From Candidatus Obscuribacterales bacterium (GTDB taxonomy: Bacteria; Cyanobacteriota; Vampirovibrionia; Obscuribacterales; Obscuribacteraceae), in NCBI GenBank assembly GCA_965228855.1, contig CBDDIJ010000003.1:960001-1024000 (forward strand): 64,000 nt of DNA, given 5' to 3'. This document shows positions 1-64,000 of the stretch, piece after piece. Within the stretch, counting starts at the first letter, position 1. Each line of letters begins with the position of its first letter. Under the pieces are notes generated by a model. It made no database searches. It worked only from the letters and a program-made list of their open reading frames with translations, and was not told the DNA's origin. Position numbers and translations under genes: made by a program.

Positions 1-148
1 CAAGCGGTGTGCCACCCGGGTCCCGAGTGACTAAGTGAGGCACATCCAGGTTGGTGAGCGCCTTCGACAACAACTTTACCTGTGTCGTTTTGCCGGCTCC
101 CTCCGGACCTTCCAGCGTTATGAACGTGCCCGGATATGTGTCGTTCAA
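1..148 (-). CDS. tmk: Thymidylate kinase, 5' part (runs off the window start)
   Basis: Not in the ORF track. Manual translation of the minus strand from TTG at 148 gives MNDTYPGTFITLEGPEGAGKTTQVKLLSKALTNLDVPHLVTRDPGGTPL, with the dTMP-kinase P-loop (FITLEGPEGAGKTTQ) and the TRxPGGT motif. TTGA overlap with the stop of the upstream gene. Confidence 0.93.
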   Translation of the reverse strand, partial: MNDTYPGTFITLEGPEGAGKTTQVKLLSKALTNLDVPHLVTRDPGGTPL

Positions 149-951
149 TTCAGCAGTGCGTTCAGCTTTTCTTTTAGTGTCGGCCGGCAATCTAAGAAAT
201 CCTCCATACGATCGACGCTTTGCCCCTCTTTGTTGAGGAAGACGGCGATCGGCGCATCCTCGATATTGTACTTCTCCAGTAGCGGTTTGTTTTTGCTGTC
301 CTCAAATCTATATTTTTCGAAGCGGATTCGGCCCTGATAGGCGCGCTCTAAATCTTTATAAATTCCCTGGAGCTCGTTACTCGTGGCATCGTCGCTCAGC
401 ACCATGATCATCGTGCCGCGAGGAGCATCCACTGCCAGAGTCGGCTTTGGGTTCGAACTGGTTGGCTCAGGCGCACTTCGATTGGTCGACGATGATTGCT
501 TCGCGTCTCCCTGGGACGGTTTCGCGGCAGCGGCGATCGGTTTAGAACCGCCCAGAGCCGCCAAACCAGCATGCGCTCGCTTAGCAACTTCCGTATTCGG
601 TCCGGTGGCAGCCAGCAGATACTCTGCACGAGCGGCGGCGGCATTGTGCAGGTAGTGCATAGCCAGTGCCCGGTAGTAGTGGGCGGTTTGATTCTCGGGG
701 TGCCGAGAAATTATCCTGTCCACATGGATCATGACATTTAAATATCTTTTGGCGCTCAATTCCGTCTGCGCAAGCCTCAGCAGTGATTCTGTCTCCTGAT
801 CACTTGAAGCGTTTGGCGGCTCATCTTTGGCTAAACCGTATTCGCTTGCCGCGAATGTTAGCAGTAAGAGTGCCGCGAGCAAGGTTGTGCCTCGTTTATG
901 AGACGTCGAAACCGGCTTATTATCTTGATTCCAGCAAGTCTTTCCAGGCAT
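145..951 (-). CDS. Exported TPR plus thioredoxin-like fold protein (no CxxC)
   Basis: Hydrophobic signal-like segment (TLLAALLLLTFAAS), TPR-like helices (AHYYRALAMHYL), Pro/Ser linker, C-terminal Trx-like segment (LLEKYNIEDAPIAVFLNKEG). Start codon uncertain; the ORF extends to 1005. Confidence 0.7.
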   Translation of the reverse strand: MPGKTCWNQDNKPVSTSHKRGTTLLAALLLLTFAASEYGLAKDEPPNASSDQETESLLRLAQTELSAKRYLNVMIHVDRIISRHPENQTAHYYRALAMHYLHNAAAARAEYLLAATGPNTEVAKRAHAGLAALGGSKPIAAAAKPSQGDAKQSSSTNRSAPEPTSSNPKPTLAVDAPRGTMIMVLSDDATSNELQGIYKDLERAYQGRIRFEKYRFEDSKNKPLLEKYNIEDAPIAVFLNKEGQSVDRMEDFLDCRPTLKEKLNALLN

Positions 952-1268
952 GTTCGTATCCTTGAGGCGGCTAGCCATGCGCAGACAATTGATGCAGTCG
1001 AGCAATATTGTCCATCTTCTTGCGCCATTTTTCCATCATGGCGAGGCTCGTGCGATGCACTCGCCGTGCTATCATTAGCGACCTTAACGGGAATCAAGAT
1101 TTGCTGTCGCATCACTTGTAATCTCGTTGACGGCTGAACGGTTTCAATGAGCGGGTCCACTGACTGATGGACGCCTGCTGTCTCGTTTGGAAACCTCAGC
1201 TTAGCGTGTGGCAATACACGCGACCGATGAATCTGTGTAGAACGACTTTTGGAGCGAGGTTAGAGGCA

Positions 1269-2771
1269 ATGGCTATGACATTGGCAGCACCCAAGGTGAA
1301 GGTAGACCGAGCGTGGCAACTGTACATCGACGGTAAATTCGTCGATGGTGGCTCAACACGCGAGCTAATCAACCCGGCTGACGGCAAGGTTCTCTGCAAA
1401 GTGCAAGAAGGAACGGCCAAGCACGCTGAAGCTGCGATCAAGGCGGCTCGCAAGGCATTCGACGAGGGTCCGTGGCGCAAGAGCACTGCTGCAGAACGCG
1501 CAGCCCTCCTCTTCAAGCTCGCTGACAAGATCGATGAGCATGCAGAAGAATTGGCAGAGCTTGAAACTCTTAACTGCGGAAAGCCGCTTAGAGAAGCACG
1601 TTTCGACATGGCTGACGCAGCGCAATGCTTCCGCTACTACGCAGGTCTGGCGACCAAGCCTAACGGTTTCACCGTAGAAGTGCCCGCACCATCGGTGACT
1701 TCGATTGTGCGTGAACCGATTGGTGTTTGTGGTCAAATTATTCCGTGGAATTTCCCAATGTTGATGGCGGCATGGAAACTGGCTCCAGCTCTGGCTGCCG
1801 GAAATACCTGCGTTTTGAAACCATCCGAGTTTACCCCTCTTACCGTAATCAGATTGGTTGAGCTTCTTGATGAATGTGGTCTTCCTCCGGGCGTCGTGAA
1901 CGTAGTTCTGGGGCTCGGACCGGAGGTCGGACTGCCAATCGCTGAAAGCACTCTGGTGGACAAAATTGCTTTTACCGGTAGTGTGAAAACCGGAAAGGTG
2001 ATCGCTCAAGCCGCGCTCACCAACTTGAAAAAGGTAACTTTGGAACTTGGCGGCAAGTCTCCGATGGTCGTATTCAGCGACTTCGATATCGACACTGCAG
2101 TTGACTACGCACTCTTTGCAATTTACTGCAACGCCGGACAGGTTTGCTCTGCCGGTTCCCGCATCGTCGTCGAAGACAAAATTCACGACGAATTCGTCAA
2201 GAAAATGAGCGAGCGCGCCAAGAAGATCAAAGTGGGACCTGGAATTGATCCAGAAACCGAAATGGGACCGCTAGTCAGCGAGTCGCAATTCAAGCGCGTT
2301 CTCGAGTACATTGAAGTTGGTAAAAAGGAAGGCGCTAAACTTCAGTGCGGTGGTACGAAGTCCGAAGGTAAGGGGTTGAACGAAGGCTTCTATATCAATC
2401 CGACGATTTTCTCTGACACCAAGCGCGATATGCGTATCGTTCAAGAAGAGATCTTCGGACCAGTTGCGGTTATTCAGAAGTTCTCGGATGAAAAGGAAGC
2501 TGTGGAGATCGCTAACGATTCCGCGTACGGTCTTGCCGGTGCGGTATTCACCAACGATATCACCCGTGCCAACCGTGTAATCAAGGCAATTCGTGCCGGT
2601 ATCACCTGGGTCAACGGCTATCACAACACATATAACGAGTGCCCATGGGGCGGCTACAAACAGAGCGGCTGGGGCAGAGAACTCGGCACGTTCGGTCTTG
2701 ACGCTTACACCGAGGTTAAACAAGTCAACATCAACCTGGAGCCAGTCGCAGTAGAGTGGTTCCAAAAGTAA
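1269..2771 (+). CDS. NAD-dependent aldehyde dehydrogenase (betaine/aminoaldehyde dehydrogenase-like)
   Basis: IIPWNFP, FTGS, LELGGKSP (catalytic Glu), GQVCSAGSR (catalytic Cys), EEIFGPV and PWGGYKQSG motifs. ATG 1269 follows GAGG. Confidence 0.93.
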   Translation: MAMTLAAPKVKVDRAWQLYIDGKFVDGGSTRELINPADGKVLCKVQEGTAKHAEAAIKAARKAFDEGPWRKSTAAERAALLFKLADKIDEHAEELAELETLNCGKPLREARFDMADAAQCFRYYAGLATKPNGFTVEVPAPSVTSIVREPIGVCGQIIPWNFPMLMAAWKLAPALAAGNTCVLKPSEFTPLTVIRLVELLDECGLPPGVVNVVLGLGPEVGLPIAESTLVDKIAFTGSVKTGKVIAQAALTNLKKVTLELGGKSPMVVFSDFDIDTAVDYALFAIYCNAGQVCSAGSRIVVEDKIHDEFVKKMSERAKKIKVGPGIDPETEMGPLVSESQFKRVLEYIEVGKKEGAKLQCGGTKSEGKGLNEGFYINPTIFSDTKRDMRIVQEEIFGPVAVIQKFSDEKEAVEIANDSAYGLAGAVFTNDITRANRVIKAIRAGITWVNGYHNTYNECPWGGYKQSGWGRELGTFGLDAYTEVKQVNINLEPVAVEWFQK

Positions 2772-2811
2772 TCACGACTTAAGTTCTGTGCTGCGCCAAA
2801 AGGGCGCATAT

Positions 2812-2851
2812 GGAGGGAGCCGCAAATTTGCTGGCTCCCTTCCCCGTTTTT
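2812..2851 (+). terminator. Probable intrinsic terminator after the aldehyde dehydrogenase gene
   Basis: GGAGGGAGCC-loop-GGCTCCCTTCC stem followed by CCGTTTTT. Confidence 0.65.
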
Positions 2852-3133
2852 CCTCATGTAAAACTTTCTCCTGCACCGTATCTGGTGCAAGTATAAATTT
2901 AGATTCTTCCTCAGTTCCAAATCGAGGGGATATCGAGAAATTCAGTACCCTTGGTGCCTCCGAGGGAGTGATTGCAATGTACATCTCCAACGATGCGACA
3001 AAGTTGCAATGGAGCGGTTCGTTTTCTTACCGTCAAGATTCTGGCCGGCTGACCTCTCAAGACGCTTTGCTAACTGTCGAAACTTTGCTATCCTGCGGGC
3101 GGGGAGCGCTTCTATGCGCTGAAATGAGGAGCG

Positions 3134-4246
3134 ATGGACCGAAAGTTACCCGTTGAAGTTAAACGTGACATCGACAGAGTCAGAAATGGGCTGTTAATGT
3201 CTTACGGTTTCATGCTTTCTTTCATCGGTATTTGTCTATATACCATTGTTCTCTTCGGTTTATCCGGCAACTACGCGCAAGTTGCGGTGCTGGGCTCGCT
3301 TCTTGCGCTGCTGACCATGCGGTGGCTTCCAGCCGGAATGTATTATCTGATTGAATGCACCACCGCAAATGATCTCGTAAACGAGCGATACGCGCGTGTG
3401 GAAGCTCGGTATGCGAAGGGTTTGCGCGTTCTTAAACGCTTGCCTTTTGCCGATAACTACTGGAAAGCCGCGATGCTGTTTCAAATTGGTCGTATGCGCA
3501 TGTTTCAAGGTTTTTTCGATGGGGCCGAGACGCCCATGGAGCAAGGAATAGAGATTGCTCTACGCGACAAGGGTCTGAAAAACTCGTCTTTCGTTGCTAT
3601 GTTGCATGCGAATCTCGGAGTTGCGTATGTTCGAGCACAGCGGATTGTCGAAGCTGAGATGCAGTTTGAGGAAGCGATGAATGCGTTTCCTCCTGAAAGT
3701 AAATTGAGCGCTTCTCAAAAACCGCTAATAGCCGCATGCAAAGCCTATGTGAACATCTCTATGGGGAGTTCGAAATTCGAACTGGGTGAATTAGACAACG
3801 CATACGAGCTCATCATGATTGGAATGACCGTGCTTCAAAGCGGAAAACCGCCTGCGCCTCTCCAGTTGATTCACGTAAGACAAACATTGATGCATTGTCA
3901 CGCGATGTTAGCGCTTATCGAAATGCGCAAAGGCCAGTTGAAGGAGGCGGATGAGCATTTCGAGCGTTTCATGACTGCGATGGTGACCGATCGTCCTCTG
4001 CTTACTTCTACGCATTTGCGCGTGCTGTCTTTGTTGGCTGATGAGTATCTTCAGCGGGAGATGTACGAGAAGTCCGAGAAACTGCTGGAAGGTGCTTACA
4101 GAGTTGGTCTTGAGTCACCGCATCATCCGGATGCGCAACTCCTGCTGAATATCTTTGAAAAGCTGCTTGTGGCGACTGGGCGAGCAGGCGAGGTTGGGGA
4201 TATGCGTTCGTGGCTGAGGGTTGGAAGCGAAATCGTTATCGTGTAG
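3134..4246 (+). CDS. Membrane-anchored TPR-repeat protein
   Basis: Two N-terminal hydrophobic helices followed by TPR-like helices (HANLGVAYVRAQRIVEAEMQFEEA). Confidence 0.7.
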   Translation: MDRKLPVEVKRDIDRVRNGLLMSYGFMLSFIGICLYTIVLFGLSGNYAQVAVLGSLLALLTMRWLPAGMYYLIECTTANDLVNERYARVEARYAKGLRVLKRLPFADNYWKAAMLFQIGRMRMFQGFFDGAETPMEQGIEIALRDKGLKNSSFVAMLHANLGVAYVRAQRIVEAEMQFEEAMNAFPPESKLSASQKPLIAACKAYVNISMGSSKFELGELDNAYELIMIGMTVLQSGKPPAPLQLIHVRQTLMHCHAMLALIEMRKGQLKEADEHFERFMTAMVTDRPLLTSTHLRVLSLLADEYLQREMYEKSEKLLEGAYRVGLESPHHPDAQLLLNIFEKLLVATGRAGEVGDMRSWLRVGSEIVIV

Positions 4247-4486
4247 CTGAAATTGGCTTCGGCTTTAGCTTTCTTCGTTTTCACTCATATTTTGCATGCG
4301 ATGTCTTTATAAATAGGTTTGATAATGAGATTGTTCAAATCAGGCTATTTGTATGAGCGTTATTTTATTTCTCGTCTGACGCAGATGTCGAAGAGGCGCG
4401 GGTGGAGCGCTATTCGCTTGACAATGGTGGTTGTCCCTCAAAAATTTCCCTAGTTCAAAGCCGGCAACATCTGGCGCGGGAACACC

Positions 4487-4514
4487 TTGGCATGCTGGGG
4501 TGTCATGATACAAT
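4487..4514 (+). promoter_or_regulatory. Candidate sigma70 promoter for the bamA operon
   Basis: TTGGCA (4487-4492), 16-nt spacer, extended -10 TGaTACAAT (4506-4514), about 30 nt before GTG 4543. Confidence 0.4.
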
Positions 4515-4542
4515 GGCGCACGGCCTGCACGGTAGGGCATTT

Positions 4543-6606
4543 GTGTTTAAACTCGATATAGAAAAGAACAATAAGAATCGCTCGCGGTTCGTGACACTAA
4601 TGGCGGTGTCACTTATTCTGGGCAGCGCAGCAACACCTGTGATCTCTGCGCCTGTATGGGCGCAAAACGCAGCACCGAATCTTTTGCAGGGTGAGGTCGA
4701 GGACGATGAAAACGTTCCGGAATCAGACGCGCCTGCTTCCGGTGAATCCGCTCCTGCTGCCGGTTCTGAATCCGGCAAGAAAAAGCTGACTGTTGATGAG
4801 ATAAAAATCGAAGGCAACCGTTTGGTTTCCACCGAAGATATATCGAGTGTATTGAAAACCAAGCGCGGCGACGCATTCGTTAGAGAGCAGGTTTTTGATG
4901 ACCTCAAAGCGATCAACGAAATGGGATATTTCGATGAGAAACAGCTGCAAGTCGTTCCTGAACTGGCAAACGGCGGTGTCCTTCTTAAGATTCGAGTTGT
5001 TGAAAACGCGCCTGTGACGCAGTTCTCATTCCAGGGGAACGACGTCGTTAAGACTGAAGATATCTCGAAGATATTTTCCGACCAGCTTGGAAAACCGCAG
5101 AATTTGACGCAATTGTCCAGTTCTATCGACAAAGTCGAACAGATGTATCACGACAAGGGATTTGTGCTTGCACGCGTTACGGACGTCAAGGACTTCCCGG
5201 ATGGCAGCGTCAGTCTGACAATCAATGAGGGAACGATCGACGAAATCGAGATAAGCGGCAACAAGAAAACTAAAGACTATCTCATTCGCAATGGTCTGAA
5301 GTTGAAGCCTGGGACGGTTTATAACGAACAGCAGTTAGCTACTGACCTGAAAAAGCTTTACGCCAACGGTTACTTCCAGGACATTCGGCGCAGTTTGGCG
5401 CCATCGGAAGCGAACCCTGATAAGTTTGCCTTGAAAATCGAGGTTGACGAGAAGCGCACGGGAAGCGTCGGATTGGGTGGCGGTGTTGATTCCGTGGCCG
5501 GACCTTTTGGCTCGATGAGTTTCTCTGATTCTAACTTTCGCGGTCGGGGACAGGTTTTGTCATTCAACTCGCAAGTCGGCTCAGGTGTATTCGGTAATTT
5601 CAACAATACCGTAAACAACGGCGGCACAAGCTTTTTGCCTACACAGCGGACGTATCAAATCGAAGCAAGTTTTATCGAACCAAATCTTAAAGGCACGAAC
5701 ACATCCATGGCCGTCACTGGCTTTGGACGGAACTTTGCCAGCATGATGATCGATCAGTCTACGCAGAGAACGCTAGGCGCGAACGTCACATTCTCGAAAC
5801 CCTTGAAAAAAGGCTGGTCGACAAACGTTAGCTTGATGGGCGAAAACACAGGGTTGAAGGACCTCGGCGATTTGCTTGGGACCGACAGCATCATCAATTC
5901 CATGTCTCAGCGCGCTCTTGAGACCGGTCTTGCGTCCAGTCAAGCCGGTGCAAATGCTCTTGCCGGCTCGGTCCGAAAAGATCAGCTGCGCGGCGGTACA
6001 TTCTTCACAGTGAGTCCGTCTCTGACTTACGATACGCGAGACAGCGGCATCGACACCAAAAGAGGCACCAATGCCAGGTTTACGGCTGGTCCTTCCGTTG
6101 GTTTGAACGGAGCTAGTTTCGCTAAATTCGGCGGAAGCGTGAGCAAATACATGCAGCTCGGCAAAGGTTTCACACTTGCAACCAATATGCAGGGTGGAAC
6201 CGCCGTCGGCGGTATCCCGCAATTTGCCCAGTACAGGCTGGGCGGTTGGAACGGGCTGCGCGGCTACAGGCAATTTTCCGACCTGGGAACTGGAACCGCG
6301 ATGCTCATGGCTACGGCAGAAGTTCGCCATTCGCTGCCATTCCCGAAAGACTCTGCTGTTGGCCGTTTGGTAAACAAACATGTCCAGGCGGCAGCGTTCT
6401 TCGATGTTGGTCAGGTGACTGGAAACGGTCTGTCCAACGGACTTTTATCGAGATCTAACGTTGGCGCGTCGGTAGGTTTTGGTCTGCGCGTTAAGGTTCC
6501 CATGGTCGGGCTGGTGCGCCTCGATTACGGCTTACCGCTCATCCAATCGGTGCTGAATCGTGGTTTTGTACCTCGATTTACGGTTGGTTTTGGAGAGAAG
6601 TTTTAA
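4543..6606 (+). CDS. bamA: Omp85/BamA outer-membrane protein assembly factor
   Basis: Signal peptide, three POTRA-like repeats (IKIEGNRLV, FSFQGNDVV, IEISGNKKTK), barrel with the LGGWNGLRGY (VRGY-type) motif, C-terminal GFGEKF. GTG 4543 chosen for its RBS-like context; the ORF extends to 4402. Confidence 0.92.
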   Translation: MFKLDIEKNNKNRSRFVTLMAVSLILGSAATPVISAPVWAQNAAPNLLQGEVEDDENVPESDAPASGESAPAAGSESGKKKLTVDEIKIEGNRLVSTEDISSVLKTKRGDAFVREQVFDDLKAINEMGYFDEKQLQVVPELANGGVLLKIRVVENAPVTQFSFQGNDVVKTEDISKIFSDQLGKPQNLTQLSSSIDKVEQMYHDKGFVLARVTDVKDFPDGSVSLTINEGTIDEIEISGNKKTKDYLIRNGLKLKPGTVYNEQQLATDLKKLYANGYFQDIRRSLAPSEANPDKFALKIEVDEKRTGSVGLGGGVDSVAGPFGSMSFSDSNFRGRGQVLSFNSQVGSGVFGNFNNTVNNGGTSFLPTQRTYQIEASFIEPNLKGTNTSMAVTGFGRNFASMMIDQSTQRTLGANVTFSKPLKKGWSTNVSLMGENTGLKDLGDLLGTDSIINSMSQRALETGLASSQAGANALAGSVRKDQLRGGTFFTVSPSLTYDTRDSGIDTKRGTNARFTAGPSVGLNGASFAKFGGSVSKYMQLGKGFTLATNMQGGTAVGGIPQFAQYRLGGWNGLRGYRQFSDLGTGTAMLMATAEVRHSLPFPKDSAVGRLVNKHVQAAAFFDVGQVTGNGLSNGLLSRSNVGASVGFGLRVKVPMVGLVRLDYGLPLIQSVLNRGFVPRFTVGFGEKF

Positions 6607-6696
6607 AAAGCTGAGACAGTATCAGTGGTTGGACATTTTTGAATGTTGTAAGATGACCCAATTGGCAAGTCTGCTGACCACCGTGATTGGCTCACT

Positions 6697-7218
6697 ATGG
6701 AGATTAGAATGCTTAAGTTAAGCAAACCAACGATTCTTTTGGCTGGACTCTTCTTTGCGCAAGCCCTGGCAATGCCTGCGTTCGCTCAAGCGCAGAGTGT
6801 AGGTGTCGTGGACAAAGTAAAGCTATACAGTGCATATCCGCGCCTCAAATCAGCCGCTGATGAAATCAAAAAAGATGAGGAGCGCATTCACAAGCTCATC
6901 GAAAACAGCAACAAAGAATTTGATGTAGCGAAGAAAGCGAAGAAACCGGAAGCAGAACTCAACGCTCTGCATAAACGTCTTCAAACTCAAATCGACAGCG
7001 AGTTCAAGACCTTCCAGAACAAAGCTCTGAACATGGAAAAGGCACTAGAAACTGAACTCGACAACGCTATCAAAGCGGAAGCCACAGCGAAAAACGTAAC
7101 GACCGTTCTCGACAAGAGCGCAGTTCTTCTTGGCGGTACTGATATCACAGACGGTGTCTCGAAGAGACTCGCTGCTTCGCCGACGGTGACAGGTAGCGCT
7201 GACACACAGACCAAGTAA
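6697..7218 (+). CDS. skp: OmpH/Skp periplasmic chaperone
   Basis: Signal peptide, VGVVD N-terminal strand, coiled-coil body, C-terminal VLDKSAVLLGGTDITD. Lies directly after bamA. Alternative start 6709. Confidence 0.85.
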   Translation: MEIRMLKLSKPTILLAGLFFAQALAMPAFAQAQSVGVVDKVKLYSAYPRLKSAADEIKKDEERIHKLIENSNKEFDVAKKAKKPEAELNALHKRLQTQIDSEFKTFQNKALNMEKALETELDNAIKAEATAKNVTTVLDKSAVLLGGTDITDGVSKRLAASPTVTGSADTQTK

Positions 7219-7363
7219 TCAGTCAATTTTCGGCGGACCTTGAACCGTTGCTGCTTTGGCGCCCACTGCGATTCTTGCAGGCGTTGAGCTTAAGCAAAGT
7301 TCCCAGGTCCGCCGATTCGTTTAAACAGATAATGCAGACCTGACCAGGCTGCAAGGGGTAGAA

Positions 7364-8488
7364 ATGAAACTTCCAGTTCCCATGACGATGGCACAGATCG
7401 CTGGTTTTGTCGGCGGTACTCCCCATGGTGCTGCCGATACTCAAGTAACCGGTATCGCAGTTGATCCGCTCGAGGCGGTCGAAGGTGACATCGCACTTGT
7501 GATCGATAAACAGTTGATCGCCAAGATGAAAGACATCAAGGCAAGTGTTGTGATTTCGCCTGTGGGCACCGAGAAAGTTCATCCTGACCGAGCCATGATT
7601 CTTGTCGAAAGACCGAAGATGGCGATTCAAAAAATTTGTACCGCTCTGGCACCGAAGAGATTCCTTCCGGAAAAGGGGATTCACCCAACAGCCGTAATAG
7701 ATCCGACGGCGGAGATCGCAGAAGGCGCTCAAATCGGACCGTATGTAGTGGTTGGACCGCAGACCAAAATAGGTGCGGGAACCGTCGTCATGCCCAATAC
7801 CGTGATTGGCGGTAAGGTGGTGATTGGCGAGAAGTGTTTGATTCATCCAGGATGCTTGATTGCCGATTACGTGAAGATTGGAAATCGCGTGATTCTTCAA
7901 CAGGGAGCAAGTATCGGCAGCGATGGTTTCGGTTATACAACTGAGAAACCGGCCAATGCTGAACTGCTGGTTGCCGGTGTTAAAGAGTTGCCTGATGTGA
8001 GACAACCTCTGTTGAAGATACCGCAAACCGGTACTGTAATTATTGAAGATGATGTCGAAATAGGTTCAAACACAACTATTGACCGTGCCACCATTGGTGC
8101 TACCGTTATTGGAGCTGGAACCAAGATCGATAATCTTGTTCTGGTAGCGCACAACTGCAAGATTGGCAATGATGCAATCATCGTCGGTCAAACCGCAATC
8201 GGCGGCTCCTGTGTGATTGGAGATCGTTCCATCCTGGCGGGCGGCGTGCTCATGAAGGATCACGTGAAGGTCGGCAAGGATTCGATCATTGAGGGCGGTG
8301 CTGCTGTCATCAGAGAAGTGCCACCACAAGAAGTGCAGGTCGGAATCCCGGCTATTGGCGCACGTGAGTATTTCAAACAACTCGCGCATATTAAACGGCT
8401 GCCTAAGGTCAATGATGAAATCAAAGAACTGAAGGCACGTTTGGTTCAATTGGAAAAACAAATTCTCGAAAAATCGTTGAAGAGCTAA
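7364..8488 (+). CDS. lpxD: UDP-3-O-(3-hydroxyacyl)glucosamine N-acyltransferase
   Basis: Hexapeptide repeats, [53 protein letters not shown]. Confidence 0.95.
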
Positions 8489-9303
8489 TGTCATTGCCAG
8501 CAACTTTAGGAAAACCTTTGAAGTCCTTCTCAGGACGTGGTATCACTTCTCGCCAGGACATCGGCGTTTCGCTGTACGAGGCAGAGCCGGGCACTGGCAT
8601 TGTTTTCATAATCAAGGATGCAAACTCGGACGAGAAAATTTTGCTTCCGGCAAAAGCCGATTATGTCGTAAACACGCTTAGAAATGTGGTGCTCGGACAG
8701 GGGCGGTCGCGCCTTTGTTTAGTCGAACATATTCTTTGTGCCGTCGCTCTGTCTAACATTGATGACCTCTACATCGAAGTTGAAGGTCCTGAAGTTCCGC
8801 TCGGGAATGGCAGTGGCGACCTCTGGATGGACCTGTTTCAGAGTGCTGGTTTAGTTAAGGAACTGCCAGCGGCGACTATCGAATTAAAGCATCCTGTTGT
8901 CGTGCACAGAAAGGATCGCAGTCTAATCGCGATTCCGGATGAAACGTTCTCCGTCACCTACTTGATGGATTATAAACATCCGAAAATCGGAAAAATCTGG
9001 AGAACGTGGACCACCGCGGATGGTACCGCTGAGATTCTGAACGCTCGCACGTTCGGATCGCTAGCCGAACATAAGATGCTCGGTTTAGAAGAACTTGTTG
9101 TGAGCATGACAGAAGATGGTTTCACTATGGATCTTCGTTGGGAAGATGAACCGGTGCGTCATAAATTGCTCGATCTGGTCGGCGATTTGATGCTCTGCGG
9201 TGTGAATCCTTTGAAGATCAAGGCGCGTTTCATCGGCATGAAGAGCGGTCACGAGATGGACGTTGACATGGCGAAGCAGTTGGCGACAGCAATTCAGGTT
9301 TAA
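8488..9303 (+). CDS. lpxC: UDP-3-O-acyl-N-acetylglucosamine deacetylase
   Basis: VEHIL, EVPLGNGS, ARTFG, EPVRHKLLDLVGDL and KSGH zinc/catalytic motifs. TAATG overlap with lpxD. Confidence 0.9.
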   Translation: MSLPATLGKPLKSFSGRGITSRQDIGVSLYEAEPGTGIVFIIKDANSDEKILLPAKADYVVNTLRNVVLGQGRSRLCLVEHILCAVALSNIDDLYIEVEGPEVPLGNGSGDLWMDLFQSAGLVKELPAATIELKHPVVVHRKDRSLIAIPDETFSVTYLMDYKHPKIGKIWRTWTTADGTAEILNARTFGSLAEHKMLGLEELVVSMTEDGFTMDLRWEDEPVRHKLLDLVGDLMLCGVNPLKIKARFIGMKSGHEMDVDMAKQLATAIQV

Positions 9304-10056
9304 CTAAGCGCTTTGTAGCGGTAGAGCGGGTGCGGTTATCGTTTCCCGTTCAAATATCACGCAAGGCCATTGCATCGGATCGACGAACGAGGCGCAGACG
9401 TGCCAGCCTTCTTCGCTACGGGCCTGAATTAAATCTTCCAGGCGTGTAGCCTGATTCTTGTAGAAACCGCCAAAAGCCTGATCGACAAGGTAGTCGTATG
9501 GTTGATCGTGTTCGTTTGTGACTGCAATCAGAACAGGTTTCAATCCCCCATGAATAACGCAGGCGAGCGACATTCCTCGAACCGTCTGGAGCTCAAACAG
9601 CGCTTCTTTGACCAGTTCGCGCTTCCGACCGAAGGCAGTAAGTGTGAGTGGAACGGCGACGACTTTTGATTCGGCGCATGAGTGGTTTACCTTTCTCAAA
9701 ACCGCTATCGGTTTACTTCCAAAATTCTCGATGATTGCGACAGGGACGAAGTTGTGTTTCAAACAGAGGTCGAGGTATTTGAGGGTAGAACGAACGCTTC
9801 CGAGTGATTCGTCGAAGGGGATTTCTCCGACACCGTAAACGGGTGGCTCGATGGCGTCCACTAACCGATGAAAGATAAGCTTCGACACACGCAATTCATC
9901 CTGGCAGACGTCTACGAGCTCCCAGCCCGCCTTTGCTCGGTCTGCGAGCACTCGTTTGATTGCTTCTACGTTTGATTCAGCCGGGCGGCGCCTGAGCGGC
10001 TCGATAAAATTTTCCAGACGCAAAAAACGTGTTGAGGTCGAAGCAGCATTTTCCAT
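9304..10056 (-). CDS. Hypothetical protein of four tandem DUF4177-like units
   Basis: Repeating helix-GW(E/H)(L/V)-strand units (RAKAGWELVDV ... RSEEGWHVCASF). ATG 10056 follows GGAGAGG. Confidence 0.6.
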   Translation of the reverse strand: MENAASTSTRFLRLENFIEPLRRRPAESNVEAIKRVLADRAKAGWELVDVCQDELRVSKLIFHRLVDAIEPPVYGVGEIPFDESLGSVRSTLKYLDLCLKHNFVPVAIIENFGSKPIAVLRKVNHSCAESKVVAVPLTLTAFGRKRELVKEALFELQTVRGMSLACVIHGGLKPVLIAVTNEHDQPYDYLVDQAFGGFYKNQATRLEDLIQARSEEGWHVCASFVDPMQWPCVIFERETITAPALPLQSA

Positions 10057-10271
10057 GTCGAAGCCCTCTCCAGACGGAGGTTCACTAACCTTATTGAGAC
10101 CGCATAGCATGAATATCCGCTGCCAGTGCTGCTTGTGCGGAGCCTGAATGTTTGGAAAGGTGATTCGCCCAGGCTCGCTTTCGCGTTTCCACGCTGGCAG
10201 TTTTACAAGCAGGTTGATTAATCGAGCGTGGGGGGAACATTGTAGAGACCACGAGCTGCCAGAAACCAGTT

Positions 10272-12152
10272 ATGGAACCACCCACCCAACTGGACGACTT
10301 AACCGGAAAAACTCTCGTCGAGCGATACCATATCCATGGTCGGCTCGGACAGGGCGGCATGGGAGCGATTTTCACCGCGCATGACGACATTCTCGATCGG
10401 GATGTCGCGATTAAAACAGTGCCGCGGAATAACCTGAACGACGTTGAACTGGTGCGTTTTCACCGCGAGGGCAAGGCTGCAAGCACTGTGCGTCATCCGA
10501 ACGTGATTCAGATGCTTGATTTTGGCGTGCTTGAAACCGGGCAGCCATTTATCGTTATGGAACTGATCAGAGGAATTTCGATTTCGCAGCTTTTGAAGGA
10601 ACGAGGTCCTCAGCAGGCGCTGTTCACGTTGCAGATACTCGAACAGATTGCAGAAGGTATGAGTGCTGTTCACAAGGCAGGCATCGTTCATCGTGATTTG
10701 AAGACCAGCAACGTCATGATCGTGAACTTGGATACGACTCCGCTTGTGCGAATCCTTGATTTTGGAATTGCAAAGTCTGTTGCGGGAGAGGAGCAAACGA
10801 GCACAGTTACTCGTGCAGGTCAGATCTTCGGTAGTCCTAACTATATGAGTCCGCAGCAGATCAGGGGGGAATCGCTGGACCAACGGGCTGATGTTTATGC
10901 TCTCGGATGTATTGCCTTTGAGATGCTCACCGGCCGGACGATGTTCGAAGGCGAAACTGTAATGGAGCTTGTAACCAAACATCTGAATGAGCCCGCGCCA
11001 CGACTCTGGGAAGTAGGAGACCAGTCATATCCGATGGAGCTGGAGCGGCTGGTAGCGCATATGGTGGCAAAGAACACAGACGAGAGATTTGCCTCGATGG
11101 ACGTTGTGATCGAAAACATTCGAGATGTTCGGACTGTACTAGAGGAGAGGCTGGAGCAGGAGCGGCTGACGGAAAAGGTTTCATCCAGCAAACAGGCGAC
11201 CGATGAGGAGTTGCGGAAAAGAAATCGTCTGTCCGCGCAACTGTTGTTTACAGGGGCTTTGGTAGCGGTAGGTCTTTCCATTGCAATTATGAATGGTTAC
11301 GTACATCCCATGCTCAAGAAGGAGCAAGAGATTGTCAAAGTGGCGCCTGCGAAAATCGACAACAATGGCAGAAAGGAACGACTTGATCGCTCCCAGAGTA
11401 CACTAGCTTTTCTCGAACTCGGCGATCAAACGGCCGGAGATATGGGCGTGCTGATGGACCAGTCCGGCGACAGCACTCTTGCCCTGGACAATGCCCTGAA
11501 GGGAGGCGGAAGACGGGAACACATCATCCTTCTGAATTCGAAGGTAACACTCGAGGATGCATCGAAGATAGTCCTTTTGAATCCGAATAAGCTGAACTTG
11601 CGCAGGTGCGTCGGCGTGAATGATGCTTTTCTCAAGGAAGTTTCTAAGGCAAAAGCGATTCAGATGATCGATCTTGACTTGTGCAAGGGTATCTCACCTA
11701 AGGGCTTCAGGTGCCTCAGTTCGCTTCCGAAGCTTACAACCTTGTTTGTGAGGGGCTGTGATTTAACTGATGCGCACTTGAAGGAGATCGGACAGACCTC
11801 CTCGCTGCTGCAATTGTTTGTAGAAAGGAACCATCAGATCACGTTGAAAGGCGTAGAGCAAATAGGCGGAAAAGTTTTACCGGTCAAGATTGTCGTGGAT
11901 CAGCCGAATCTGTATTTACTCTCGACCGAAAAGCAGAATGAACTGCTTCGCAAGTATAACGTTAAATTGTTCCGCTCGGACAATGTGACCGCCGAGTCGT
12001 TCAGTCTATCCAACATGATGGATCTCGCTGGAATCGGTGACATGCCTCTGCCCTCGGACAAAAAAAATTCCGGTATTTCCGATGAGGCGGCGTTGAGTAA
12101 GCTGGGCTCAAAACGGTCCAAAAAATATCGGGGCGGGTTCGACGATGATTGA
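10272..12152 (+). CDS. Ser/Thr protein kinase with TM helix and C-terminal LRR region
   Basis: GQGGMG, VAIK, HRDLKTSN, DFG and GSPNYMSP motifs; TM LLFTGALVAVGLSIAIM; LRR-like units (LPKLTTLFVRGCDLTDAHL). Confidence 0.92.
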   Translation: MEPPTQLDDLTGKTLVERYHIHGRLGQGGMGAIFTAHDDILDRDVAIKTVPRNNLNDVELVRFHREGKAASTVRHPNVIQMLDFGVLETGQPFIVMELIRGISISQLLKERGPQQALFTLQILEQIAEGMSAVHKAGIVHRDLKTSNVMIVNLDTTPLVRILDFGIAKSVAGEEQTSTVTRAGQIFGSPNYMSPQQIRGESLDQRADVYALGCIAFEMLTGRTMFEGETVMELVTKHLNEPAPRLWEVGDQSYPMELERLVAHMVAKNTDERFASMDVVIENIRDVRTVLEERLEQERLTEKVSSSKQATDEELRKRNRLSAQLLFTGALVAVGLSIAIMNGYVHPMLKKEQEIVKVAPAKIDNNGRKERLDRSQSTLAFLELGDQTAGDMGVLMDQSGDSTLALDNALKGGGRREHIILLNSKVTLEDASKIVLLNPNKLNLRRCVGVNDAFLKEVSKAKAIQMIDLDLCKGISPKGFRCLSSLPKLTTLFVRGCDLTDAHLKEIGQTSSLLQLFVERNHQITLKGVEQIGGKVLPVKIVVDQPNLYLLSTEKQNELLRKYNVKLFRSDNVTAESFSLSNMMDLAGIGDMPLPSDKKNSGISDEAALSKLGSKRSKKYRGGFDDD

Positions 12153-14229
12153 GGCGCCGGATACACAGAACTGTACGATCTGCAGAAAACCGAAAACGAG
12201 TGGTGTCGCGGGCAGTATCACTCAATGGGTTTCCGTTTGCAGATGCGATTTGGCATCGGAATCGTTGGGAACTGAAGCGGCGGAGCGATTGCGTGTGTGC
12301 GCGAATTGCAGGAAGCGAATCAATATCTCAAAAGGTGGTTCGATAACACAGTGGATATTCTCTGAGAATTTTTGCAAGTGTGAGAAACCCTTGTTCATGC
12401 CGGTAGAGGATGAGCCGGATGATAAAGATTCGAGTTCGCATAACGTGAATCTCGATCCCATTGATGAAGTGTATCTTGATGTTGATGCGGCACAGTTTCC
12501 CGTAGAGCGCTATAAACCGATTGAGTTTCTCGGTAAAGGCGCTCTGGGTGAGGTTTACCTTTGTCGCGATGCGCTTCTCGGTAAGAAAGTTGCGGTAAAA
12601 CGGCTGGTGACGTTAACTGATGAGTCGGTGGTAGCGTTTCAAAACGAGGCAAAGATTGCCAGCAAATTAAAGCATCCCAATGTGATTAGCGTCCTTGATT
12701 TTGGAACCACGAGCGGTGGCAGACCATTCATGGTTATGGAGTATTTCCCTGGAACCAGTCTTGCCGGCTTAATCTCGAATGCTGGTAGGATCGATGAACG
12801 GGACGCCCGGGAAATCTTCTTGCCAATCTGTCGTTCGCTTCAATACTTACATGATAATGGCGTTATGCATCGCGATTTGAAACCGTCTAACGTGCTTGTT
12901 TCCGTATGCAAAGATGGGCAGATTGACGTACGCCTGATTGATTTTGGTTTGTCAAAAACGAATCAAGAGCACCAGTCGAGAACGCTCCTCAATGGTCATA
13001 CGATTGTGGGAACGCCGGAATATATGAGTCCTGATCAGGCACTGGGAAAACGTTATGATGCGCAATCGGAAATTTACTCATTGGGATGCCTGATGTTTGA
13101 GACCTTGACCGGCAAGCAACCATTCAGTGGAGAAACCGCGCTGGAGGTGTTAAACAAACACGTACATGCGCCACCGCCATTGGTGCTGGACTTGAATGAA
13201 AATGTTTCTGAGCAGCTAGCCGCAATTGTCGACAAATGTTTGGAGAAAAGGCGCGAGGAGCGGTTTCAACAAATAAATCAAATCGAAACGGCCCTTCTTG
13301 CGGGTTCAAGTTTGCCTGCCCTGGAAACGGAGGGAGGCATTCATCGACGAGAACCGTCAATTTTTGAGCTTCAACCGACCTCTCCGGCTCAAGCACGGCG
13401 TTCGTGGGTCCCACTTCTTTCCCTTGTGGTGGCTGCGGTATTTGCCGGTTCAGGAATGATCTGGTTGATTGGGAAGAGCGATGCAGATTCTGTGCCTGTG
13501 CCAAAACTAGTCACACCACCTTACTTAGAGAAGAGTGATGAGCAGACTGCCCTCAATACGTCTTCAGCAGTACTTGGAAGAGGTGCTTTCAGTAATGCCG
13601 ACTACCCGCAAGATCTCGAGTCTGGGGAGCTCCCGACCGGTTTGGTTTTTGATGGGCGAGGTCCTGTAACTAAAGAGATTCAGGTGCATGTTAATCGGAA
13701 GACCAACTGTTATAGTGTTCGCTTAAGAAATCGACAGATTTCGGACGGCGATATTACGCTTCTCGGGAAGCTGAAGCCCAAATCGATTGCTCTGGTCCGG
13801 TGCTATGGTCTGACGGAACGTTCTCTAAGAGAGCTAGCTGCGAATAAAGATTTGCAGGCGTTTACACTTGAGGATTGCAACAAGTTTTCACTGCGCGGCG
13901 TGAAGGTTTGGCATCAACTTCCACGTCTGGACCAGCTATCGCTAATTGGTGCGGGGCTGTCGGATCCAGACCTCAAGAGTCTGGGTGGCTTGGGAATAAG
14001 TACCTGCAGCTTGGCGCGCAATCCAAATCTGACCTTTGAAGGATTTCGCATGTTAGGTGGAAACGCAAAACCTATCTATCTGTTTCTAAGTGACAATCAG
14101 ATGCGCAGGCTTACGGACGTTCAGAAAAACGAACTTTCTGGCAAGCGAAATTTAAAGCTCGCTCTTGAAAAATTCAATATGACTCGGAAGGGAAATATCT
14201 ACAGTTACTTTGACGAAGAGCAGAAATGA
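12145..14229 (+). CDS. Ser/Thr protein kinase with N-terminal duplicated Cys-rich module, TM helix and LRR region
   Basis: Two CxxC...GSITQW...CxC units; GKGALG, VAVK, HRDLKPSN, DFG, GTPEYMSP; TM WVPLLSLVVAAVFAGSGMIWLI; LRR-like C-terminus. 8-bp overlap with the previous gene. Confidence 0.92.
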   Translation: MIEAPDTQNCTICRKPKTSGVAGSITQWVSVCRCDLASESLGTEAAERLRVCANCRKRINISKGGSITQWIFSENFCKCEKPLFMPVEDEPDDKDSSSHNVNLDPIDEVYLDVDAAQFPVERYKPIEFLGKGALGEVYLCRDALLGKKVAVKRLVTLTDESVVAFQNEAKIASKLKHPNVISVLDFGTTSGGRPFMVMEYFPGTSLAGLISNAGRIDERDAREIFLPICRSLQYLHDNGVMHRDLKPSNVLVSVCKDGQIDVRLIDFGLSKTNQEHQSRTLLNGHTIVGTPEYMSPDQALGKRYDAQSEIYSLGCLMFETLTGKQPFSGETALEVLNKHVHAPPPLVLDLNENVSEQLAAIVDKCLEKRREERFQQINQIETALLAGSSLPALETEGGIHRREPSIFELQPTSPAQARRSWVPLLSLVVAAVFAGSGMIWLIGKSDADSVPVPKLVTPPYLEKSDEQTALNTSSAVLGRGAFSNADYPQDLESGELPTGLVFDGRGPVTKEIQVHVNRKTNCYSVRLRNRQISDGDITLLGKLKPKSIALVRCYGLTERSLRELAANKDLQAFTLEDCNKFSLRGVKVWHQLPRLDQLSLIGAGLSDPDLKSLGGLGISTCSLARNPNLTFEGFRMLGGNAKPIYLFLSDNQMRRLTDVQKNELSGKRNLKLALEKFNMTRKGNIYSYFDEEQK

Positions 14230-15968
14230 GTGATGCTGACGAAGAGCTGAATTTAAACACCGACAGCTTCCCTCTAGAGCGGTACGAGCCGCTGCAATTG
14301 CTTGGTCGAGGTGGCTTGGGGGAGGTGTATCTCGCTCGCGATTTGAAGTTGGCTCGGAATGTTGCTGTCAAATGTTTGATGGCTGTCGATGAGGAAACGG
14401 TCGTCGTATTTCATCGAGAGGCAAAAATCGCAAGTAAACTTCATCACCCTAACGTCGTAGGCACTCTAGACTTCGGCACCACAGACGGTGGCCGACCCTA
14501 CATTGCTTTTGAGTATTTTAAGGGGATCAGTCTTGAGCAGTTGATCGCCGAACAGGGCGGACACATAGACGAGGCTCTAGTCCGCAAGATCTTCGTAACT
14601 GTAGCCCGCGCGCTCAGCTACATACATGAGCATAAAGTTTTTCATCGAGATATGAAACCTTCAAATATTATGGTGAATCTCGAGGATCCGCAGACCATGC
14701 AGTTGCGCATAATCGATTTTGGTGTTTCGGCGATAAAGGAGGACATACAAAATAGGAGCCTAGTCCAGGGCAAGACTATCGTTGGAACGCCTGTATATAT
14801 GAGTCCGGATCCTGTGCGCGGCGATGAGTTCGATGCTCGTTCGGAAGTTTATTCGCTCGGCTGCATAATGTTTGAATGCCTGGTTGGAGAACCGCCCTTC
14901 GACGCGCCGTCTACGGCGGAAGTTCTCGATTTGCATATTACGGCCACGCCGCCTCCTTTGGAAGATATTTTTTCAGATGTAGAAGTCTCGCCGGAACTCG
15001 CACACATAATTTACAAATGCCTGGCGAAGGACAAAAGCGAACGCTATCAAACTATGCTGGAGCTCGCCGATGCTTTTGAAAAGCCATATTCTTTGAAGAA
15101 GGAAGAGGAGAGACCGGTCGAGCCGGAGAACGAAACAACGCAACCACCTGGTAAAAGCAAGTTTGGAATTGTCATCGTATCTGGTGCCATCGTTTTAACA
15201 CTTCTGGTGCTGAGTGCGGTGGTGTCGATTATGAGCAATCCGTCTGCAAGCACAGATGTATTGAAAACTGCCGACGCCGTGAAGGAACTAACTGAAGACA
15301 GGCGGACGAAATCCAAACCTGACGATGCGGAGCTGGTTGTGGTTAAGGATGATAACGCGACTGGCGCTTATATATCCGGAGCTGCTGGTGTGGTGAGGCT
15401 CAAAAAATTTGCACAGTCCAAGCAGCGCAAGAAGATGGTTACGCTAAAGAATCTGACGTTTGATGTTCCGCTGTTGAAAGACCTTGCAGTTGTCCAGCCC
15501 AGAACTGTTCAATGTTTTGACCTGGATATGAGTGATAAAAGCGTATTCGCGCAAATGCATCTGGTTACATCGCTCCGGGAACTAGACTTTCACGCGTGTT
15601 CAAATATTGAGCCGAAGGACCTGGCTGCTCTCTCCGACATGCCGAGGTTATCTTCGTTGCTTCTGGTCGGATGTATGTTAAACGATGAGCATCTGAAGGC
15701 TTTGAAGGGTCACAGGAGGTTGGAAAAACTCGTTCTAGACGGCAACAAGAATCTGTCAATGAATGGACTCCTGAACTTGTCGCGGAAACCTGAAGAGCCG
15801 CCAATTGCTGTGTGGCTAAGCGAGGGCGATTTGACAAAGCTTTCTGGTGGAGAAATCCAGGAATTGCGCAGGAAGCATCGAATAGTACTGACCACGCGCT
15901 TGCCTGAGTATCAAGGCGAAGGTGGCGACGGGATGATTCATACGGACGCGTTGGAGCTTATCGAATAA
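14226..15968 (+). CDS. Ser/Thr protein kinase with TM helix and LRR region
   Basis: GRGGLG, VAVK, HRDMKPSN, DFG, GTPVYMSP; TM FGIVIVSGAIVLTLLVLSAVVSIM; LRR units (LEKLVLDGNKNLS). ATGA overlap with the previous gene. Confidence 0.92.
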   Translation: MSDADEELNLNTDSFPLERYEPLQLLGRGGLGEVYLARDLKLARNVAVKCLMAVDEETVVVFHREAKIASKLHHPNVVGTLDFGTTDGGRPYIAFEYFKGISLEQLIAEQGGHIDEALVRKIFVTVARALSYIHEHKVFHRDMKPSNIMVNLEDPQTMQLRIIDFGVSAIKEDIQNRSLVQGKTIVGTPVYMSPDPVRGDEFDARSEVYSLGCIMFECLVGEPPFDAPSTAEVLDLHITATPPPLEDIFSDVEVSPELAHIIYKCLAKDKSERYQTMLELADAFEKPYSLKKEEERPVEPENETTQPPGKSKFGIVIVSGAIVLTLLVLSAVVSIMSNPSASTDVLKTADAVKELTEDRRTKSKPDDAELVVVKDDNATGAYISGAAGVVRLKKFAQSKQRKKMVTLKNLTFDVPLLKDLAVVQPRTVQCFDLDMSDKSVFAQMHLVTSLRELDFHACSNIEPKDLAALSDMPRLSSLLLVGCMLNDEHLKALKGHRRLEKLVLDGNKNLSMNGLLNLSRKPEEPPIAVWLSEGDLTKLSGGEIQELRRKHRIVLTTRLPEYQGEGGDGMIHTDALELIE

Positions 15969-16031
15969 GTGAGTTCCGACCGTTTTCAAAGTTCCAATAT
16001 GAACAGGCGTAAACAACATATTGACTGACGT

Positions 16032-16068
16032 AAAAGAAGAGGGCGCTTCATTTCGAAGCGCCCTCTTC
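16032..16068 (-). terminator. Intrinsic terminator of the giant exoprotein gene (possibly bidirectional)
   Basis: Perfect 14-bp stem GAAGAGGGCGCTTC/GAAGCGCCCTCTTC with a 5-nt loop; AAAA on the left reads as a U-tract on the minus strand; lies between convergent genes. Confidence 0.85.
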
Positions 16069-16093
16069 CCGCACCTATTTGGTCAACTGAGAA

Positions 16094-19000
16094 CTACCAG
16101 TTAAGAGCGACAGTTCTCGGTTTTGTGTGGAACTCGAATGGAGTAGTGCTGCCGATGTGCATCATAACTGCCGAGGTTTTGATGACACTTTGAGCAACCT
16201 TTTTGGCGGCTGCATTTTCGGAGTGCATCATAGCGCTTAGCGGTTTCACGATTTGAACGGCTGATGGAATTGAGAATTCTGTTGAGAATGCTCGTTGGCC
16301 GGCGCCGAGGTCGTGGCTCGTTACCGAGCGGTGCATGATCGACTCGATCGGGTTGGCATCGGCGAAGGTCGCTGCGCGATCGCTGGTGACGGTCATATGT
16401 CTTCCTGGTGAAAGCGACAGGTCACGACCGCCGGCGGCGATAACCACGCTGCCTTTATGTTGGTCGTTGATGTCGTACACCGAGAGGTGATGCTCGTCAG
16501 CACTGATGAACGCAACAGCGTTGGCGCCGAGTTTGACTTTGCCCTTTGGAGTTACAACGGTCATGTCCTTCGACGGCACGAACAAAGCGGAGCCATTGTC
16601 GAGAGTGACGAGGTCGCTGTGTTTGATGGTCGAGATTGCTTTGCCCGCTGTTCCGGAGGCGAAACCGAATTCGATATCGCTGCAGACTTTGCCGTCAACA
16701 ATCTGACCGACGGGAGCGTAGCCCACGATGGTCGAGTCATCTTCTTGAACATTAGAGACTGTTAGATTGTTGGCGGTAGCCAGGTTGGACAATGTGCCTG
16801 TGATTGCGTCTTTGCCGGTTGTAGCTGTGGCGTTGGCGGTCGACACCAGGTTGACCGATGATACCGCTGCCGGTGCCGTGAGGCTGGCAAGTGACGCAGG
16901 CAGAACGCTGGCGGGAGAGCCGCCATCTGTTGAGGCGTCTTTCGCACTCCAGGCTGTGATGGTCATGGGCGCTCCGGCAGCGACCGGCGGATCCGCCGTG
17001 ATGGTGCTGCCACCGCCAATGATGACTCCGTTCTTCACGGCTGCTTTAATCAGAACGTCAGCGCCCTGACCGGTAAGAGTCGTGTCCGGTGCCTCGAAGA
17101 TGACCTTCTTGGTTCCTCTGCCTCTACCGGTGAGCACTTCGCCGTCAATGGTGACTGCGACTATGTTGCGACCTTTGAGGTTCTTTGTTCTGGTCGGTGC
17201 ATCGCCTTGAAGAATGCTGACGTTGCCCTCGCCCACGACTTTGGCATCTGTGAAGATGTTGTTGGCTGCACCGATTGTGATGTTGCCGTTTGCAATCGTC
17301 TGGATGAGGATGAAGTCGTCACCCTGGATTGTGATGTTGTCGGCGGTTGCCAGGTCGCCTGCTGTCGAGATGATGTTGAGTTCGCCATCAACCGCGGTGA
17401 CATTCGCATTGACTGCGATGTCGCCATCAGCGAGCAGATTGACGCCGTTGTCGGAGGAAACCGCTGCATTCACCGTCAGACTTCCGGAGCTGTCAACAGC
17501 GGTTCCTGTGACCGAGTCCAGAGCGCCGGCAATAATGGTGTTGCCATTGTTGACGATGTTGATGTTTCCGGTTGCCGTGAGGTCGTTGACTGTCAGGGCG
17601 CCGGTGTTGGTGAGCGCGAGGCTTCCAACCGTGCTGGATGCGAGCGTAGTGAACGCTGTATCCGTGAGATTGACTGAGCCGGGAACCGTGAGCGCCAGAT
17701 TCGCACCACCGAGGGTGCCGGCTGTCTGATCAATGCTTGCCGCATTCAGGGTCACGTCGGCCGCTGCTGTCACATCTTCGTTGAGTTCGATCTCGGAACC
17801 ATTTGCAGTCAGCGTGACGTTGTTGGCGTCCACTGTGTTGTTGACGACGATACCGCTTCCGCCTGCCTGATTCGAGGTCAGACGGACATCGCCGGTGCCT
17901 GCGTCTACAGTGTCTCCCACGGTGATAGCACCGCCGGCAGTGACGTCGACATCTAGACCAGCTGCTGCGATCTGATTGACGGTCAGGTCGCCTGCTTCAT
18001 TCTGCAAGGTGACGGCGGCGGTATTACCTGCGCCGGTCGAGAATGCCGTGAATGAATTGAGCGAGGTGTTGGCGAAGGTTGCCGTTCCGTCTACGACGTC
18101 GACTTCGAGGGAGTCAGCCGTAATTGCTCCGGTCGATATCGTGTTGGTCGAGTCGAAACCGCCGAGGAGAGCGAGTGCGCCTGTGCCGACATTTATAGTG
18201 CCGGCTGTCAGATTGCCTGCCGTGATATCTTGCGGAACGACTGTACCGCTTGTGACCACGCCGTCCGTGATTACCAGCGGTCCAGCAATTTGAACCGTAC
18301 CTACACCTACGAGGGCGTCGCCATCTGTACCGGTGGTACCGATGGTGGTGATGTTGCCCACGGTGACACCGCCTTCGCCGCCGATGGCGACATTTCCACC
18401 GTTGATAGCGCCGGTTGTGTCGATGTTTCCTACGACGACGGTGCCGGCATTGACCGTGCCACCATTGGCGTAGATTCCTACGTCGCCACCGTTTGCAGCG
18501 GTGCTGCTCGTGACGATGTTCACTCCCGACAGATTGACGTTACCGCCGGTCGCGTTGAAACCGGTGATTGTGAAGGGCTGGTCGCTTTGCTCCTGACCCA
18601 TGCTTGCTGGTGTCGCATCGACGCCTGCGAGTACCACCAGGTCTCCACCGGAAACTGTGCCGGAGGATAGATCGATGAGGACAGCACCAGTGGTGGTGAT
18701 ATTACCTGCGGCGATGATCGCGAGGCTCTCGCCCTGGAAGATCAAATTAGCCGGTAAGGTGACATCGCCTGTGGTGTTGATAATGGTGTTGCCATTAATC
18801 ACGTTCACTTCCGCGAAATTCGTGATGGTTCCTGGTGTGAACACGCGTGCCGTCACCGTCAGTGTGTTCATGCTGTTATCGCCGTTCAACGTGCCGTTGT
18901 TCGTGACAGCATTGATGCCATCGTTATTTTCGAGGGTCAGGAATACATCGCCGCCGTTGAAATTGGTTTGACCGTTGGTGGTGATGCTTCCGTCCTGAGC

Positions 19001-22000
19001 GATAAATTGAACGCCTGCTCCGCCGACGTCGCTCGTGAACGTGCCGTTTGCACCATTGACAGTCAGTCCGGTATCACTGGTGACGACAGCATCGGCAAAG
19101 TCAACGTTATAGGCGCCGTTGAAGGTGAGCGTATCGGTGTTAAGAATCACCGAGCCGCCGCCGGATATGTTGCCGTCGATTGCGATGTCGCCGCCGTTAT
19201 CGGTAAGGACAGTGAAGTCTCCGTTGCCGCTGCTGCTGCCGAGCGTGATTGTTCCAGTACCCGCATAACCGAGGGCAACTTCGCCTCCGGCGCTTGATTG
19301 AGCGGTCACATCGGTGGAACCGCCCGCGATACCGTTAACGATGATCGGATTGAAGAACGAACCGATATCGCCGGTTGAGCTGTTCAAAGCCAATTGTGGC
19401 GTATTGATGCTTGCTCCGGCTGCTGCTTGTTCGATGTTTCCGGTGCCGGCGCTGGTGTCGAAACTGGCGCTGGTGTTGGCAGTGATAGCGTTACTCAGAA
19501 GAATATCGCCGTTCATATTGGAAACGTTGAGAACATCGACCGTGAAGTCGGACGTTGTGCTGACGTCGCCTGCTGAAACCTGCCCGGCATTAACGGTGAG
19601 GTTGCCTCCGGCTTGAGAGCCAAGAGCGATACCGTCATCTTCATTAATGGTCAGGGAGCCGCCAGTATTGAAGTTGGACGTGAGGCTGGTCACTGCTGTT
19701 TGCAATGTTGCCGTTGTCGCGCCCTGGAAGGATACATTGAGGGCTCCGCCGGTAACTTTGGAAGTTGGATCGGCGGTCAGGTTGTTGCCTGCATTCAGGT
19801 CGACCGAGTTCGTGCCATTAACCGTAACACCAGAATTCAGTGTCAGGTCGCCCAGTACTGCGTCCAGCGATGTGTCGTTGGCGGTGATGTTCGCATTGAC
19901 GGTGACGTCGTTGAAGGAGCCCAGCGAGAATGTATTCTGAGCTGTCGAGTCACCTGTGACCGTCACGTCGTCGATGGCGAATATGTAGGCGCTGCCGGTT
20001 CCGGCATTAGCCGTCAGGTTGCCGCCAGCGATTACGAATTCGCCGCCGCCGTCAGCTCCGATGTCGCCGAACTGCGAGGTCAGAACGGTGTTCGCTGCAG
20101 ACAGAGTGCTGCCGCTTGCCGTATTCAGATTGCCGACGACGCTTGCGTCGAATGTGCCTGTCACCTGTGAATCTGCCACTGTCAGGTCGACAAGGCTGCC
20201 GACATAAACATTACCTGTGGTCGTCGATGGTGCGCCGAGCGCGTTGAATGCGACGGTGCCATCGAAGTCTATGTTGAAGCGATTATTTTCATCAACACCG
20301 ATATTTCCATCACCACCGGCGGCTCCATTGCTTGTGAATGTTCCATTCACACCTGCGACCAGTCCGGATGCGTCGGTCGTAATGTTGTGGTCGGCCAGAA
20401 CTGTGAAATCACCATTTGCAGCGTCGGAAATTCCGGTGAAATTGATGTTGCCATCACGTCCGCCGGCTTCTGATTCGACCAGAGTTATGTTCTGATCGGC
20501 GTTTGCTGTGACGTTGACGAAGTCGATGTTAGTTCCTGTGTTCAGAATCGATATCGAACCGCCTGTCGTCTGGTTGTCCAGGTTGATTTGGTTGGCTTGA
20601 ATTCCACCGGCTACGTTCGAGTCAGTTATATCTTCTTGATTCGAACCAAGCAGGGTGATAGACGCCGTGCCGCCGCCTGCAGCATTGGCGATTACCGCGC
20701 CATCGAGGTCTAGCGTGCCACCGTCACTGGTGTCAGCTGTCAAAGTCACGTTTCTACCCGTGATGTCAGCACCGCTGGCGGTGTGCAAATCGTTTGCCGT
20801 TATCGAGACGCCGCCCGTGTATGCCGCGCCGCCTTGACCGGCGTTGATATCAGCGTTAGAGGAGTTGGCACTGTAATCTCCTTTGACCACGATATCGACG
20901 CTTCCATCGGTCGCGCCGCCGCCTGCATTGATTGCGGCGTTCTGGGTGTAGTCTCCGGAATTGGAGATAATGCCAGTGGCAATTTGAACATTGGTGCCTG
21001 CGGTGATCGTGTCACCACTGCCGTTACCTTGAGTGTAATCGTCGCCTACTCGGATTGTTACCGAGTTGACTGCGTTGATCGAACCCTGTTGGGTGAAGTC
21101 TGCTCCACTTGGGGCTGCGCCGTTGGTCGAGCCCGCATCGATAACGACGCTGTCTGCGCTGCTGATCGTCCGATTATTCGACTGGCTGACGTCGTTTGCT
21201 GCGGCGATCGCAACGTTACCGGCGGTGATATTGCCGAGAATGCTTGCTGAGGCGCCTGAGTTGACGATCTGTCCTCCAGGTGCGATACCGGCGCTGAGAC
21301 TGACGTCACCGTCGGCTGTGACGTTGTTGACTGAAACATTCCCGCCTGCTTGAACCAGAAGCGTGCGCGCATTTACGTTCCACAGATCAACGGCCGCATT
21401 CGACAGAATGCCTGATCCCACGATTGTTCCCGAAGCACGAGAACCGTCCGCGTTGTATGTAACCGGACCATTGGTCACCGGTTGAACTGTGGCGATGGTG
21501 ACTGCTCCGCCGCCGCCCGTGCCACCGTTTGCAGTTACAGTGCCCTGGAAGAAGGTAGTTAAGTCTACGCCACCGGCGCCAAGGGCAGTCACGTTTCCGT
21601 TGCTGCCGACGCCGTCGCCGGATGTTGTGATGTTAGAACCGACGAATGCGTTCGCCAGATCAACTGTTCCGCTTCCGGAGCCTACTCCCTGGAAGGCGAC
21701 GAGAAGGACGTCGCCGCCGTTGCCGCCGAGACCCGAGCCTCCCGAAGTGTTCAGATTAACGTTTCCGAGAATTATGCTGCCGCCGTTGATGGAGCCTTCG
21801 TTGAAGGTCACCTGGCTTCCAGGGTTACCTGTCGGTAGTGACGGCGATGCAGCGCCTGATGATGAAATTATGTTTGCGCCTGCAATCAGGGTCAGATTCC
21901 CACCGTTGACTGCGGTGCCACCGCCATTGGTATCAATGGTGAAGCTACCCGAAACGGATTCAGTTATGTCTCCTGTCGCGATAACCGTAAGATCGGCTGC

Positions 22001-23320
22001 GACTGAGACAGAACCTGTGAAATTCACGTTTCCGATGTTATAGAAGGTCGGATCGATCAGATTGGTGTCACCGATGTTTAGAGTCTCACTGGCAGAGCTG
22101 AAGTGAACTGCGTAACCCGTGCTGTTAACGTCGCCTGTGACATTGTCCACGTTGGCGGTCACCGTGCCGCCGCCAGCGTTTAGGTTCAAATCTGAACTGA
22201 GCCAGTTGCCGCCGTTCAAATTAGATGCATTGGTTCCGGCATAATCGGCGGCTCTCACGTTGATCGCTTCTGCTGCCGAAATCGTGCCTCCGGTGTTATT
22301 GACGTTCAAGTCACTGTTGGAGGCGGCGTCGAGAGTTACGTTTTTGGCAGAGCTTATCGAACCTGAGTTAGATATGTTGGAAGAACTCAAAGTTAGATTG
22401 CCGTTCGACGTAATATTGCCGAGGTTTGTGAGTTGACCGTCTGCTCTGAGCGTGAGGTCGACATCGGATGAAATCAAGGCATTTGCATTGTTGTTGATAT
22501 CGACCGCGCGGATAGTGCCGCCTCGTCCGTTGTTTGAGCCGTCGAGGGCGTGAACGGTGCCGAAGTTATTGAGGTCGCCTTGAAGTTTGAATTCAGATCC
22601 CTTGGAGAAGTCACCGAGTGTGGTGACGTTGACCGGCACGGTGAGGTCCGATGCTCTCATTACGTCGCCGCGCGAGGTAATTGCAGATAGATCGACTTCA
22701 CCGCCTGTGGCTATACCACTATTATTGATAGCGACTTTCTGAGAGCTGCCGGCCAGAACTTGTTTTGCAGCTATATATTCGGCGGCCGTGACCTGGGAAC
22801 CGGCAGATAGTGTTTTGGTCTCACCGCCGACCTGGATTTCGATTGATGACACTCCGCTGAAGAGTTTTTGTCCAAGTGTGATGTTGCGGGTTTGTGAGGT
22901 CAGGTCGAGATTGACGCCGCCGTTCAGAGTTACAAACTTCCCACTGTCATTCGATTGAACTGATTGCTTAATCACGCCGTTATTGCGTTCCAAGCGGTTA
23001 GCCCACTTTCCGCGCACGTGCGTTTCAGGAGTTACGTTGCTGATGCCTGCAGTCGTCGGAACCGGCGCGATTGTAGGTACGCCTATGGCGTTCGCAGAGC
23101 CGCCACCGCCAGCGCCACCACGACCGAATTCTGCTCGGTACATCTGACGCAAGGTATGTCTATCGAAACCAGGGTTTGAATCTCGGAACGATCTGAAATT
23201 TTGGCGATCTTCGGCAGCGTTAGCGGCTGCGTGCGAGGATACAAAAAGAACCGAGCCAGTGATGACAGCGGTCCAATTCTTTATATAGGATTCACGGTTT
23301 CGAACTATCTTTTTCGTCAT
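16094..23320 (-). CDS. Giant exported G/N/T/S/A-rich beta-helical protein (filamentous hemagglutinin/adhesin-like), 2408 aa
   Basis: Signal peptide ending AAANA; about 2000 aa of FHA-like repeats (GNLTLxA, GDVxL, NGGxV); nearly Cys-free; distinct globular C-terminal ~200 aa. Upstream AGGA RBS. Confidence 0.85.
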   Translation of the reverse strand: MTKKIVRNRESYIKNWTAVITGSVLFVSSHAAANAAEDRQNFRSFRDSNPGFDRHTLRQMYRAEFGRGGAGGGGSANAIGVPTIAPVPTTAGISNVTPETHVRGKWANRLERNNGVIKQSVQSNDSGKFVTLNGGVNLDLTSQTRNITLGQKLFSGVSSIEIQVGGETKTLSAGSQVTAAEYIAAKQVLAGSSQKVAINNSGIATGGEVDLSAITSRGDVMRASDLTVPVNVTTLGDFSKGSEFKLQGDLNNFGTVHALDGSNNGRGGTIRAVDINNNANALISSDVDLTLRADGQLTNLGNITSNGNLTLSSSNISNSGSISSAKNVTLDAASNSDLNVNNTGGTISAAEAINVRAADYAGTNASNLNGGNWLSSDLNLNAGGGTVTANVDNVTGDVNSTGYAVHFSSASETLNIGDTNLIDPTFYNIGNVNFTGSVSVAADLTVIATGDITESVSGSFTIDTNGGGTAVNGGNLTLIAGANIISSSGAASPSLPTGNPGSQVTFNEGSINGGSIILGNVNLNTSGGSGLGGNGGDVLLVAFQGVGSGSGTVDLANAFVGSNITTSGDGVGSNGNVTALGAGGVDLTTFFQGTVTANGGTGGGGAVTIATVQPVTNGPVTYNADGSRASGTIVGSGILSNAAVDLWNVNARTLLVQAGGNVSVNNVTADGDVSLSAGIAPGGQIVNSGASASILGNITAGNVAIAAANDVSQSNNRTISSADSVVIDAGSTNGAAPSGADFTQQGSINAVNSVTIRVGDDYTQGNGSGDTITAGTNVQIATGIISNSGDYTQNAAINAGGGATDGSVDIVVKGDYSANSSNADINAGQGGAAYTGGVSITANDLHTASGADITGRNVTLTADTSDGGTLDLDGAVIANAAGGGTASITLLGSNQEDITDSNVAGGIQANQINLDNQTTGGSISILNTGTNIDFVNVTANADQNITLVESEAGGRDGNINFTGISDAANGDFTVLADHNITTDASGLVAGVNGTFTSNGAAGGDGNIGVDENNRFNIDFDGTVAFNALGAPSTTTGNVYVGSLVDLTVADSQVTGTFDASVVGNLNTASGSTLSAANTVLTSQFGDIGADGGGEFVIAGGNLTANAGTGSAYIFAIDDVTVTGDSTAQNTFSLGSFNDVTVNANITANDTSLDAVLGDLTLNSGVTVNGTNSVDLNAGNNLTADPTSKVTGGALNVSFQGATTATLQTAVTSLTSNFNTGGSLTINEDDGIALGSQAGGNLTVNAGQVSAGDVSTTSDFTVDVLNVSNMNGDILLSNAITANTSASFDTSAGTGNIEQAAAGASINTPQLALNSSTGDIGSFFNPIIVNGIAGGSTDVTAQSSAGGEVALGYAGTGTITLGSSSGNGDFTVLTDNGGDIAIDGNISGGGSVILNTDTLTFNGAYNVDFADAVVTSDTGLTVNGANGTFTSDVGGAGVQFIAQDGSITTNGQTNFNGGDVFLTLENNDGINAVTNNGTLNGDNSMNTLTVTARVFTPGTITNFAEVNVINGNTIINTTGDVTLPANLIFQGESLAIIAAGNITTTGAVLIDLSSGTVSGGDLVVLAGVDATPASMGQEQSDQPFTITGFNATGGNVNLSGVNIVTSSTAANGGDVGIYANGGTVNAGTVVVGNIDTTGAINGGNVAIGGEGGVTVGNITTIGTTGTDGDALVGVGTVQIAGPLVITDGVVTSGTVVPQDITAGNLTAGTINVGTGALALLGGFDSTNTISTGAITADSLEVDVVDGTATFANTSLNSFTAFSTGAGNTAAVTLQNEAGDLTVNQIAAAGLDVDVTAGGAITVGDTVDAGTGDVRLTSNQAGGSGIVVNNTVDANNVTLTANGSEIELNEDVTAAADVTLNAASIDQTAGTLGGANLALTVPGSVNLTDTAFTTLASSTVGSLALTNTGALTVNDLTATGNINIVNNGNTIIAGALDSVTGTAVDSSGSLTVNAAVSSDNGVNLLADGDIAVNANVTAVDGELNIISTAGDLATADNITIQGDDFILIQTIANGNITIGAANNIFTDAKVVGEGNVSILQGDAPTRTKNLKGRNIVAVTIDGEVLTGRGRGTKKVIFEAPDTTLTGQGADVLIKAAVKNGVIIGGGSTITADPPVAAGAPMTITAWSAKDASTDGGSPASVLPASLASLTAPAAVSSVNLVSTANATATTGKDAITGTLSNLATANNLTVSNVQEDDSTIVGYAPVGQIVDGKVCSDIEFGFASGTAGKAISTIKHSDLVTLDNGSALFVPSKDMTVVTPKGKVKLGANAVAFISADEHHLSVYDINDQHKGSVVIAAGGRDLSLSPGRHMTVTSDRAATFADANPIESIMHRSVTSHDLGAGQRAFSTEFSIPSAVQIVKPLSAMMHSENAAAKKVAQSVIKTSAVMMHIGSTTPFEFHTKPRTVALNW

Positions 23321-23769
23321 ATCTTGTCCTTTGCCTAGGGCACGCGAAACTGATCCGGTCGCAAAAAATTGCGCACAGAAGGAGTGGGCGCCTAGTCGCG
23401 TCGACTATCGCCTGGGTTACTGAGCGGTTGTCAGAGAAAGCAAAAGGCTTTCACCGACTTGAATCTGCTGAGGAGAATAACAAAATGTTCTTGCCATTCT
23501 CTTGCTTCTTGCCTTCTTGATGCTAATTGCACACAGTCGTTTGCTGTGGAGATAGATTGTGGAGGTTCTTCCGATAGCTGGAGCCGAACTTTACTTTGAT
23601 TTACAGAGAGAGCTTGCAAGTTCCCTGACTTCAAGGGTTTGCAAGGTTGCCCAAAAGAATTTATCTTCTAAGCGTTAGAATCGGATTTGTTTAAAGTGCG
23701 CTTTTCCCGTTTCGGTGTCTAGGGAAAATCCTGGCTACTTTCTATGGCAGCGGAAATATGATCTAAGGC

Positions 23770-24114
23770 GTGACTGGTGCTGTGCGGGGACAAATTATGT
23801 ATTCTCCGCCCCTACCTACGATATCAGGCAAGAACGCAGGATTTATTTCGAGGTCCGAACCAGTGGCTTTGCAAACCGTTATCGGTTTAAAGGTCGGCGA
23901 TGTAATCAGACCGGAGCACCTTGGCAGAAGTGCGGTGGTTTGTCTGGCGGACAATCCTATCCTCGGACCCTTCAGCGAGTCGAACGATGTGGTTGGGCGA
24001 GTTGCCGGCGAAGACATTCCGGCAGGAACGGTGATCACAGGTGCGGTGCTGGTGGCGTTGAGTCGCAGTCAATTAGAGCATCGCCTTCGAAATTTTTGGC
24101 GGCGTTGCAAGTGA
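23770..24114 (+). CDS. Small SAF-domain-like protein (possibly degenerate)
   Basis: GDVIRPEHL...DVVGRVAGEDIPAGTVIT resembles SAF/CpaB/FlgA beta-clip repeats. Start codon uncertain. Confidence 0.45.
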   Translation: MTGAVRGQIMYSPPLPTISGKNAGFISRSEPVALQTVIGLKVGDVIRPEHLGRSAVVCLADNPILGPFSESNDVVGRVAGEDIPAGTVITGAVLVALSRSQLEHRLRNFWRRCK

Positions 24115-24121
24115 TCGTTTC

Positions 24122-24141
24122 CTAAACCGATATCGGTTTAG
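24122..24141. repeat. Palindromic REP-like element, copy 1
   Basis: Perfect 20-bp palindrome CTAAACCGATATCGGTTTAG between convergent genes. Confidence 0.9.
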
Positions 24142-24168
24142 AACATAATCGAAGATTGCGTTGGCGAA

Positions 24169-25110
24169 CTAAGGCTTTCCTGTATCGACGATTTTGCCCC
24201 AGTCGTCCCAGTTGTTTATCAAGTTTTTCACAGAGTTCTGGCGGCGGCGGTCGTTAGCTATTTCGATATCTGTTTTTACGATCTTCAAGTTAGGTGGTAC
24301 GTTGAATATTGCAGGCTCGAGTGGAATCTGTCTTATCATGCCGGTATCCAGTTCCAGATGCGTCTCATTCTCAGTATTCAAAGTCAGTAGCTTAAGTGGA
24401 AACTCTCGACCAACGGGCAGTTTATAGATTTTGTTGACCACGATCGGAAGTGTTGGCGGTACGTCCGGCAAGTTCCATGTCCAATAGTCGGCTGACATGA
24501 TATCGCCTGAGTTGAAAAAGACAGAGTTGAAATTCTTGGTTGGGGATTTTTTTGCGTTCTGAACTGGGCTCGGATTTTCAACATGCAACTTGAACGCGTT
24601 TTCCGACAGATATCGTGTCGGTTTCTTCGGCGCGACGAGGAGAGGCAAATTTTCTAGGTAGCCTCCTAAGGCTGCTGTGCCAGACGCGAGGTCACCTTTA
24701 AAGGACCGTACTTCGGATTCGTAAAGTGTTTTGGATAGCGGATTGTATGCTGACACCTTCCAATCAGGCGCCTTACTGACGACCACGTAGCGATTGCCTA
24801 AACTCTCGATTCTGAATGCATCCCTTGAAAATATGATGCGGAACTTGCCAGCAAATAAGCTCGTTTGCAGGATTTCCCAACAGCGTCTTTCAGAAATCTT
24901 CTTAGATGTTGTGGTCGGGTTAGACTTCTGGTTCGCACTGGACATTGATCCGGGTCCACCAGTCTTCCCGGATTTTGCCAGTACAAATGATGGTGTCAGC
25001 AGCATGCATCCTGCGAGTACTGCGAAAATACGCCAAATGGTCGAAAAACTTCCAACGCCAACTTTGCTTAGACGCGAAGATGCTAAGTGCGAATATCTGG
25101 ATGTTCTCAA
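24169..25110 (-). CDS. Exported hypothetical protein
   Basis: 313-aa ORF with a signal-like segment (IWRIFAVLAGCMLLTPSFVLA) and a beta-rich body; starts 1 nt after the stop of the upstream small gene. Confidence 0.65.
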   Translation of the reverse strand: MRTSRYSHLASSRLSKVGVGSFSTIWRIFAVLAGCMLLTPSFVLAKSGKTGGPGSMSSANQKSNPTTTSKKISERRCWEILQTSLFAGKFRIIFSRDAFRIESLGNRYVVVSKAPDWKVSAYNPLSKTLYESEVRSFKGDLASGTAALGGYLENLPLLVAPKKPTRYLSENAFKLHVENPSPVQNAKKSPTKNFNSVFFNSGDIMSADYWTWNLPDVPPTLPIVVNKIYKLPVGREFPLKLLTLNTENETHLELDTGMIRQIPLEPAIFNVPPNLKIVKTDIEIANDRRRQNSVKNLINNWDDWGKIVDTGKP

Positions 25111-25111
25111 A

Positions 25112-25417
25112 CTATCTTCGCGACAATAACTTCGAGAGGATAATCAGACCAGCAATCAATCCGGCTCCTGTTCCGAATCGTTGCGCTTCCCATTCGGGAG
25201 TGCTGATCTCTGCTTTTGGTGGTGTCTTCACTAGTTCTACTTTCGGAACGATTTTAGTTCCTGAAAGCGTGTTGACGACTTCCCTGACTCCGTCGATGGG
25301 CGCCTGGATTAAGGCATGGCCAAAGGATTGAACGAATGCACCTGCGCATCCGGAGTTCAGCCCCGTGTTGTCGATATGTTCAGCCTCAAAGACTTGCACG
25401 TCGTCGTTTGCTGTCAT
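25112..25417 (-). CDS. Small hypothetical protein with C-terminal hydrophobic helix
   Basis: 101 aa ending FGTGAGLIAGLIILSKLLSRR; GAGGTGGA RBS upstream. Confidence 0.6.
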   Translation of the reverse strand: MTANDDVQVFEAEHIDNTGLNSGCAGAFVQSFGHALIQAPIDGVREVVNTLSGTKIVPKVELVKTPPKAEISTPEWEAQRFGTGAGLIAGLIILSKLLSRR

Positions 25418-25555
25418 TTCAAATCCACCTCGATATAGGTAGTGATATAAGGAGTGATACTCAATTATATAGGTTTTGTGTTGCTCGCGTCGTTAATCAC
25501 CTCATGATAACGTGTATAGTAGAAATATGCCTGTATCCAACTCCGTAGAGCGAGT

Positions 25556-28129
25556 ATGGTTGACGCTTTTGAGAAATGCTTTTCTTGTTTGAAGCCCAAG
25601 ACCCGCGCGACGGGCGGGTTCGTCACGCAGATGATCGACATCTGTCGATGCGGCGAGGTCTCAGACCTGACGTCGGCGACAGTCGAGACTCTGCCGACCT
25701 GTAGACAGTGCCGCAAGTCAATCAATCAGCGACGAGCTGGAAGCATGACTCAGTGGATTTTTAGGGCGGACTTTTGCCAGTGCGACGATCCAGAACCTGA
25801 GTTGAGTGCTCATCAAAAACCTCGAAGACATTCTTTCGATTTAGTAGATGATGACGGAGAGGAGTTAGATCTGAGCCGTCAAAGTTTTCCATCGGAGCGC
25901 TACCAGCCAAAGGTGAAGCTTGGAGTGGGGGCCTCCGGAACTGTTTATATGTCACGTGATCGTTTGCTTGGAAAGCGGGTCGCAGTCAAAGTATTGCACG
26001 AACTGACTGCCGGACAATTGATCGCATTTCAAGACGAGGCACGCACGACCAGCCGTCTTCATCATCCAAACATTATTCAGGTGCTCGATTTCGGACCGAC
26101 TGAGTCGGGAGTACCATATATGGTGCTGGAGTATATTGACAAAGGTGTTTCGCTCGAGCAATATATGCGCGCCAACGGTCCACTGCCATTGGATCGAGCT
26201 GTGCCTATCTTCGGAAAAGTTTGTTCGGCGCTGACTCACGCTCATGAATCGGGTGTGTTTCACCGAGATCTCAAACCGTCCAACATTCTATTAGCGGACA
26301 TCTCCGACGGCGAACCCGATGTAAAATTGATCGACTTTGGCGTCGCGAAAGTAAAGTACGAAACGCAGGAGCCGACAATTGTTCAAGGGAAGACGATTGC
26401 GGGCACTCCGGCATACATGCCACCGGAAATGGTGCAGGGCGAGCCTTTTGACGCGCAATCGGAAACCTACACGCTAGGCTGTGTCATATTTGAGACGCTC
26501 ACGGGCCGACCGCCGTTTATAGGAGCCAGCGCGATGGAAACGTTAGCTATGCATTCGCAGAGTCCGGCGCCAAGGATGTCGACTGTCGCGGAAGATCACT
26601 TCCCTGAATCGATAGAGTTGATCGTCGCACGTTGCTTAAGCAAAGCTCCCAAAGACCGATATCAAGATCTCGAGGAACTTCGAGAGGACCTCGAAAATAT
26701 TCTTTCGCCAAATCCGCTTCAGTTCGTCAGTACTGATGAATACAATGCCTTAGCTCTAGAGCCTGAGTATACGGACAGTGATCGGTCTGACCTTCAAGGG
26801 CACATAGAAATGTCGTTGGCGTCAGTTGCCAGACCACGCCCGATCAATCCCAAAGGTGTTTTCGGCGCGGCATTGGTAGTGATTTTGAGTGGTGTATTCA
26901 TAAGTATGGAAATAGTCCATCGAGCGCCTCACAACAAGAGTTCAGCTGCATCGCGTCGCACGGACGATCCTGTACGCGAAGCGCCGCTGAAGGCTATGTC
27001 TTCAGATCTTGCTACTTCAGACCACGATGCGATCGTAGAGCAAATGAAGAGCAACCATGCATTTAAGGTCGACGTTGCCTCGCAGACATGGACGGCGGTT
27101 GAGCGGCTGAGTGACAATGATTTGAGGCATCTGGCAGATCGCAGTCGTGACGTGGTTCGCTGTCTACGTCTGAATGGAGGGAGTATTGAGGGGCAGATCG
27201 ATTTGACTGATACCGCATATGGTTATGTCGCGAAACTGCCGCTGAGACTGTTTGATGCCGAGCACTCATCTATAAAGGATAGCGGTCTCCGGAAAATCGG
27301 AACCATGCATACTCTAAGAACGCTCGATCTTACCGATACCTCGATAACAGACAAGGGGCTGCGATATCTCATTGGCTCCAATATTCAGGATCTAAATGTT
27401 TCCAGCTGCTTGTTTCTTACGGAAAAGTGCGGGCGCAGCCTGAGTAAGATAGATAGTTTGCGCGTCTTAAACCTGTCTACTACGGATGTGTCCGACGAAT
27501 CAATCAAGCTGCTTGCTCGCTTGCCGCATCTTGAAGAGTTGAGACTTTCGAACACGAGCGTATCTGACTCGAGCTTGCGAAATCTTTCTCAGAATCGGAC
27601 CATCAAGCGGCTACAGCTTGGCGGTACGAAGATTACAATTGATGGAATTCGAGCGATCCGAAATTTGCCGATTGAACAAATCAAGGTTCAATTCTGTAAG
27701 GCGTTTGATGACGACTGCATGATCCTCGCTGCGAAGCAGTGGCCAAATCTCACATCCTTGGATGTTGATGGAACACCAATAACACGAAGAGGTTTAGCAT
27801 CAATAGGACAACTGCAAACCTTAGAACTTTTGACTGTCGCAAAATTGAATGCGTCGGATGAGGCTATGCGTCCATTGCTGAATCTGGAAAACCTCGCGAG
27901 TTTGAATTTGTCCGAGAATCCAGTATCCGACAATCTCATGAGCGGCTTTGCCAGGATGCCGAAATTGATTCGCGTTTGTTTGACTGGATGTGCGGGAGTC
28001 ACTAAAGCCGGGGTGGAAGGTTTGAAGGCGGCCGGTAAGGATGTGGTGCTTTCCAAAACCATCGGTGGCACAAACGTCAATCTGAACAAGGAGGCACTAG
28101 AGGCTCTTATCGTTCCAGGCGAACAATGA
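25556..28129 (+). CDS. Ser/Thr protein kinase with N-terminal duplicated Cys-rich module, TM helix and long LRR array
   Basis: Two CxxC...TQ(M/W)I...CxC units; GVGASG, VAVK, HRDLKPSN, DFG, GTPAYMPPE; TM GVFGAALVVILSGVFISM; about 10 LRRs (LRTLDLTDTSITDKGLRYL, LEELRLSNTSVSDSSLRNL). Confidence 0.93.
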   Translation: MVDAFEKCFSCLKPKTRATGGFVTQMIDICRCGEVSDLTSATVETLPTCRQCRKSINQRRAGSMTQWIFRADFCQCDDPEPELSAHQKPRRHSFDLVDDDGEELDLSRQSFPSERYQPKVKLGVGASGTVYMSRDRLLGKRVAVKVLHELTAGQLIAFQDEARTTSRLHHPNIIQVLDFGPTESGVPYMVLEYIDKGVSLEQYMRANGPLPLDRAVPIFGKVCSALTHAHESGVFHRDLKPSNILLADISDGEPDVKLIDFGVAKVKYETQEPTIVQGKTIAGTPAYMPPEMVQGEPFDAQSETYTLGCVIFETLTGRPPFIGASAMETLAMHSQSPAPRMSTVAEDHFPESIELIVARCLSKAPKDRYQDLEELREDLENILSPNPLQFVSTDEYNALALEPEYTDSDRSDLQGHIEMSLASVARPRPINPKGVFGAALVVILSGVFISMEIVHRAPHNKSSAASRRTDDPVREAPLKAMSSDLATSDHDAIVEQMKSNHAFKVDVASQTWTAVERLSDNDLRHLADRSRDVVRCLRLNGGSIEGQIDLTDTAYGYVAKLPLRLFDAEHSSIKDSGLRKIGTMHTLRTLDLTDTSITDKGLRYLIGSNIQDLNVSSCLFLTEKCGRSLSKIDSLRVLNLSTTDVSDESIKLLARLPHLEELRLSNTSVSDSSLRNLSQNRTIKRLQLGGTKITIDGIRAIRNLPIEQIKVQFCKAFDDDCMILAAKQWPNLTSLDVDGTPITRRGLASIGQLQTLELLTVAKLNASDEAMRPLLNLENLASLNLSENPVSDNLMSGFARMPKLIRVCLTGCAGVTKAGVEGLKAAGKDVVLSKTIGGTNVNLNKEALEALIVPGEQ

Positions 28130-28134
28130 AGTTG

Positions 28135-28162
28135 ATTCGTAAATCGATATCGGTTTACGAAT
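28135..28162. repeat. Palindromic REP-like element, copy 2
   Basis: ATTCGTAAATCGATATCGGTTTACGAAT, a 28-bp palindrome with one mismatch, 5 nt after the kinase stop. Confidence 0.85.
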
Positions 28163-28202
28163 GTGAGAGAAACCAAAAAAATTGTAGCGCTGAGTAAATT
28201 AG

Positions 28203-28230
28203 AATTCTTAACCGATATCGGTTGAGAATT
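28203..28230. repeat. Palindromic REP-like element, copy 3
   Basis: AATTCTTAACCGATATCGGTTGAGAATT, 28 bp with one mismatch, 4 nt after the ROK gene stop. Confidence 0.85.
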
Positions 28231-28234
28231 TGAG

Positions 28235-29233
28235 CTACTTATTCAAGTGGAGTAATTCATCGATGACGAACTGAGCCGCGCCGATGATGCCGGCTTGACC
28301 GCCGAGTGCGGACTGGCGGATCTCGATCGAGTCGCCGACAGTGGGCAGGCAATGGTCGATCACCATGTCTTCCAGCAAGCGGAAGTCTATGAATTCACTC
28401 AATCCTCCTGTTAGAACAAAGCAGTCCGGATTGAGAACGTGTGCCAAGTTAACTAGCCCGTGGCTCACGTGTTCGTGCCAGCGCTCAACAATTTTTTGAG
28501 CCATGAGGTCTCCGTCGGCGGATGCTGCAAAAATTGAGTGCGTGGTCAATTCAGTTGTTCTTGAAGCCAGTGGCGTTTGCTCATCAGATACGCCCTCAAG
28601 CAGATCCTTTGCTGTTTGAATCAAGCCTCGGCCAGAGCCGTATGCTTCCCAGCAGTCGAATAGACCACAGGTACAAAGGCGTTTGTTTTCCATCGCAATT
28701 TTGATGTGACCGACTTCTCCGGCTGCCCAATTGGAGCCGCGAAAGAGTCGTCCGTGAAGAACGATGCCGCCTCCTATTCCTGTACCGAGGGTTACAGTAA
28801 CTACGCAACGTTTGCTTCTCAAGCCCGTGACACGAGCTTCTGCGTATCCTGCTGCGTTTGCGTCGTTTTCAACATGAACCGGCAGCAATGTTCTCGATTC
28901 CATGACCGTTTTCAACTGCGTGCCTGACCAGCCTGGCAGGTTTCCAGTAGAACCTATGATTTCTCCGGTGTCACCATTTACGATACCAGCTGTCGCTATC
29001 CCTACCCCTGCTAGTACGTCGGTTCGAAACTTGTTTACTAACTCCACCAGACCATTGATGATGTTGTCGCGACCGTCGGGAGTGGGGATCTGCTGAAACT
29101 CCGTGATCATCTGATTGTCTCGTACTGCGGCCGCCCTGATCTTGGTTCCACCGAGATCAATTCCGAGGGCGGGCATATGCGACTTTGCTAAAGTATCGAT
29201 TTTGTTTGCTTCAACGCCCTTAGCCCTGCTCAT
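28235..29233 (-). CDS. ROK family sugar kinase (glucokinase-like)
   Basis: GIDLGGTK, VENDANAA, TLGTGIGGG, AGEVGH and the CTCG...CWE zinc motif. Confidence 0.92.
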   Translation of the reverse strand: MSRAKGVEANKIDTLAKSHMPALGIDLGGTKIRAAAVRDNQMITEFQQIPTPDGRDNIINGLVELVNKFRTDVLAGVGIATAGIVNGDTGEIIGSTGNLPGWSGTQLKTVMESRTLLPVHVENDANAAGYAEARVTGLRSKRCVVTVTLGTGIGGGIVLHGRLFRGSNWAAGEVGHIKIAMENKRLCTCGLFDCWEAYGSGRGLIQTAKDLLEGVSDEQTPLASRTTELTTHSIFAASADGDLMAQKIVERWHEHVSHGLVNLAHVLNPDCFVLTGGLSEFIDFRLLEDMVIDHCLPTVGDSIEIRQSALGGQAGIIGAAQFVIDELLHLNK

Positions 29234-29235
29234 TG

Positions 29236-31344
29236 TTAGATGCCGCCCAGCTGACCATGGTCCGGCGCTCCTTTGAGGACTAGTTTATCGAACGGAATCG
29301 GTGAGCCTATAAGCACATCAAATCCGAGTCTGTTCATGCCGCGAATCATATCGCGAGAAACAAGCACTTTGAAATCCTCAGGACCAATAGCTGCCGATAT
29401 CGACTTTTGATAGAACAGTTTATTGTTCAGGTTGTAGCCCAGACCACCGCCGATAGTGAGGTATTTGGTGACTTTTATGTCTCCGAAAAGGCTGCAAGAC
29501 CGCTGTCCCTGGATAAATTGGTCAAAAACGAACGGTGTGCTTCCGCCAACTTTCGACTGGGTGTAATTGCCCTGGAGCCGTACACGATTTAAACGCATGT
29601 CAAGGATCGGACCAATCTGTCCAAGGGCGCCTTTATCACCGGTCGAGTAAGCACGGGCTGACACGCCGCCGAAGATATATGATTTCACTCCCCACTTGTC
29701 GTTTCCGACGTTAAATAGAGGATGTGTTACCGCCGTGAGCTGTTCTTGAATTTTCAAAGCAGACTTGAAGACGGTTGAGGTTTGCGTGCCGCCAAACAGT
29801 TCTGCATATTGAGGGTTCAGGTTGATCAACTGCGGGTTATCCTGGTAGGCGCCAGCGGACGTCCTGAATTTAACCGCGCTGAGAAACGGCACGTTGCCTA
29901 TCTGGTGACTATCTACGAGCTCAGCGGCCAGCCTGGGTCTTCGGTAACCATACATGCCGTCTTCCATGAAGCGGTTAATTCCCGCGTTGAACTTGAAACC
30001 TTTGCGAATATTGTAGGCTGCGTCCGCAACCATCAAGTGGTTGACGGAGCCAGCGGCAATATTGATTTTCGAGCGCTTCCCTTCGTATGAAACTCTACCG
30101 GATAAACCGATGCCGGCACCGTCCTCATTTCTTGTGCCATCAAGATTGCGACCGCCAATCTGAAGCATCGGCGACCAGCTCAATATTCCTTTCTTGCCCA
30201 TGGCGTGATTGAACTTGGGACCAATGTGCATACCACCGATCTGCAAGTTGTTGGTTATGGAAGGCGAGATCGGAAAAACTACCGTGTTCTCGTTTTTTGA
30301 AATGTTTGCTGAAAATCTAGGCACTGGAATGTCAAAACTTCCCATTTGCAGTTTGCCACCAAATACGGTGAGGTTGCCGCCATCGGTTTTATACTTTTCG
30401 TAAACCATCTTGCGAGCCTTGAACTTGACTGATGGTTTGACCGGCACATATGCGTCTGGGTGGATCATCTTCTGCTGAACTTCAGCCGAGTAGCCGATGG
30501 GACCAATCATAGTGTTTCGCTGAATGTAGATAGGATCAGGCATGGTCAACGAACCTTTTCGGAACGCGATGCCTTCATCCGTACCATAACCTTTGCGAGC
30601 GACGACTGTGGCGCCGTTGATTTCCGTATCAGGGTTGGTTATTAAGTACTCGTCTTTGTTTACCTTAAACTTGAAGGCACTGCCAACGGTGACCTGACCG
30701 TCGCGGGTGATGCGCACGTTCCCTCTGGCATCGATTTCTTCATTGTTCTGATCATACAGAATCATGTCTGCTTCAAGTTTAGAGTTCTGACCACCTATGA
30801 TGGCGACAGCGTTTCCTGTGCCAAGGAATGTGTTTTTCTCCTGGTCGAATTCGGTATCGTCCGCGACAATCTGAATGGTTCCCTTGAGAGTAGTGTCTTC
30901 GTTTATAGACTCCGCCATTGCCGGATCTTCATCTTCTACATCAACTTCGACAGAGAACTTGTCAGGGGCGGTTTTCAAAACCGAGTTCGGCAGCAATGGA
31001 GGACCATCAGCAGACTCTTGAGGCGCCACAGTCTTGATGTCGCCAGTCTCTTCATCCGTTTTTTTTGCAGTATCGGATGCGGTGCTTGGCGTGGTGTCGA
31101 GCTTCGGAGTGAGTGGCAACAGCAGCGTGCCACTCGGAGCATCCGTGCCCGAGGTTGCGCTCAACGCGCCCGGTGGAAGGCTGAGCTGCAATGTTAGAGC
31201 CAAAGAGGCTGCCATAGCCGCAGACCGCAAAGTAGTTGCAGCGGTAAATTCCCTAATGTGTCCGAGGGTAAGCTTGCAACGACCGCCTGTCGTCGACGAT
31301 CGTTCCCCATTTGTCTTATTTGAAAGGCAGATTCGGTCTGTCAT
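29236..31344 (-). CDS. LptD/OstA-like LPS-assembly outer-membrane protein
   Basis: OstA-type beta-jellyroll (IVADDTEFDQ, LEADMILYDQNNEEIDARGNVRITRDGQ) followed by a long amphipathic beta-strand region. True start probably downstream of 31344. Confidence 0.7.
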   Translation of the reverse strand: MTDRICLSNKTNGERSSTTGGRCKLTLGHIREFTAATTLRSAAMAASLALTLQLSLPPGALSATSGTDAPSGTLLLPLTPKLDTTPSTASDTAKKTDEETGDIKTVAPQESADGPPLLPNSVLKTAPDKFSVEVDVEDEDPAMAESINEDTTLKGTIQIVADDTEFDQEKNTFLGTGNAVAIIGGQNSKLEADMILYDQNNEEIDARGNVRITRDGQVTVGSAFKFKVNKDEYLITNPDTEINGATVVARKGYGTDEGIAFRKGSLTMPDPIYIQRNTMIGPIGYSAEVQQKMIHPDAYVPVKPSVKFKARKMVYEKYKTDGGNLTVFGGKLQMGSFDIPVPRFSANISKNENTVVFPISPSITNNLQIGGMHIGPKFNHAMGKKGILSWSPMLQIGGRNLDGTRNEDGAGIGLSGRVSYEGKRSKINIAAGSVNHLMVADAAYNIRKGFKFNAGINRFMEDGMYGYRRPRLAAELVDSHQIGNVPFLSAVKFRTSAGAYQDNPQLINLNPQYAELFGGTQTSTVFKSALKIQEQLTAVTHPLFNVGNDKWGVKSYIFGGVSARAYSTGDKGALGQIGPILDMRLNRVRLQGNYTQSKVGGSTPFVFDQFIQGQRSCSLFGDIKVTKYLTIGGGLGYNLNNKLFYQKSISAAIGPEDFKVLVSRDMIRGMNRLGFDVLIGSPIPFDKLVLKGAPDHGQLGGI

Positions 31345-31769
31345 TCAGTCTCCATTGTGCACCAGCTGTGGTTCCATCGATAGTAATACGGAAAGCGCTG
31401 TTTTGCTATAAACATTCGTCACTCTTGGGCTATGACGATGGTGGCTTCTTCTGGTTCCACGCGATCGCGTCGACTCGCGTTTATTATTGGTCTTTCACAA
31501 AACCAAGCGCGGATGTCAACAATGGCTGTCAATACTACATGGATGGAATCGAGAAGATCAAGCCGAGTAATTTCAGTTACAAGAAGGATGTTAGCAGTTC
31601 CCAAATCATTTCATCGAAACTTAGGCTAAGAACCGCCTACAGACTACGTCTTGCCGTCGAATGATTTGGGATAGCAAAGATGAGAGATTTGTTATCGTCA
31701 AGATTATAATTAACTTGCCCGGCCGAGCTTACCACTGAGCCCTTTTTGGTTTTTAATTGACCTCATAAC

Positions 31770-32933
31770 ATGAACACATTCGTATTCCAGTCCCCAACGA
31801 AAGTTTGCTTTGGCGAGAACAGTGCTGCCACAGCTTTTGATGTTGTCAAGGATTTTGGCGGCTTACGGCCCTTGTTGTTGACCGACAAATTTCTCGTCGA
31901 TAACAATCTAATTGATTCTGTTCTTGACGGCCTGAAAGATGGTGGACTGCCCGAGCCGTTCGTGTTTTGCGATGTGCCATCAGACTCTGATGTCGATTGT
32001 GTGAATTCGGCATCGAGCTACGCAAAAGAAAATGGCTGCGACTCAATCATCGCTGTCGGTGGCGGTTCAGTTATGGACACGGCAAAAGCCACCAACATTT
32101 GTCTGTCTTTGGGCGGAGACTTGCTCGATTACCAGGGCTTGAACAATATCGAAGAACGATTGAAACCCCTGGTCGCCATACCGACTACTGCCGGAACAGG
32201 TTCAGAAGTTTCATTTGTGGCCATGATTAAGGATAGGGTGGAGCACAGGAAGCTTGTTTTCGGAAGCCGATTTTTAGCTCCGGACGCCGCTATTCTCGAC
32301 CCGGTTCTGCTGGTAAGCCTACCTCCCAAGTTAACCGCAGCGACTGGTTTGGATGCGCTAACCCATTGCCTTGAGGCGCTGGTCGCAACAGTGACAAACT
32401 CAGCGGTTTCTGATGCATTGGCACTCGAAGCGGCCCGCTTAATTTTCGATTACCTTCCTCGTGCCACCAAAAACGGTGATGATGTCGAGGCTCGCGGTCA
32501 GACGCTCGTTGCCAGCACCATGGCTGGAATCGCGTTTAGCAATTCAGGGGTAGGAATAGTTCATGCCCTGGCGCACGCAACCGGTGCGAGATTTCAAACT
32601 CACCATGGAATTACCAACGCCGTATATCTGCCGCATGGCATGCGCTTTAACATCGCATATTCAAGTGAGATCTATGGGAAAGTCGCTCGTGCACTTGGTT
32701 TTTCAAAGAGTTTGGATGATAATGAAGCTAGTGAGGCGCTCGTCGCAGCCGTTGAGCAATTACTAGAGGAGGTCGGGCTTCCTAACAATCTGAGGGCAAT
32801 TGGTGTGCCGGAGATGAAGGACGCGGAGCTGGATGAATGGGTCACTCTTGTAGCTGAGGATCCTGCCATCATTTTCAATCCGCGCGAAGCCACGGCTGAA
32901 GACATTGTCGCAATTTATAAGAGGGCGTATTAA
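31770..32933 (+). CDS. Iron-containing alcohol dehydrogenase
   Basis: GGGSVMD, PTTAGTGSE, DALTHCLE, HALAH and HG metal ligands. Confidence 0.93.
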   Translation: MNTFVFQSPTKVCFGENSAATAFDVVKDFGGLRPLLLTDKFLVDNNLIDSVLDGLKDGGLPEPFVFCDVPSDSDVDCVNSASSYAKENGCDSIIAVGGGSVMDTAKATNICLSLGGDLLDYQGLNNIEERLKPLVAIPTTAGTGSEVSFVAMIKDRVEHRKLVFGSRFLAPDAAILDPVLLVSLPPKLTAATGLDALTHCLEALVATVTNSAVSDALALEAARLIFDYLPRATKNGDDVEARGQTLVASTMAGIAFSNSGVGIVHALAHATGARFQTHHGITNAVYLPHGMRFNIAYSSEIYGKVARALGFSKSLDDNEASEALVAAVEQLLEEVGLPNNLRAIGVPEMKDAELDEWVTLVAEDPAIIFNPREATAEDIVAIYKRAY

Positions 32934-33349
32934 TGCCGTTTTTCAGCAGCACAGAAGAAGTTCAAAAAATTATGGAAGCGCTTTGGACCGAGATTCGCGA
33001 GAATCCGGAGATTGCGGCACCACTTCTTGATTCGAAGCTGATAGTTCGGTTTCATTACCGTGAACCCGAAGGCCGACTGACCATCGACTGCTCCGATGGT
33101 CATAATATGCTCATTATTTGGGGCGAATACGAAAAGAAGCCAACGGTCGAGATGTTCATGAAAGCGGATATCGCTCATCAATTCTGGCTTGGAAATGTAA
33201 ATGTCCCTGTCTATCTTATTTCAGGGAAAATCGTCGCGAAGGGACCGGTTAACAAAGCACTTGCGCTACTGCCCGTGGTGAAGCCGGCTTTTCGGATTTA
33301 CTCGAGTATTTTTGAAGATACTTTGAATCGTCCGCTGATTTCGGCATAA
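32933..33349 (+). CDS. SCP2 sterol/lipid-binding domain protein
   Basis: 138 aa with MKADIAHQFWLGNVNVPVYLISGKIVAKGPVNKALALLP, typical of the SCP2 C-terminal half. TAATG overlap with the ADH gene. Confidence 0.75.
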   Translation: MPFFSSTEEVQKIMEALWTEIRENPEIAAPLLDSKLIVRFHYREPEGRLTIDCSDGHNMLIIWGEYEKKPTVEMFMKADIAHQFWLGNVNVPVYLISGKIVAKGPVNKALALLPVVKPAFRIYSSIFEDTLNRPLISA

Positions 33350-33358
33350 CTCTGGCAC

Positions 33359-33386
33359 TTTCGTAAACCGATATCGGTTTACGAAA
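33359..33386. repeat. Palindromic REP-like element, copy 4
   Basis: Perfect 28-bp palindrome TTTCGTAAACCGATATCGGTTTACGAAA, 9 nt after the SCP2 stop. Confidence 0.92.
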
Positions 33387-33469
33387 CCGGAACCTTTACG
33401 TGCTGAGCGATTTCTTAATTGCGTTTGTCTGGTAATCAAGGCTGCCGAATGGTAACCTGAGCCTCTGTT

Positions 33470-34615
33470 TTGTATCAATCGGCGGAGTTGACTTTGGCTG
33501 GCGCTTCGGCAGGTCTTGTTGTTGCAATCGGAGAACTCGTCGTCGACTGGATTTCGACTAGCAAAGGCGGCGGCTTCATCGAGTCGAATACTTTCGTCAA
33601 AAGTTTAGGTGGAAATGCATCGAACGTAGCAATTGCTCTTTCACGATTAGGAACTCGTTCAAAAATTCTAGCCAAAGTGGGAAACGACATTCATGGCAAG
33701 TACTTGGTACATGTGCTTGCCAAAGAAGGTGTTGATACATCCGGCGTTTTCGTAGATGAAGAGGCTCCAACCGCTCAGTGTTACGTGTTCACCACTCTTG
33801 ATGAGGACAATACTTTTTTAAACTGGCCGCCCGGAAATGCTGCTCAGAGACTCACCACTGGTGATATCACTGAAGATCGGCTTGTCGGGGCATCGTGTAT
33901 TCACACGACTGGAATATCATTGTCCCACGAACCTCGAAGATCCGCAGTCCTAGCGACTCTAGAGCGAGCTAAACAGCTTGGAATCATGGTGTCCTTTGAC
34001 GCCAGCTTCCCAACTGGCGAGGGAAAAGGGTCGATTGAAGCGCTGGAAACCGCAGCGTCTCTGGCAGATGTCGTAAAGGTCAATCTACTGGAACTGTTTT
34101 TTTGGGCTCGACATATCGGTGCCGAGGTAAGAGATTCTGACCTTGATTTCATCTCTGCCTATGAGCACCCTCCATCCTCTGGTCAAGAGTCTAAAACTTC
34201 TTCTGTCGCACCTGACCTTTCTGAAAAACGAATAGGTTATCTCGCGAAGAGTTTGTTCTCAGCGTTCAAACCAAAGATCCTTTTAGTAACCATGGCCCAT
34301 CACGGCTCCCTGATTCTTACCGTCAACGGCGAGACCTGGGGAAACGCGTATGAGGTGCAAACACTCTCTGGCGTTGGTGCCGGTGACGCCTACATTGCGG
34401 GGTTCATTCATGCACTGATGCAGCGAGCAGATGGTTGTGATGTCGTGAACACCCTAGATTCACTCACCGGTGAGCAGATTGAGCGATGCAATAATTTTGC
34501 CAGCGCCGTTGGAGCGTTGTGTACAACTCATGTTAGCGCTTACGAAGGCTTGCCAACGCTACCGGAAGTGGAAGAATTGCTCGCGTCGAACCTTAGGTCT
34601 GCAGGAAATCGATAG
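33470..34615 (+). CDS. PfkB family carbohydrate kinase (fructokinase-like)
   Basis: GGNASNVAIALSRLG, VGNDIHG, VVKVNLLE and GAGDAYIAGF signatures. Start codon uncertain. Confidence 0.9.
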   Translation: MYQSAELTLAGASAGLVVAIGELVVDWISTSKGGGFIESNTFVKSLGGNASNVAIALSRLGTRSKILAKVGNDIHGKYLVHVLAKEGVDTSGVFVDEEAPTAQCYVFTTLDEDNTFLNWPPGNAAQRLTTGDITEDRLVGASCIHTTGISLSHEPRRSAVLATLERAKQLGIMVSFDASFPTGEGKGSIEALETAASLADVVKVNLLELFFWARHIGAEVRDSDLDFISAYEHPPSSGQESKTSSVAPDLSEKRIGYLAKSLFSAFKPKILLVTMAHHGSLILTVNGETWGNAYEVQTLSGVGAGDAYIAGFIHALMQRADGCDVVNTLDSLTGEQIERCNNFASAVGALCTTHVSAYEGLPTLPEVEELLASNLRSAGNR

Positions 34616-34634
34616 AATCGCGACCGACTAAATC

Positions 34635-35735
34635 TCAACAGTGTGAAGCCTGCTGACCGGCTACTTGCAAAACTTGTGGCGACACATAAGAAAGCACCTC
34701 TTTATTCGTGATCGGGGGCGAAGCAAATATGGCGTTGGTGAATCGTCCTTCTCTCCAGAATTCTCGGTCACTGTGATACCAGTGGAACGACAAATACAGC
34801 TGTAGTGCCTTTTGACTGATGCCTTGATATTCTTCGGTGATGAATGTGGTTGCTGATTCTTTCAGATTGGGGTTTAAATCGGCGCCAATGACTTTAGGTG
34901 TGGGAATGACTGACCTGTACTTGTGTATGTATGCTCCTCTTTCAAACAGAAATCCTGCGATTTCTACCACGGACAAGTTTTCTGAGAAACGTTGAAGCGA
35001 CTGGTTCGATTTGTACCAGAGATGATCGAAGGCCATCGCCTCTTGATCCATAATTCCAAAAAGTTCTTGTTGTTCAGGTGAGAGTCGATCAAACGAACGC
35101 GAATGTTCTTCCATGAGCGAAATAGAAATTATTTCTCCAGTCTTGGAATTTCGTACAGTCTTTTTAATAGTCCTCGGTTCGATAAGATGTTTTCCTGTGG
35201 CGGGTTGTTGTTCCACTCTTGGGTGCTGACGCGCCGGTGTCTCGCGACTTCGTTTTTTGACTACTTCTTTCAATTCGCTACAGTGAATCTCTTCCAGTGG
35301 TTCGTTTGCCATCAGGCGCGCTATTACGATTCCACTTTTTTTGATCATGTTCAAACTTGTCGAGTAGCACACCGACGAGTGTCTCTCGAACTCACTTGCA
35401 TTTACTGAGATACCGTTTTCCATCAAGGAAATCAGAAATAAATACTCAAGTGTCGACTCTCGCCGCATGCGATTGAAGAATGTTCCAGAAGTAAACGATT
35501 GTCTGTGCTTGCACGAGACACAAACAATTTTTCTGGTCCCAGCAGTTCTGACAAAATCGCGCCCTAGACATTTCTTGCAGCGCAGCGAACCGCTTAATGC
35601 CAGGCGTGAATACAACAAATCTTCTCCCTGCTCGATTGATGTAACCTCGCTATCGAACTTCTCTCGCATCAGCTTGAGAAGTGCTTCCTTGTTCTGGTTG
35701 CGAGGAACAGTATTTTTGGAATTACGCTTTTTCAT
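34635..35735 (-). CDS. IS1595-transposase-derived protein (Zn ribbon + HTH + winged helix; no DDE core recognised)
   Basis: CKKC...CVSCKHRQSFTSGTFF zinc ribbon; GISVNASEFERHSSVCYSTSLNMIKK HTH; C-terminal EYQGISQKALQLYL resembling the IS1595 YHxVSxKHLxxYL motif. GGAGG RBS. Confidence 0.65.
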   Translation of the reverse strand: MKKRNSKNTVPRNQNKEALLKLMREKFDSEVTSIEQGEDLLYSRLALSGSLRCKKCLGRDFVRTAGTRKIVCVSCKHRQSFTSGTFFNRMRRESTLEYLFLISLMENGISVNASEFERHSSVCYSTSLNMIKKSGIVIARLMANEPLEEIHCSELKEVVKKRSRETPARQHPRVEQQPATGKHLIEPRTIKKTVRNSKTGEIISISLMEEHSRSFDRLSPEQQELFGIMDQEAMAFDHLWYKSNQSLQRFSENLSVVEIAGFLFERGAYIHKYRSVIPTPKVIGADLNPNLKESATTFITEEYQGISQKALQLYLSFHWYHSDREFWREGRFTNAIFASPPITNKEVLSYVSPQVLQVAGQQASHC

Positions 35736-36167
35736 AACAGCCCTCCAGTAATAAAATCGTGAGCTCCTATTTTTTTAAACGTATTTCTGAACCAAAAAGT
35801 TCAATCGCACACCCCTCAAAGATGCACAAACTGTCAAGGCCCATGGAAATTTTATTTTGTGGGGCGTGTTAACTCACGGTCGTTGCGGATTGTTGAATGA
35901 GGTGACCTAGCAACCATCTCATCTCGCACTTTTGAACAAAGCGCATTATCAAAGTTCGCCGTCGAGCACTTGAGCACAAGGCTTTGGTGATGCCGCATGT
36001 GGTATCACATCTGTCTGGTTCTTAGTCGCACAATTGGGTTCTGAGAGACCGACAATTACCCCTGATTATTAACCGGATTAAATAAACGTCCGATCAACCT
36101 TCCCTGAAAGCCCGACTGCGTGAGCGATTTAAATGGTGTAATTCCCATGACAACGCTAGAAAATATT

Positions 36168-36195
36168 TTGCATTTTCTCATTTTGGCGCTACACT
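36168..36195 (+). promoter_or_regulatory. Candidate sigma70 promoter for the 50-aa ORF
   Basis: TTGCAT (36168-36173), 16-nt spacer, TACACT (36190-36195), in AT-rich context. Confidence 0.45.
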
Positions 36196-36230
36196 GTTTC
36201 TACTCACTCTAATGATCGCGGGTCCGATCT

Positions 36231-36383
36231 ATGGAACTAATCGCGCAACTCGTGGACCTTTTCCACGGAATTTCACTGACTATTATTGTTGCAATCATCG
36301 GCTGCACAATGGCGATGAGTGTTTTTCTGTGGAAAGTTTTGTTCGACTCCGATTTCTTCAGCAATTACGACAGGAATTTGTAA
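36231..36383 (+). CDS. 50-aa single-pass membrane small protein
   Basis: Manual translation: MELIAQLVDLFHGISLTIIVAIIGCTMAMSVFLWKVLFDSDFFSNYDRNL. One clear TM helix, bracketed by a candidate promoter and a terminator. Below the ORF-track length cutoff. Confidence 0.6.
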   Translation: MELIAQLVDLFHGISLTIIVAIIGCTMAMSVFLWKVLFDSDFFSNYDRNL

Positions 36384-36405
36384 GCTCGGGCCTTTACCGT
36401 TACGG

Positions 36406-36440
36406 TGAGCGTCTCCACGATCGCAGGAGACGCTCATTTT
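36406..36440 (+). terminator. Intrinsic terminator after the small ORF
   Basis: Perfect 11-bp stem TGAGCGTCTCC/GGAGACGCTCA followed by TTTT. Confidence 0.8.
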
Positions 36441-36458
36441 GGTTTTCACACATCGAAT

Positions 36459-36484
36459 TTTCTAAAGCGATATCGGTTTAGAAA
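36459..36484. repeat. Palindromic REP-like element, copy 5
   Basis: TTTCTAAAGCGATATCGGTTTAGAAA, one mismatch, 15 nt past the yedF stop. Confidence 0.85.
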
Positions 36485-36499
36485 TGAAGACAACTGGCA

Positions 36500-37120
36500 T
36501 TAAGGCGTTAGAACTCTGTCTGCCGTCATTAAGAACTCACAGATGTTAAACATGTTTGTGATTTGGTCTGCCGGCACTTTGTCTTTCAATGCGTAGTGTT
36601 CCAGGCAAAGACCGCATGCCAGAACTTCGCAACCTGCTTCGGCGAATCCATTGAGCACCTGAAGCACGCTGCCCTCCGGATCCATAAGTTTGACGCCGCT
36701 GTTTGCCAGAAGAATAGCTCTCGGTCTGTGCCCGGAGTCGAATAGTGTCTGCAAAAAAACATTCATCAAGCTCTGGCTAAAATCAGGATCGCCCTGCCCG
36801 AAAGTATCTTTGGCGAGGAAAACGACTGTGCCTACGCGGTTTTTATTGGTTTCTCTCTGCGATTCTTTGATGGCCAGCTCTTCAAGTTCAGTTCGCGGCG
36901 AGGGATCGCCTTTCGTCAAGACGATACGATAGAAATCCCCTTCATTGGAGCAGCTCATTGAGACGTTTTGAGAGCGCGCCAGTCGAGCCAAATTTTTGAC
37001 GTTGACTTCGGATTCAACTAGCGCCTCTATCTTTTTAGTGTCCTTGTCATCAAGTAGTCGTTTTGTTCTAATTACCGGCTCTGGGCAAACCAAACCTCGA
37101 AGGTCAATTTCTCTGTTCAT
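36500..37120 (-). CDS. yedF: Selenium-metabolism sulfurtransferase-like protein YedF (TusA/SirA + DsrE domains)
   Basis: IDLRGLVCPEPVIRTK (TusA CPxP) fused to a DsrE-like domain (FGQGDPDFSQSLM, LANSGVKL, LACGLCLEHY, ITNM). Directly downstream of selD. Confidence 0.85.
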   Translation of the reverse strand: MNREIDLRGLVCPEPVIRTKRLLDDKDTKKIEALVESEVNVKNLARLARSQNVSMSCSNEGDFYRIVLTKGDPSPRTELEELAIKESQRETNKNRVGTVVFLAKDTFGQGDPDFSQSLMNVFLQTLFDSGHRPRAILLANSGVKLMDPEGSVLQVLNGFAEAGCEVLACGLCLEHYALKDKVPADQITNMFNICEFLMTADRVLTP

Positions 37121-37203
37121 CTCAGTTAAATCCTGGTCTTTCTTCTTGTGCGACTCCTGGAAATTGGTCTCTTTTGGGACCAATCGCGGACGTCTAGTGT
37201 ATA

Positions 37204-38277
37204 TCAATTGGCGGTCACTTCGACCGTGCCCATTGACTCGTTGTGTTCAAGCGGCAACATCTCGCCGATTATGGAGGCCTGGAGATTAAGGTCCTTCAGG
37301 TCTTCTACGAGTTGCTCAGCATGGTCTGGTTTAAGAGAGAACAGAAGCCCGCCGGAAGTTTGCGGATCAAACAGAAGATCCTCCCATTCCAACTCTACCT
37401 TATTAAGGTAGTTGACCCTTGCATTAAACGACTCTCGGTTTCCATATGCGCCAGCTGGGACGAGACCTTGCTGTGCCAATTCAACAACCTCCGGAAGAAT
37501 ACAAACCGAACTAAGATTCAGTCGCGACTTCAAAGAGCTCGCTTTAGCCATTTCATGTAGATGCCCTGTTAAACCGAAACCGGTGACATCGGTGAGCGCA
37601 TGGATTTCGTATTGTCGACCAGCCTTCAAAGCATCAGAATTCAATGTGGTTAAGCTGCGGATTAGTTCATTGCGAGCGCCTTCCGAAAGCATGCCTGCCT
37701 TCATTCCAAGTAAAGCAACTCCCGATCCAATAGGTTTCGTGAGCACCAACTTGTCAAAAGGTTGGGCACCACCATTGGTGAATACTTCTTTGGGGTTAAC
37801 GAGTCCTGTGACTGCCAATCCATATACAGGCTGCTCTAACTGGATCGAGTGTCCACCAGCAATTACGGCGCCGGCCTTCTCGACTTGATCGGCACCACCA
37901 CGAAGAATTTCTACCAGAACGTCCTCTTCAAAATCGCACGTTGGAAAGCAAACTATATTCAATGCGAGCACAGGTTTGCCACCCATGGCGTATATGTCGG
38001 AAAGCGCATTGGCAGCGGCAATCTGACCGAAGAGATATGGATCGTCTATAACAGGTGGAAAGAAATCGATCGTTTCCACAATTGCAAGATCTTCTGAAAT
38101 TTTGTAAACAGCTGCATCTTCGAAGTTCCCGATACCAGCGATTAGCTCAGGAGTTGTTTTGGATGGAATGCGCGCAAGCAATTTCGACAACTCTGCAGAA
38201 CCAAGCTTTGCCGCGCAGCCTCCGGCTTTTATATTCGAAGTCAAACGCCTTTGTTCGTATTCAATTTTTTCGGACAT
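37204..38277 (-). CDS. selD: Selenophosphate synthetase (Cys form)
   Basis: RLT...GGCAAKL, EDAAVY, TIDFFPP, AANALSDIYAMGG, GGHS, TDVTGFGL and DPQTSGGLL motifs. The active-site codon is TGC. Confidence 0.95.
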   Translation of the reverse strand: MSEKIEYEQRRLTSNIKAGGCAAKLGSAELSKLLARIPSKTTPELIAGIGNFEDAAVYKISEDLAIVETIDFFPPVIDDPYLFGQIAAANALSDIYAMGGKPVLALNIVCFPTCDFEEDVLVEILRGGADQVEKAGAVIAGGHSIQLEQPVYGLAVTGLVNPKEVFTNGGAQPFDKLVLTKPIGSGVALLGMKAGMLSEGARNELIRSLTTLNSDALKAGRQYEIHALTDVTGFGLTGHLHEMAKASSLKSRLNLSSVCILPEVVELAQQGLVPAGAYGNRESFNARVNYLNKVELEWEDLLFDPQTSGGLLFSLKPDHAEQLVEDLKDLNLQASIIGEMLPLEHNESMGTVEVTAN

Positions 38278-38658
38278 ACAATGGTGCCATCCTTGTATAC
38301 ATATAAGACCCGCATTATGACATAGTTTTGGACCATTCAAAAATCGAAAGTTTCTTTCTGCGGAGAGCCAATTTCCAGAAACCCGCGCCGGGCGGCTCTT
38401 TGGAAACGCCCACGACAAGCAGCTCTTGAAAGTCGTATTTTTGGTTAGTCCAAAGAAGCTTTTAGATTAGTTTCACCAATAATGTGTGTTTATGGGCGTT
38501 CCAGCCCTTTCAAAAACGGGGCGATACGTGTAAATTTAAATCGGAAGCCAATGAATTACTCGCACATGGGCGCAGACTTGCGGACGCCCCGTGCGCGTAA
38601 GGTTTCGTTTGTTTTCTTCATACCATCTTACGTAGTGAATTGATAAGGGACCATTCCG

Positions 38659-38865
38659 ATGCCTAAGAAAGTACTTGTCGCCTTGCCTCCAGGTCTGTTA
38701 GAACAGATCGATTTTGTCGCGCAAGTAGAGCACAGAACCAGATCAGACTTAATACGCGAAGCTCTCCGCCGTTATATAGAATCTTTCAAACGCACTCAAA
38801 CACCACACATGTCGGTAAGCACAGTAGGCAACCAGCATGTAGCACTGTTTACCGACGTTGAGTAA
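38659..38865 (+). CDS. CopG/ribbon-helix-helix DNA-binding protein
   Basis: KKVLVALP strand, LLEQIDFVA helix, TRSDLIREALRRY helix; AAGGGA RBS. Confidence 0.85.
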   Translation: MPKKVLVALPPGLLEQIDFVAQVEHRTRSDLIREALRRYIESFKRTQTPHMSVSTVGNQHVALFTDVE

Positions 38866-38953
38866 TATTCCCACTTAATGCGTTGACTTATTGCCTGACG
38901 CTTCGTACGATGCTTTTGATGAAGGCCGACCCTTCTCCCTTGAGCATCTGACG

Positions 38954-39268
38954 ATGAATTTCACAAACATACTCTTGACGGAACTGATCTTCGCATCCTT
39001 CGTGTTGCTGGGATTGGGTTTCATTAAGATGCCGAAGTTCTTGCGGCGAAAGAGACTTTCGAAGCTCTTCCCGTGGGGCTACTATCCTGACCAGCAACCG
39101 CGCGCCGATCGGTATTACCCGGACGACGACAAGGATTTCCTCCACGATGTGGGCACGGAGTTTGGTGGACTGGATACGTTCGGTGATTACGGGGAATTCA
39201 GTGGCTTTGGTCAGCTCGGGGAATATGGCGGCTCGTTTATCGGCGGCGAGGGCGGTGGACCCGGCTAA
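38954..39268 (+). CDS. Small membrane protein with acidic Gly/Phe-rich tail
   Basis: N-terminal TM (LIFASFVLLGLGFI), basic patch, YYPD twice, tail DTFGDYGEFSGFGQLGEYGGSFIGGEGGGPG. Start codon uncertain. Confidence 0.5.
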   Translation: MNFTNILLTELIFASFVLLGLGFIKMPKFLRRKRLSKLFPWGYYPDQQPRADRYYPDDDKDFLHDVGTEFGGLDTFGDYGEFSGFGQLGEYGGSFIGGEGGGPG

Positions 39269-39294
39269 GTGTGATGCCGGTAGTATGGCTTTGC

Positions 39295-39470
39295 ACTCAA
39301 GTCGGCGTATATTGACGTCTGGCTCTGGTTTGAAGAGTCTCCTTGCTCAGCAGCATCACTCGGCAGTGCCGTCTACGACACCATCTGGTGGCACAGCGCT
39401 ATGCGTGCTGTTTTAGAATACCTGCTATCCAGGCAAGCCCACAGCTTCGAGCTGACAATATCGGCTCACG
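39295..39470 (+). ncRNA. ssrS: 6S RNA (cyanobacterial-type)
   Basis: Rod-like fold read by eye: ATATTG/CAATAT closing stem, GGCT/AGCC and CTGG/CCAG flanking a central bubble, AGCAGCA/TGCTGTT, apical GTGCC/GGCAC. GGCTCTGGTTTGAAGAGTCTC...GCAGCATCA resembles cyanobacterial 6Sa as I recall it. -10-like TAGTAT at 39281. Ends approximate. Confidence 0.72.
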
Positions 39471-39676
39471 GAATTTGACTCTTCCGGCAGGCGATTCTGG
39501 ACCGGAGCTGGCAAAGGTTCATATGTCAAAACTGACGGTAACCGCCTGGGTAGTCCAGTAGAAAGACTCTGGATCCACCTTCCGATTCAGTGTTTCATGG
39601 CATAAAAACGGCTGGCTTGATAATAGTGCTCTTATAAGCTCTATACTTAAGCAGTCTCCCATGTGTTCTCAGGAGG

Positions 39677-41209
39677 TTGCCCCTGCAGTTCGCCGATACT
39701 TACTACGCCTGGCTAGCTGGATTCATCATTCTGGGCGGTCTGACCTTCGTTTTGAAAGACGAAAAGCGCAAGCTGTTGTTGCACCTTCTGTTGGTGTTTT
39801 CAACTCTCTTCGTCGTCGGTCAAATTTACATGTCGGTTGAGGCGCGTAAAAATGCCGGAAACGAGGTTTTTGTCGAGTCCGACAAAGCTGAAATGGCCTT
39901 GAGAATGACTTCTGCTTTGATGGCGCTTGAGCCGGTTTTAAAATCCGGTGGAGACAATAGCCAGGTAAAACAGATGCAGAGCAAATTCTACCTCGAAGCT
40001 GAGAATTCGCTTGATAAATCAATCAAACTCGCTCCGGAATCCTCCATCCTGTTGACTAAACGGCTCGTATTTCACAACGAGACCGGAAAACCAATCAAAG
40101 GCGACCTGACCGCAATAAACAAAATCGGCACTGACAAAGCGAAAAAGCTATCAAGGCTCGTTACTGCGATCTATATCAACAAGAAGATTAGTCCCGAGCA
40201 TCTGCCTGAGTTGAAGACGATTTTGAAGAAAGAGATGCCGGGCGGCTGGTATCAGGATATCTTGCATGTGCAAATTGAACGCGTTTCCGGCACGAAAAAG
40301 GCTTATGAGGAAGCGGTAGATGAGTTTGTCGACCACTACCGAAATTATCTGATTCGAATTGCCGCCTTTTTTGCTGTAATCGCAGTTTCAGCTTTCGTCG
40401 GGATCATAGTTGTGCTTGTCCAACTTTTTATGCTGCCGCGCAAACCTACCAGCGAAGAGGAGCGCGCCAAAATTGCTGCGCCAGTCGCCTGGGGCGCAAA
40501 AACTGTGTATGGAGTTTTCATCGCCTGGCTTTCCACTGAATTCCTTGTTGTGCCTTTGCTGAAAGGCGTATCCAAGGATTTGGCTAACATCGCGGTCGAA
40601 AGGGGCTCCTTGACGGTTGCCTTGATTACAGCAGGACTATACCTATCACAAAACCTCCCCTCGATTTTCTACATCTGGTTTTTCGCGGTGCGCAATCATG
40701 GAATAAGGTTTGCAGAGGCTGTCCGACTGCGCTGGAAAACCGAGCGTCGGGGACCCGTGGGATTGGTCCTTGCTGGTGTGGCAACATGGTTCGCTGCGAT
40801 ACCACTGGTGATAGCATCGACATACATTGCAAATCAGCTTGGCTCGCAGGGTTCCAGTAACCCGATCGTTGCAGTTGTTCTCTCTTCCGTAAAAGATTCG
40901 AATCCCCTGGCGGTGATTATGTTCCTGATTACGCTTGGTGTCTTACCGGCTCTTTGCGAAGAAACTCTCTTTAGAGGTTTTTTGTACACTTCACTGCGAC
41001 GACGGTTTGGTGTTTTTCTTTCTATCGTTATTAGCGCAACCTTGTTCTCGCTTGCTCATTTTGACCTCGGTGGCGCCGTCCAGTTATTCGTTCTAGGCGC
41101 CTTATTTGCTTTTGTTTTCGAACGAACGAAAAGTCTGATTCCGGCGATGGTCGCTCACTGCATGTGGAACAGCGGGACGTTCCTCATGGCCTTAACCATG
41201 CTTGGTTGA
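39677..41209 (+). CDS. CPBP (CAAX/Abi) family intramembrane metalloprotease with N-terminal extension
   Basis: EETLFRGFL, FSLAH and HCMWN motifs; multiple TM helices. Confidence 0.9.
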   Translation: MPLQFADTYYAWLAGFIILGGLTFVLKDEKRKLLLHLLLVFSTLFVVGQIYMSVEARKNAGNEVFVESDKAEMALRMTSALMALEPVLKSGGDNSQVKQMQSKFYLEAENSLDKSIKLAPESSILLTKRLVFHNETGKPIKGDLTAINKIGTDKAKKLSRLVTAIYINKKISPEHLPELKTILKKEMPGGWYQDILHVQIERVSGTKKAYEEAVDEFVDHYRNYLIRIAAFFAVIAVSAFVGIIVVLVQLFMLPRKPTSEEERAKIAAPVAWGAKTVYGVFIAWLSTEFLVVPLLKGVSKDLANIAVERGSLTVALITAGLYLSQNLPSIFYIWFFAVRNHGIRFAEAVRLRWKTERRGPVGLVLAGVATWFAAIPLVIASTYIANQLGSQGSSNPIVAVVLSSVKDSNPLAVIMFLITLGVLPALCEETLFRGFLYTSLRRRFGVFLSIVISATLFSLAHFDLGGAVQLFVLGALFAFVFERTKSLIPAMVAHCMWNSGTFLMALTMLG

Positions 41210-41229
41210 AACAATTTCCTTTTCATTCC

Positions 41230-41247
41230 TAAACCGATATCGCTTGA
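41230..41247. repeat. Palindromic REP-like element, copy 6 (degenerate)
   Basis: TAAACCGATATCGCTTGA, 20 nt after the CPBP stop. Confidence 0.7.
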
Positions 41248-41363
41248 AGAGTTTAGATGCCGTGTTGCTTTGCCGCAATTGCCGGGCATAACCTCTTCAG
41301 CCCAATTAGATTTCCGTCATCGGAAACCGCCTGTCCTGCTACAACTCTACTGGGTTTCAAACC

Positions 41364-41918
41364 ATGGTTGCACTTGCAAAACCAGCCATCAGATTGGAAT
41401 CGGATCCGCGGGTGAAGCGGGTTGGCTCAAATGTTATGTGGGTTGCGATCGTGATCGGATTCATGTTCATGGGGCTCTGGCTGACTGTTGCAACATTTGC
41501 GTTTGCGTACAATGCCTGCTGGTCAATTGTGATCGCGGGCGCTTCTATAGGGTTTGCGTCATTCTTGACGATGATGGCATCGACTTTGATCCGCGATCGC
41601 TCGCGAACCTACGTCTTGGAGTTGACGGAGACCGAGGCTGTTTTGAACGTCACCGAGGGGACTGGGAAACGTCGTAAGCGAGCTACCCAGATGGTCTTGC
41701 TCGACGACATCTATTATGCCGAGTACTATCCGTATCGCGATTCTACTTCTGTAATCTTGCACACAAGCTACGCACAGATGGAGCTTCCTCTCTGGCCGCT
41801 CGGTGCTCATGCGCAGGATGTGATGGATTTTCTAGATGGACGCGGAGTGCCAATAGTAAACGTTCAGTCTGATGACCCAATTCCGGAGATCGAGATAGAG
41901 AAACGTGTTCAGCCGTGA
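41364..41918 (+). CDS. Hypothetical membrane protein (2 TM helices + beta-rich cytoplasmic domain)
   Basis: Two hydrophobic helices followed by a PH-like strand pattern; 184 aa. Confidence 0.65.
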   Translation: MVALAKPAIRLESDPRVKRVGSNVMWVAIVIGFMFMGLWLTVATFAFAYNACWSIVIAGASIGFASFLTMMASTLIRDRSRTYVLELTETEAVLNVTEGTGKRRKRATQMVLLDDIYYAEYYPYRDSTSVILHTSYAQMELPLWPLGAHAQDVMDFLDGRGVPIVNVQSDDPIPEIEIEKRVQP

Positions 41919-42110
41919 AAATCCAATCGCAAATCAGTCGGTCACTGATGATTATGAGAGGATATTCCACACACAACTGTTCGCGGATTGATCGAATAAT
42001 GCACGTTCTCGTGTAGAATCGCAAAATCTCTCTGTTTCGAGGTGTGCGAGTTGAGGTCCGTGGTCAACCTTCGCCGGCTTGCCAGGTTACTGAAAACCAC
42101 GGAGAGATTC

Positions 42111-42803
42111 GTGGCTATCGAACTGCACCCGGGTGTTTACGTCAGTTTCATTGCAATTAACCTCTGTTTGCTGTTCGCATACCGGGAACTAGTCCGTGTC
42201 CCCCATCAGCAAGAACCGATTCCTCCGAATTCAGCCCACTCCCGGGCTGATGTTTTTTCGGATGGAAAGCAATTTGGCTTTCCATCTCTTGGTTTAAGCG
42301 ATGGAAGCCAGTCTCAAACGGTTGAGAGAACCGAGCCGATTAGAACTCAAATGAGCAAAGTAGAACCGACCATCGAATCGAGTCGCTTAGCCGAATTGCC
42401 GAAACAAATTCAGTCTCGGAAAGACAATTCCTTAGGTCTTGCCCCCTCGACAGCCGGCGCTGCACTGGCTGCGGTATCAGAAAAATCGACTCCGAAAAGA
42501 GTTGCACAGAAGAAAGTAAGAAAGTCGCACAATGGTTTGATTCCTCCACCGCCACCGGGTGTGATGGTCGTGCCGCCTCCTCCTGATGCGCCATCGCTGT
42601 TCGCCGCAGGGACTGCCGGCAAGTTTGGCTTTCTCGTTCCACCGCCACCACCAATGGTGTTTGACTCCATTGGCGGTGACACAGCCCTTCAAACGAGTTA
42701 TCGCAAGACAACGCGTCATATCATTGACGGTCAATTTAAAAATAATGACCGCGCGAAAACTGTACACCGCGGTAGTTTCAAACAAGTTATCGTCAGCCGC
42801 TAA
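42111..42803 (+). CDS. Membrane-anchored proline-rich hypothetical protein
   Basis: N-terminal TM (VYVSFIAINLCLLFAY), three poly-Pro tracts (LIPPPPP, VPPPP, VPPPPP). GTG 42111 follows GGAG; the ORF extends to 42042. Confidence 0.6.
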   Translation: MAIELHPGVYVSFIAINLCLLFAYRELVRVPHQQEPIPPNSAHSRADVFSDGKQFGFPSLGLSDGSQSQTVERTEPIRTQMSKVEPTIESSRLAELPKQIQSRKDNSLGLAPSTAGAALAAVSEKSTPKRVAQKKVRKSHNGLIPPPPPGVMVVPPPPDAPSLFAAGTAGKFGFLVPPPPPMVFDSIGGDTALQTSYRKTTRHIIDGQFKNNDRAKTVHRGSFKQVIVSR

Positions 42804-42850
42804 ATCTCTTTTCAAGAGAAACTGGTTTTCCGCAAGAAGCGTCTTTTGTC

Positions 42851-42870
42851 GTAAACCGATATCGGTTTAC
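42851..42870. repeat. Palindromic REP-like element, copy 7
   Basis: Perfect 20-bp palindrome GTAAACCGATATCGGTTTAC, 47 nt after a stop codon. Confidence 0.9.
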
Positions 42871-42986
42871 TTTTCGATTGCTGGAAGTCGACTGGATTGT
42901 GGAGCGCAGTTCACGCCTCATTTTGAAATTCACAAAGTGCTTAATGTGCTACCTGGGAATAATGATTCTGCCGCTGTCTAACGGAG

Positions 42987-43763
42987 ATGTTCATGAGAAA
43001 CTACAAGACCAGTCTGACCCTTCTTTCCGCGTCGCTGTGCCTGGGTCTGTTTGCTTTACCAGGTCTGGCTTCACCGGAAGACGACGCAGCGATTCAGCTG
43101 TACAAACAAGGGAAATATGGTCCTGCCCTTGCCGCTTTTGAGGCTATCGATAAGAGGACCCCGCGGAAACCCCTTACACACTATTACATTGCGCTTTGCT
43201 GTCAATCTCTTAATCAGGTGGCCAGAGCAACTGCTGAGTACAAGTGGGTCGCGGACAACTCTCCTAAAGGGACATTGAAAGCGGCCGCACTGAAGGGTTT
43301 AGACAGTGTAAGCCGTTACAAGCAAGGCCGCGAACAGCAAGTTGCCGCCAGTGCCGCCAATACGGAGGCTGCAGCAGCGGCGGACGCAGCCAAGACGACG
43401 GCGGCCGGCGAGAAGACCGCATCTGGAACGAAACCCGGAGAAAAACTTCCAGCAGCCAAGCCGGATGAAGGCAAAGTGAAAAAGGTGCTTGCGTTTTCGA
43501 CTTCTTACGACCGCACCTGGTTAGCCTTTGAGCCTGGGTTCAATCAGGCAAAAGAAAAGTACAACGGGAAAATCGCTATTTCGCAGGTCGACACCGATGA
43601 CGAGGCGAGCAACGCACTCAAGGAAAAATACAAATTGAGTTCGTTCCCTGCATTCGTTTACCTAGACGGCGCCGGAAATGTTCTAAAGACCGAGAGCGGC
43701 TGCCCCGGTGACGGTGATTCATTTATTAATGAGATTGAGACCTTGAACAAGAAAAAGAAGTGA
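42987..43763 (+). CDS. Exported TPR plus thioredoxin-like fold protein (no CxxC)
   Basis: Signal peptide, TPR (THYYIALCCQSL), Ala-rich linker, Trx fold (KVLAFSTSY...QVDTDD...KYKLSSFPAFVYLDGAG). Confidence 0.75.
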   Translation: MFMRNYKTSLTLLSASLCLGLFALPGLASPEDDAAIQLYKQGKYGPALAAFEAIDKRTPRKPLTHYYIALCCQSLNQVARATAEYKWVADNSPKGTLKAAALKGLDSVSRYKQGREQQVAASAANTEAAAAADAAKTTAAGEKTASGTKPGEKLPAAKPDEGKVKKVLAFSTSYDRTWLAFEPGFNQAKEKYNGKIAISQVDTDDEASNALKEKYKLSSFPAFVYLDGAGNVLKTESGCPGDGDSFINEIETLNKKKK

Positions 43764-44013
43764 ACGCGAATAAACTTCGGTGACAATATGAAGATGTGAT
43801 GTCGAGAGAGAACTGCTTTCGTCAAGAATAGATCTGCCGCATCTTTGCTTTCCCCCTCTAAATTGCGACCAACAGCTGACCGAAAGCAAGCGCTCACATT
43901 CAGTTTAGTTTTAATGCCAAGCATCTGCGCATTGATGTCTTGATGAGAGAAACGTAGTAATCTTTTCTCCGTAAAGACGCTTGTCTGTTGGCAACCTGCG
44001 CTGAGGTGAGGCA

Positions 44014-45624
44014 ATGGCTCAAACTGCTACGGTGGAAAATCCGCTTATGCTGGGACTTCCGGAAGAAAAACGACCGGAGCCGTTCGCGCTGGTCATATTC
44101 GGCGCCCATGGGGACCTCACCAAACGCAAATTGTTACCGGCTATCTACGCGCTGTATGTTCAGAACTTGCTGCCGGAAGGTTTCGCCATCTTGGGTACGT
44201 CCCGAACGGAAAAAACTGACCAGGAGTTCCGTGATTCGATGAAGGAAGCCGTCATCAAGTATTCCGAGGACCTCGAGTTTGACGAAGGGACCTGGGAGCG
44301 ATTTGCGCCCGCCCTTTATTACCGCGCCGGCGACTCTAAGAATCTGGATTCTTATAAGGAAATGAAGTCCACGCTCGAGGAGCTTCAGAAAAGCCGTGGC
44401 ACGATGGGCAACCATATCTTTTATCTGTCTACCCCTCCGAGTTTGTACATGCCAATTGTCACTAAACTGGCGGAGTCTGGACTGGCATACAAGCGCAAAG
44501 GAAGCGAACCCGCCTGGCCACGGGTGGTGGTAGAGAAACCGTTCGGACACGATTTGCCTTCATCGCTCGAACTCGATTCGACCCTTCACGATGTTTTGAA
44601 TGAGCATCAGATTTACAGAATCGACCACTATCTGGGCAAAGAAACTGTTCAGAACATCATGTGTTTTCGTTTTGCCAACAGCATTTTTGAGCCGATCTGG
44701 AATCGCGAATTCATCGACCACATTCAGATTACGAGCGCGGAAACGATCGGTGTGGAGGATAGAGGAGCATACTACGAGGAAGCCGGAGCTCTGCGCGACA
44801 TGCTCCAGAACCACCTCATGCAGCTCGTTGCCCTGGTCGCAATGGAACCTCCTATTTCACTGGACCCCGAATCAACCCGAGATGAACGTGTCAAAGTACT
44901 CAAAGCAATTCGGCCCTTGTCACCGGAGACCATCGATAATTTTTCAGTGAGAGGGCAGTACGGCGACGGATTTGTATTAGGAAACAGGGCGCAGCGCTAC
45001 AGGGACGAGAAAAATGTTTCGCCTGAATCAAGTCGTGAAACATTTGCGGCGATGAAACTGTACATCGACAATTGGCGCTGGGCCGGTGTGCCAATTTATT
45101 TGCGAAGTGGAAAACGCCTGGCCAAGCGCCTGACGGAGATCGCTGTGCAGTTTCGCAAACCACCAAAACAATTGTTTGACGAACTTGGCGGCTCGATTTA
45201 TCACGAAATGCCTAAGTCCGAAAGTCCAAACGTTCTGGTCATGAAGATTCAGCCTGACGACGGTATTTCGCTCAAGTTCGCGACCAAGCAACCGGGGCCG
45301 ACGACACAAATCAGATCGTTAACTATGGACTTTCGGTATGGCACCGCATTTGGTAGCAGAACTCCGTCGGCGTACGAACGCCTGATTCTGGATGCGCTAA
45401 TTGGCGACCCGTCGCTGTTTGCTCGTTCTGACTTTGTTGAGGCCTCGTGGGTTCTGTACCAACCGTTGATTGAACACTGGGAAAAAACTGTTCCAGGAAA
45501 ATCGAACGATAAGGGCAGCGAGATTCACCATCGCCCTTTTCCAAATTACGACTCCGGTTCCTGGGGACCTCCTGAGTCCGACGAAATGCTTGCCATCGAA
45601 GGGCATGCCTGGAGGGAACTATGA
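44014..45624 (+). CDS. zwf: Glucose-6-phosphate 1-dehydrogenase
   Basis: IFGAHGDL, EKPFG, RIDHYLGKETVQN, RDMLQNH, AYERLI. Confidence 0.97.
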   Translation: MAQTATVENPLMLGLPEEKRPEPFALVIFGAHGDLTKRKLLPAIYALYVQNLLPEGFAILGTSRTEKTDQEFRDSMKEAVIKYSEDLEFDEGTWERFAPALYYRAGDSKNLDSYKEMKSTLEELQKSRGTMGNHIFYLSTPPSLYMPIVTKLAESGLAYKRKGSEPAWPRVVVEKPFGHDLPSSLELDSTLHDVLNEHQIYRIDHYLGKETVQNIMCFRFANSIFEPIWNREFIDHIQITSAETIGVEDRGAYYEEAGALRDMLQNHLMQLVALVAMEPPISLDPESTRDERVKVLKAIRPLSPETIDNFSVRGQYGDGFVLGNRAQRYRDEKNVSPESSRETFAAMKLYIDNWRWAGVPIYLRSGKRLAKRLTEIAVQFRKPPKQLFDELGGSIYHEMPKSESPNVLVMKIQPDDGISLKFATKQPGPTTQIRSLTMDFRYGTAFGSRTPSAYERLILDALIGDPSLFARSDFVEASWVLYQPLIEHWEKTVPGKSNDKGSEIHHRPFPNYDSGSWGPPESDEMLAIEGHAWREL

Positions 45625-46793
45625 CCCCCGTAGCAAAAGAGAAGGTGGAGATGGCTTCGTTCCTATCCGGAACCTTCCATCACGTTGATGTCGACCGTAT
45701 TGAAAAGGAACTCCTCGACCTCTGGCAACAAGCAGGGAAAGGGTCGGATACGGATGAACCCTCGGTTACACGCGCCTGCAGCATCACCTTCATCCTGTTC
45801 ACATCCGATCCCGGCGCTGAGATTGCTGCAGGAGATCTTCTCGAAGATGTCACGCTTAAACACCCCTGCCGAGCCATTCTTGCCATGGCGTTGCCGGCAA
45901 AGGAAGAACAGCTTGAAGCCTGGGTGACTGCTCGCTGCCGGATGATTCCAGGTAAGAAAGATAAGCAGATTTGTTGCGAACAAATTACTGTCCGCTGGCA
46001 GGGGGATGGGACGCGCCATCTCGCTAGCGTTGTTTCACCGCTTCAACTGGTAGATTTGCCCACCTGGCTCTGGTGGCAAGAAGCCGAAGCGACCAAGGAA
46101 AATCTTGGACCGTTTCTTCCATTCGTAGAACGCCTGATAGTCGACACCTCTTATCTGGATAATAATCTTTCTCGTCTTTTTGATCTGCGCGAGGTCTTCA
46201 ACCGTTTGAAAGAGGGCAGCGCCATGTTCGATTTGAACTGGCGCAGACTCCTTCCCTGGAGGCAGGCAATCGCTCGCTCGTTTGAAGAGTCTCTGGGAAT
46301 TTTGTCTCTTGAAGAACTCGACTTGATTTCCTCCGTCACAATCGGTGTCGCGCAACCTGCCGAAAGCGCCTCCAAAAGCTACTCGGCTCAGTCCCTACTT
46401 CTGGTCTCCTGGCTCGCTTCTCGCCTGTCCTGGAAAGTATTGTCGGTGAAGAAAACTACCGACAACGAAGTCGACATTGTTTTGAAATGGAGTCGCAAAA
46501 AAATCGATGTTGCCATCAGAGCTGTCCCTATGGATAACGTAAAGCCTGGCACCGTCTGTTTCTTCGCTGCAGACTTTGTCGGCAAAACTAAATCGCTTGT
46601 CGTTATGCAAAAGGAAGGTTGTCCGGGTTTGGAAGTCGACCTGGTAGAAAAGTCGGAAGTTCACGAAACTCTGTGCATGACCGAGGTACCAGCTCCACAG
46701 CTCGTAGTTGACGTTCTGGACAGCCCAATTACCGGAGAAGTTTACTCGGAGCTTCTCGATCTCCTTTGCGAACTCGCAGGAAACTTGAAGTGA
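45621..46793 (+). CDS. opcA: G6PD assembly/activator protein OpcA
   Basis: HPCRAI, ICCEQI, DLPTWLWW, DLNWRRLLPWRQ and LLVSWLASRLSW motifs. ATGA overlap with zwf. Confidence 0.9.
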   Translation: MTPVAKEKVEMASFLSGTFHHVDVDRIEKELLDLWQQAGKGSDTDEPSVTRACSITFILFTSDPGAEIAAGDLLEDVTLKHPCRAILAMALPAKEEQLEAWVTARCRMIPGKKDKQICCEQITVRWQGDGTRHLASVVSPLQLVDLPTWLWWQEAEATKENLGPFLPFVERLIVDTSYLDNNLSRLFDLREVFNRLKEGSAMFDLNWRRLLPWRQAIARSFEESLGILSLEELDLISSVTIGVAQPAESASKSYSAQSLLLVSWLASRLSWKVLSVKKTTDNEVDIVLKWSRKKIDVAIRAVPMDNVKPGTVCFFAADFVGKTKSLVVMQKEGCPGLEVDLVEKSEVHETLCMTEVPAPQLVVDVLDSPITGEVYSELLDLLCELAGNLK

Positions 46794-46817
46794 GCACCAG
46801 TCAAAGCAGGGGACCAA

Positions 46818-47591
46818 ATGGAAACGAAAGGTAAACTGAAAATCGCTCAATCAAGCGGAGCTCTGACTCTTAGTCTGGCATCCGACATCGTCGATATGGC
46901 GGCCAAAGCCGTCGCTGATCATGGCAGCTTCAGCTTTGCTCTTTCCGGTGGAAATACTCCAAAGGCACTCTACAGCGCGCTTTCTTCAGCTCCTCTGAAA
47001 TATGAGATGCCCTGGAAAAAAACATTTTTCTTCTTTGGTGATGAGCGCTGCGTTTCTCGGTCGAGCCCTGAGAGCAATTACCGGATGGTCGATGAAGCGA
47101 TGTTTAAGCCGGTGCCTGTCAGAACTGAAAATATTTTTTCACTGCTTAACCCGGAAATCGATCCGAAACAATCCGCGCTAGATTACGAGACTAGAATGCG
47201 CAAATTTTTCTGTCTCGATGCCGGAGAGTTTCCGAGGTTCGACCTGGTTTTGTTGGGACTGGGCGATGATGGGCACACCGCGTCACTTTTCCCGGACACC
47301 GAAGCCCTGACGGAAACGGAGCGCTTATGCACGGAGAACTTCGTTCCGAAGTTCGATTGTTATCGCATTACAATGACGTTGCCAGTGATCAACAACGCCA
47401 AAAACATCGTATTTATGGTTTCAGGCAGCGGCAAAGCTGATGTGCTCTCGCATATTATTTGCGAGCAAAGCGCTGAGAAGGAAAACGTTACCTACCCGTC
47501 GCAACTGGTAGAGCCCAAGAATGGCAAGCTTAAATGGTACCTTGACCAAGAAGCAGCGTCCAAGCTCAGTCTGACCGAATGTAAATCATGA
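46818..47591 (+). CDS. pgl: 6-phosphogluconolactonase
   Basis: ALSGGNTP, FGDERCV, SNYRM, FDLVLLGLGDDGHTASLFP, RITMT. Confidence 0.95.
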   Translation: METKGKLKIAQSSGALTLSLASDIVDMAAKAVADHGSFSFALSGGNTPKALYSALSSAPLKYEMPWKKTFFFFGDERCVSRSSPESNYRMVDEAMFKPVPVRTENIFSLLNPEIDPKQSALDYETRMRKFFCLDAGEFPRFDLVLLGLGDDGHTASLFPDTEALTETERLCTENFVPKFDCYRITMTLPVINNAKNIVFMVSGSGKADVLSHIICEQSAEKENVTYPSQLVEPKNGKLKWYLDQEAASKLSLTECKS

Positions 47592-47660
47592 TTTTGAACA
47601 ACGAGTGACCGCATATCCAAACTTCATGAAATTGAATGTGGAAAATCTGGAGGGAGTAAG

Positions 47661-49112
47661 ATGACGAAGAAAGCAAAAATCGGACTGGTTGGGCTCGGTG
47701 TGATGGGCGAGAACCTGGCGCTCAACATTGAACGCAACGGTTATCCGATTGCTGTCTACAACCGGAGTCCTGACAAAGTTGACGCGTTTATGAAAGAACG
47801 AGCCAAAGACAAGGATGTTATCGGTTGCAAGGACGTTAAAACGTTCGTCGATAGCCTGGAAACCCCTAGAAAAATTATTCTTCTAGTCAAAGCAGGTGCT
47901 CCCGTTGATAGCACGATCGACATGCTCAGACCATTCCTTGATGATGGCGACATTATCATTGACGGCGGCAACTCTCATTACGAAGACACGCGACGCCGCG
48001 AGAAAAGTTTGGCAATGGATGGCTTGCAACTGATAGGCTCCGGTGTCTCCGGCGGCGAAGAGGGCGCTCTCAACGGACCTTCACTCATGCCAGGTGGTAA
48101 CAAAGATGCTTACGAGCAGATTAGACCAATCTGGGAGGCTATCGCTGCAAAAGTTGATGACGGTCCATGCGTAACCTATCTTGGTCCCGACGGAGCCGGA
48201 CACTTTGTGAAGATGGTGCACAACGGTATCGAATACGGTGACATGCAATTGATCGCCGAGGTGTACGATATAATGCGGCGCGGTCTCGGTATGGAAGCTG
48301 ATGAGATCGCCGAAACTTTTAACGAGTGGAATGAGGAAAAGCTTGATTCATTCTTAATCGAAATCACCGCGAAGATACTCACAGTCACCGATCCGGAGAC
48401 AAAGAAGCCGCTTGTTGATTTGATCGTCGATAAAGCCGGACAGAAAGGTACTGGGCGCTGGACCTCACAAGTTGCACTGGAGCTTGGAGTGCCAGTCCCC
48501 ACAATAGACTCCGCACTTACTGCTCGTATGTTGTCTGCAATGAAAGATGAGCGAGTCGTAGCTTCGAAAACTCTGTCAGGCCCGGTACCAATCGTTGAAG
48601 AAGGTCTAGACAAGGAAGACTTCCTGGATTGTCTTTCTGAGGCACTCTACGCGAGCAAGGTTTGCAGTTACGCCCAGGGGATGGCACTTATCAGGGCCGG
48701 ATCCGACCACTATGAGTGGAATATCAACCTTGCCGAAACAGCCAGAATCTGGAAGGGTGGTTGCATAATCCGAGCTGAGCTTCTCGAAGAAATTCGTAAA
48801 GCTTACGCTGACAACCCGAAGCTCGCGAATTTGTTGATAGACCCGAACTTTGCTAAGTACATCGTTGAAGTTCAGCAGGACTGGCGCTATGTGATCGCGT
48901 TTGCGCAAAACAACGGAATTGCTGTTCCTGCTTTGTCGTCAAGTCTTGCCTATTTCGACATGTATCGCACCGAGCACTTGCCGCAAAATCTCACGCAAGC
49001 GCAACGCGACTTTTTCGGTGCCCATACATACGAGCGTCTGGACAAGCCGGAAGCTGGCTTTGTTCACACTGAGTGGGAAGACTTGGTCAAAGAGCGAGCC
49101 AAAAGCTCCTGA
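47661..49112 (+). CDS. gnd: NADP-dependent 6-phosphogluconate dehydrogenase
   Basis: GLGVMG, SGGEEGA, GHFVKMVHNGIEYGDMQ, QKGTG, QAQRDFFGAHTY. Confidence 0.97.
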   Translation: MTKKAKIGLVGLGVMGENLALNIERNGYPIAVYNRSPDKVDAFMKERAKDKDVIGCKDVKTFVDSLETPRKIILLVKAGAPVDSTIDMLRPFLDDGDIIIDGGNSHYEDTRRREKSLAMDGLQLIGSGVSGGEEGALNGPSLMPGGNKDAYEQIRPIWEAIAAKVDDGPCVTYLGPDGAGHFVKMVHNGIEYGDMQLIAEVYDIMRRGLGMEADEIAETFNEWNEEKLDSFLIEITAKILTVTDPETKKPLVDLIVDKAGQKGTGRWTSQVALELGVPVPTIDSALTARMLSAMKDERVVASKTLSGPVPIVEEGLDKEDFLDCLSEALYASKVCSYAQGMALIRAGSDHYEWNINLAETARIWKGGCIIRAELLEEIRKAYADNPKLANLLIDPNFAKYIVEVQQDWRYVIAFAQNNGIAVPALSSSLAYFDMYRTEHLPQNLTQAQRDFFGAHTYERLDKPEAGFVHTEWEDLVKERAKSS

Positions 49113-49120
49113 GCCGTCCG

Positions 49121-52100
49121 TTAAAAATCTACGCCTTCTTCAGGTTCCGCTGTGCGAAACTCCCCCGGGTCAGTCGGCTTAACGCCCTCCTCCGGTTTGC
49201 GTTCTCGCGGTTTTGCGATTCCCGATCCTTCGCCTGTCTCATTTGATTCTAAACCGATATCGGTTGAGGAATCTTCCCAAGGCGATGACGTTTGATTTGA
49301 ATCTTGTGAACCGGGGGCGAGGCGAGATTTTGACGACTCGGGCTGCTTTTGGTTGTCTGACGTGGAAGGCTTGCTAAAAATATTTTGCAGAGCTTGAAAT
49401 TTTGCCTGCACATCAGTTGGATTTGAAACAAAATACCAGGCGGACAGGCAGAATGTGAGAACCACCGAGACCACGACAATCATCGCGATTGAAACCCAAT
49501 TGGAGGTCGGCGGTGGAGGAGTTGCTTGCTGCTGACGTCGTCTTAGATCCAGCGGAGCCGGTTGTGTCTCCTCGTCAGTGGTGCTTATGCTGTCGGGCTC
49601 GTTCAGAGCGGGTTGTAATGAGCCTGGGCTTGTCATGGCTCGAATCTCTTCCTTCTCATCAAATGACAATTTGGGAAGCCCTGTTCCAAGCGCATTCAGT
49701 TCTGCAGAGGTTTGAACTTCGAAATTTGTTTGAGGGTCTGATGGGCTTGCCAGAAGATCTCGGACCGGGCGACGCTCTTCCATCTTCTTTTGATCCGCGC
49801 TCCAGGTGTCGCTTGTTTCCTCCTGAGTCGTCTTCTGATGAGTGCCGGAACTCGTCGACGCTGCTTGAGCCGCCGCTGCTGCTGCTGCGCTTCCTCGCCA
49901 TGCGTCGCCTGTCTGACTCTGACGATGACGTTCCGAGCCGCCCCAGGGCTGCGTTCCGCTAGATGCTCGAGAGGGATTCTGAAGGTCTGCTGCAGTCTGC
50001 GAGTCAGAACTTTGACCCGGTACTGATTCCGATTGACTTTCGCCCCAGCCTGGAATGTGTTGTTGCTGCTCCTTCGCCCAGGCTTCGTTCTCCTTGTTCT
50101 CGCCCCAGGAGTCACTGTGCTCGTCGATTGCATCAGTAGATTCCGTCGCCCATTGAAATGGAACGGGTTCGCTTGAGGCTGGACCGCTCGCGATTCCAAG
50201 CAGCTTATCGACATCCAGCTCTGAGACGGGGCAGCGTTGTAATTCAACTGGAAGATCCTCGTTGGGCAAATCCATTTGTACGCACTTGAGCCAGAAATGC
50301 AGTGCCGTTTTAAACTCTTGCGCACTTTGCCACCGTTTATCCGGATGCGTTTGCAGAGCCTTTTGCAGAATTTGATCAAGCATCTTGGTTTTTGGCAACT
50401 GAACTTCCATCTCTGCCAATGGTTTAGGCTTAATGTTCTCGTTGCAGTGCGCTGCCATCACATTGATTAATGTGCCTTTCGAATACGGCGGCGTGCCCGT
50501 CACCGACTCGTACAACAGGACGCCAAGAGAATACAGGTCGGAGCGCGTCGAAAGCAATTTGCCGGAGCATTGCTCGGGACTCATGTAGATAGGCGATCCT
50601 AGCGCTTGTCCAACATGTGTCAATCGCTGCATGTCACCTTGCACTTTGGCGATACCAAAGTCCAGAATTTTTACGACCATGTCGTTGTCGATTTCTTTGA
50701 TCAGAATTATGTTGCCGGTTTTCAGGTCTCTATGGATGAGACCGCCTGCATGCGCATAATCTAACGCGTCCAAAATCTGTGAAAGAATATCGACGATATT
50801 TTCGGGCTCTTCCAGCTTACCGAGTGCGCGAATGATTTCTTGAAGACTGATTCCGCGAACCCTCTCCATCACCAGGAACAATTGATCGCGCGCGCTGAAA
50901 GAGTCGATGTAACCGACGATGTTTTTGTGATCGAGCTGCGAATGTGTTTTGATTTCTTGTGAAAAACGCAGTACGTCTTGCGGGTTAGGTGAACGCAAAG
51001 TCTTGATGGCGACTAGCCTTCCTGTAGCAATTTGTTTTGCGCGATAGACGATCGCCATTCCGCCTTGACCAATCACATCTAAAACTTCATAACTATGAGC
51101 GAGTACCGTTCCGACTAGCGGATCGGTCGAGTATGTTGGAATCGCCGGTCTTTCTGGCGTTTCAGCGTGCCGGACAATCTGTTGGACAGTCGGCTGGGTC
51201 TTCGGCGCTGGCTGTTTCTGTTCGTCGTCGGTAAGACGCTCTGAGTTTGCCGGCAAAACGAACGGTGCAAGCTCGTATATGCTGTCAGTCGACCTGAAGT
51301 CCTGGAGCACATCTTCTTCGTCGTACTCGTAATCGTCCGACTTCTCCCTGTCCTCATCCTGATTCCCTTCGGTGAGCTGGAGACTACCTGCTCCAATGAA
51401 AATCTGGTCGATATCAGCCGTGGCGATGCCAATTCTGTTCACGTCAAATGGCTCAGCATCAGGCGGTTCGAAATTAGATTGTCCGGTTTCTACTTCACTT
51501 AAGATAGACTCGCTCAGCGACGTCTCTCCACTGGTTTGGAATTCGGTTTCAGTTTCTAAGATCGCCTCAGAAAGCGAGGCGCCGACCGGCATCTCTTCCT
51601 CGCCGCCTTCCAGACCCGGATTCCCCCATGGTAGTATCTGTGGTGCGTCGCTCTGCTCAGGCTGTTCCCCGGTAACAAATGCCATAGGGTCTATTCTCTG
51701 CTCACCCGTGATGTAAGCTTCGGCTCCGGCATCCTGCGAGTACAAAGGAGTAGGTATGGAGTGCTTCCCTGTCGTGAAGCCGGGAACGGGCTGGTCCGTC
51801 TCGTCAAATCCTGAAGTATTATGCTCTGCTGTGATTCGACCACTTTCGAAAATATCATTTTGATGACCAGACTTTTCTGATGTCTCCTGTATTTCTGAGT
51901 TGTCGTGCTCTGAAATTTCCGGTTCATTTCCGATCCGACCGTGCTCGGCAATATCCTGTTCACCCGTTATCGCACCGTGCGTTTCAGCCGGCGCATTGCC
52001 ACCTGAGCTTTCTTTTTTAAGCCAATCGGCGGTCTCTCCCTCGTTGGCTGTGGCACCAGATGCGGTGGCGAATGTTTTCTCGATTTGCTCGGCGTCGGAA

Positions 52101-53707
52101 ATTGATGCCGATTCCTCCGGAAAATCGTCGTCCCCATCACTAAAAAGATTTCCGACCGTGTTGGGATGGAACGTCGGTGAGTGCTCGTTTCCAGAGTCCG
52201 CACTTTTGGAAACGCTTACATCGTCCGTGCCTTCGACACCGACCAGCGCCGTTTCATTCGGCGGCGCGAACTGGTTTTTACTGTCATCGCTTAATTCAAA
52301 TGCTCTGCCGGCGGCATGGGACTTCTGCTCTCCCGATTGCTCTGCCCATCCGGACTCTTCCCATGAACTTTTTCCGGCTGCGTCTTCCCAGCCCGTTTGC
52401 TCCGACCATCGATCTTGTCTGGAGTTTACTTCCTCCCAGCCAGTGGGCTCTTCCCAGGAGCCTGCTGAATTATTCTCTCTGTCGGCATTGAGACCGGATG
52501 TTTCCACCGCTTCGATCTGACTGTTCGACGACGATTCCGCCGGCTCTGCTCTTGGCTGCGAGTCTGCAAAACTGCTTTCAGGAAAGCGCGCCTGAGTCTC
52601 TGTGGTGAAAGGGGCTGCAATGTTCAAACCGACTGAGATGGCATCGGACTCATCTGGTCCGGACTGTACGATGCTCAACGTCTGCGGCTCTGCGTCTCCA
52701 GAACCGGAGCTTGACGCCGCCATTTCGGCTGGCGGTTCCGTCTGTCCCGGCGAACTCTGGTCAGATTTTTCAGTCTCTGGCGAAGACTCTGCTTTCCGGG
52801 CTGGAGGCGTGTTTTTTTGCGATTTGAATTTATCAAATTTGATCGGTGACAGTTTCTGGCTCACACGATTCGGATCGTATGTAGGCCTTCTTGTCGGCAT
52901 TAGTTTCTGGTCCTCAGCGACGACCACGACAGGATCGAGTTCGTAGACGCTGTTTTCCGGAAAGAAATTGCCTGTATCGCTTCCGTTCCCGGTTTCTTGT
53001 TGTTGTAACGCCAGAGTCTCTTTTGCGTCGCCGACTTTCCGTACTTCCCCTTGTTGCACGGAGGGTTCTGCATCCTGCTCCGTCGGTTGCTGGACCTGTT
53101 CCTGGCTATTTGCCGTACCTTCTTCGACCTCTTCGACCTCTTCGGCACTCAACTCCGCTCGGGCCTGTTCAATTCTGCTTTGCGCGGCTTTGGAGTTGTC
53201 AATCCGGTTTTTAAGAATGCTGTCCTGAGCAATTTTGGCTTGCTCCTGCGTTGCTCTGACCTTTTGTACCTGGATCTTCGCCTTCAAACGACTGCCGCGC
53301 GGCGGAAGACCGGTTGTAGAAGAAGTCTCAGGAATTTGTGCTGGAGTTAAATCCGAGAGCTCTGAAGGTGTCGATCTCTCTGTCGCGTCAGCAGAATCAA
53401 TGCCGCCAACGTCGTTTGTTGACTGTTCTTCGGCTTCCACAGACGTTGCTGGTGTTTCGGATTCAGGTGGAACAGACGCCGAAAGTTCAGAAGAAGGTTC
53501 AGAAGAAGATTCAGAAGAAGATTCAGGCTCATCCTCCTCATTCGTGTCGGGCGATAAACGAATGTCATCAGGAACAACGATCGGAGCGAGATCGTACACA
53601 CTGTTTTCCGGAAACAGATACACAGGCAATTTCTGCTCAGCAGCTTGATCCTTAGCTGAGCCAGCTGATTCCTGTTCGTCTTTTTTCGACTCGTCGTCGT
53701 TGGGCAT
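49121..53707 (-). CDS. 1528-aa Ser/Thr protein kinase with ~860-aa acidic disordered N-terminus and a C-terminal TM helix
   Basis: GQGGMA, VAIK, HRDLKTGN, DFG and GSPIYMSPEQ motifs; TM WVSIAMIVVVSVVLTFCLSAWYF; E/S/D/P-rich flanks. Confidence 0.9.
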   Translation of the reverse strand: MPNDDESKKDEQESAGSAKDQAAEQKLPVYLFPENSVYDLAPIVVPDDIRLSPDTNEEDEPESSSESSSEPSSELSASVPPESETPATSVEAEEQSTNDVGGIDSADATERSTPSELSDLTPAQIPETSSTTGLPPRGSRLKAKIQVQKVRATQEQAKIAQDSILKNRIDNSKAAQSRIEQARAELSAEEVEEVEEGTANSQEQVQQPTEQDAEPSVQQGEVRKVGDAKETLALQQQETGNGSDTGNFFPENSVYELDPVVVVAEDQKLMPTRRPTYDPNRVSQKLSPIKFDKFKSQKNTPPARKAESSPETEKSDQSSPGQTEPPAEMAASSSGSGDAEPQTLSIVQSGPDESDAISVGLNIAAPFTTETQARFPESSFADSQPRAEPAESSSNSQIEAVETSGLNADRENNSAGSWEEPTGWEEVNSRQDRWSEQTGWEDAAGKSSWEESGWAEQSGEQKSHAAGRAFELSDDSKNQFAPPNETALVGVEGTDDVSVSKSADSGNEHSPTFHPNTVGNLFSDGDDDFPEESASISDAEQIEKTFATASGATANEGETADWLKKESSGGNAPAETHGAITGEQDIAEHGRIGNEPEISEHDNSEIQETSEKSGHQNDIFESGRITAEHNTSGFDETDQPVPGFTTGKHSIPTPLYSQDAGAEAYITGEQRIDPMAFVTGEQPEQSDAPQILPWGNPGLEGGEEEMPVGASLSEAILETETEFQTSGETSLSESILSEVETGQSNFEPPDAEPFDVNRIGIATADIDQIFIGAGSLQLTEGNQDEDREKSDDYEYDEEDVLQDFRSTDSIYELAPFVLPANSERLTDDEQKQPAPKTQPTVQQIVRHAETPERPAIPTYSTDPLVGTVLAHSYEVLDVIGQGGMAIVYRAKQIATGRLVAIKTLRSPNPQDVLRFSQEIKTHSQLDHKNIVGYIDSFSARDQLFLVMERVRGISLQEIIRALGKLEEPENIVDILSQILDALDYAHAGGLIHRDLKTGNIILIKEIDNDMVVKILDFGIAKVQGDMQRLTHVGQALGSPIYMSPEQCSGKLLSTRSDLYSLGVLLYESVTGTPPYSKGTLINVMAAHCNENIKPKPLAEMEVQLPKTKMLDQILQKALQTHPDKRWQSAQEFKTALHFWLKCVQMDLPNEDLPVELQRCPVSELDVDKLLGIASGPASSEPVPFQWATESTDAIDEHSDSWGENKENEAWAKEQQQHIPGWGESQSESVPGQSSDSQTAADLQNPSRASSGTQPWGGSERHRQSQTGDAWRGSAAAAAAAQAASTSSGTHQKTTQEETSDTWSADQKKMEERRPVRDLLASPSDPQTNFEVQTSAELNALGTGLPKLSFDEKEEIRAMTSPGSLQPALNEPDSISTTDEETQPAPLDLRRRQQQATPPPPTSNWVSIAMIVVVSVVLTFCLSAWYFVSNPTDVQAKFQALQNIFSKPSTSDNQKQPESSKSRLAPGSQDSNQTSSPWEDSSTDIGLESNETGEGSGIAKPRERKPEEGVKPTDPGEFRTAEPEEGVDF
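49250..49267. repeat. Palindromic REP-like element, copy 8 (inside a CDS)
   Basis: TAAACCGATATCGGTTGA within the 3' end of the kinase gene, read as STDIGL. Confidence 0.7.
53486..53526. repeat. 12-bp tandem repeat in the kinase N-terminus
   Basis: TTCAGAAGAAG(G/A) three times plus a partial copy, encoding ESSS/EPSS units. Confidence 0.8.
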
Positions 53708-53973
53708 TGCGCGTCAAAAACGGACCTGAAGAGGTGTCTAATCTCTTTTACACCTGATATATACGTTTGAAACTCTCCAACACCTAGCGCTGGGCGTACT
53801 TGACTCCTGTAAAATCCGTCGTGAAACTGTTCGCGCTTCTCAAGTGTCGAACCGCCTTGCTCCACCAAAGAGAATGGCGAGAGCGAAAACTTTTTTTGGG
53901 GTAGATTGCGCGCTTCGTCTCTTACTCGCTTGTTCTGATAAACTGAAATCGCAAGCCGCGAATCGAACCTTAA

Positions 53974-54852
53974 ATGCCAACCTTCAGCCTCACCGCGATT
54001 AATCTAGGCGGATTTCAAATCGGGGAATCCGACAAAGTGATTTCAATGTTTTCGGCTGAGCGAGGCCTGGTCCGTGCTGTAGCAAAGGGTGCCAAAAAGC
54101 CCGGCACTAAAATGTCCGGCAAATCTGAGGCTCTGTGCGCGAATAAATTGCTGATTGCCAAAGGCCGTTCTCTGGATATAATCACGCAGGCTGAGTCTAT
54201 AGAGACCTTCCGGAAAGTTAGGACAGATTTGACGCGCTTGACCTTCTGCCTCTACTACGCGGAATTGACTGCGGCGTTCGGAGAAGGGCTTGAGGAGGAG
54301 AGCGAGGTTTATTACCACGTATTGTTAAACTCCCTGCGAATGCAAGAAGCGCTTGTCTCTGATGCTCGTCAGCTGTCCCTGGAATTTTCGATGTTTCTGC
54401 TGAAACAGCTCGGCGTGACGCCTGAACTTACTGTTTGCGTCCGATGCCGCCAACCACTGACCGAATACAGCATCGCTGCATTTTATTCGGAAACCGGTGG
54501 CATCGGCTGCAATCGATGTGGTCAAGATTCTCGCAGCAAAAGTATCGTTTCGGAAGCCTCTGCGAAAGGTCAGTATTCATCGGACTTTCGGAAGAAGCGC
54601 GACGAAGACGTCGACCATTATGAGGAACGTGGTACGTTCGTAACCCCGCTTGTGTGGAAGATGTTGGTAAATGCCGATGTCGCCTCCGACGATTTGATCG
54701 ATCCCGGTACCGACTTGAAGGCGCGCCGCCGACCTGACTACTCCGAAGCTCAGGCTCCTGCACTGGACGCCGCCCATCGGCTTGTGCAGCGTTATCTGGA
54801 AGATCGCGCCGGTAAGAAGATGCGTACACTCGACTTGCTTAAACAACTCTGA
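53974..54852 (+). CDS. recO: DNA repair protein RecO
   Basis: GESDKVISMFSAERGLVRAVAKGAKK OB fold, LDIITQAE, and the CVRC...CNRC zinc finger. Confidence 0.93.
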   Translation: MPTFSLTAINLGGFQIGESDKVISMFSAERGLVRAVAKGAKKPGTKMSGKSEALCANKLLIAKGRSLDIITQAESIETFRKVRTDLTRLTFCLYYAELTAAFGEGLEEESEVYYHVLLNSLRMQEALVSDARQLSLEFSMFLLKQLGVTPELTVCVRCRQPLTEYSIAAFYSETGGIGCNRCGQDSRSKSIVSEASAKGQYSSDFRKKRDEDVDHYEERGTFVTPLVWKMLVNADVASDDLIDPGTDLKARRRPDYSEAQAPALDAAHRLVQRYLEDRAGKKMRTLDLLKQL

Positions 54853-55042
54853 CGTTTACCAAACAAAGACTCCGAACAGTCAATCGAACGGAACAGCTTA
54901 GTTTGACTGCCTAACCCAATCTTTACCAAGATGAGACAGGTTTTCCCTTTGCATCCCGCAAACACGCGGACTTCGAGCGTATGCTCAAATGAAAAAACAG
55001 CTAAAATACTTAGGCAGTGTTGTGCCAGGCTGGAGGTTACCC

Positions 55043-56299
55043 GTGGGCTTTCTCAAAGACAGTGATCCGGAGCTTTTTAAGGCGATTTCGCATGAGCTCG
55101 AGAGACAACAAAATTCCATCGAGCTCATCGCCAGTGAAAACTTCGTAAGCGAAGCGGTACTCGAAGCACAGGGGTCGGTGCTGACTAACAAATACGCAGA
55201 AGGTCTGCCCCATAAGCGTTATTACGGCGGATGCGAGTTTGTCGATGACGTGGAGAATATCGCTATCGAGCGCATTAAGCGTTTATTCAATGCTCCGCAC
55301 GCGAATGTGCAACCTCACAGCGGTGCGCAAGCGAATATGGCTGTTGAGTTCGCTATGCTCAAGCCCGGTGATACCACAATGGGGATGGCGCTCGATCAGG
55401 GCGGTCACTTGACTCATGGGTCCCCCGTCAATATGTCGGGCAAGTGGTTCAACGCTCAATTCTATGGTATCAATCCCGATACCGGTCGGATCGACTACGA
55501 CGAAGTCGAGAAACGCGCTTCGGAAGTTAAACCGAAATTGATCGTCTGCGGAGCCTCTAATTATTCGCGCATTATCGACTTTGAAAGAATGCGTAAAATT
55601 GCCGACAAAGTTGGCGCATACCTGCTCGCCGATATAGCTCACATTGCCGGTCTGGTTGTCGCGGGCGTCCATCCAAGCCCATTTCCACATGCCCACTTCG
55701 TGACCACAACTACGCACAAGACTCTGCGTGGTCCCAGAGGTGGTGTAATCATGTGTCAGGAGGAGTTCGCCAAAGAGATCGATAAGGCCGTTTTCCCTGG
55801 TATACAGGGCGGACCCTTGATGCACGTTATTGCCGCAAAAGCGGCCGCTTTCGGTGAGGCGTTGAAGCCAGAATTTAAGCAGTATCAGGAGCGCATCGTC
55901 GAAAACGCTGGCGTTCTGGCGAAGACTTTGATGGCAAACGGTCTCGACATCGTATCTGGTGGCACGGACAATCACCTCATGACTGTAGATCTTCGTCCAA
56001 TTAAAATGACCGGCAAGAAAGCATCGAGCGTCCTTGAAAGTGTCAATATAACAGTTAATAAGAACGCTGTGCCTAATGATCCGGAGAAGCCGATGGTAAC
56101 CAGCGGGATCCGCGTGGGAACCCCGGCTGCCACCACACGCGGTATGACGGCAGGAGAGATGGAAGTAATTGGCAAGCTCATCGCGGACGTTCTCAAAGCT
56201 CCGGAAGATGAAGCTCTGAAAGAGCAGACTCGTAAACAGGTGTCTGAATTGTGTAACCGTTTCCCTCTCTACAAGGAGAGAGCTGTCGGGGTCAGGTAA
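55043..56299 (+). CDS. glyA: Serine hydroxymethyltransferase
   Basis: [52 protein letters not shown] 55043 follows GGAGG; the ORF extends to 54989. Confidence 0.97.
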
Positions 56300-57751
56300 T
56301 TGGTTGAACAAAGTAAGGCTGTATCTACGATGGTCGGTGAGCAGGGCGAAGTTAAATTGACGAGCGAATCCGACTTTGATTCGCAAGTCGTCAAAGAGGT
56401 TTCATCCGAAAGCGCTCGCGCTTCGATGGAGCCCGCCGGCGGTCCCCCAGCAAGTGCCCAGTCTCGCACGACGCCCCATACAGCCGTGCCTCCCAAACGG
56501 TCAGGAAGGTCGATGTTAGTTCGTTCACTACAACTTGCTCTTTTTCTTTTCGGTCTTGCCTGGGCTGCGTTTTATTGCCCTCATGGGCATCTTGATGCGA
56601 TGCAAATCCCAGGGTTTCTCATCGCTATGTCGATCAGCTGGTGGCTCACACCTGAGATTAGATCGAGGGCTTTGAACCTGGGTTTGGTCGACAAGCCCGG
56701 CGAAGAACGTCGCATTCATAAAGTGCCGATTCCCCGTCTGGGCGGCGTAGCAATCTTCATTAGTATTCTGATTACGGTGGCCGCGCTGATCGCGATAGCC
56801 GGAAAGCTTCCCAATGAGGCTCGCCGAATCGAGGGTCTGGCTGGTATCGCTGTCGGTGGCACACTGGTTTTCGTGCTCGGTCTTCTCGATGACCTTGAAT
56901 CGCTGCGGGCCCGAATGAAATTCATCGTTCAAATCCTGGCCGCCTGCGCCGCTTATTCTCTCGGCGTGAGAATCAAATCTATTCCCATCCCAGCCAATAT
57001 GAACTTTGATATCGGTATTCTCGCGATTCATGGCGGTGTGCCGATCGAACTCGGCTGGTTCAGCCTCCCGATCACTGTGCTCTGGCTGGTCGGCGTCGCC
57101 AACGCGGTAAACTTGATTGACGGTATGGATGGACTGGCGGCTGGTGTTTCGGCAATTTCTGCTCTCACGATCTGGAGTGTAGCACTCGGGATGAGTATCG
57201 ACCGACCTTATGCGGCCCTAATCGCTGCAATTTTAGCTGGAGCATTGTTCGGCTTCCTCCGCTGGAACTTCAATCCCGCCCGCATTTTCCTGGGCGACTC
57301 AGGCGCGTACCTCGTTGGTTTCATCCTTGGTGCGATCTCAATCACAGGCGTCATCAAGGGCGCTGCGGCTGCAACTGTGATCGTTCCAACCGTTCTCCTC
57401 GTCGTGCTCATCCTGTTTTTCCCGCTGCTCGACACTTCATGGGCGATCGTGCGCCGGATGGCGGCAAGACGATCCATCTTCTCGCCTGACGCCGGTCACA
57501 TTCACCATCGCCTGCTGCGCGCCGGTTTTTCTCAGAAGAAAGTTGCATATTTGATTTACGGAGCCTCCGGAATCCTTGGTCTGATTGCCGCTTACCTCGT
57601 TGATCAACACTGGTATTTCCTGAGTATCGCCGGTGCCGTGCTCGTGATGGCAATCTTCTTTGCTGAGGTGCTGAATAAGCATCGCCAGCGCGGTAAGGCC
57701 CTATCTAGCGACCCTGACGGTCCCGACACTCCTTCGCCAAGTGAAACGTAA
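56300..57751 (+). CDS. MraY/WecA/TagO family undecaprenyl-phosphate GlcNAc-1-phosphate transferase
   Basis: RIHKVPIPRLGGVAIF, GLLDD, NAVNLIDGMDGLA, FNPARIFLGDSGA, and the WecA-type HIHHRL motif. Confidence 0.9.
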   Translation: MVEQSKAVSTMVGEQGEVKLTSESDFDSQVVKEVSSESARASMEPAGGPPASAQSRTTPHTAVPPKRSGRSMLVRSLQLALFLFGLAWAAFYCPHGHLDAMQIPGFLIAMSISWWLTPEIRSRALNLGLVDKPGEERRIHKVPIPRLGGVAIFISILITVAALIAIAGKLPNEARRIEGLAGIAVGGTLVFVLGLLDDLESLRARMKFIVQILAACAAYSLGVRIKSIPIPANMNFDIGILAIHGGVPIELGWFSLPITVLWLVGVANAVNLIDGMDGLAAGVSAISALTIWSVALGMSIDRPYAALIAAILAGALFGFLRWNFNPARIFLGDSGAYLVGFILGAISITGVIKGAAAATVIVPTVLLVVLILFFPLLDTSWAIVRRMAARRSIFSPDAGHIHHRLLRAGFSQKKVAYLIYGASGILGLIAAYLVDQHWYFLSIAGAVLVMAIFFAEVLNKHRQRGKALSSDPDGPDTPSPSET

Positions 57752-59348
57752 GACCTTCATCTTACTTTGCTGTATTACCGCTATCGGCGCAATACTGCGC
57801 TCACCGTTAATAAACGCTGGCGTCGATATTGACGATGTTTCAAGCATTTATATAGCAGAGTCGTCCGGTCTCGACCAACTGATCGAGCGATTGCGGAATT
57901 TTGAATTCTCACCGCCTCTCTACTTCCTCCTCCTGAGCGCCTGGATTCGAGTGTTCGGCGATTCGGCTGTCAGCGTCGTGATACCATCTGTGGTGTTCGG
58001 CGTGAGCCTGATTCCGTGCGTTTTCATTCTCGCTAAAGAGCTCTTCGAACGCGAAGACATCGCCATGACCAGCGCCTTCTTCGTCGCTGTCAGCCCGCTT
58101 GCCGCGCTTTTCTCCCGCGAAGTAAGAAGCTCGTCTCTCATCGCTCTTGTCACGACAATCGCATTCTTCTTCTTTGTAAAATGTCTAAAGGCGACGAGAA
58201 AACAACGCCTGCTGGGACTCGGCGTTTCTGTGCTGACCATGCTTTACACAAGCTATCTCGGTTTGCTGCTGGTTGGACTCATGGTGTTAAATACGGTGGC
58301 GTACACGCGATTCCCATTCAAATCAGTTGTGTTTAAACCACTTTCGATTCTAGGCGCTATCGGCTGCGCAGTGCTCGGTTTCTCTCCATGTCTGCTTTTG
58401 TTTATGGAGCAGCAGAAGTTCTCATCCTTCTGGATGAACCAGGAATCGTCCAATCCTTTGTTTCTGTTTTCCAGTAACCTGGCTGCCACCGTGCCTATTC
58501 CGTGGAATGCTTCTTTTATCCTGTTGTCCTTCCTTCTTCCGATTGCGGCGATACTGATAAGCTGGAAGACGTTACGTCTGGTTTATCGCCGTGATTTGAT
58601 TAACTATGTTGATCACCATAAGGCGCACGCGTTCCTCCTATGCAACCTGCTCGTGCCTATCTTGGGATACTCTCAAATCACGCCGCTGCTGGGAAGCCAG
58701 CGCTATGTCATGTCGTTCTTAGTGTTCGGTTTGATATTTTGGGCATCTCTTTTTGTTGCTGCGGAGGACAACGTCGCAATCAGACTTGCCGGTCGCTCGT
58801 CCATGAAGCGAACCCTCGGAGTTACCATTCTGGCGATTGTGCTTATCGCGATTACGTTTATTGAAATACGAAGTTTGAGCTCCGGAGACAGAAGCGGTCT
58901 TAGACAGTTCGCGCTCGATTTGAAATCCAAGAAGTTCAAACATTATGCGCTTTTGCTCACTCCCGATTTCAATTCGTACAATCTGATTTACTATTTGACC
59001 AGAGAGCAAAGGACCGCAATTCCCCAGTTCTACAACACCTTTCCTGTTTCAGACCAACTGACCCCCGCAAATCCAAGGGGTTATGTCGAGGCATTGAACG
59101 ATGAAGATTCCATCTCAAGGGTAATTCAATGGATCGAACAACTCGATGTTTCTGAAGTTCAGAATCTTGTTGTAATATGCGATCAGACTGAACCATTTGC
59201 AAAACTTTCATTAGCGAAAATGCGTTCAGGAGCCCTTGTCGAGCGAATTAGAAGTCGCTATGCGGAAGTCGGCGAGCCGTTAATTTACGACTCGAAAGGT
59301 AGATCATTCACCGCGTTTATATTCAAGCTAGCAGAACCGCCGGACTGA
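57741..59348 (+). CDS. GT-C fold membrane glycosyltransferase (PMT_2/ArnT-like)
   Basis: First-loop acidic DIDD, SPPLYFLLL, PSVVFG, AVSP...SREVR; about 11 TM helices. Confidence 0.8.
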   Translation: MKRKTFILLCCITAIGAILRSPLINAGVDIDDVSSIYIAESSGLDQLIERLRNFEFSPPLYFLLLSAWIRVFGDSAVSVVIPSVVFGVSLIPCVFILAKELFEREDIAMTSAFFVAVSPLAALFSREVRSSSLIALVTTIAFFFFVKCLKATRKQRLLGLGVSVLTMLYTSYLGLLLVGLMVLNTVAYTRFPFKSVVFKPLSILGAIGCAVLGFSPCLLLFMEQQKFSSFWMNQESSNPLFLFSSNLAATVPIPWNASFILLSFLLPIAAILISWKTLRLVYRRDLINYVDHHKAHAFLLCNLLVPILGYSQITPLLGSQRYVMSFLVFGLIFWASLFVAAEDNVAIRLAGRSSMKRTLGVTILAIVLIAITFIEIRSLSSGDRSGLRQFALDLKSKKFKHYALLLTPDFNSYNLIYYLTREQRTAIPQFYNTFPVSDQLTPANPRGYVEALNDEDSISRVIQWIEQLDVSEVQNLVVICDQTEPFAKLSLAKMRSGALVERIRSRYAEVGEPLIYDSKGRSFTAFIFKLAEPPD

Positions 59349-59353
59349 CAGGT

Positions 59354-60295
59354 ATGTGTGCAACACCCAATTCGTCACAACTGAAACTGACAGTGATCTG
59401 CCCTGTGTTTAATGAGGCGGACAGTCTGCCTCTGTTTCTTGAGCGATTCGATGCTGTGCGAGATGCCCTCTCAGATAGATATAGCGTTGATTTATTGTTC
59501 ACTAACAACGCTTCGACAGACAACTCCCTGGAGCTGATCAAAAATCGGCGCAAAGAGAAAACTTACATCTACTTTGTGACATTGAGCAAGAATGCAGGGT
59601 ACCAGATCTCGATGGAGTGCGGCTTGCGAAGCGCCACAGGCGATTTGTTCGCGTTCATAGACGTGGACTGCGAAGACCCCCCCGAAATGCTAATCGACTT
59701 CATAAGAGTATTCGAGTCCGAGCGTTGCGATATCGTATATGGTGAACGCGTCGATCGGCAAGAGAATTTTCTTTTGAAGTCTGGCCGAAAGTTCTTTTAT
59801 CGTGTGTTAAAACGAATTGCAGACGATGAAGTGGTGCTCGACATGGCTGAATTCTCACTCTTCACTCGCGAGGTGCGTGATGCGATCGTGCAGGAAACAA
59901 CTGCCTACCCTTTCATCCGCGCCTCTCTGGGGCGAGTCGGGTTCAAACGAAAAGGTATTGCATACAAGCGTGGTAAACGCGTCGCCGGTAAGTCTAATTT
60001 CAACTCGCAAAGATTGGCTGGGTTCGCCCTTGCCGCCATGTTCGCCTCATCTTCACTCCCATTGATTTTACCAATCAAACTTCTTCCAATCGCATTGATA
60101 ATTGTTGGAACGCTCGCCGCCTGGCGTATCGTAGAGCCCTCGTCGAGATGGATCGACGCTGCCATCATATTCTTGGTTGCGGCATTCCTCATGTCCTCCG
60201 TTGCGTTCATCTCGATCTATGCGCGCCGCTCGTACAAAAATTCTATGGGACGCCCCAACTATTTTATTTGTGAAGCAGAAAGTTGCCTTCAGTGA
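59354..60295 (+). CDS. GT2 polyprenol-phosphate glycosyltransferase (GtrB/ArnC-like)
   Basis: VICPVFNE, NNASTDNS, LSKNAGYQ, IDVDCEDPPE; two C-terminal TM helices; RPNYFI. Confidence 0.88.
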   Translation: MCATPNSSQLKLTVICPVFNEADSLPLFLERFDAVRDALSDRYSVDLLFTNNASTDNSLELIKNRRKEKTYIYFVTLSKNAGYQISMECGLRSATGDLFAFIDVDCEDPPEMLIDFIRVFESERCDIVYGERVDRQENFLLKSGRKFFYRVLKRIADDEVVLDMAEFSLFTREVRDAIVQETTAYPFIRASLGRVGFKRKGIAYKRGKRVAGKSNFNSQRLAGFALAAMFASSSLPLILPIKLLPIALIIVGTLAAWRIVEPSSRWIDAAIIFLVAAFLMSSVAFISIYARRSYKNSMGRPNYFICEAESCLQ

Positions 60296-60314
60296 GAGCG
60301 GATGGAGAGAGCGA

Positions 60315-61694
60315 ATGAAGAGAGCCGGACAGCACGTCTTTCATAGCTTCGACGGCGGTTTAATTTGTTCCGGCCAATTGCTCCAGGTCGATAACAGCTC
60401 GGAGTTGGAGTTAGAGATCGAAGGAAAACGGATCGCGCGCGGAGCCGGCATGTCTTTCTCCGCTGCCAGCTTCGATAACGGAACTACCTCACTGGATGTT
60501 AGCGGTTTAAATAGGATTGTATTTTTGGACACAAGTTCAAGAACCGTCAAGGTGGAAGCCGGTGTGACCATAGGACGGCTTCTCGACTTTCTTCTGGCAA
60601 ACGGATTCTACCTTCCGGTTTTGCCCGGCTATCCGACTATCACCATCGGTGGTTGCATCGCCGCGAATGTTCATGGCAAGAATCCTCTTAAAGACAGCAC
60701 GATTTTGGATCGGATTGAATCATTCATGTTGCACCACGTCGACATCGGCGAAATCGAAGTGTCGAAATCATCCAATTCCGAACTCTTCGATTTGACGATC
60801 GGTGGCTGCGGCCTTACCGGCACCATATTAAGTGTCACTTTAGGCGTCAGCCCAGTGAGCAATCCACGGGTACACGTTTCCGTCGAGCCGATTTCCGATT
60901 TGTATGAACTGCCAGACGTTCTAACTAACTCGGAGGGAAATGATTTTGTCGTGTCCTGGCATGATTTCAACCAGACTGGTGGACGCTTCGGAAGTGGTTT
61001 TATAGAACGGGGAAAGATAATTCCTAAAAGTTTCGATTCAACTTTATCCTCCAGCCCAAAATTGATTCTTCCTGTAAAAGAAGAGCACCGGCACGATTCG
61101 ATTATGACGCTGAGAGCCGAGTCGCGCGGTCAAAATTTCCCAGCTCTCTGGAGTCACTTGTCTCTAGTGGGAGCAATGAACTCGGTTTATACATCCATTC
61201 AATCCTGGCGCTGCGGTTCTCCCCGATTGATGCGCATTGAAGACTGCATCTTTCCGAATAAAAACTTGCGCGATCTGTACTTTCACGGCTTCGGGAAGAG
61301 AGGTTTGTTCGAGCATCAGATAATTTTAGGGCGAGACGCCTTTCCTGAGTATGTTGAAAGGGTGCGCTGGTGGCTTTGTCGCAACGAACTGCCCATAACA
61401 ATGGCGTCCGGGAAAGGTTTCTCAGGCGAGACGAGATATCTACGCTTCTCAAAAGACGGAATCTGCTTCGCTCTCGACTTCCCTCGAAGCGCCGAAGGTA
61501 AACGTTTTCTCTCTTACCTCGATGCGATTGTGATGAAACTTGGCGCCATTCCAAACATTTTCAAGGACTCTCGCCTGCCACCGGAAGTGGTTGCTGAGAC
61601 TTACCCTGACTATGAGCTCTTTCGAAAGCGGCTAAAGGAATTTGATCCGAAAGGGCGTTACGGTTCGGAACTCTCAGCGAGATTAGAGCTCTAG
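60315..61694 (+). CDS. FAD-binding oxidoreductase, DprE1 (decaprenylphosphoryl-ribose 2'-oxidase)-like
   Basis: IARGAGMSF, VEAGVTI, PVLPGYPTITIGGCIAANVHGKNP, TIGGCGLTG, ALDFP, KDSRL, DPKGRYGSELSARL. Confidence 0.82.
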   Translation: MKRAGQHVFHSFDGGLICSGQLLQVDNSSELELEIEGKRIARGAGMSFSAASFDNGTTSLDVSGLNRIVFLDTSSRTVKVEAGVTIGRLLDFLLANGFYLPVLPGYPTITIGGCIAANVHGKNPLKDSTILDRIESFMLHHVDIGEIEVSKSSNSELFDLTIGGCGLTGTILSVTLGVSPVSNPRVHVSVEPISDLYELPDVLTNSEGNDFVVSWHDFNQTGGRFGSGFIERGKIIPKSFDSTLSSSPKLILPVKEEHRHDSIMTLRAESRGQNFPALWSHLSLVGAMNSVYTSIQSWRCGSPRLMRIEDCIFPNKNLRDLYFHGFGKRGLFEHQIILGRDAFPEYVERVRWWLCRNELPITMASGKGFSGETRYLRFSKDGICFALDFPRSAEGKRFLSYLDAIVMKLGAIPNIFKDSRLPPEVVAETYPDYELFRKRLKEFDPKGRYGSELSARLEL

Positions 61695-61762
61695 TTCTGG
61701 GCAGAAGATAAAGTGATGCCGGTGGAAATCGGCGATTTCCACCTCTGAAATGATAAGACGTT

Positions 61763-62260
61763 ATGTGGCAAACTCAGCAGGAAACCTCTTCGCTAGATGA
61801 CGATGCGATTGGCATTCCGATTCTGCTTTTCAGAATTGGTACTCTGCGCAGTGCTCTGTTTCTTGACTGTGTGGTTCAAGTCTTCGACGCAGTGGAAGTA
61901 GGTGACTTCCCCGACTCGCTGCCCAAAGACGTTCTGGGTTTGATAAATATTCGTGGAATGAAAATTCCTCTTGTAGACATTCGCAGGCGCTGGGGACTGC
62001 CAGGAGGAAAAGTTCAGCTGTCCAATCAGCTGATAGTGATCGAGTCGGAGGGGATTAATCTCAGCATCATCGTTGATGAAGTGATTGGAACGAGGAACAT
62101 ACCGCTGCGAAAGATCATTCATCTGCGTGACCTGTTGCCTGAATTCAGCCCCCATATGGCAATCTCGGACCTCGAAGGAATTTTGATGTTACTGGATTCG
62201 GAGCATCTGTTTTCGTCAAATGAGTTCGACGAATTGAAGAGTTGGTTGGAGGAGCAATAG
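61763..62260 (+). CDS. cheW: CheW-like adaptor
   Basis: VLGLINIRGMKIPLVDIRRR and IIVDEV motifs. Confidence 0.88.
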   Translation: MWQTQQETSSLDDDAIGIPILLFRIGTLRSALFLDCVVQVFDAVEVGDFPDSLPKDVLGLINIRGMKIPLVDIRRRWGLPGGKVQLSNQLIVIESEGINLSIIVDEVIGTRNIPLRKIIHLRDLLPEFSPHMAISDLEGILMLLDSEHLFSSNEFDELKSWLEEQ

Positions 62261-62263
62261 CTG

Positions 62264-62671
62264 GTGTCTGGTGACGTTGAACTGTTGGTCATGCAAGTGG
62301 ATGGAAAACAATTTGCCATTCAGGTTGATTCAATTGCCGAGGTAATCGATGCGGTAGAGGCAATCGCATTTATCGACAAGCCCCCCGGCATTCATGGATT
62401 GATTAATCTGCGTGGTGAAATCGTACCCGTCCACGATTTACGTCATTACATGGGCGCTGCCACAAGGGAACTGATCGCTACCGATGAAATCGTTATCGTG
62501 AACGATGGCGCCATTAAGATCGGGATCGCAGTCGATGGAATAGATACCGTGAAAACATATCTCGAGGATCAGCTGTTTGCACAGTCGTTGTCTCCCAACG
62601 CCTTCAAAGTTCTCAGGATTGCCGACCGTAAGCTTTTCATTGACGATATCCGGACATTAATCGAACTCTAA
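62264..62671 (+). CDS. cheW: CheW-like adaptor (second copy)
   Basis: FAIQVDSIAEVI, GLINLRGEIVPVHDLR, IGIAVDGI. Confidence 0.88.
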   Translation: MSGDVELLVMQVDGKQFAIQVDSIAEVIDAVEAIAFIDKPPGIHGLINLRGEIVPVHDLRHYMGAATRELIATDEIVIVNDGAIKIGIAVDGIDTVKTYLEDQLFAQSLSPNAFKVLRIADRKLFIDDIRTLIEL

Positions 62672-62745
62672 GTGAACTTCATTTTTTGATATCTGGTGTT
62701 TCAAGAGAAAGTATCTTCGAACATTGGGTATCTAATTCATAGCCG

Positions 62746-63759
62746 GTGAAAAACGCGCAGTTGTCAGAATCTTTGGCTGGTGATTTGTGCGAAGTAGGAG
62801 CCTGTGTGCTCAGGGAGGATGTTGTGGCTGCCAAATCCAACGGAAGACCGCGCGGTGCGGTAACGAAGAGTGCGTCTCGTTCGGACGCCGAGTTGTCCGA
62901 AGAGTATCAGCGAATTGAAAACGTTGTGGTTGAATTATCGGAACTCGCCCAGGTGATTTTGAAGGCGGCGACGAATCTTTCAATAAATTCGACGCAGACT
63001 GCTGCCGCCGTGACGGAGACCACTACGATTGTCGAAGAGGTACGCCAGACGGTCGAAGTTTCCAGCAAGAAAGCTCAGAATGTCTCAAGCGACGCGAAAA
63101 CAGTATTGCGCACCAGCGAGTTGGGTCAGAAAGCGGCAAGCGATGTCGTGACAGGAATGCAGGCTATCAAAGAACACATGGACTCTTTGACTCGTACAAT
63201 CCTCACGCTGAGAAACCAGACCAAGCAGGTCGGTGAAATCATTGCCACCGTAGATGATATCGCTCAGCAATCGAACTTGCTTGCGGTAAACGCAGCAATC
63301 GAAGCAGCTAGAGCCGGAGAACAGGGAAAAGGTTTTGCAGTAGTCGCACAAGCAATCAAGTCACTTGCCGAGCAATCGAAAAAAGCGACCAGCAACGTGC
63401 GCAGTATTTTGAATGAGATCGTTGAGGCTACGGCGTCGGCTACGATGAAGACCGAGCACGGCAGCAAGGTGGTAGCGGACGGCGAAGGATTTGCCAAGCA
63501 AGCCGGCAACTCGATGGTCACACTGGCGGATAGTATTGCGCGTTCCGCTCAAGCGGCTATTCAAATCGATGCTTCCAGCCAGCAGCAACTGCAGGGAGTT
63601 CAACAGGTCCTTGAGGCAATGAAGAGCGTAGAAGAAGCATCCAACGACAACCAGCGTGGCGCGAAAGAACTCGAACAAGCAGTTGTTCGTTTAAGCGAAC
63701 TAGGCGGTGAACTGAAAGGTCTTACCGAAGGCGTCCAGAAGCGGGTTTTCGGGTCGTAA
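62746..63759 (+). CDS. Methyl-accepting chemotaxis protein (signalling domain, no TM helix)
   Basis: [30 protein letters not shown] hairpin tip; no hydrophobic segment. Confidence 0.9.
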
Positions 63760-63786
63760 GCAACTTAGAGAATCGGGACGTTCTTA

Positions 63787-64000
63787 ATGACTGTGAGTCT
63801 ATCGCAGAACATGCTCAAGACGATGGTCGACTGGGTCGACCTGCATATTGGCTTGAAGGTGTCTGACGTCAGGCTCTCCGATTTTGCAAAGGGAATTTGT
63901 CTGGCTGCTGCCGATAGCGGATTTGACGACCCTCAGCAGTATATCTCGGAATTGATTCGCAGTGCTCCGCGAGAACACGAACTTGGTTTTCTTGCCAGCT
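63787..64000 (+). CDS. Probable CheR-type methyltransferase, N-terminal part (truncated by the window end)
   Basis: Manual translation MTVSLSQNMLKTMVDWVDLHIGLKVSDVRLSDFAKGI...YISEL...ELGFLAS fits the CheR N-terminal helical domain; follows cheW-cheW-mcp. Confidence 0.55.
   Translation, partial: MTVSLSQNMLKTMVDWVDLHIGLKVSDVRLSDFAKGICLAAADSGFDDPQQYISELIRSAPREHELGFLAS

Follow-up and report, generated by a model that had tools for sequence, protein, structure and literature searches.

Short palindromes clustered around genes for an IS1595-derived protein in Obscuribacterales and their possible role in the local control of transformation

The window analyzed here comprises 64,000 nucleotides of an Obscuribacterales genome (G000), for which an initial annotation had described a dispersed family of palindromes. 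All ten copies (10/10) were found again where they had been reported, and these ten matches at ≤3 mismatches compare with an expectation of 0.42; none of 100 shuffled sequences reached ten. A perfect palindrome of 20 bp (24122..24141) lies between convergent genes, and a further convergent gap holds two 28-bp palindromes with one mismatch each, 68 bp apart (28135..28162 and 28203..28230). The perfect 28-bp palindrome at 33359..33386 is intergenic. The 26-bp palindrome with one mismatch at 36459..36484 is located 3' of yedF and is the copy nearest upstream of the gene encoding the protein P0001 (743 nt from its ATG). Two more intergenic copies are a site with one core mismatch (41231..41246), the core of which is exact in the genome G007, and a perfect 20-bp palindrome (42851..42870). 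The remaining copies are located within genes: a site with the exact 14-bp core (49251..49266) within the 3'-terminal part of an ORF for a Ser/Thr kinase (49121–53707, minus strand), 130 nt ahead of the ORF stop, and two weaker sites at 9699..9714 (inside ORF 9304–10110, minus strand; same in G007) and 23873..23888 (TTAT centre, inside ORF 23770–24114, plus strand; core same in G007). As annotated, three copies are exact 16-mers (24124, 33365, and 42853), the seven intergenic copies lie 10 to 50 nt from a stop codon, and the palindrome arms are not followed by a U-tract. Most of the positions given initially (24122, 28135, 28203, 33359, 36459, and 42851) are the outer ends of longer palindromes. 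Seven of the eight copies fold into hairpins of −10 to −21 kcal/mol. Nothing in Rfam matched in the window. A separately assembled contig, which may be the source of the same DNA, is identical over positions 23501–43500.

The P0001 gene (34635..35735, minus strand) encodes an IS1595-derived protein of 366 amino acids, as judged from profile, alignment, and model evidence. It contains a zinc ribbon (C53/C56/C72/C75), a helix-turn-helix region (about 92–142), a winged helix (about 209–279), and an IS1595-type C-terminus (289–353). At the position where the DDE core starts in IS1595, a near-invariant motif is found (R162-S163-x2-T166-P167-x3-H171-P172-x2-E175), whose residues are 94–99% conserved in 138 sequences, with the histidine replaced in several copies of G062. 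The hhalign comparison with IS1595 transposases gave P=99.8% and E=1.6e-29, the IELDE motif not being kept, and neither an invariant tyrosine nor an HUH motif nor an acidic triad was found among the conserved columns of the 138 sequences. In the predicted model (pLDDT 93), no RNase H-type strand run is listed. The DDE domain PF12762 was not matched in G000, and a canonical IS1595 transposase is likewise absent from this genome. The protein is a former transposase that has retained the zinc ribbon, the helix-turn-helix, and the C-terminus, while the DDE core is replaced by a DprA-derived winged helix. The DprA winged-helix profile PF17782 was matched by 17 of 22 family members and by the winged helix of the host's own DprA (E=1e-23). 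The DprA core domain PF02481 is not part of the family protein; its matches belong to other loci. A fold search of the pdb returned no match at E≤0.001, and a wide search yielded only winged helices, the other parts being barely covered. Longer fused forms were not detected at E≤1e-10 among 5442 candidates, which is weak evidence. The family comprises 658 representatives at 50% identity.

A palindrome is located just upstream of the gene at 49 of 64 gene loci (orthologous near-duplicates included), compared to 19 of 2099 control genes, and at all ten examined copies in both G019 and G030 (10/10 each). Most copies have one such site, usually 60–260 nt from the gene and well 5' of the −35 motif, at variable distance; for the P0001 gene, none is present within 330 nt. 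Upstream of the P0001 gene, a promoter-like motif TTGAACTTTTT-N12-CGT was identified (35777..35804, minus strand), which we take to be of the ECF type, a label consistent with an ECF sigma gene being one of the motif matches. In its strict form, the motif precedes 22 genes of G000, including comEC, yraN, radC, priA, and an ECF sigma gene; it is absent at comM, dprA, a comEA-like gene, and two of the three G000 paralogs.

The exact 14-mer occurs 32 times in G000, whereas 0.08 (Markov order 5) or 0.42 copies (order 7) are expected, so that the repeat is real and the lack of enrichment over a Markov background that would have refuted the annotation does not apply. The family is not dispersed, as had been supposed, but all 32 exact copies are found in three clusters (13, 13, and 26 sites), which hold 52 of the 58 copies at ≤1 mismatch. 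There are exactly three full paralogs of the gene in G000, one for each cluster. Fifty-nine of 62 position matrix (PWM) hits are within 90 kb of these paralogs, a section corresponding to 6.6% of the genome, and 23 of 39 thinned loci are ≤20 kb from a paralog. The zone around the window gene spans about 100 kb. The field from which a site originates could be predicted from the site flanks for 27 of 39 loci (12.8 by chance). In G002, all 67 exact sites (67/67) are located in one domain around the gene copy on C39, a region without sites in G000, and a second copy is accompanied by five sites of a different subtype over 16 kb. Each of the four copies in G061 has 7–14 sites of its own subtype nearby. 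Tandem arrays of sites have a period of 32–52 bp. Asymmetric sites are co-oriented in two of ten fields (p=0.004 and 0.009), the other eight (8/10) having no orientation bias; the co-oriented variants of G022 extend over 160 kb, independent of the direction of neighboring genes. Sites occur in divergent gaps and within genes, too, but only 5 of 50 intergenic sites are in divergent gaps, compared to 24% of the gaps being divergent.

The fields track the gene and not the origin, the terminus, or neighboring genes. MatP/matS sites are confined to the terminus region, and parS sites, which are bound by ParB, lie near the origin. The dnaA gene of G000 is located at 793 kb on contig C2, which is devoid of any cluster; one of the three G000 fields lies at a GC-skew switch, and the main field of G061 is about 450 kb away from dnaA. 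An initial reading as a matS-like terminus organizer was dropped, since the fields have no fixed relation to dnaA or the skew switch. parS sites were rejected, because a chromosomal ParB with ParB_N was not found and the dnaA contig carries no cluster; the ParB-like or nucleoid site suggested by the annotation is not borne out for the same reason and because the clusters follow the gene. ParB_N is present in 6 of 61 genomes of the class, with G000 having a weak match only, on a 182-kb contig. A regulon of related genes was likewise rejected, as the genes in the clusters are functionally mixed and differ between genomes. The centres TTAT, ATAA, and TTAA are common, and methylation at GATATC, which had been raised as well, is therefore unlikely to be the point. 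In REP elements, an imperfect hairpin is accompanied by a foot of the GTAG or CGTC type; the position matrix contains no such foot, in agreement with the annotation, which had set the repeat apart from this type.

Across genomes, the motif count exceeded that of the reversed control in 23 of 28 genomes with the gene and in none of 13 without it (0/13), kin not being independent; five of the 28 showed no excess. The gene is missing from 13 of 41 family genomes, and its copy number ranges from 0 to 17. Genomes with one to three copies have up to 66–85 sites, while only 21–25 sites are present in G019 and G030 with 10–11 copies. No relatives were detected outside the bacterial family among 300 other genomes of the phylum at E≤1e-15, and the exact 14-mer was absent from 24 genomes of other families. 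Carriage by phages was rejected, because none of ten pattern matches in viral contigs was a relative.

Between G000 and G007, 19 of 779 nucleotides at core positions 1–7 are substituted, compared to 10% in intergenic DNA; at positions 1–4 and 6, which were picked afterwards, it is one of 558. The dN/dS of the gene is 0.09–0.13. Judged by these substitution patterns, both the genes and the site cores are under purifying selection. Among the 56 of 59 G000 sites that aligned to G007, no solo site was gained or lost in this direction of comparison. In G002 and G005, sites are retained at orthologous gaps although the flanks have diverged. The density of indels is about doubled in the vicinity of sites. 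In a conserved gene of G002, a site is made of synonymous codons and is missing in all five orthologues (5/5). Within fields, four sites at ≤1 mismatch are located in coding sequences (0.28 expected), an excess that fades at ≤2 mismatches (5 vs. 2.4). The annotation had proposed that symmetry itself is selected. Compared to shuffled half-sites, the excess of arm symmetry is strong in G019 and G061, which supports this proposal, but weak in G000 and absent in G002 and G013. Changes in the flanks between G000 and G007 gained and lost pairing about equally (21 vs. 20). Perfect arms of 20–32 bp at the G019 copies differ in sequence at each copy. The gene copies form genome-specific clades. A conserved 3' end was not found in 20 gene copies, and three paralog pairs of G030 have ragged ends. 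The suggested mobilized element is supported insofar as the gene and the site are of transposon descent; target-site duplications were not evident in 94 solo sites (best 6/94 across 361 pairs of offsets for each length, which was not regarded as significant), and the age of sites and gene copies and their undefined ends limit the comparison with an 8-bp target duplication. A link between the half-site and IS1595 terminal repeats was not supported: one inverted pair was found near one of five IS1595 ORFs and did not resemble the site. A decay of the field around a split gene in G061 was withdrawn: seven good sites lie within 10 kb, and the split might be recent or a sequence error.

Several known systems resemble this arrangement in part. 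As far as the accessible portions of the sources describe them, REPIN-RAYT systems (PMC3116915; 10.1101/2021.07.10.451892) also pair a transposase-derived gene under purifying selection with short extragenic palindromes of a class specific to it, occur as several gene–repeat pairs per genome, and have repeats adjoining the gene. In these accounts, however, the RAYT belongs to the IS200-type HUH/Tyr enzymes and the REP doublets are random in extragenic space, whereas the family described here has an IS1595 ancestor, no recognizable catalytic core, an inserted DprA winged helix, up to 17 copies, and loopless palindromes that are confined to the gene field and in some cases built from codons. IS1595 transposases (PF12760, PF12762) of the same bacterial family share the zinc ribbon, the helix-turn-helix, and a C-terminal [YF]HGxSRKxLQxYL block; in contrast to them (comparison source PMC8101967, accessible part), the family has no DDE core, is not bounded by terminal inverted repeats on both sides, and shows no evident 8-bp target duplication, but has one upstream palindrome instead. 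The DprA–ComM(–YraN) system has the same winged helix, the gene's version being near that of the host's own DprA, and the promoter motif is common to the gene, comEC, and yraN. The available parts of two preprints describe that DprA, via its core domain, recruits ComM to the incoming single-stranded DNA (10.1101/2024.10.21.619469; 10.1101/2024.02.06.579203). Here, the winged helix is joined to a part predicted to bind double-stranded DNA in a sequence-specific manner and would thus sit at fixed chromosomal sites. A chromosomal domain with numerous short boxes is also a feature of MatP/matS, ParB/parS, and the CENP-B box, and CENP-B is a dead transposase, too (PMC8997354, in part), but the domain described here is set by the position of the gene instead of ori, ter, or a centromere and forms again with every new copy. 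In the literature searched, subscription journals lying outside its scope, we did not find a system of a palindrome field with a dead transposase, a combination of IS1595 with a DprA winged helix, or a clustered, cis-acting REPIN-RAYT; nothing bearing on ParB or chromosome segregation in Melainabacteria appeared in the accessible texts, and the exact 14-mer was not among the literature matches listed for a shorter motif. The annotation's view of an undescribed repeat family is supported.

The palindrome is likely bound by the protein as a dimer; the dimeric protein site considered in the annotation is supported, and the predicted binder is encoded in the middle of the annotated interval. Zinc ribbon and helix-turn-helix very probably recognize the half-site CGGTT-x-A. 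Transposases show a preference for action in cis, and the protein would act mostly close to its place of synthesis. By analogy to DprA, the winged helix probably docks ComM; in the accessible part of the published work, the winged helix of DprA binds ComM and is reported as non-DNA-binding in H. pylori (10.1101/2024.10.21.619469). Against docking stand that P0001 itself remains below the PF17782 match, with the winged-helix fold seen in its model, and that a glutamate conserved in 111 of 138 members is missing in the paralog on C5. ComM, YraN, and ComEC are encoded in G000, with comM located at C2:1516909–1518513. ComM is found in 38 of 41 family genomes; since genomes without the gene have it as well, its co-occurrence with the gene is non-discriminating. 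The bound protein would trap or stall D-loop extension by ComM/YraN, by which linked sites would be favored with a benefit that drops with distance, and with recombination blocked around the locus, the gene would be protected from being exchanged for an empty allele.

Our preferred reading, at a probability of about 0.4, is that a selfish, DDE-less IS1595 derivative binds the sites of its field, docks ComM, and alters local recombination, most likely by blocking it; the whole chain including the stalled D-loop extension is put forward just as tentatively. The most likely role would be a shield of the gene's own neighborhood against deletion or overwriting by incoming DNA. According to the accessible published work, transformation removes insertions more efficiently than it gains them, and mobile elements counteract it; the tactics described in the accessible part of PMC4774983 are cell-wide, namely insertion into comM, comYC, comFA, or radC and secreted DNases. 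The element proposed here would likewise escape deletion by transformation, but with a local effect, leaving competence intact elsewhere. Tandem duplication and point mutation, probably joined by local copying, would let the fields grow, and host recombination would move the gene copies with ragged ends. Each new copy would build a field with a co-evolving site subtype, giving a chromosome with movable, gene-centered recombination domains. The odds are about even that this is a new class of selfish element, with the transposase core swapped for a DprA winged helix, a competence-linked switch, and a field of 100–200 kb capturing ComM, in which transformation would be blocked locally or steered in the gene's favor. 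Several observations oppose the shield. The median site distance is 13–38 kb (maximum 145 kb), whereas transformation events of "up to several kb" and a median of 6.6 kb for imported fragments in S. pneumoniae are given in the published work as far as accessible, so that sites further out would require bridging or some other explanation. In the complete genome of G061, 21 of 37 exact sites are >90 kb away from all four copies; G019 has almost no extra site within the 5-kb loci of its ten copies (11 sites in all); the co-oriented asymmetric sites suggest copying and not selection of each site individually; the excess of sites in coding sequences fades at ≤2 mismatches; five of the 28 genomes with the gene show no motif excess; and the promoter motif is lacking at the genes named above.

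The same components might act with the opposite sign: the protein would load ComM at the sites and promote recombination in the field, uptake of self-DNA would spread and homogenize the sites, and gene and site would be carried to new loci via short homology at the palindrome. Recruitment of ComM by the DprA winged helix for branch migration (10.1101/2024.10.21.619469, accessible part) fits this reading, as do the field-specific subtypes, the tandem arrays, the co-oriented G022 variants, the denser indels beside sites, the ragged ends in G030, and the genome-specific clades. However, DNA taken up is single-stranded and a recipient without the gene lacks the protein, which should make self-acquisition hard to drive; the stable solo sites between G000 and G007 and the eight fields without orientation bias also disagree with it, and we consider both this reading and the proposed route to new loci unlikely. 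A host-domesticated organizer, a dead transposase pairing distant sites and looping a domain of 100–200 kb in the manner of CENP-B or MatP in a ParB-less lineage, appears slightly less probable again. Its copy number of 0 to 17, its absence from 13 family genomes, and the variable position of fields relative to dnaA and the skew switch are difficult to reconcile with such a function, which would also leave the DprA winged helix and the competence-type promoter unexplained, even though the rarity of ParB_N, the strong purifying selection acting on both the gene and the cores, the sites kept in G002/G005, the field at the skew switch, and the precedent of CENP-B, a domesticated inactive transposase binding boxes in arrays (PMC8997354, in part), are in its favor.

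Doubtful to a marginally greater degree is a replicator similar to REPIN-RAYT, in which the R-S-x-x-T-P-x3-H-P-x2-E motif would be an unrecognized active site that nicks and copies the palindrome in cis. The conservation of the motif would be explained, decay with distance, subtypes, and co-orientation are compatible with cis copying, the copy-specific perfect arms in G019 suggest hairpin-type processing, and G000 offers no canonical IS1595 transposase for action in trans. Yet an invariant tyrosine or acidic triad is absent, the histidine is substituted in G062, target duplications were not evident in the 94 solo sites, the fold searches gave winged helices only in the parts covered, and sites made of synonymous codons require no copying. 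An autoregulatory operator with a decoy sink, where the gene is repressed from its upstream site and the host selects extra sites to absorb a costly cis-acting protein, is improbable: losing the gene would be easier for the host than building 80 sites, but the gene has a dN/dS of about 0.1, the P0001 gene has no close upstream site, and the site is well 5' of the −35 motif at variable distance, notwithstanding the single site ahead of most copies, the inverse numbers of copies and sites, and the scarcity of sites in divergent gaps. Still more improbable is an RNA hairpin (terminator or mRNA stabilizer) or an ordinary REP with the gene as a bystander. The positions past stop codons, the folding energies, and the surplus symmetry in G019 and G061 would agree with it, but not the restriction to 6.6% of the genome, the balanced gain and loss of flank pairing, the orientation in G022, or the motif excess that follows the gene across genomes. 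An intrinsic terminator was rejected, as a GC-rich stem with a U-tract is not present, and the mRNA 3' structure named in the annotation is poorly supported given the missing U-tract and the sites in divergent gaps and inside genes.

If the preferred reading of a ComM-docking, locally acting protein is true, a gene would control homologous recombination in its own neighborhood only, the counter-measures in the accessible published work being cell-wide, and the "chromosome curing" theory of transformation would become testable at one locus. A sequence-addressed ComM adaptor might serve as a tool for local recombination control. A binding field of 10–90 sites can arise anew around a gene, and protein and site subtype diverge together, providing hundreds of natural variants. 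Even without the link to transformation, the literature searched contained no dead transposase with a movable, gene-centered domain in a ParB-less lineage. A metagenome search with P0001 retrieved one locus, at 94%.

The ten copies of the palindrome reported for the window were all recovered (10 matches vs. 0.42 expected), three of them with the exact 16-mer. Their proposed placement just 3' of genes holds for the seven intergenic copies, which lie 10–50 nt from a stop codon, but not for the copy at 49251, which is located within a kinase ORF. In the genome of the host (G000; 8.2 Mb, six contigs), the 14-mer core AACCGATATCGGTT occurs 32 times, whereas 0.08–0.42 copies are expected from a Markov background. 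The exact 14-mer was found in 25 of 36 genomes of the same bacterial family and in none of 24 genomes from other families. The initial annotation had described the repeat as dispersed and REP-like. The observation itself was confirmed and its interpretation borne out in part, but the copies are clustered: three regions, at C3:955–1068 kb (the window's own), C3:1499–1551 kb, and C5:1113–1209 kb, hold every one of the 32 exact copies and 52 of the 58 at one mismatch.

Each cluster surrounds one copy of a gene. The copy in the window (ORF 34635–35735, minus strand) encodes a 366-aa protein without NCBIfam or Pfam match (P0001). G000 harbors exactly three full paralogs, 42–44% identical and one per cluster, and one further gene fragment without a field of sites. 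Within 90 kb of the three paralogs, in 6.6% of the genome, 59 of 62 matrix matches are found, and the site density drops with distance from the gene. In G000, the flanks sufficed to assign 27 of 39 thinned loci to their field (12.8 by chance). Gene-centered fields were also detected in the related genomes G002, G012, G013, and G022 and around all four copies in G061, each with its own site subtype, for example, AACCGTTAACGGTT or ATCCGATATCGGAT. A site is located no more than 330 nt upstream of the gene at 49 of 64 distinct loci, a count that includes orthologous near-duplicates and omits a single locus whose flank was too short, compared to 19 of 2099 control genes. Several loci counted as misses have more diverged palindromes; the closest site to the window's gene is at −743. 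Motif counts exceeded the reversed control in 23 of 28 genomes with the gene and in none of 13 without it, related genomes not being independent here. Against a strict field rule stand G019, whose ten gene copies have essentially one site apiece, and G061, in which 21 of 37 exact sites are more than 90 kb away from every gene copy. We consider it highly probable that the site is paired with the family protein, which is predicted to bind it.

The family comprises 658 representatives (E ≤ 0.001), 138 of which were aligned; a search of 300 further genomes from the phylum did not find the family. A profile comparison with five IS1595 transposases of the same bacterial family (P = 99.8%, E = 1.6e-29) aligned the zinc ribbon, the helix-turn-helix, and the C-terminus. 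The IELDE motif of IS1595 is not kept in this alignment; its place is taken by the near-invariant motif R-S-x-x-T-P-x3-H-P-x2-E, followed by a variable linker and the winged helix. DprA_WH was matched by 17 of 22 members, P0001 being among the non-matching ones, and the family profile matched the helix of the host's own DprA at E = 1e-23. For the AlphaFold model (pLDDT 93), no RNase H-type run of strands was listed, and winged helices were the sole matches returned by fold searches. A canonical IS1595 transposase is absent from G000. In a quick tree, the three G000 paralogs, nine G030-type copies, and six G019 copies each form single clades; therefore, copies went on spreading after the loss of DDE. 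Three paralog pairs in G030 have a common stretch with ragged ends, which begins approximately 45–250 nt before the site, stops 6–350 nt beyond the stop codon, and has no terminal repeat. The family thus derives from IS1595 (PMC8101967), yet neither a DDE core nor terminal repeats were found here. G062 encodes about 18 long, diverged copies (390–530 aa, L289–L300) in which the linkers are expanded and the motif is altered, H being replaced by K in several; some have Cys-rich inserts. A shorter relative at C3:1367.8–1368.6 kb in G000 consists of the N- and C-terminal parts of IS1595 alone, lacks the winged helix, and showed no field nearby; similar ORFs of 240–290 aa occur in G002 and G013. Such relatives are possible intermediates or a sister family. 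Besides dprA at C3:2057 kb, two tandem matches to PF02481 (DprA core) were detected at C5:225–227 kb.

Between G000 and G007 (approximately 94% identical), the core changed at 19 of 779 positions, compared to 10% in intergenic DNA; at core positions 1–4 and 6, chosen afterwards, the number was 1 of 558. The dN/dS of the family genes is 0.09–0.13. In G002 and G005, sites are retained in orthologous gaps despite diverged flanks. One G002 site within a conserved gene is built of synonymous codons and missing in all five orthologues. In G000, four in-CDS sites at up to one mismatch lie within fields (0.28 expected), one possibly in an over-called ORF, and the excess weakens at up to two mismatches. 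Point mutation can therefore give rise to sites, and they are retained as DNA sequence. An RNA hairpin, in line with the position of the intergenic copies behind stop codons, is the most improbable of the readings considered.

Signs of copying were also seen: tandem arrays with a period of 32–52 bp, asymmetric variants that share one orientation (co-oriented) in 2 of 10 fields, and perfect arms of 20–32 bp that differ in sequence at every G019 copy. The last two would suit a RAYT-like replicator with new chemistry. The layout resembles REPIN–RAYT systems (PMC3116915; 10.1101/2021.07.10.451892), but the protein shows no HUH signature and the sites are not spread over the whole genome. Inspection of 94 solo sites revealed no target duplication. 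We regard this replicator as unlikely. The suggestion that symmetry itself is selected holds weakly in G000, whereas G002 and G013 showed no arm symmetry beyond the consensus. Perfect palindromes of 46–64 bp, with arms varying from copy to copy, are located upstream of copies L240–L249 (G019), L229, L004, L239, and L286, which implies ongoing arm-to-arm correction in some lineages. A host domain organizer is unlikely as well, if a little less so. One cluster coincides with the GC-skew switch of G000, which first prompted a matS-like reading, but the position in other genomes speaks against it. The main cluster of the complete genome G061 lies approximately 450 kb away from dnaA, and the genes within this cluster correspond to a G000 region without sites; in G002, of the same genus, a single 210-kb domain holds all 67 exact sites, and the matching G000 region is empty. 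The dnaA gene of G000 is on C2, a contig without site cluster, and genes inside the clusters have mixed functions. Compared with the features of parS and matS, the position of the sites fits neither. ParB_N was detected in just 6 of 61 genomes of the class; therefore, chromosome segregation in these bacteria, with chromosomes as large as 9 Mb, seems to proceed without ParB. G000 has an SMC gene at C3:278–281 kb. Its contig C4 (182 kb), which has a higher GC content, a ParA-like gene, and a gene with ParB_N, is probably a plasmid or an integrative element. CENP-B (PMC8997354) is an analogue only.

The reading we prefer, at a probability of roughly 40%, is that the palindrome-bound protein captures ComM, the helicase of natural transformation, and locally blocks D-loop extension. 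In two species, ComM is bound by the winged helix of DprA and thereby recruited to branch migration; in H. pylori this helix reportedly does not bind DNA (10.1101/2024.10.21.619469). YraN is described as the nuclease partner of ComM (10.1101/2024.02.06.579203). Insertions are more easily removed than added by transformation. Mobile elements act against it (PMC4774983). ComM is present in 38 of 41 family genomes, gene-bearing or not, and a Glu and hydrophobic pair in the corresponding helix, mapped onto the published interface residues by spacing alone, is kept by 111 of 138 members. The transposase-derived N-terminus would bind the palindrome as a dimer, chiefly close to the gene, and the winged helix would capture ComM on the spot. 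The resulting block, which would require no catalytic site, would favor gene-linked sites, with a benefit declining with distance. ComM capture would account for gene and sites being under selection with no fixed place on the chromosome, for new fields at new copies, and for the promoter described below; it accounts poorly for sites far from the gene, for the G019 copies that lack a field, and for co-oriented variants. The same parts might instead promote local recombination, as the recruitment for branch migration would allow; we consider this a clearly weaker candidate, though ahead of the other alternatives. An operator plus decoy, for which the sites upstream of the gene could be cited, is very unlikely. 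The anatomy of gene plus field is well supported and appears to be new in kind; a search of main texts in the open literature returned no prior description. The ComM mechanism that we infer is specific and testable.

A promoter motif was found in its looser form upstream of 52 of 64 loci, compared to 42 of 2099 controls. The strict form (TTGAACTTTTT-N12-14-CGT) has 25 matches in G000, upstream of 22 genes including those for an ECF sigma factor, comEC, yraN, radC, priA, a PLD-like gene, two DUF4351 and two DUF6088 genes, and the window's gene (positions include C2:1949.7 kb, C5:1399.5 kb, C3:2696.5 kb, C3:2886.6 kb, C3:50.4 kb, and C2:103 kb). It was not found before comM, dprA, a comEA-like gene, or the other two G000 paralogs. 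The set is a candidate ECF-sigma regulon that includes the sigma gene itself. It may be the regulon that governs competence in Obscuribacterales, to which several mobile-looking genes would have been added.

Other spaced palindromes are regionally clustered in G000 (C2:1488 kb, C2:907 kb, C2:80 kb), namely TTTGCA-N8-TGCAAA (13/13 in 200 kb) together with AGCCTC-N6-GAGGCT (11/11), CTGCAA-N6-TTGCAG (58 copies), and GGATTT-N4-AAATCC; more gene-plus-field systems may exist in this lineage. The window also contains a 2408-aa ORF without NCBIfam match in a stretch of higher GC (16094–23320, minus strand), selD with yedF, a gene of selenium metabolism, behind it (36500–38418, minus strand), and five Ser/Thr kinase genes, three of them in tandem (10272–15968, 25556–28129, 49121–53707).
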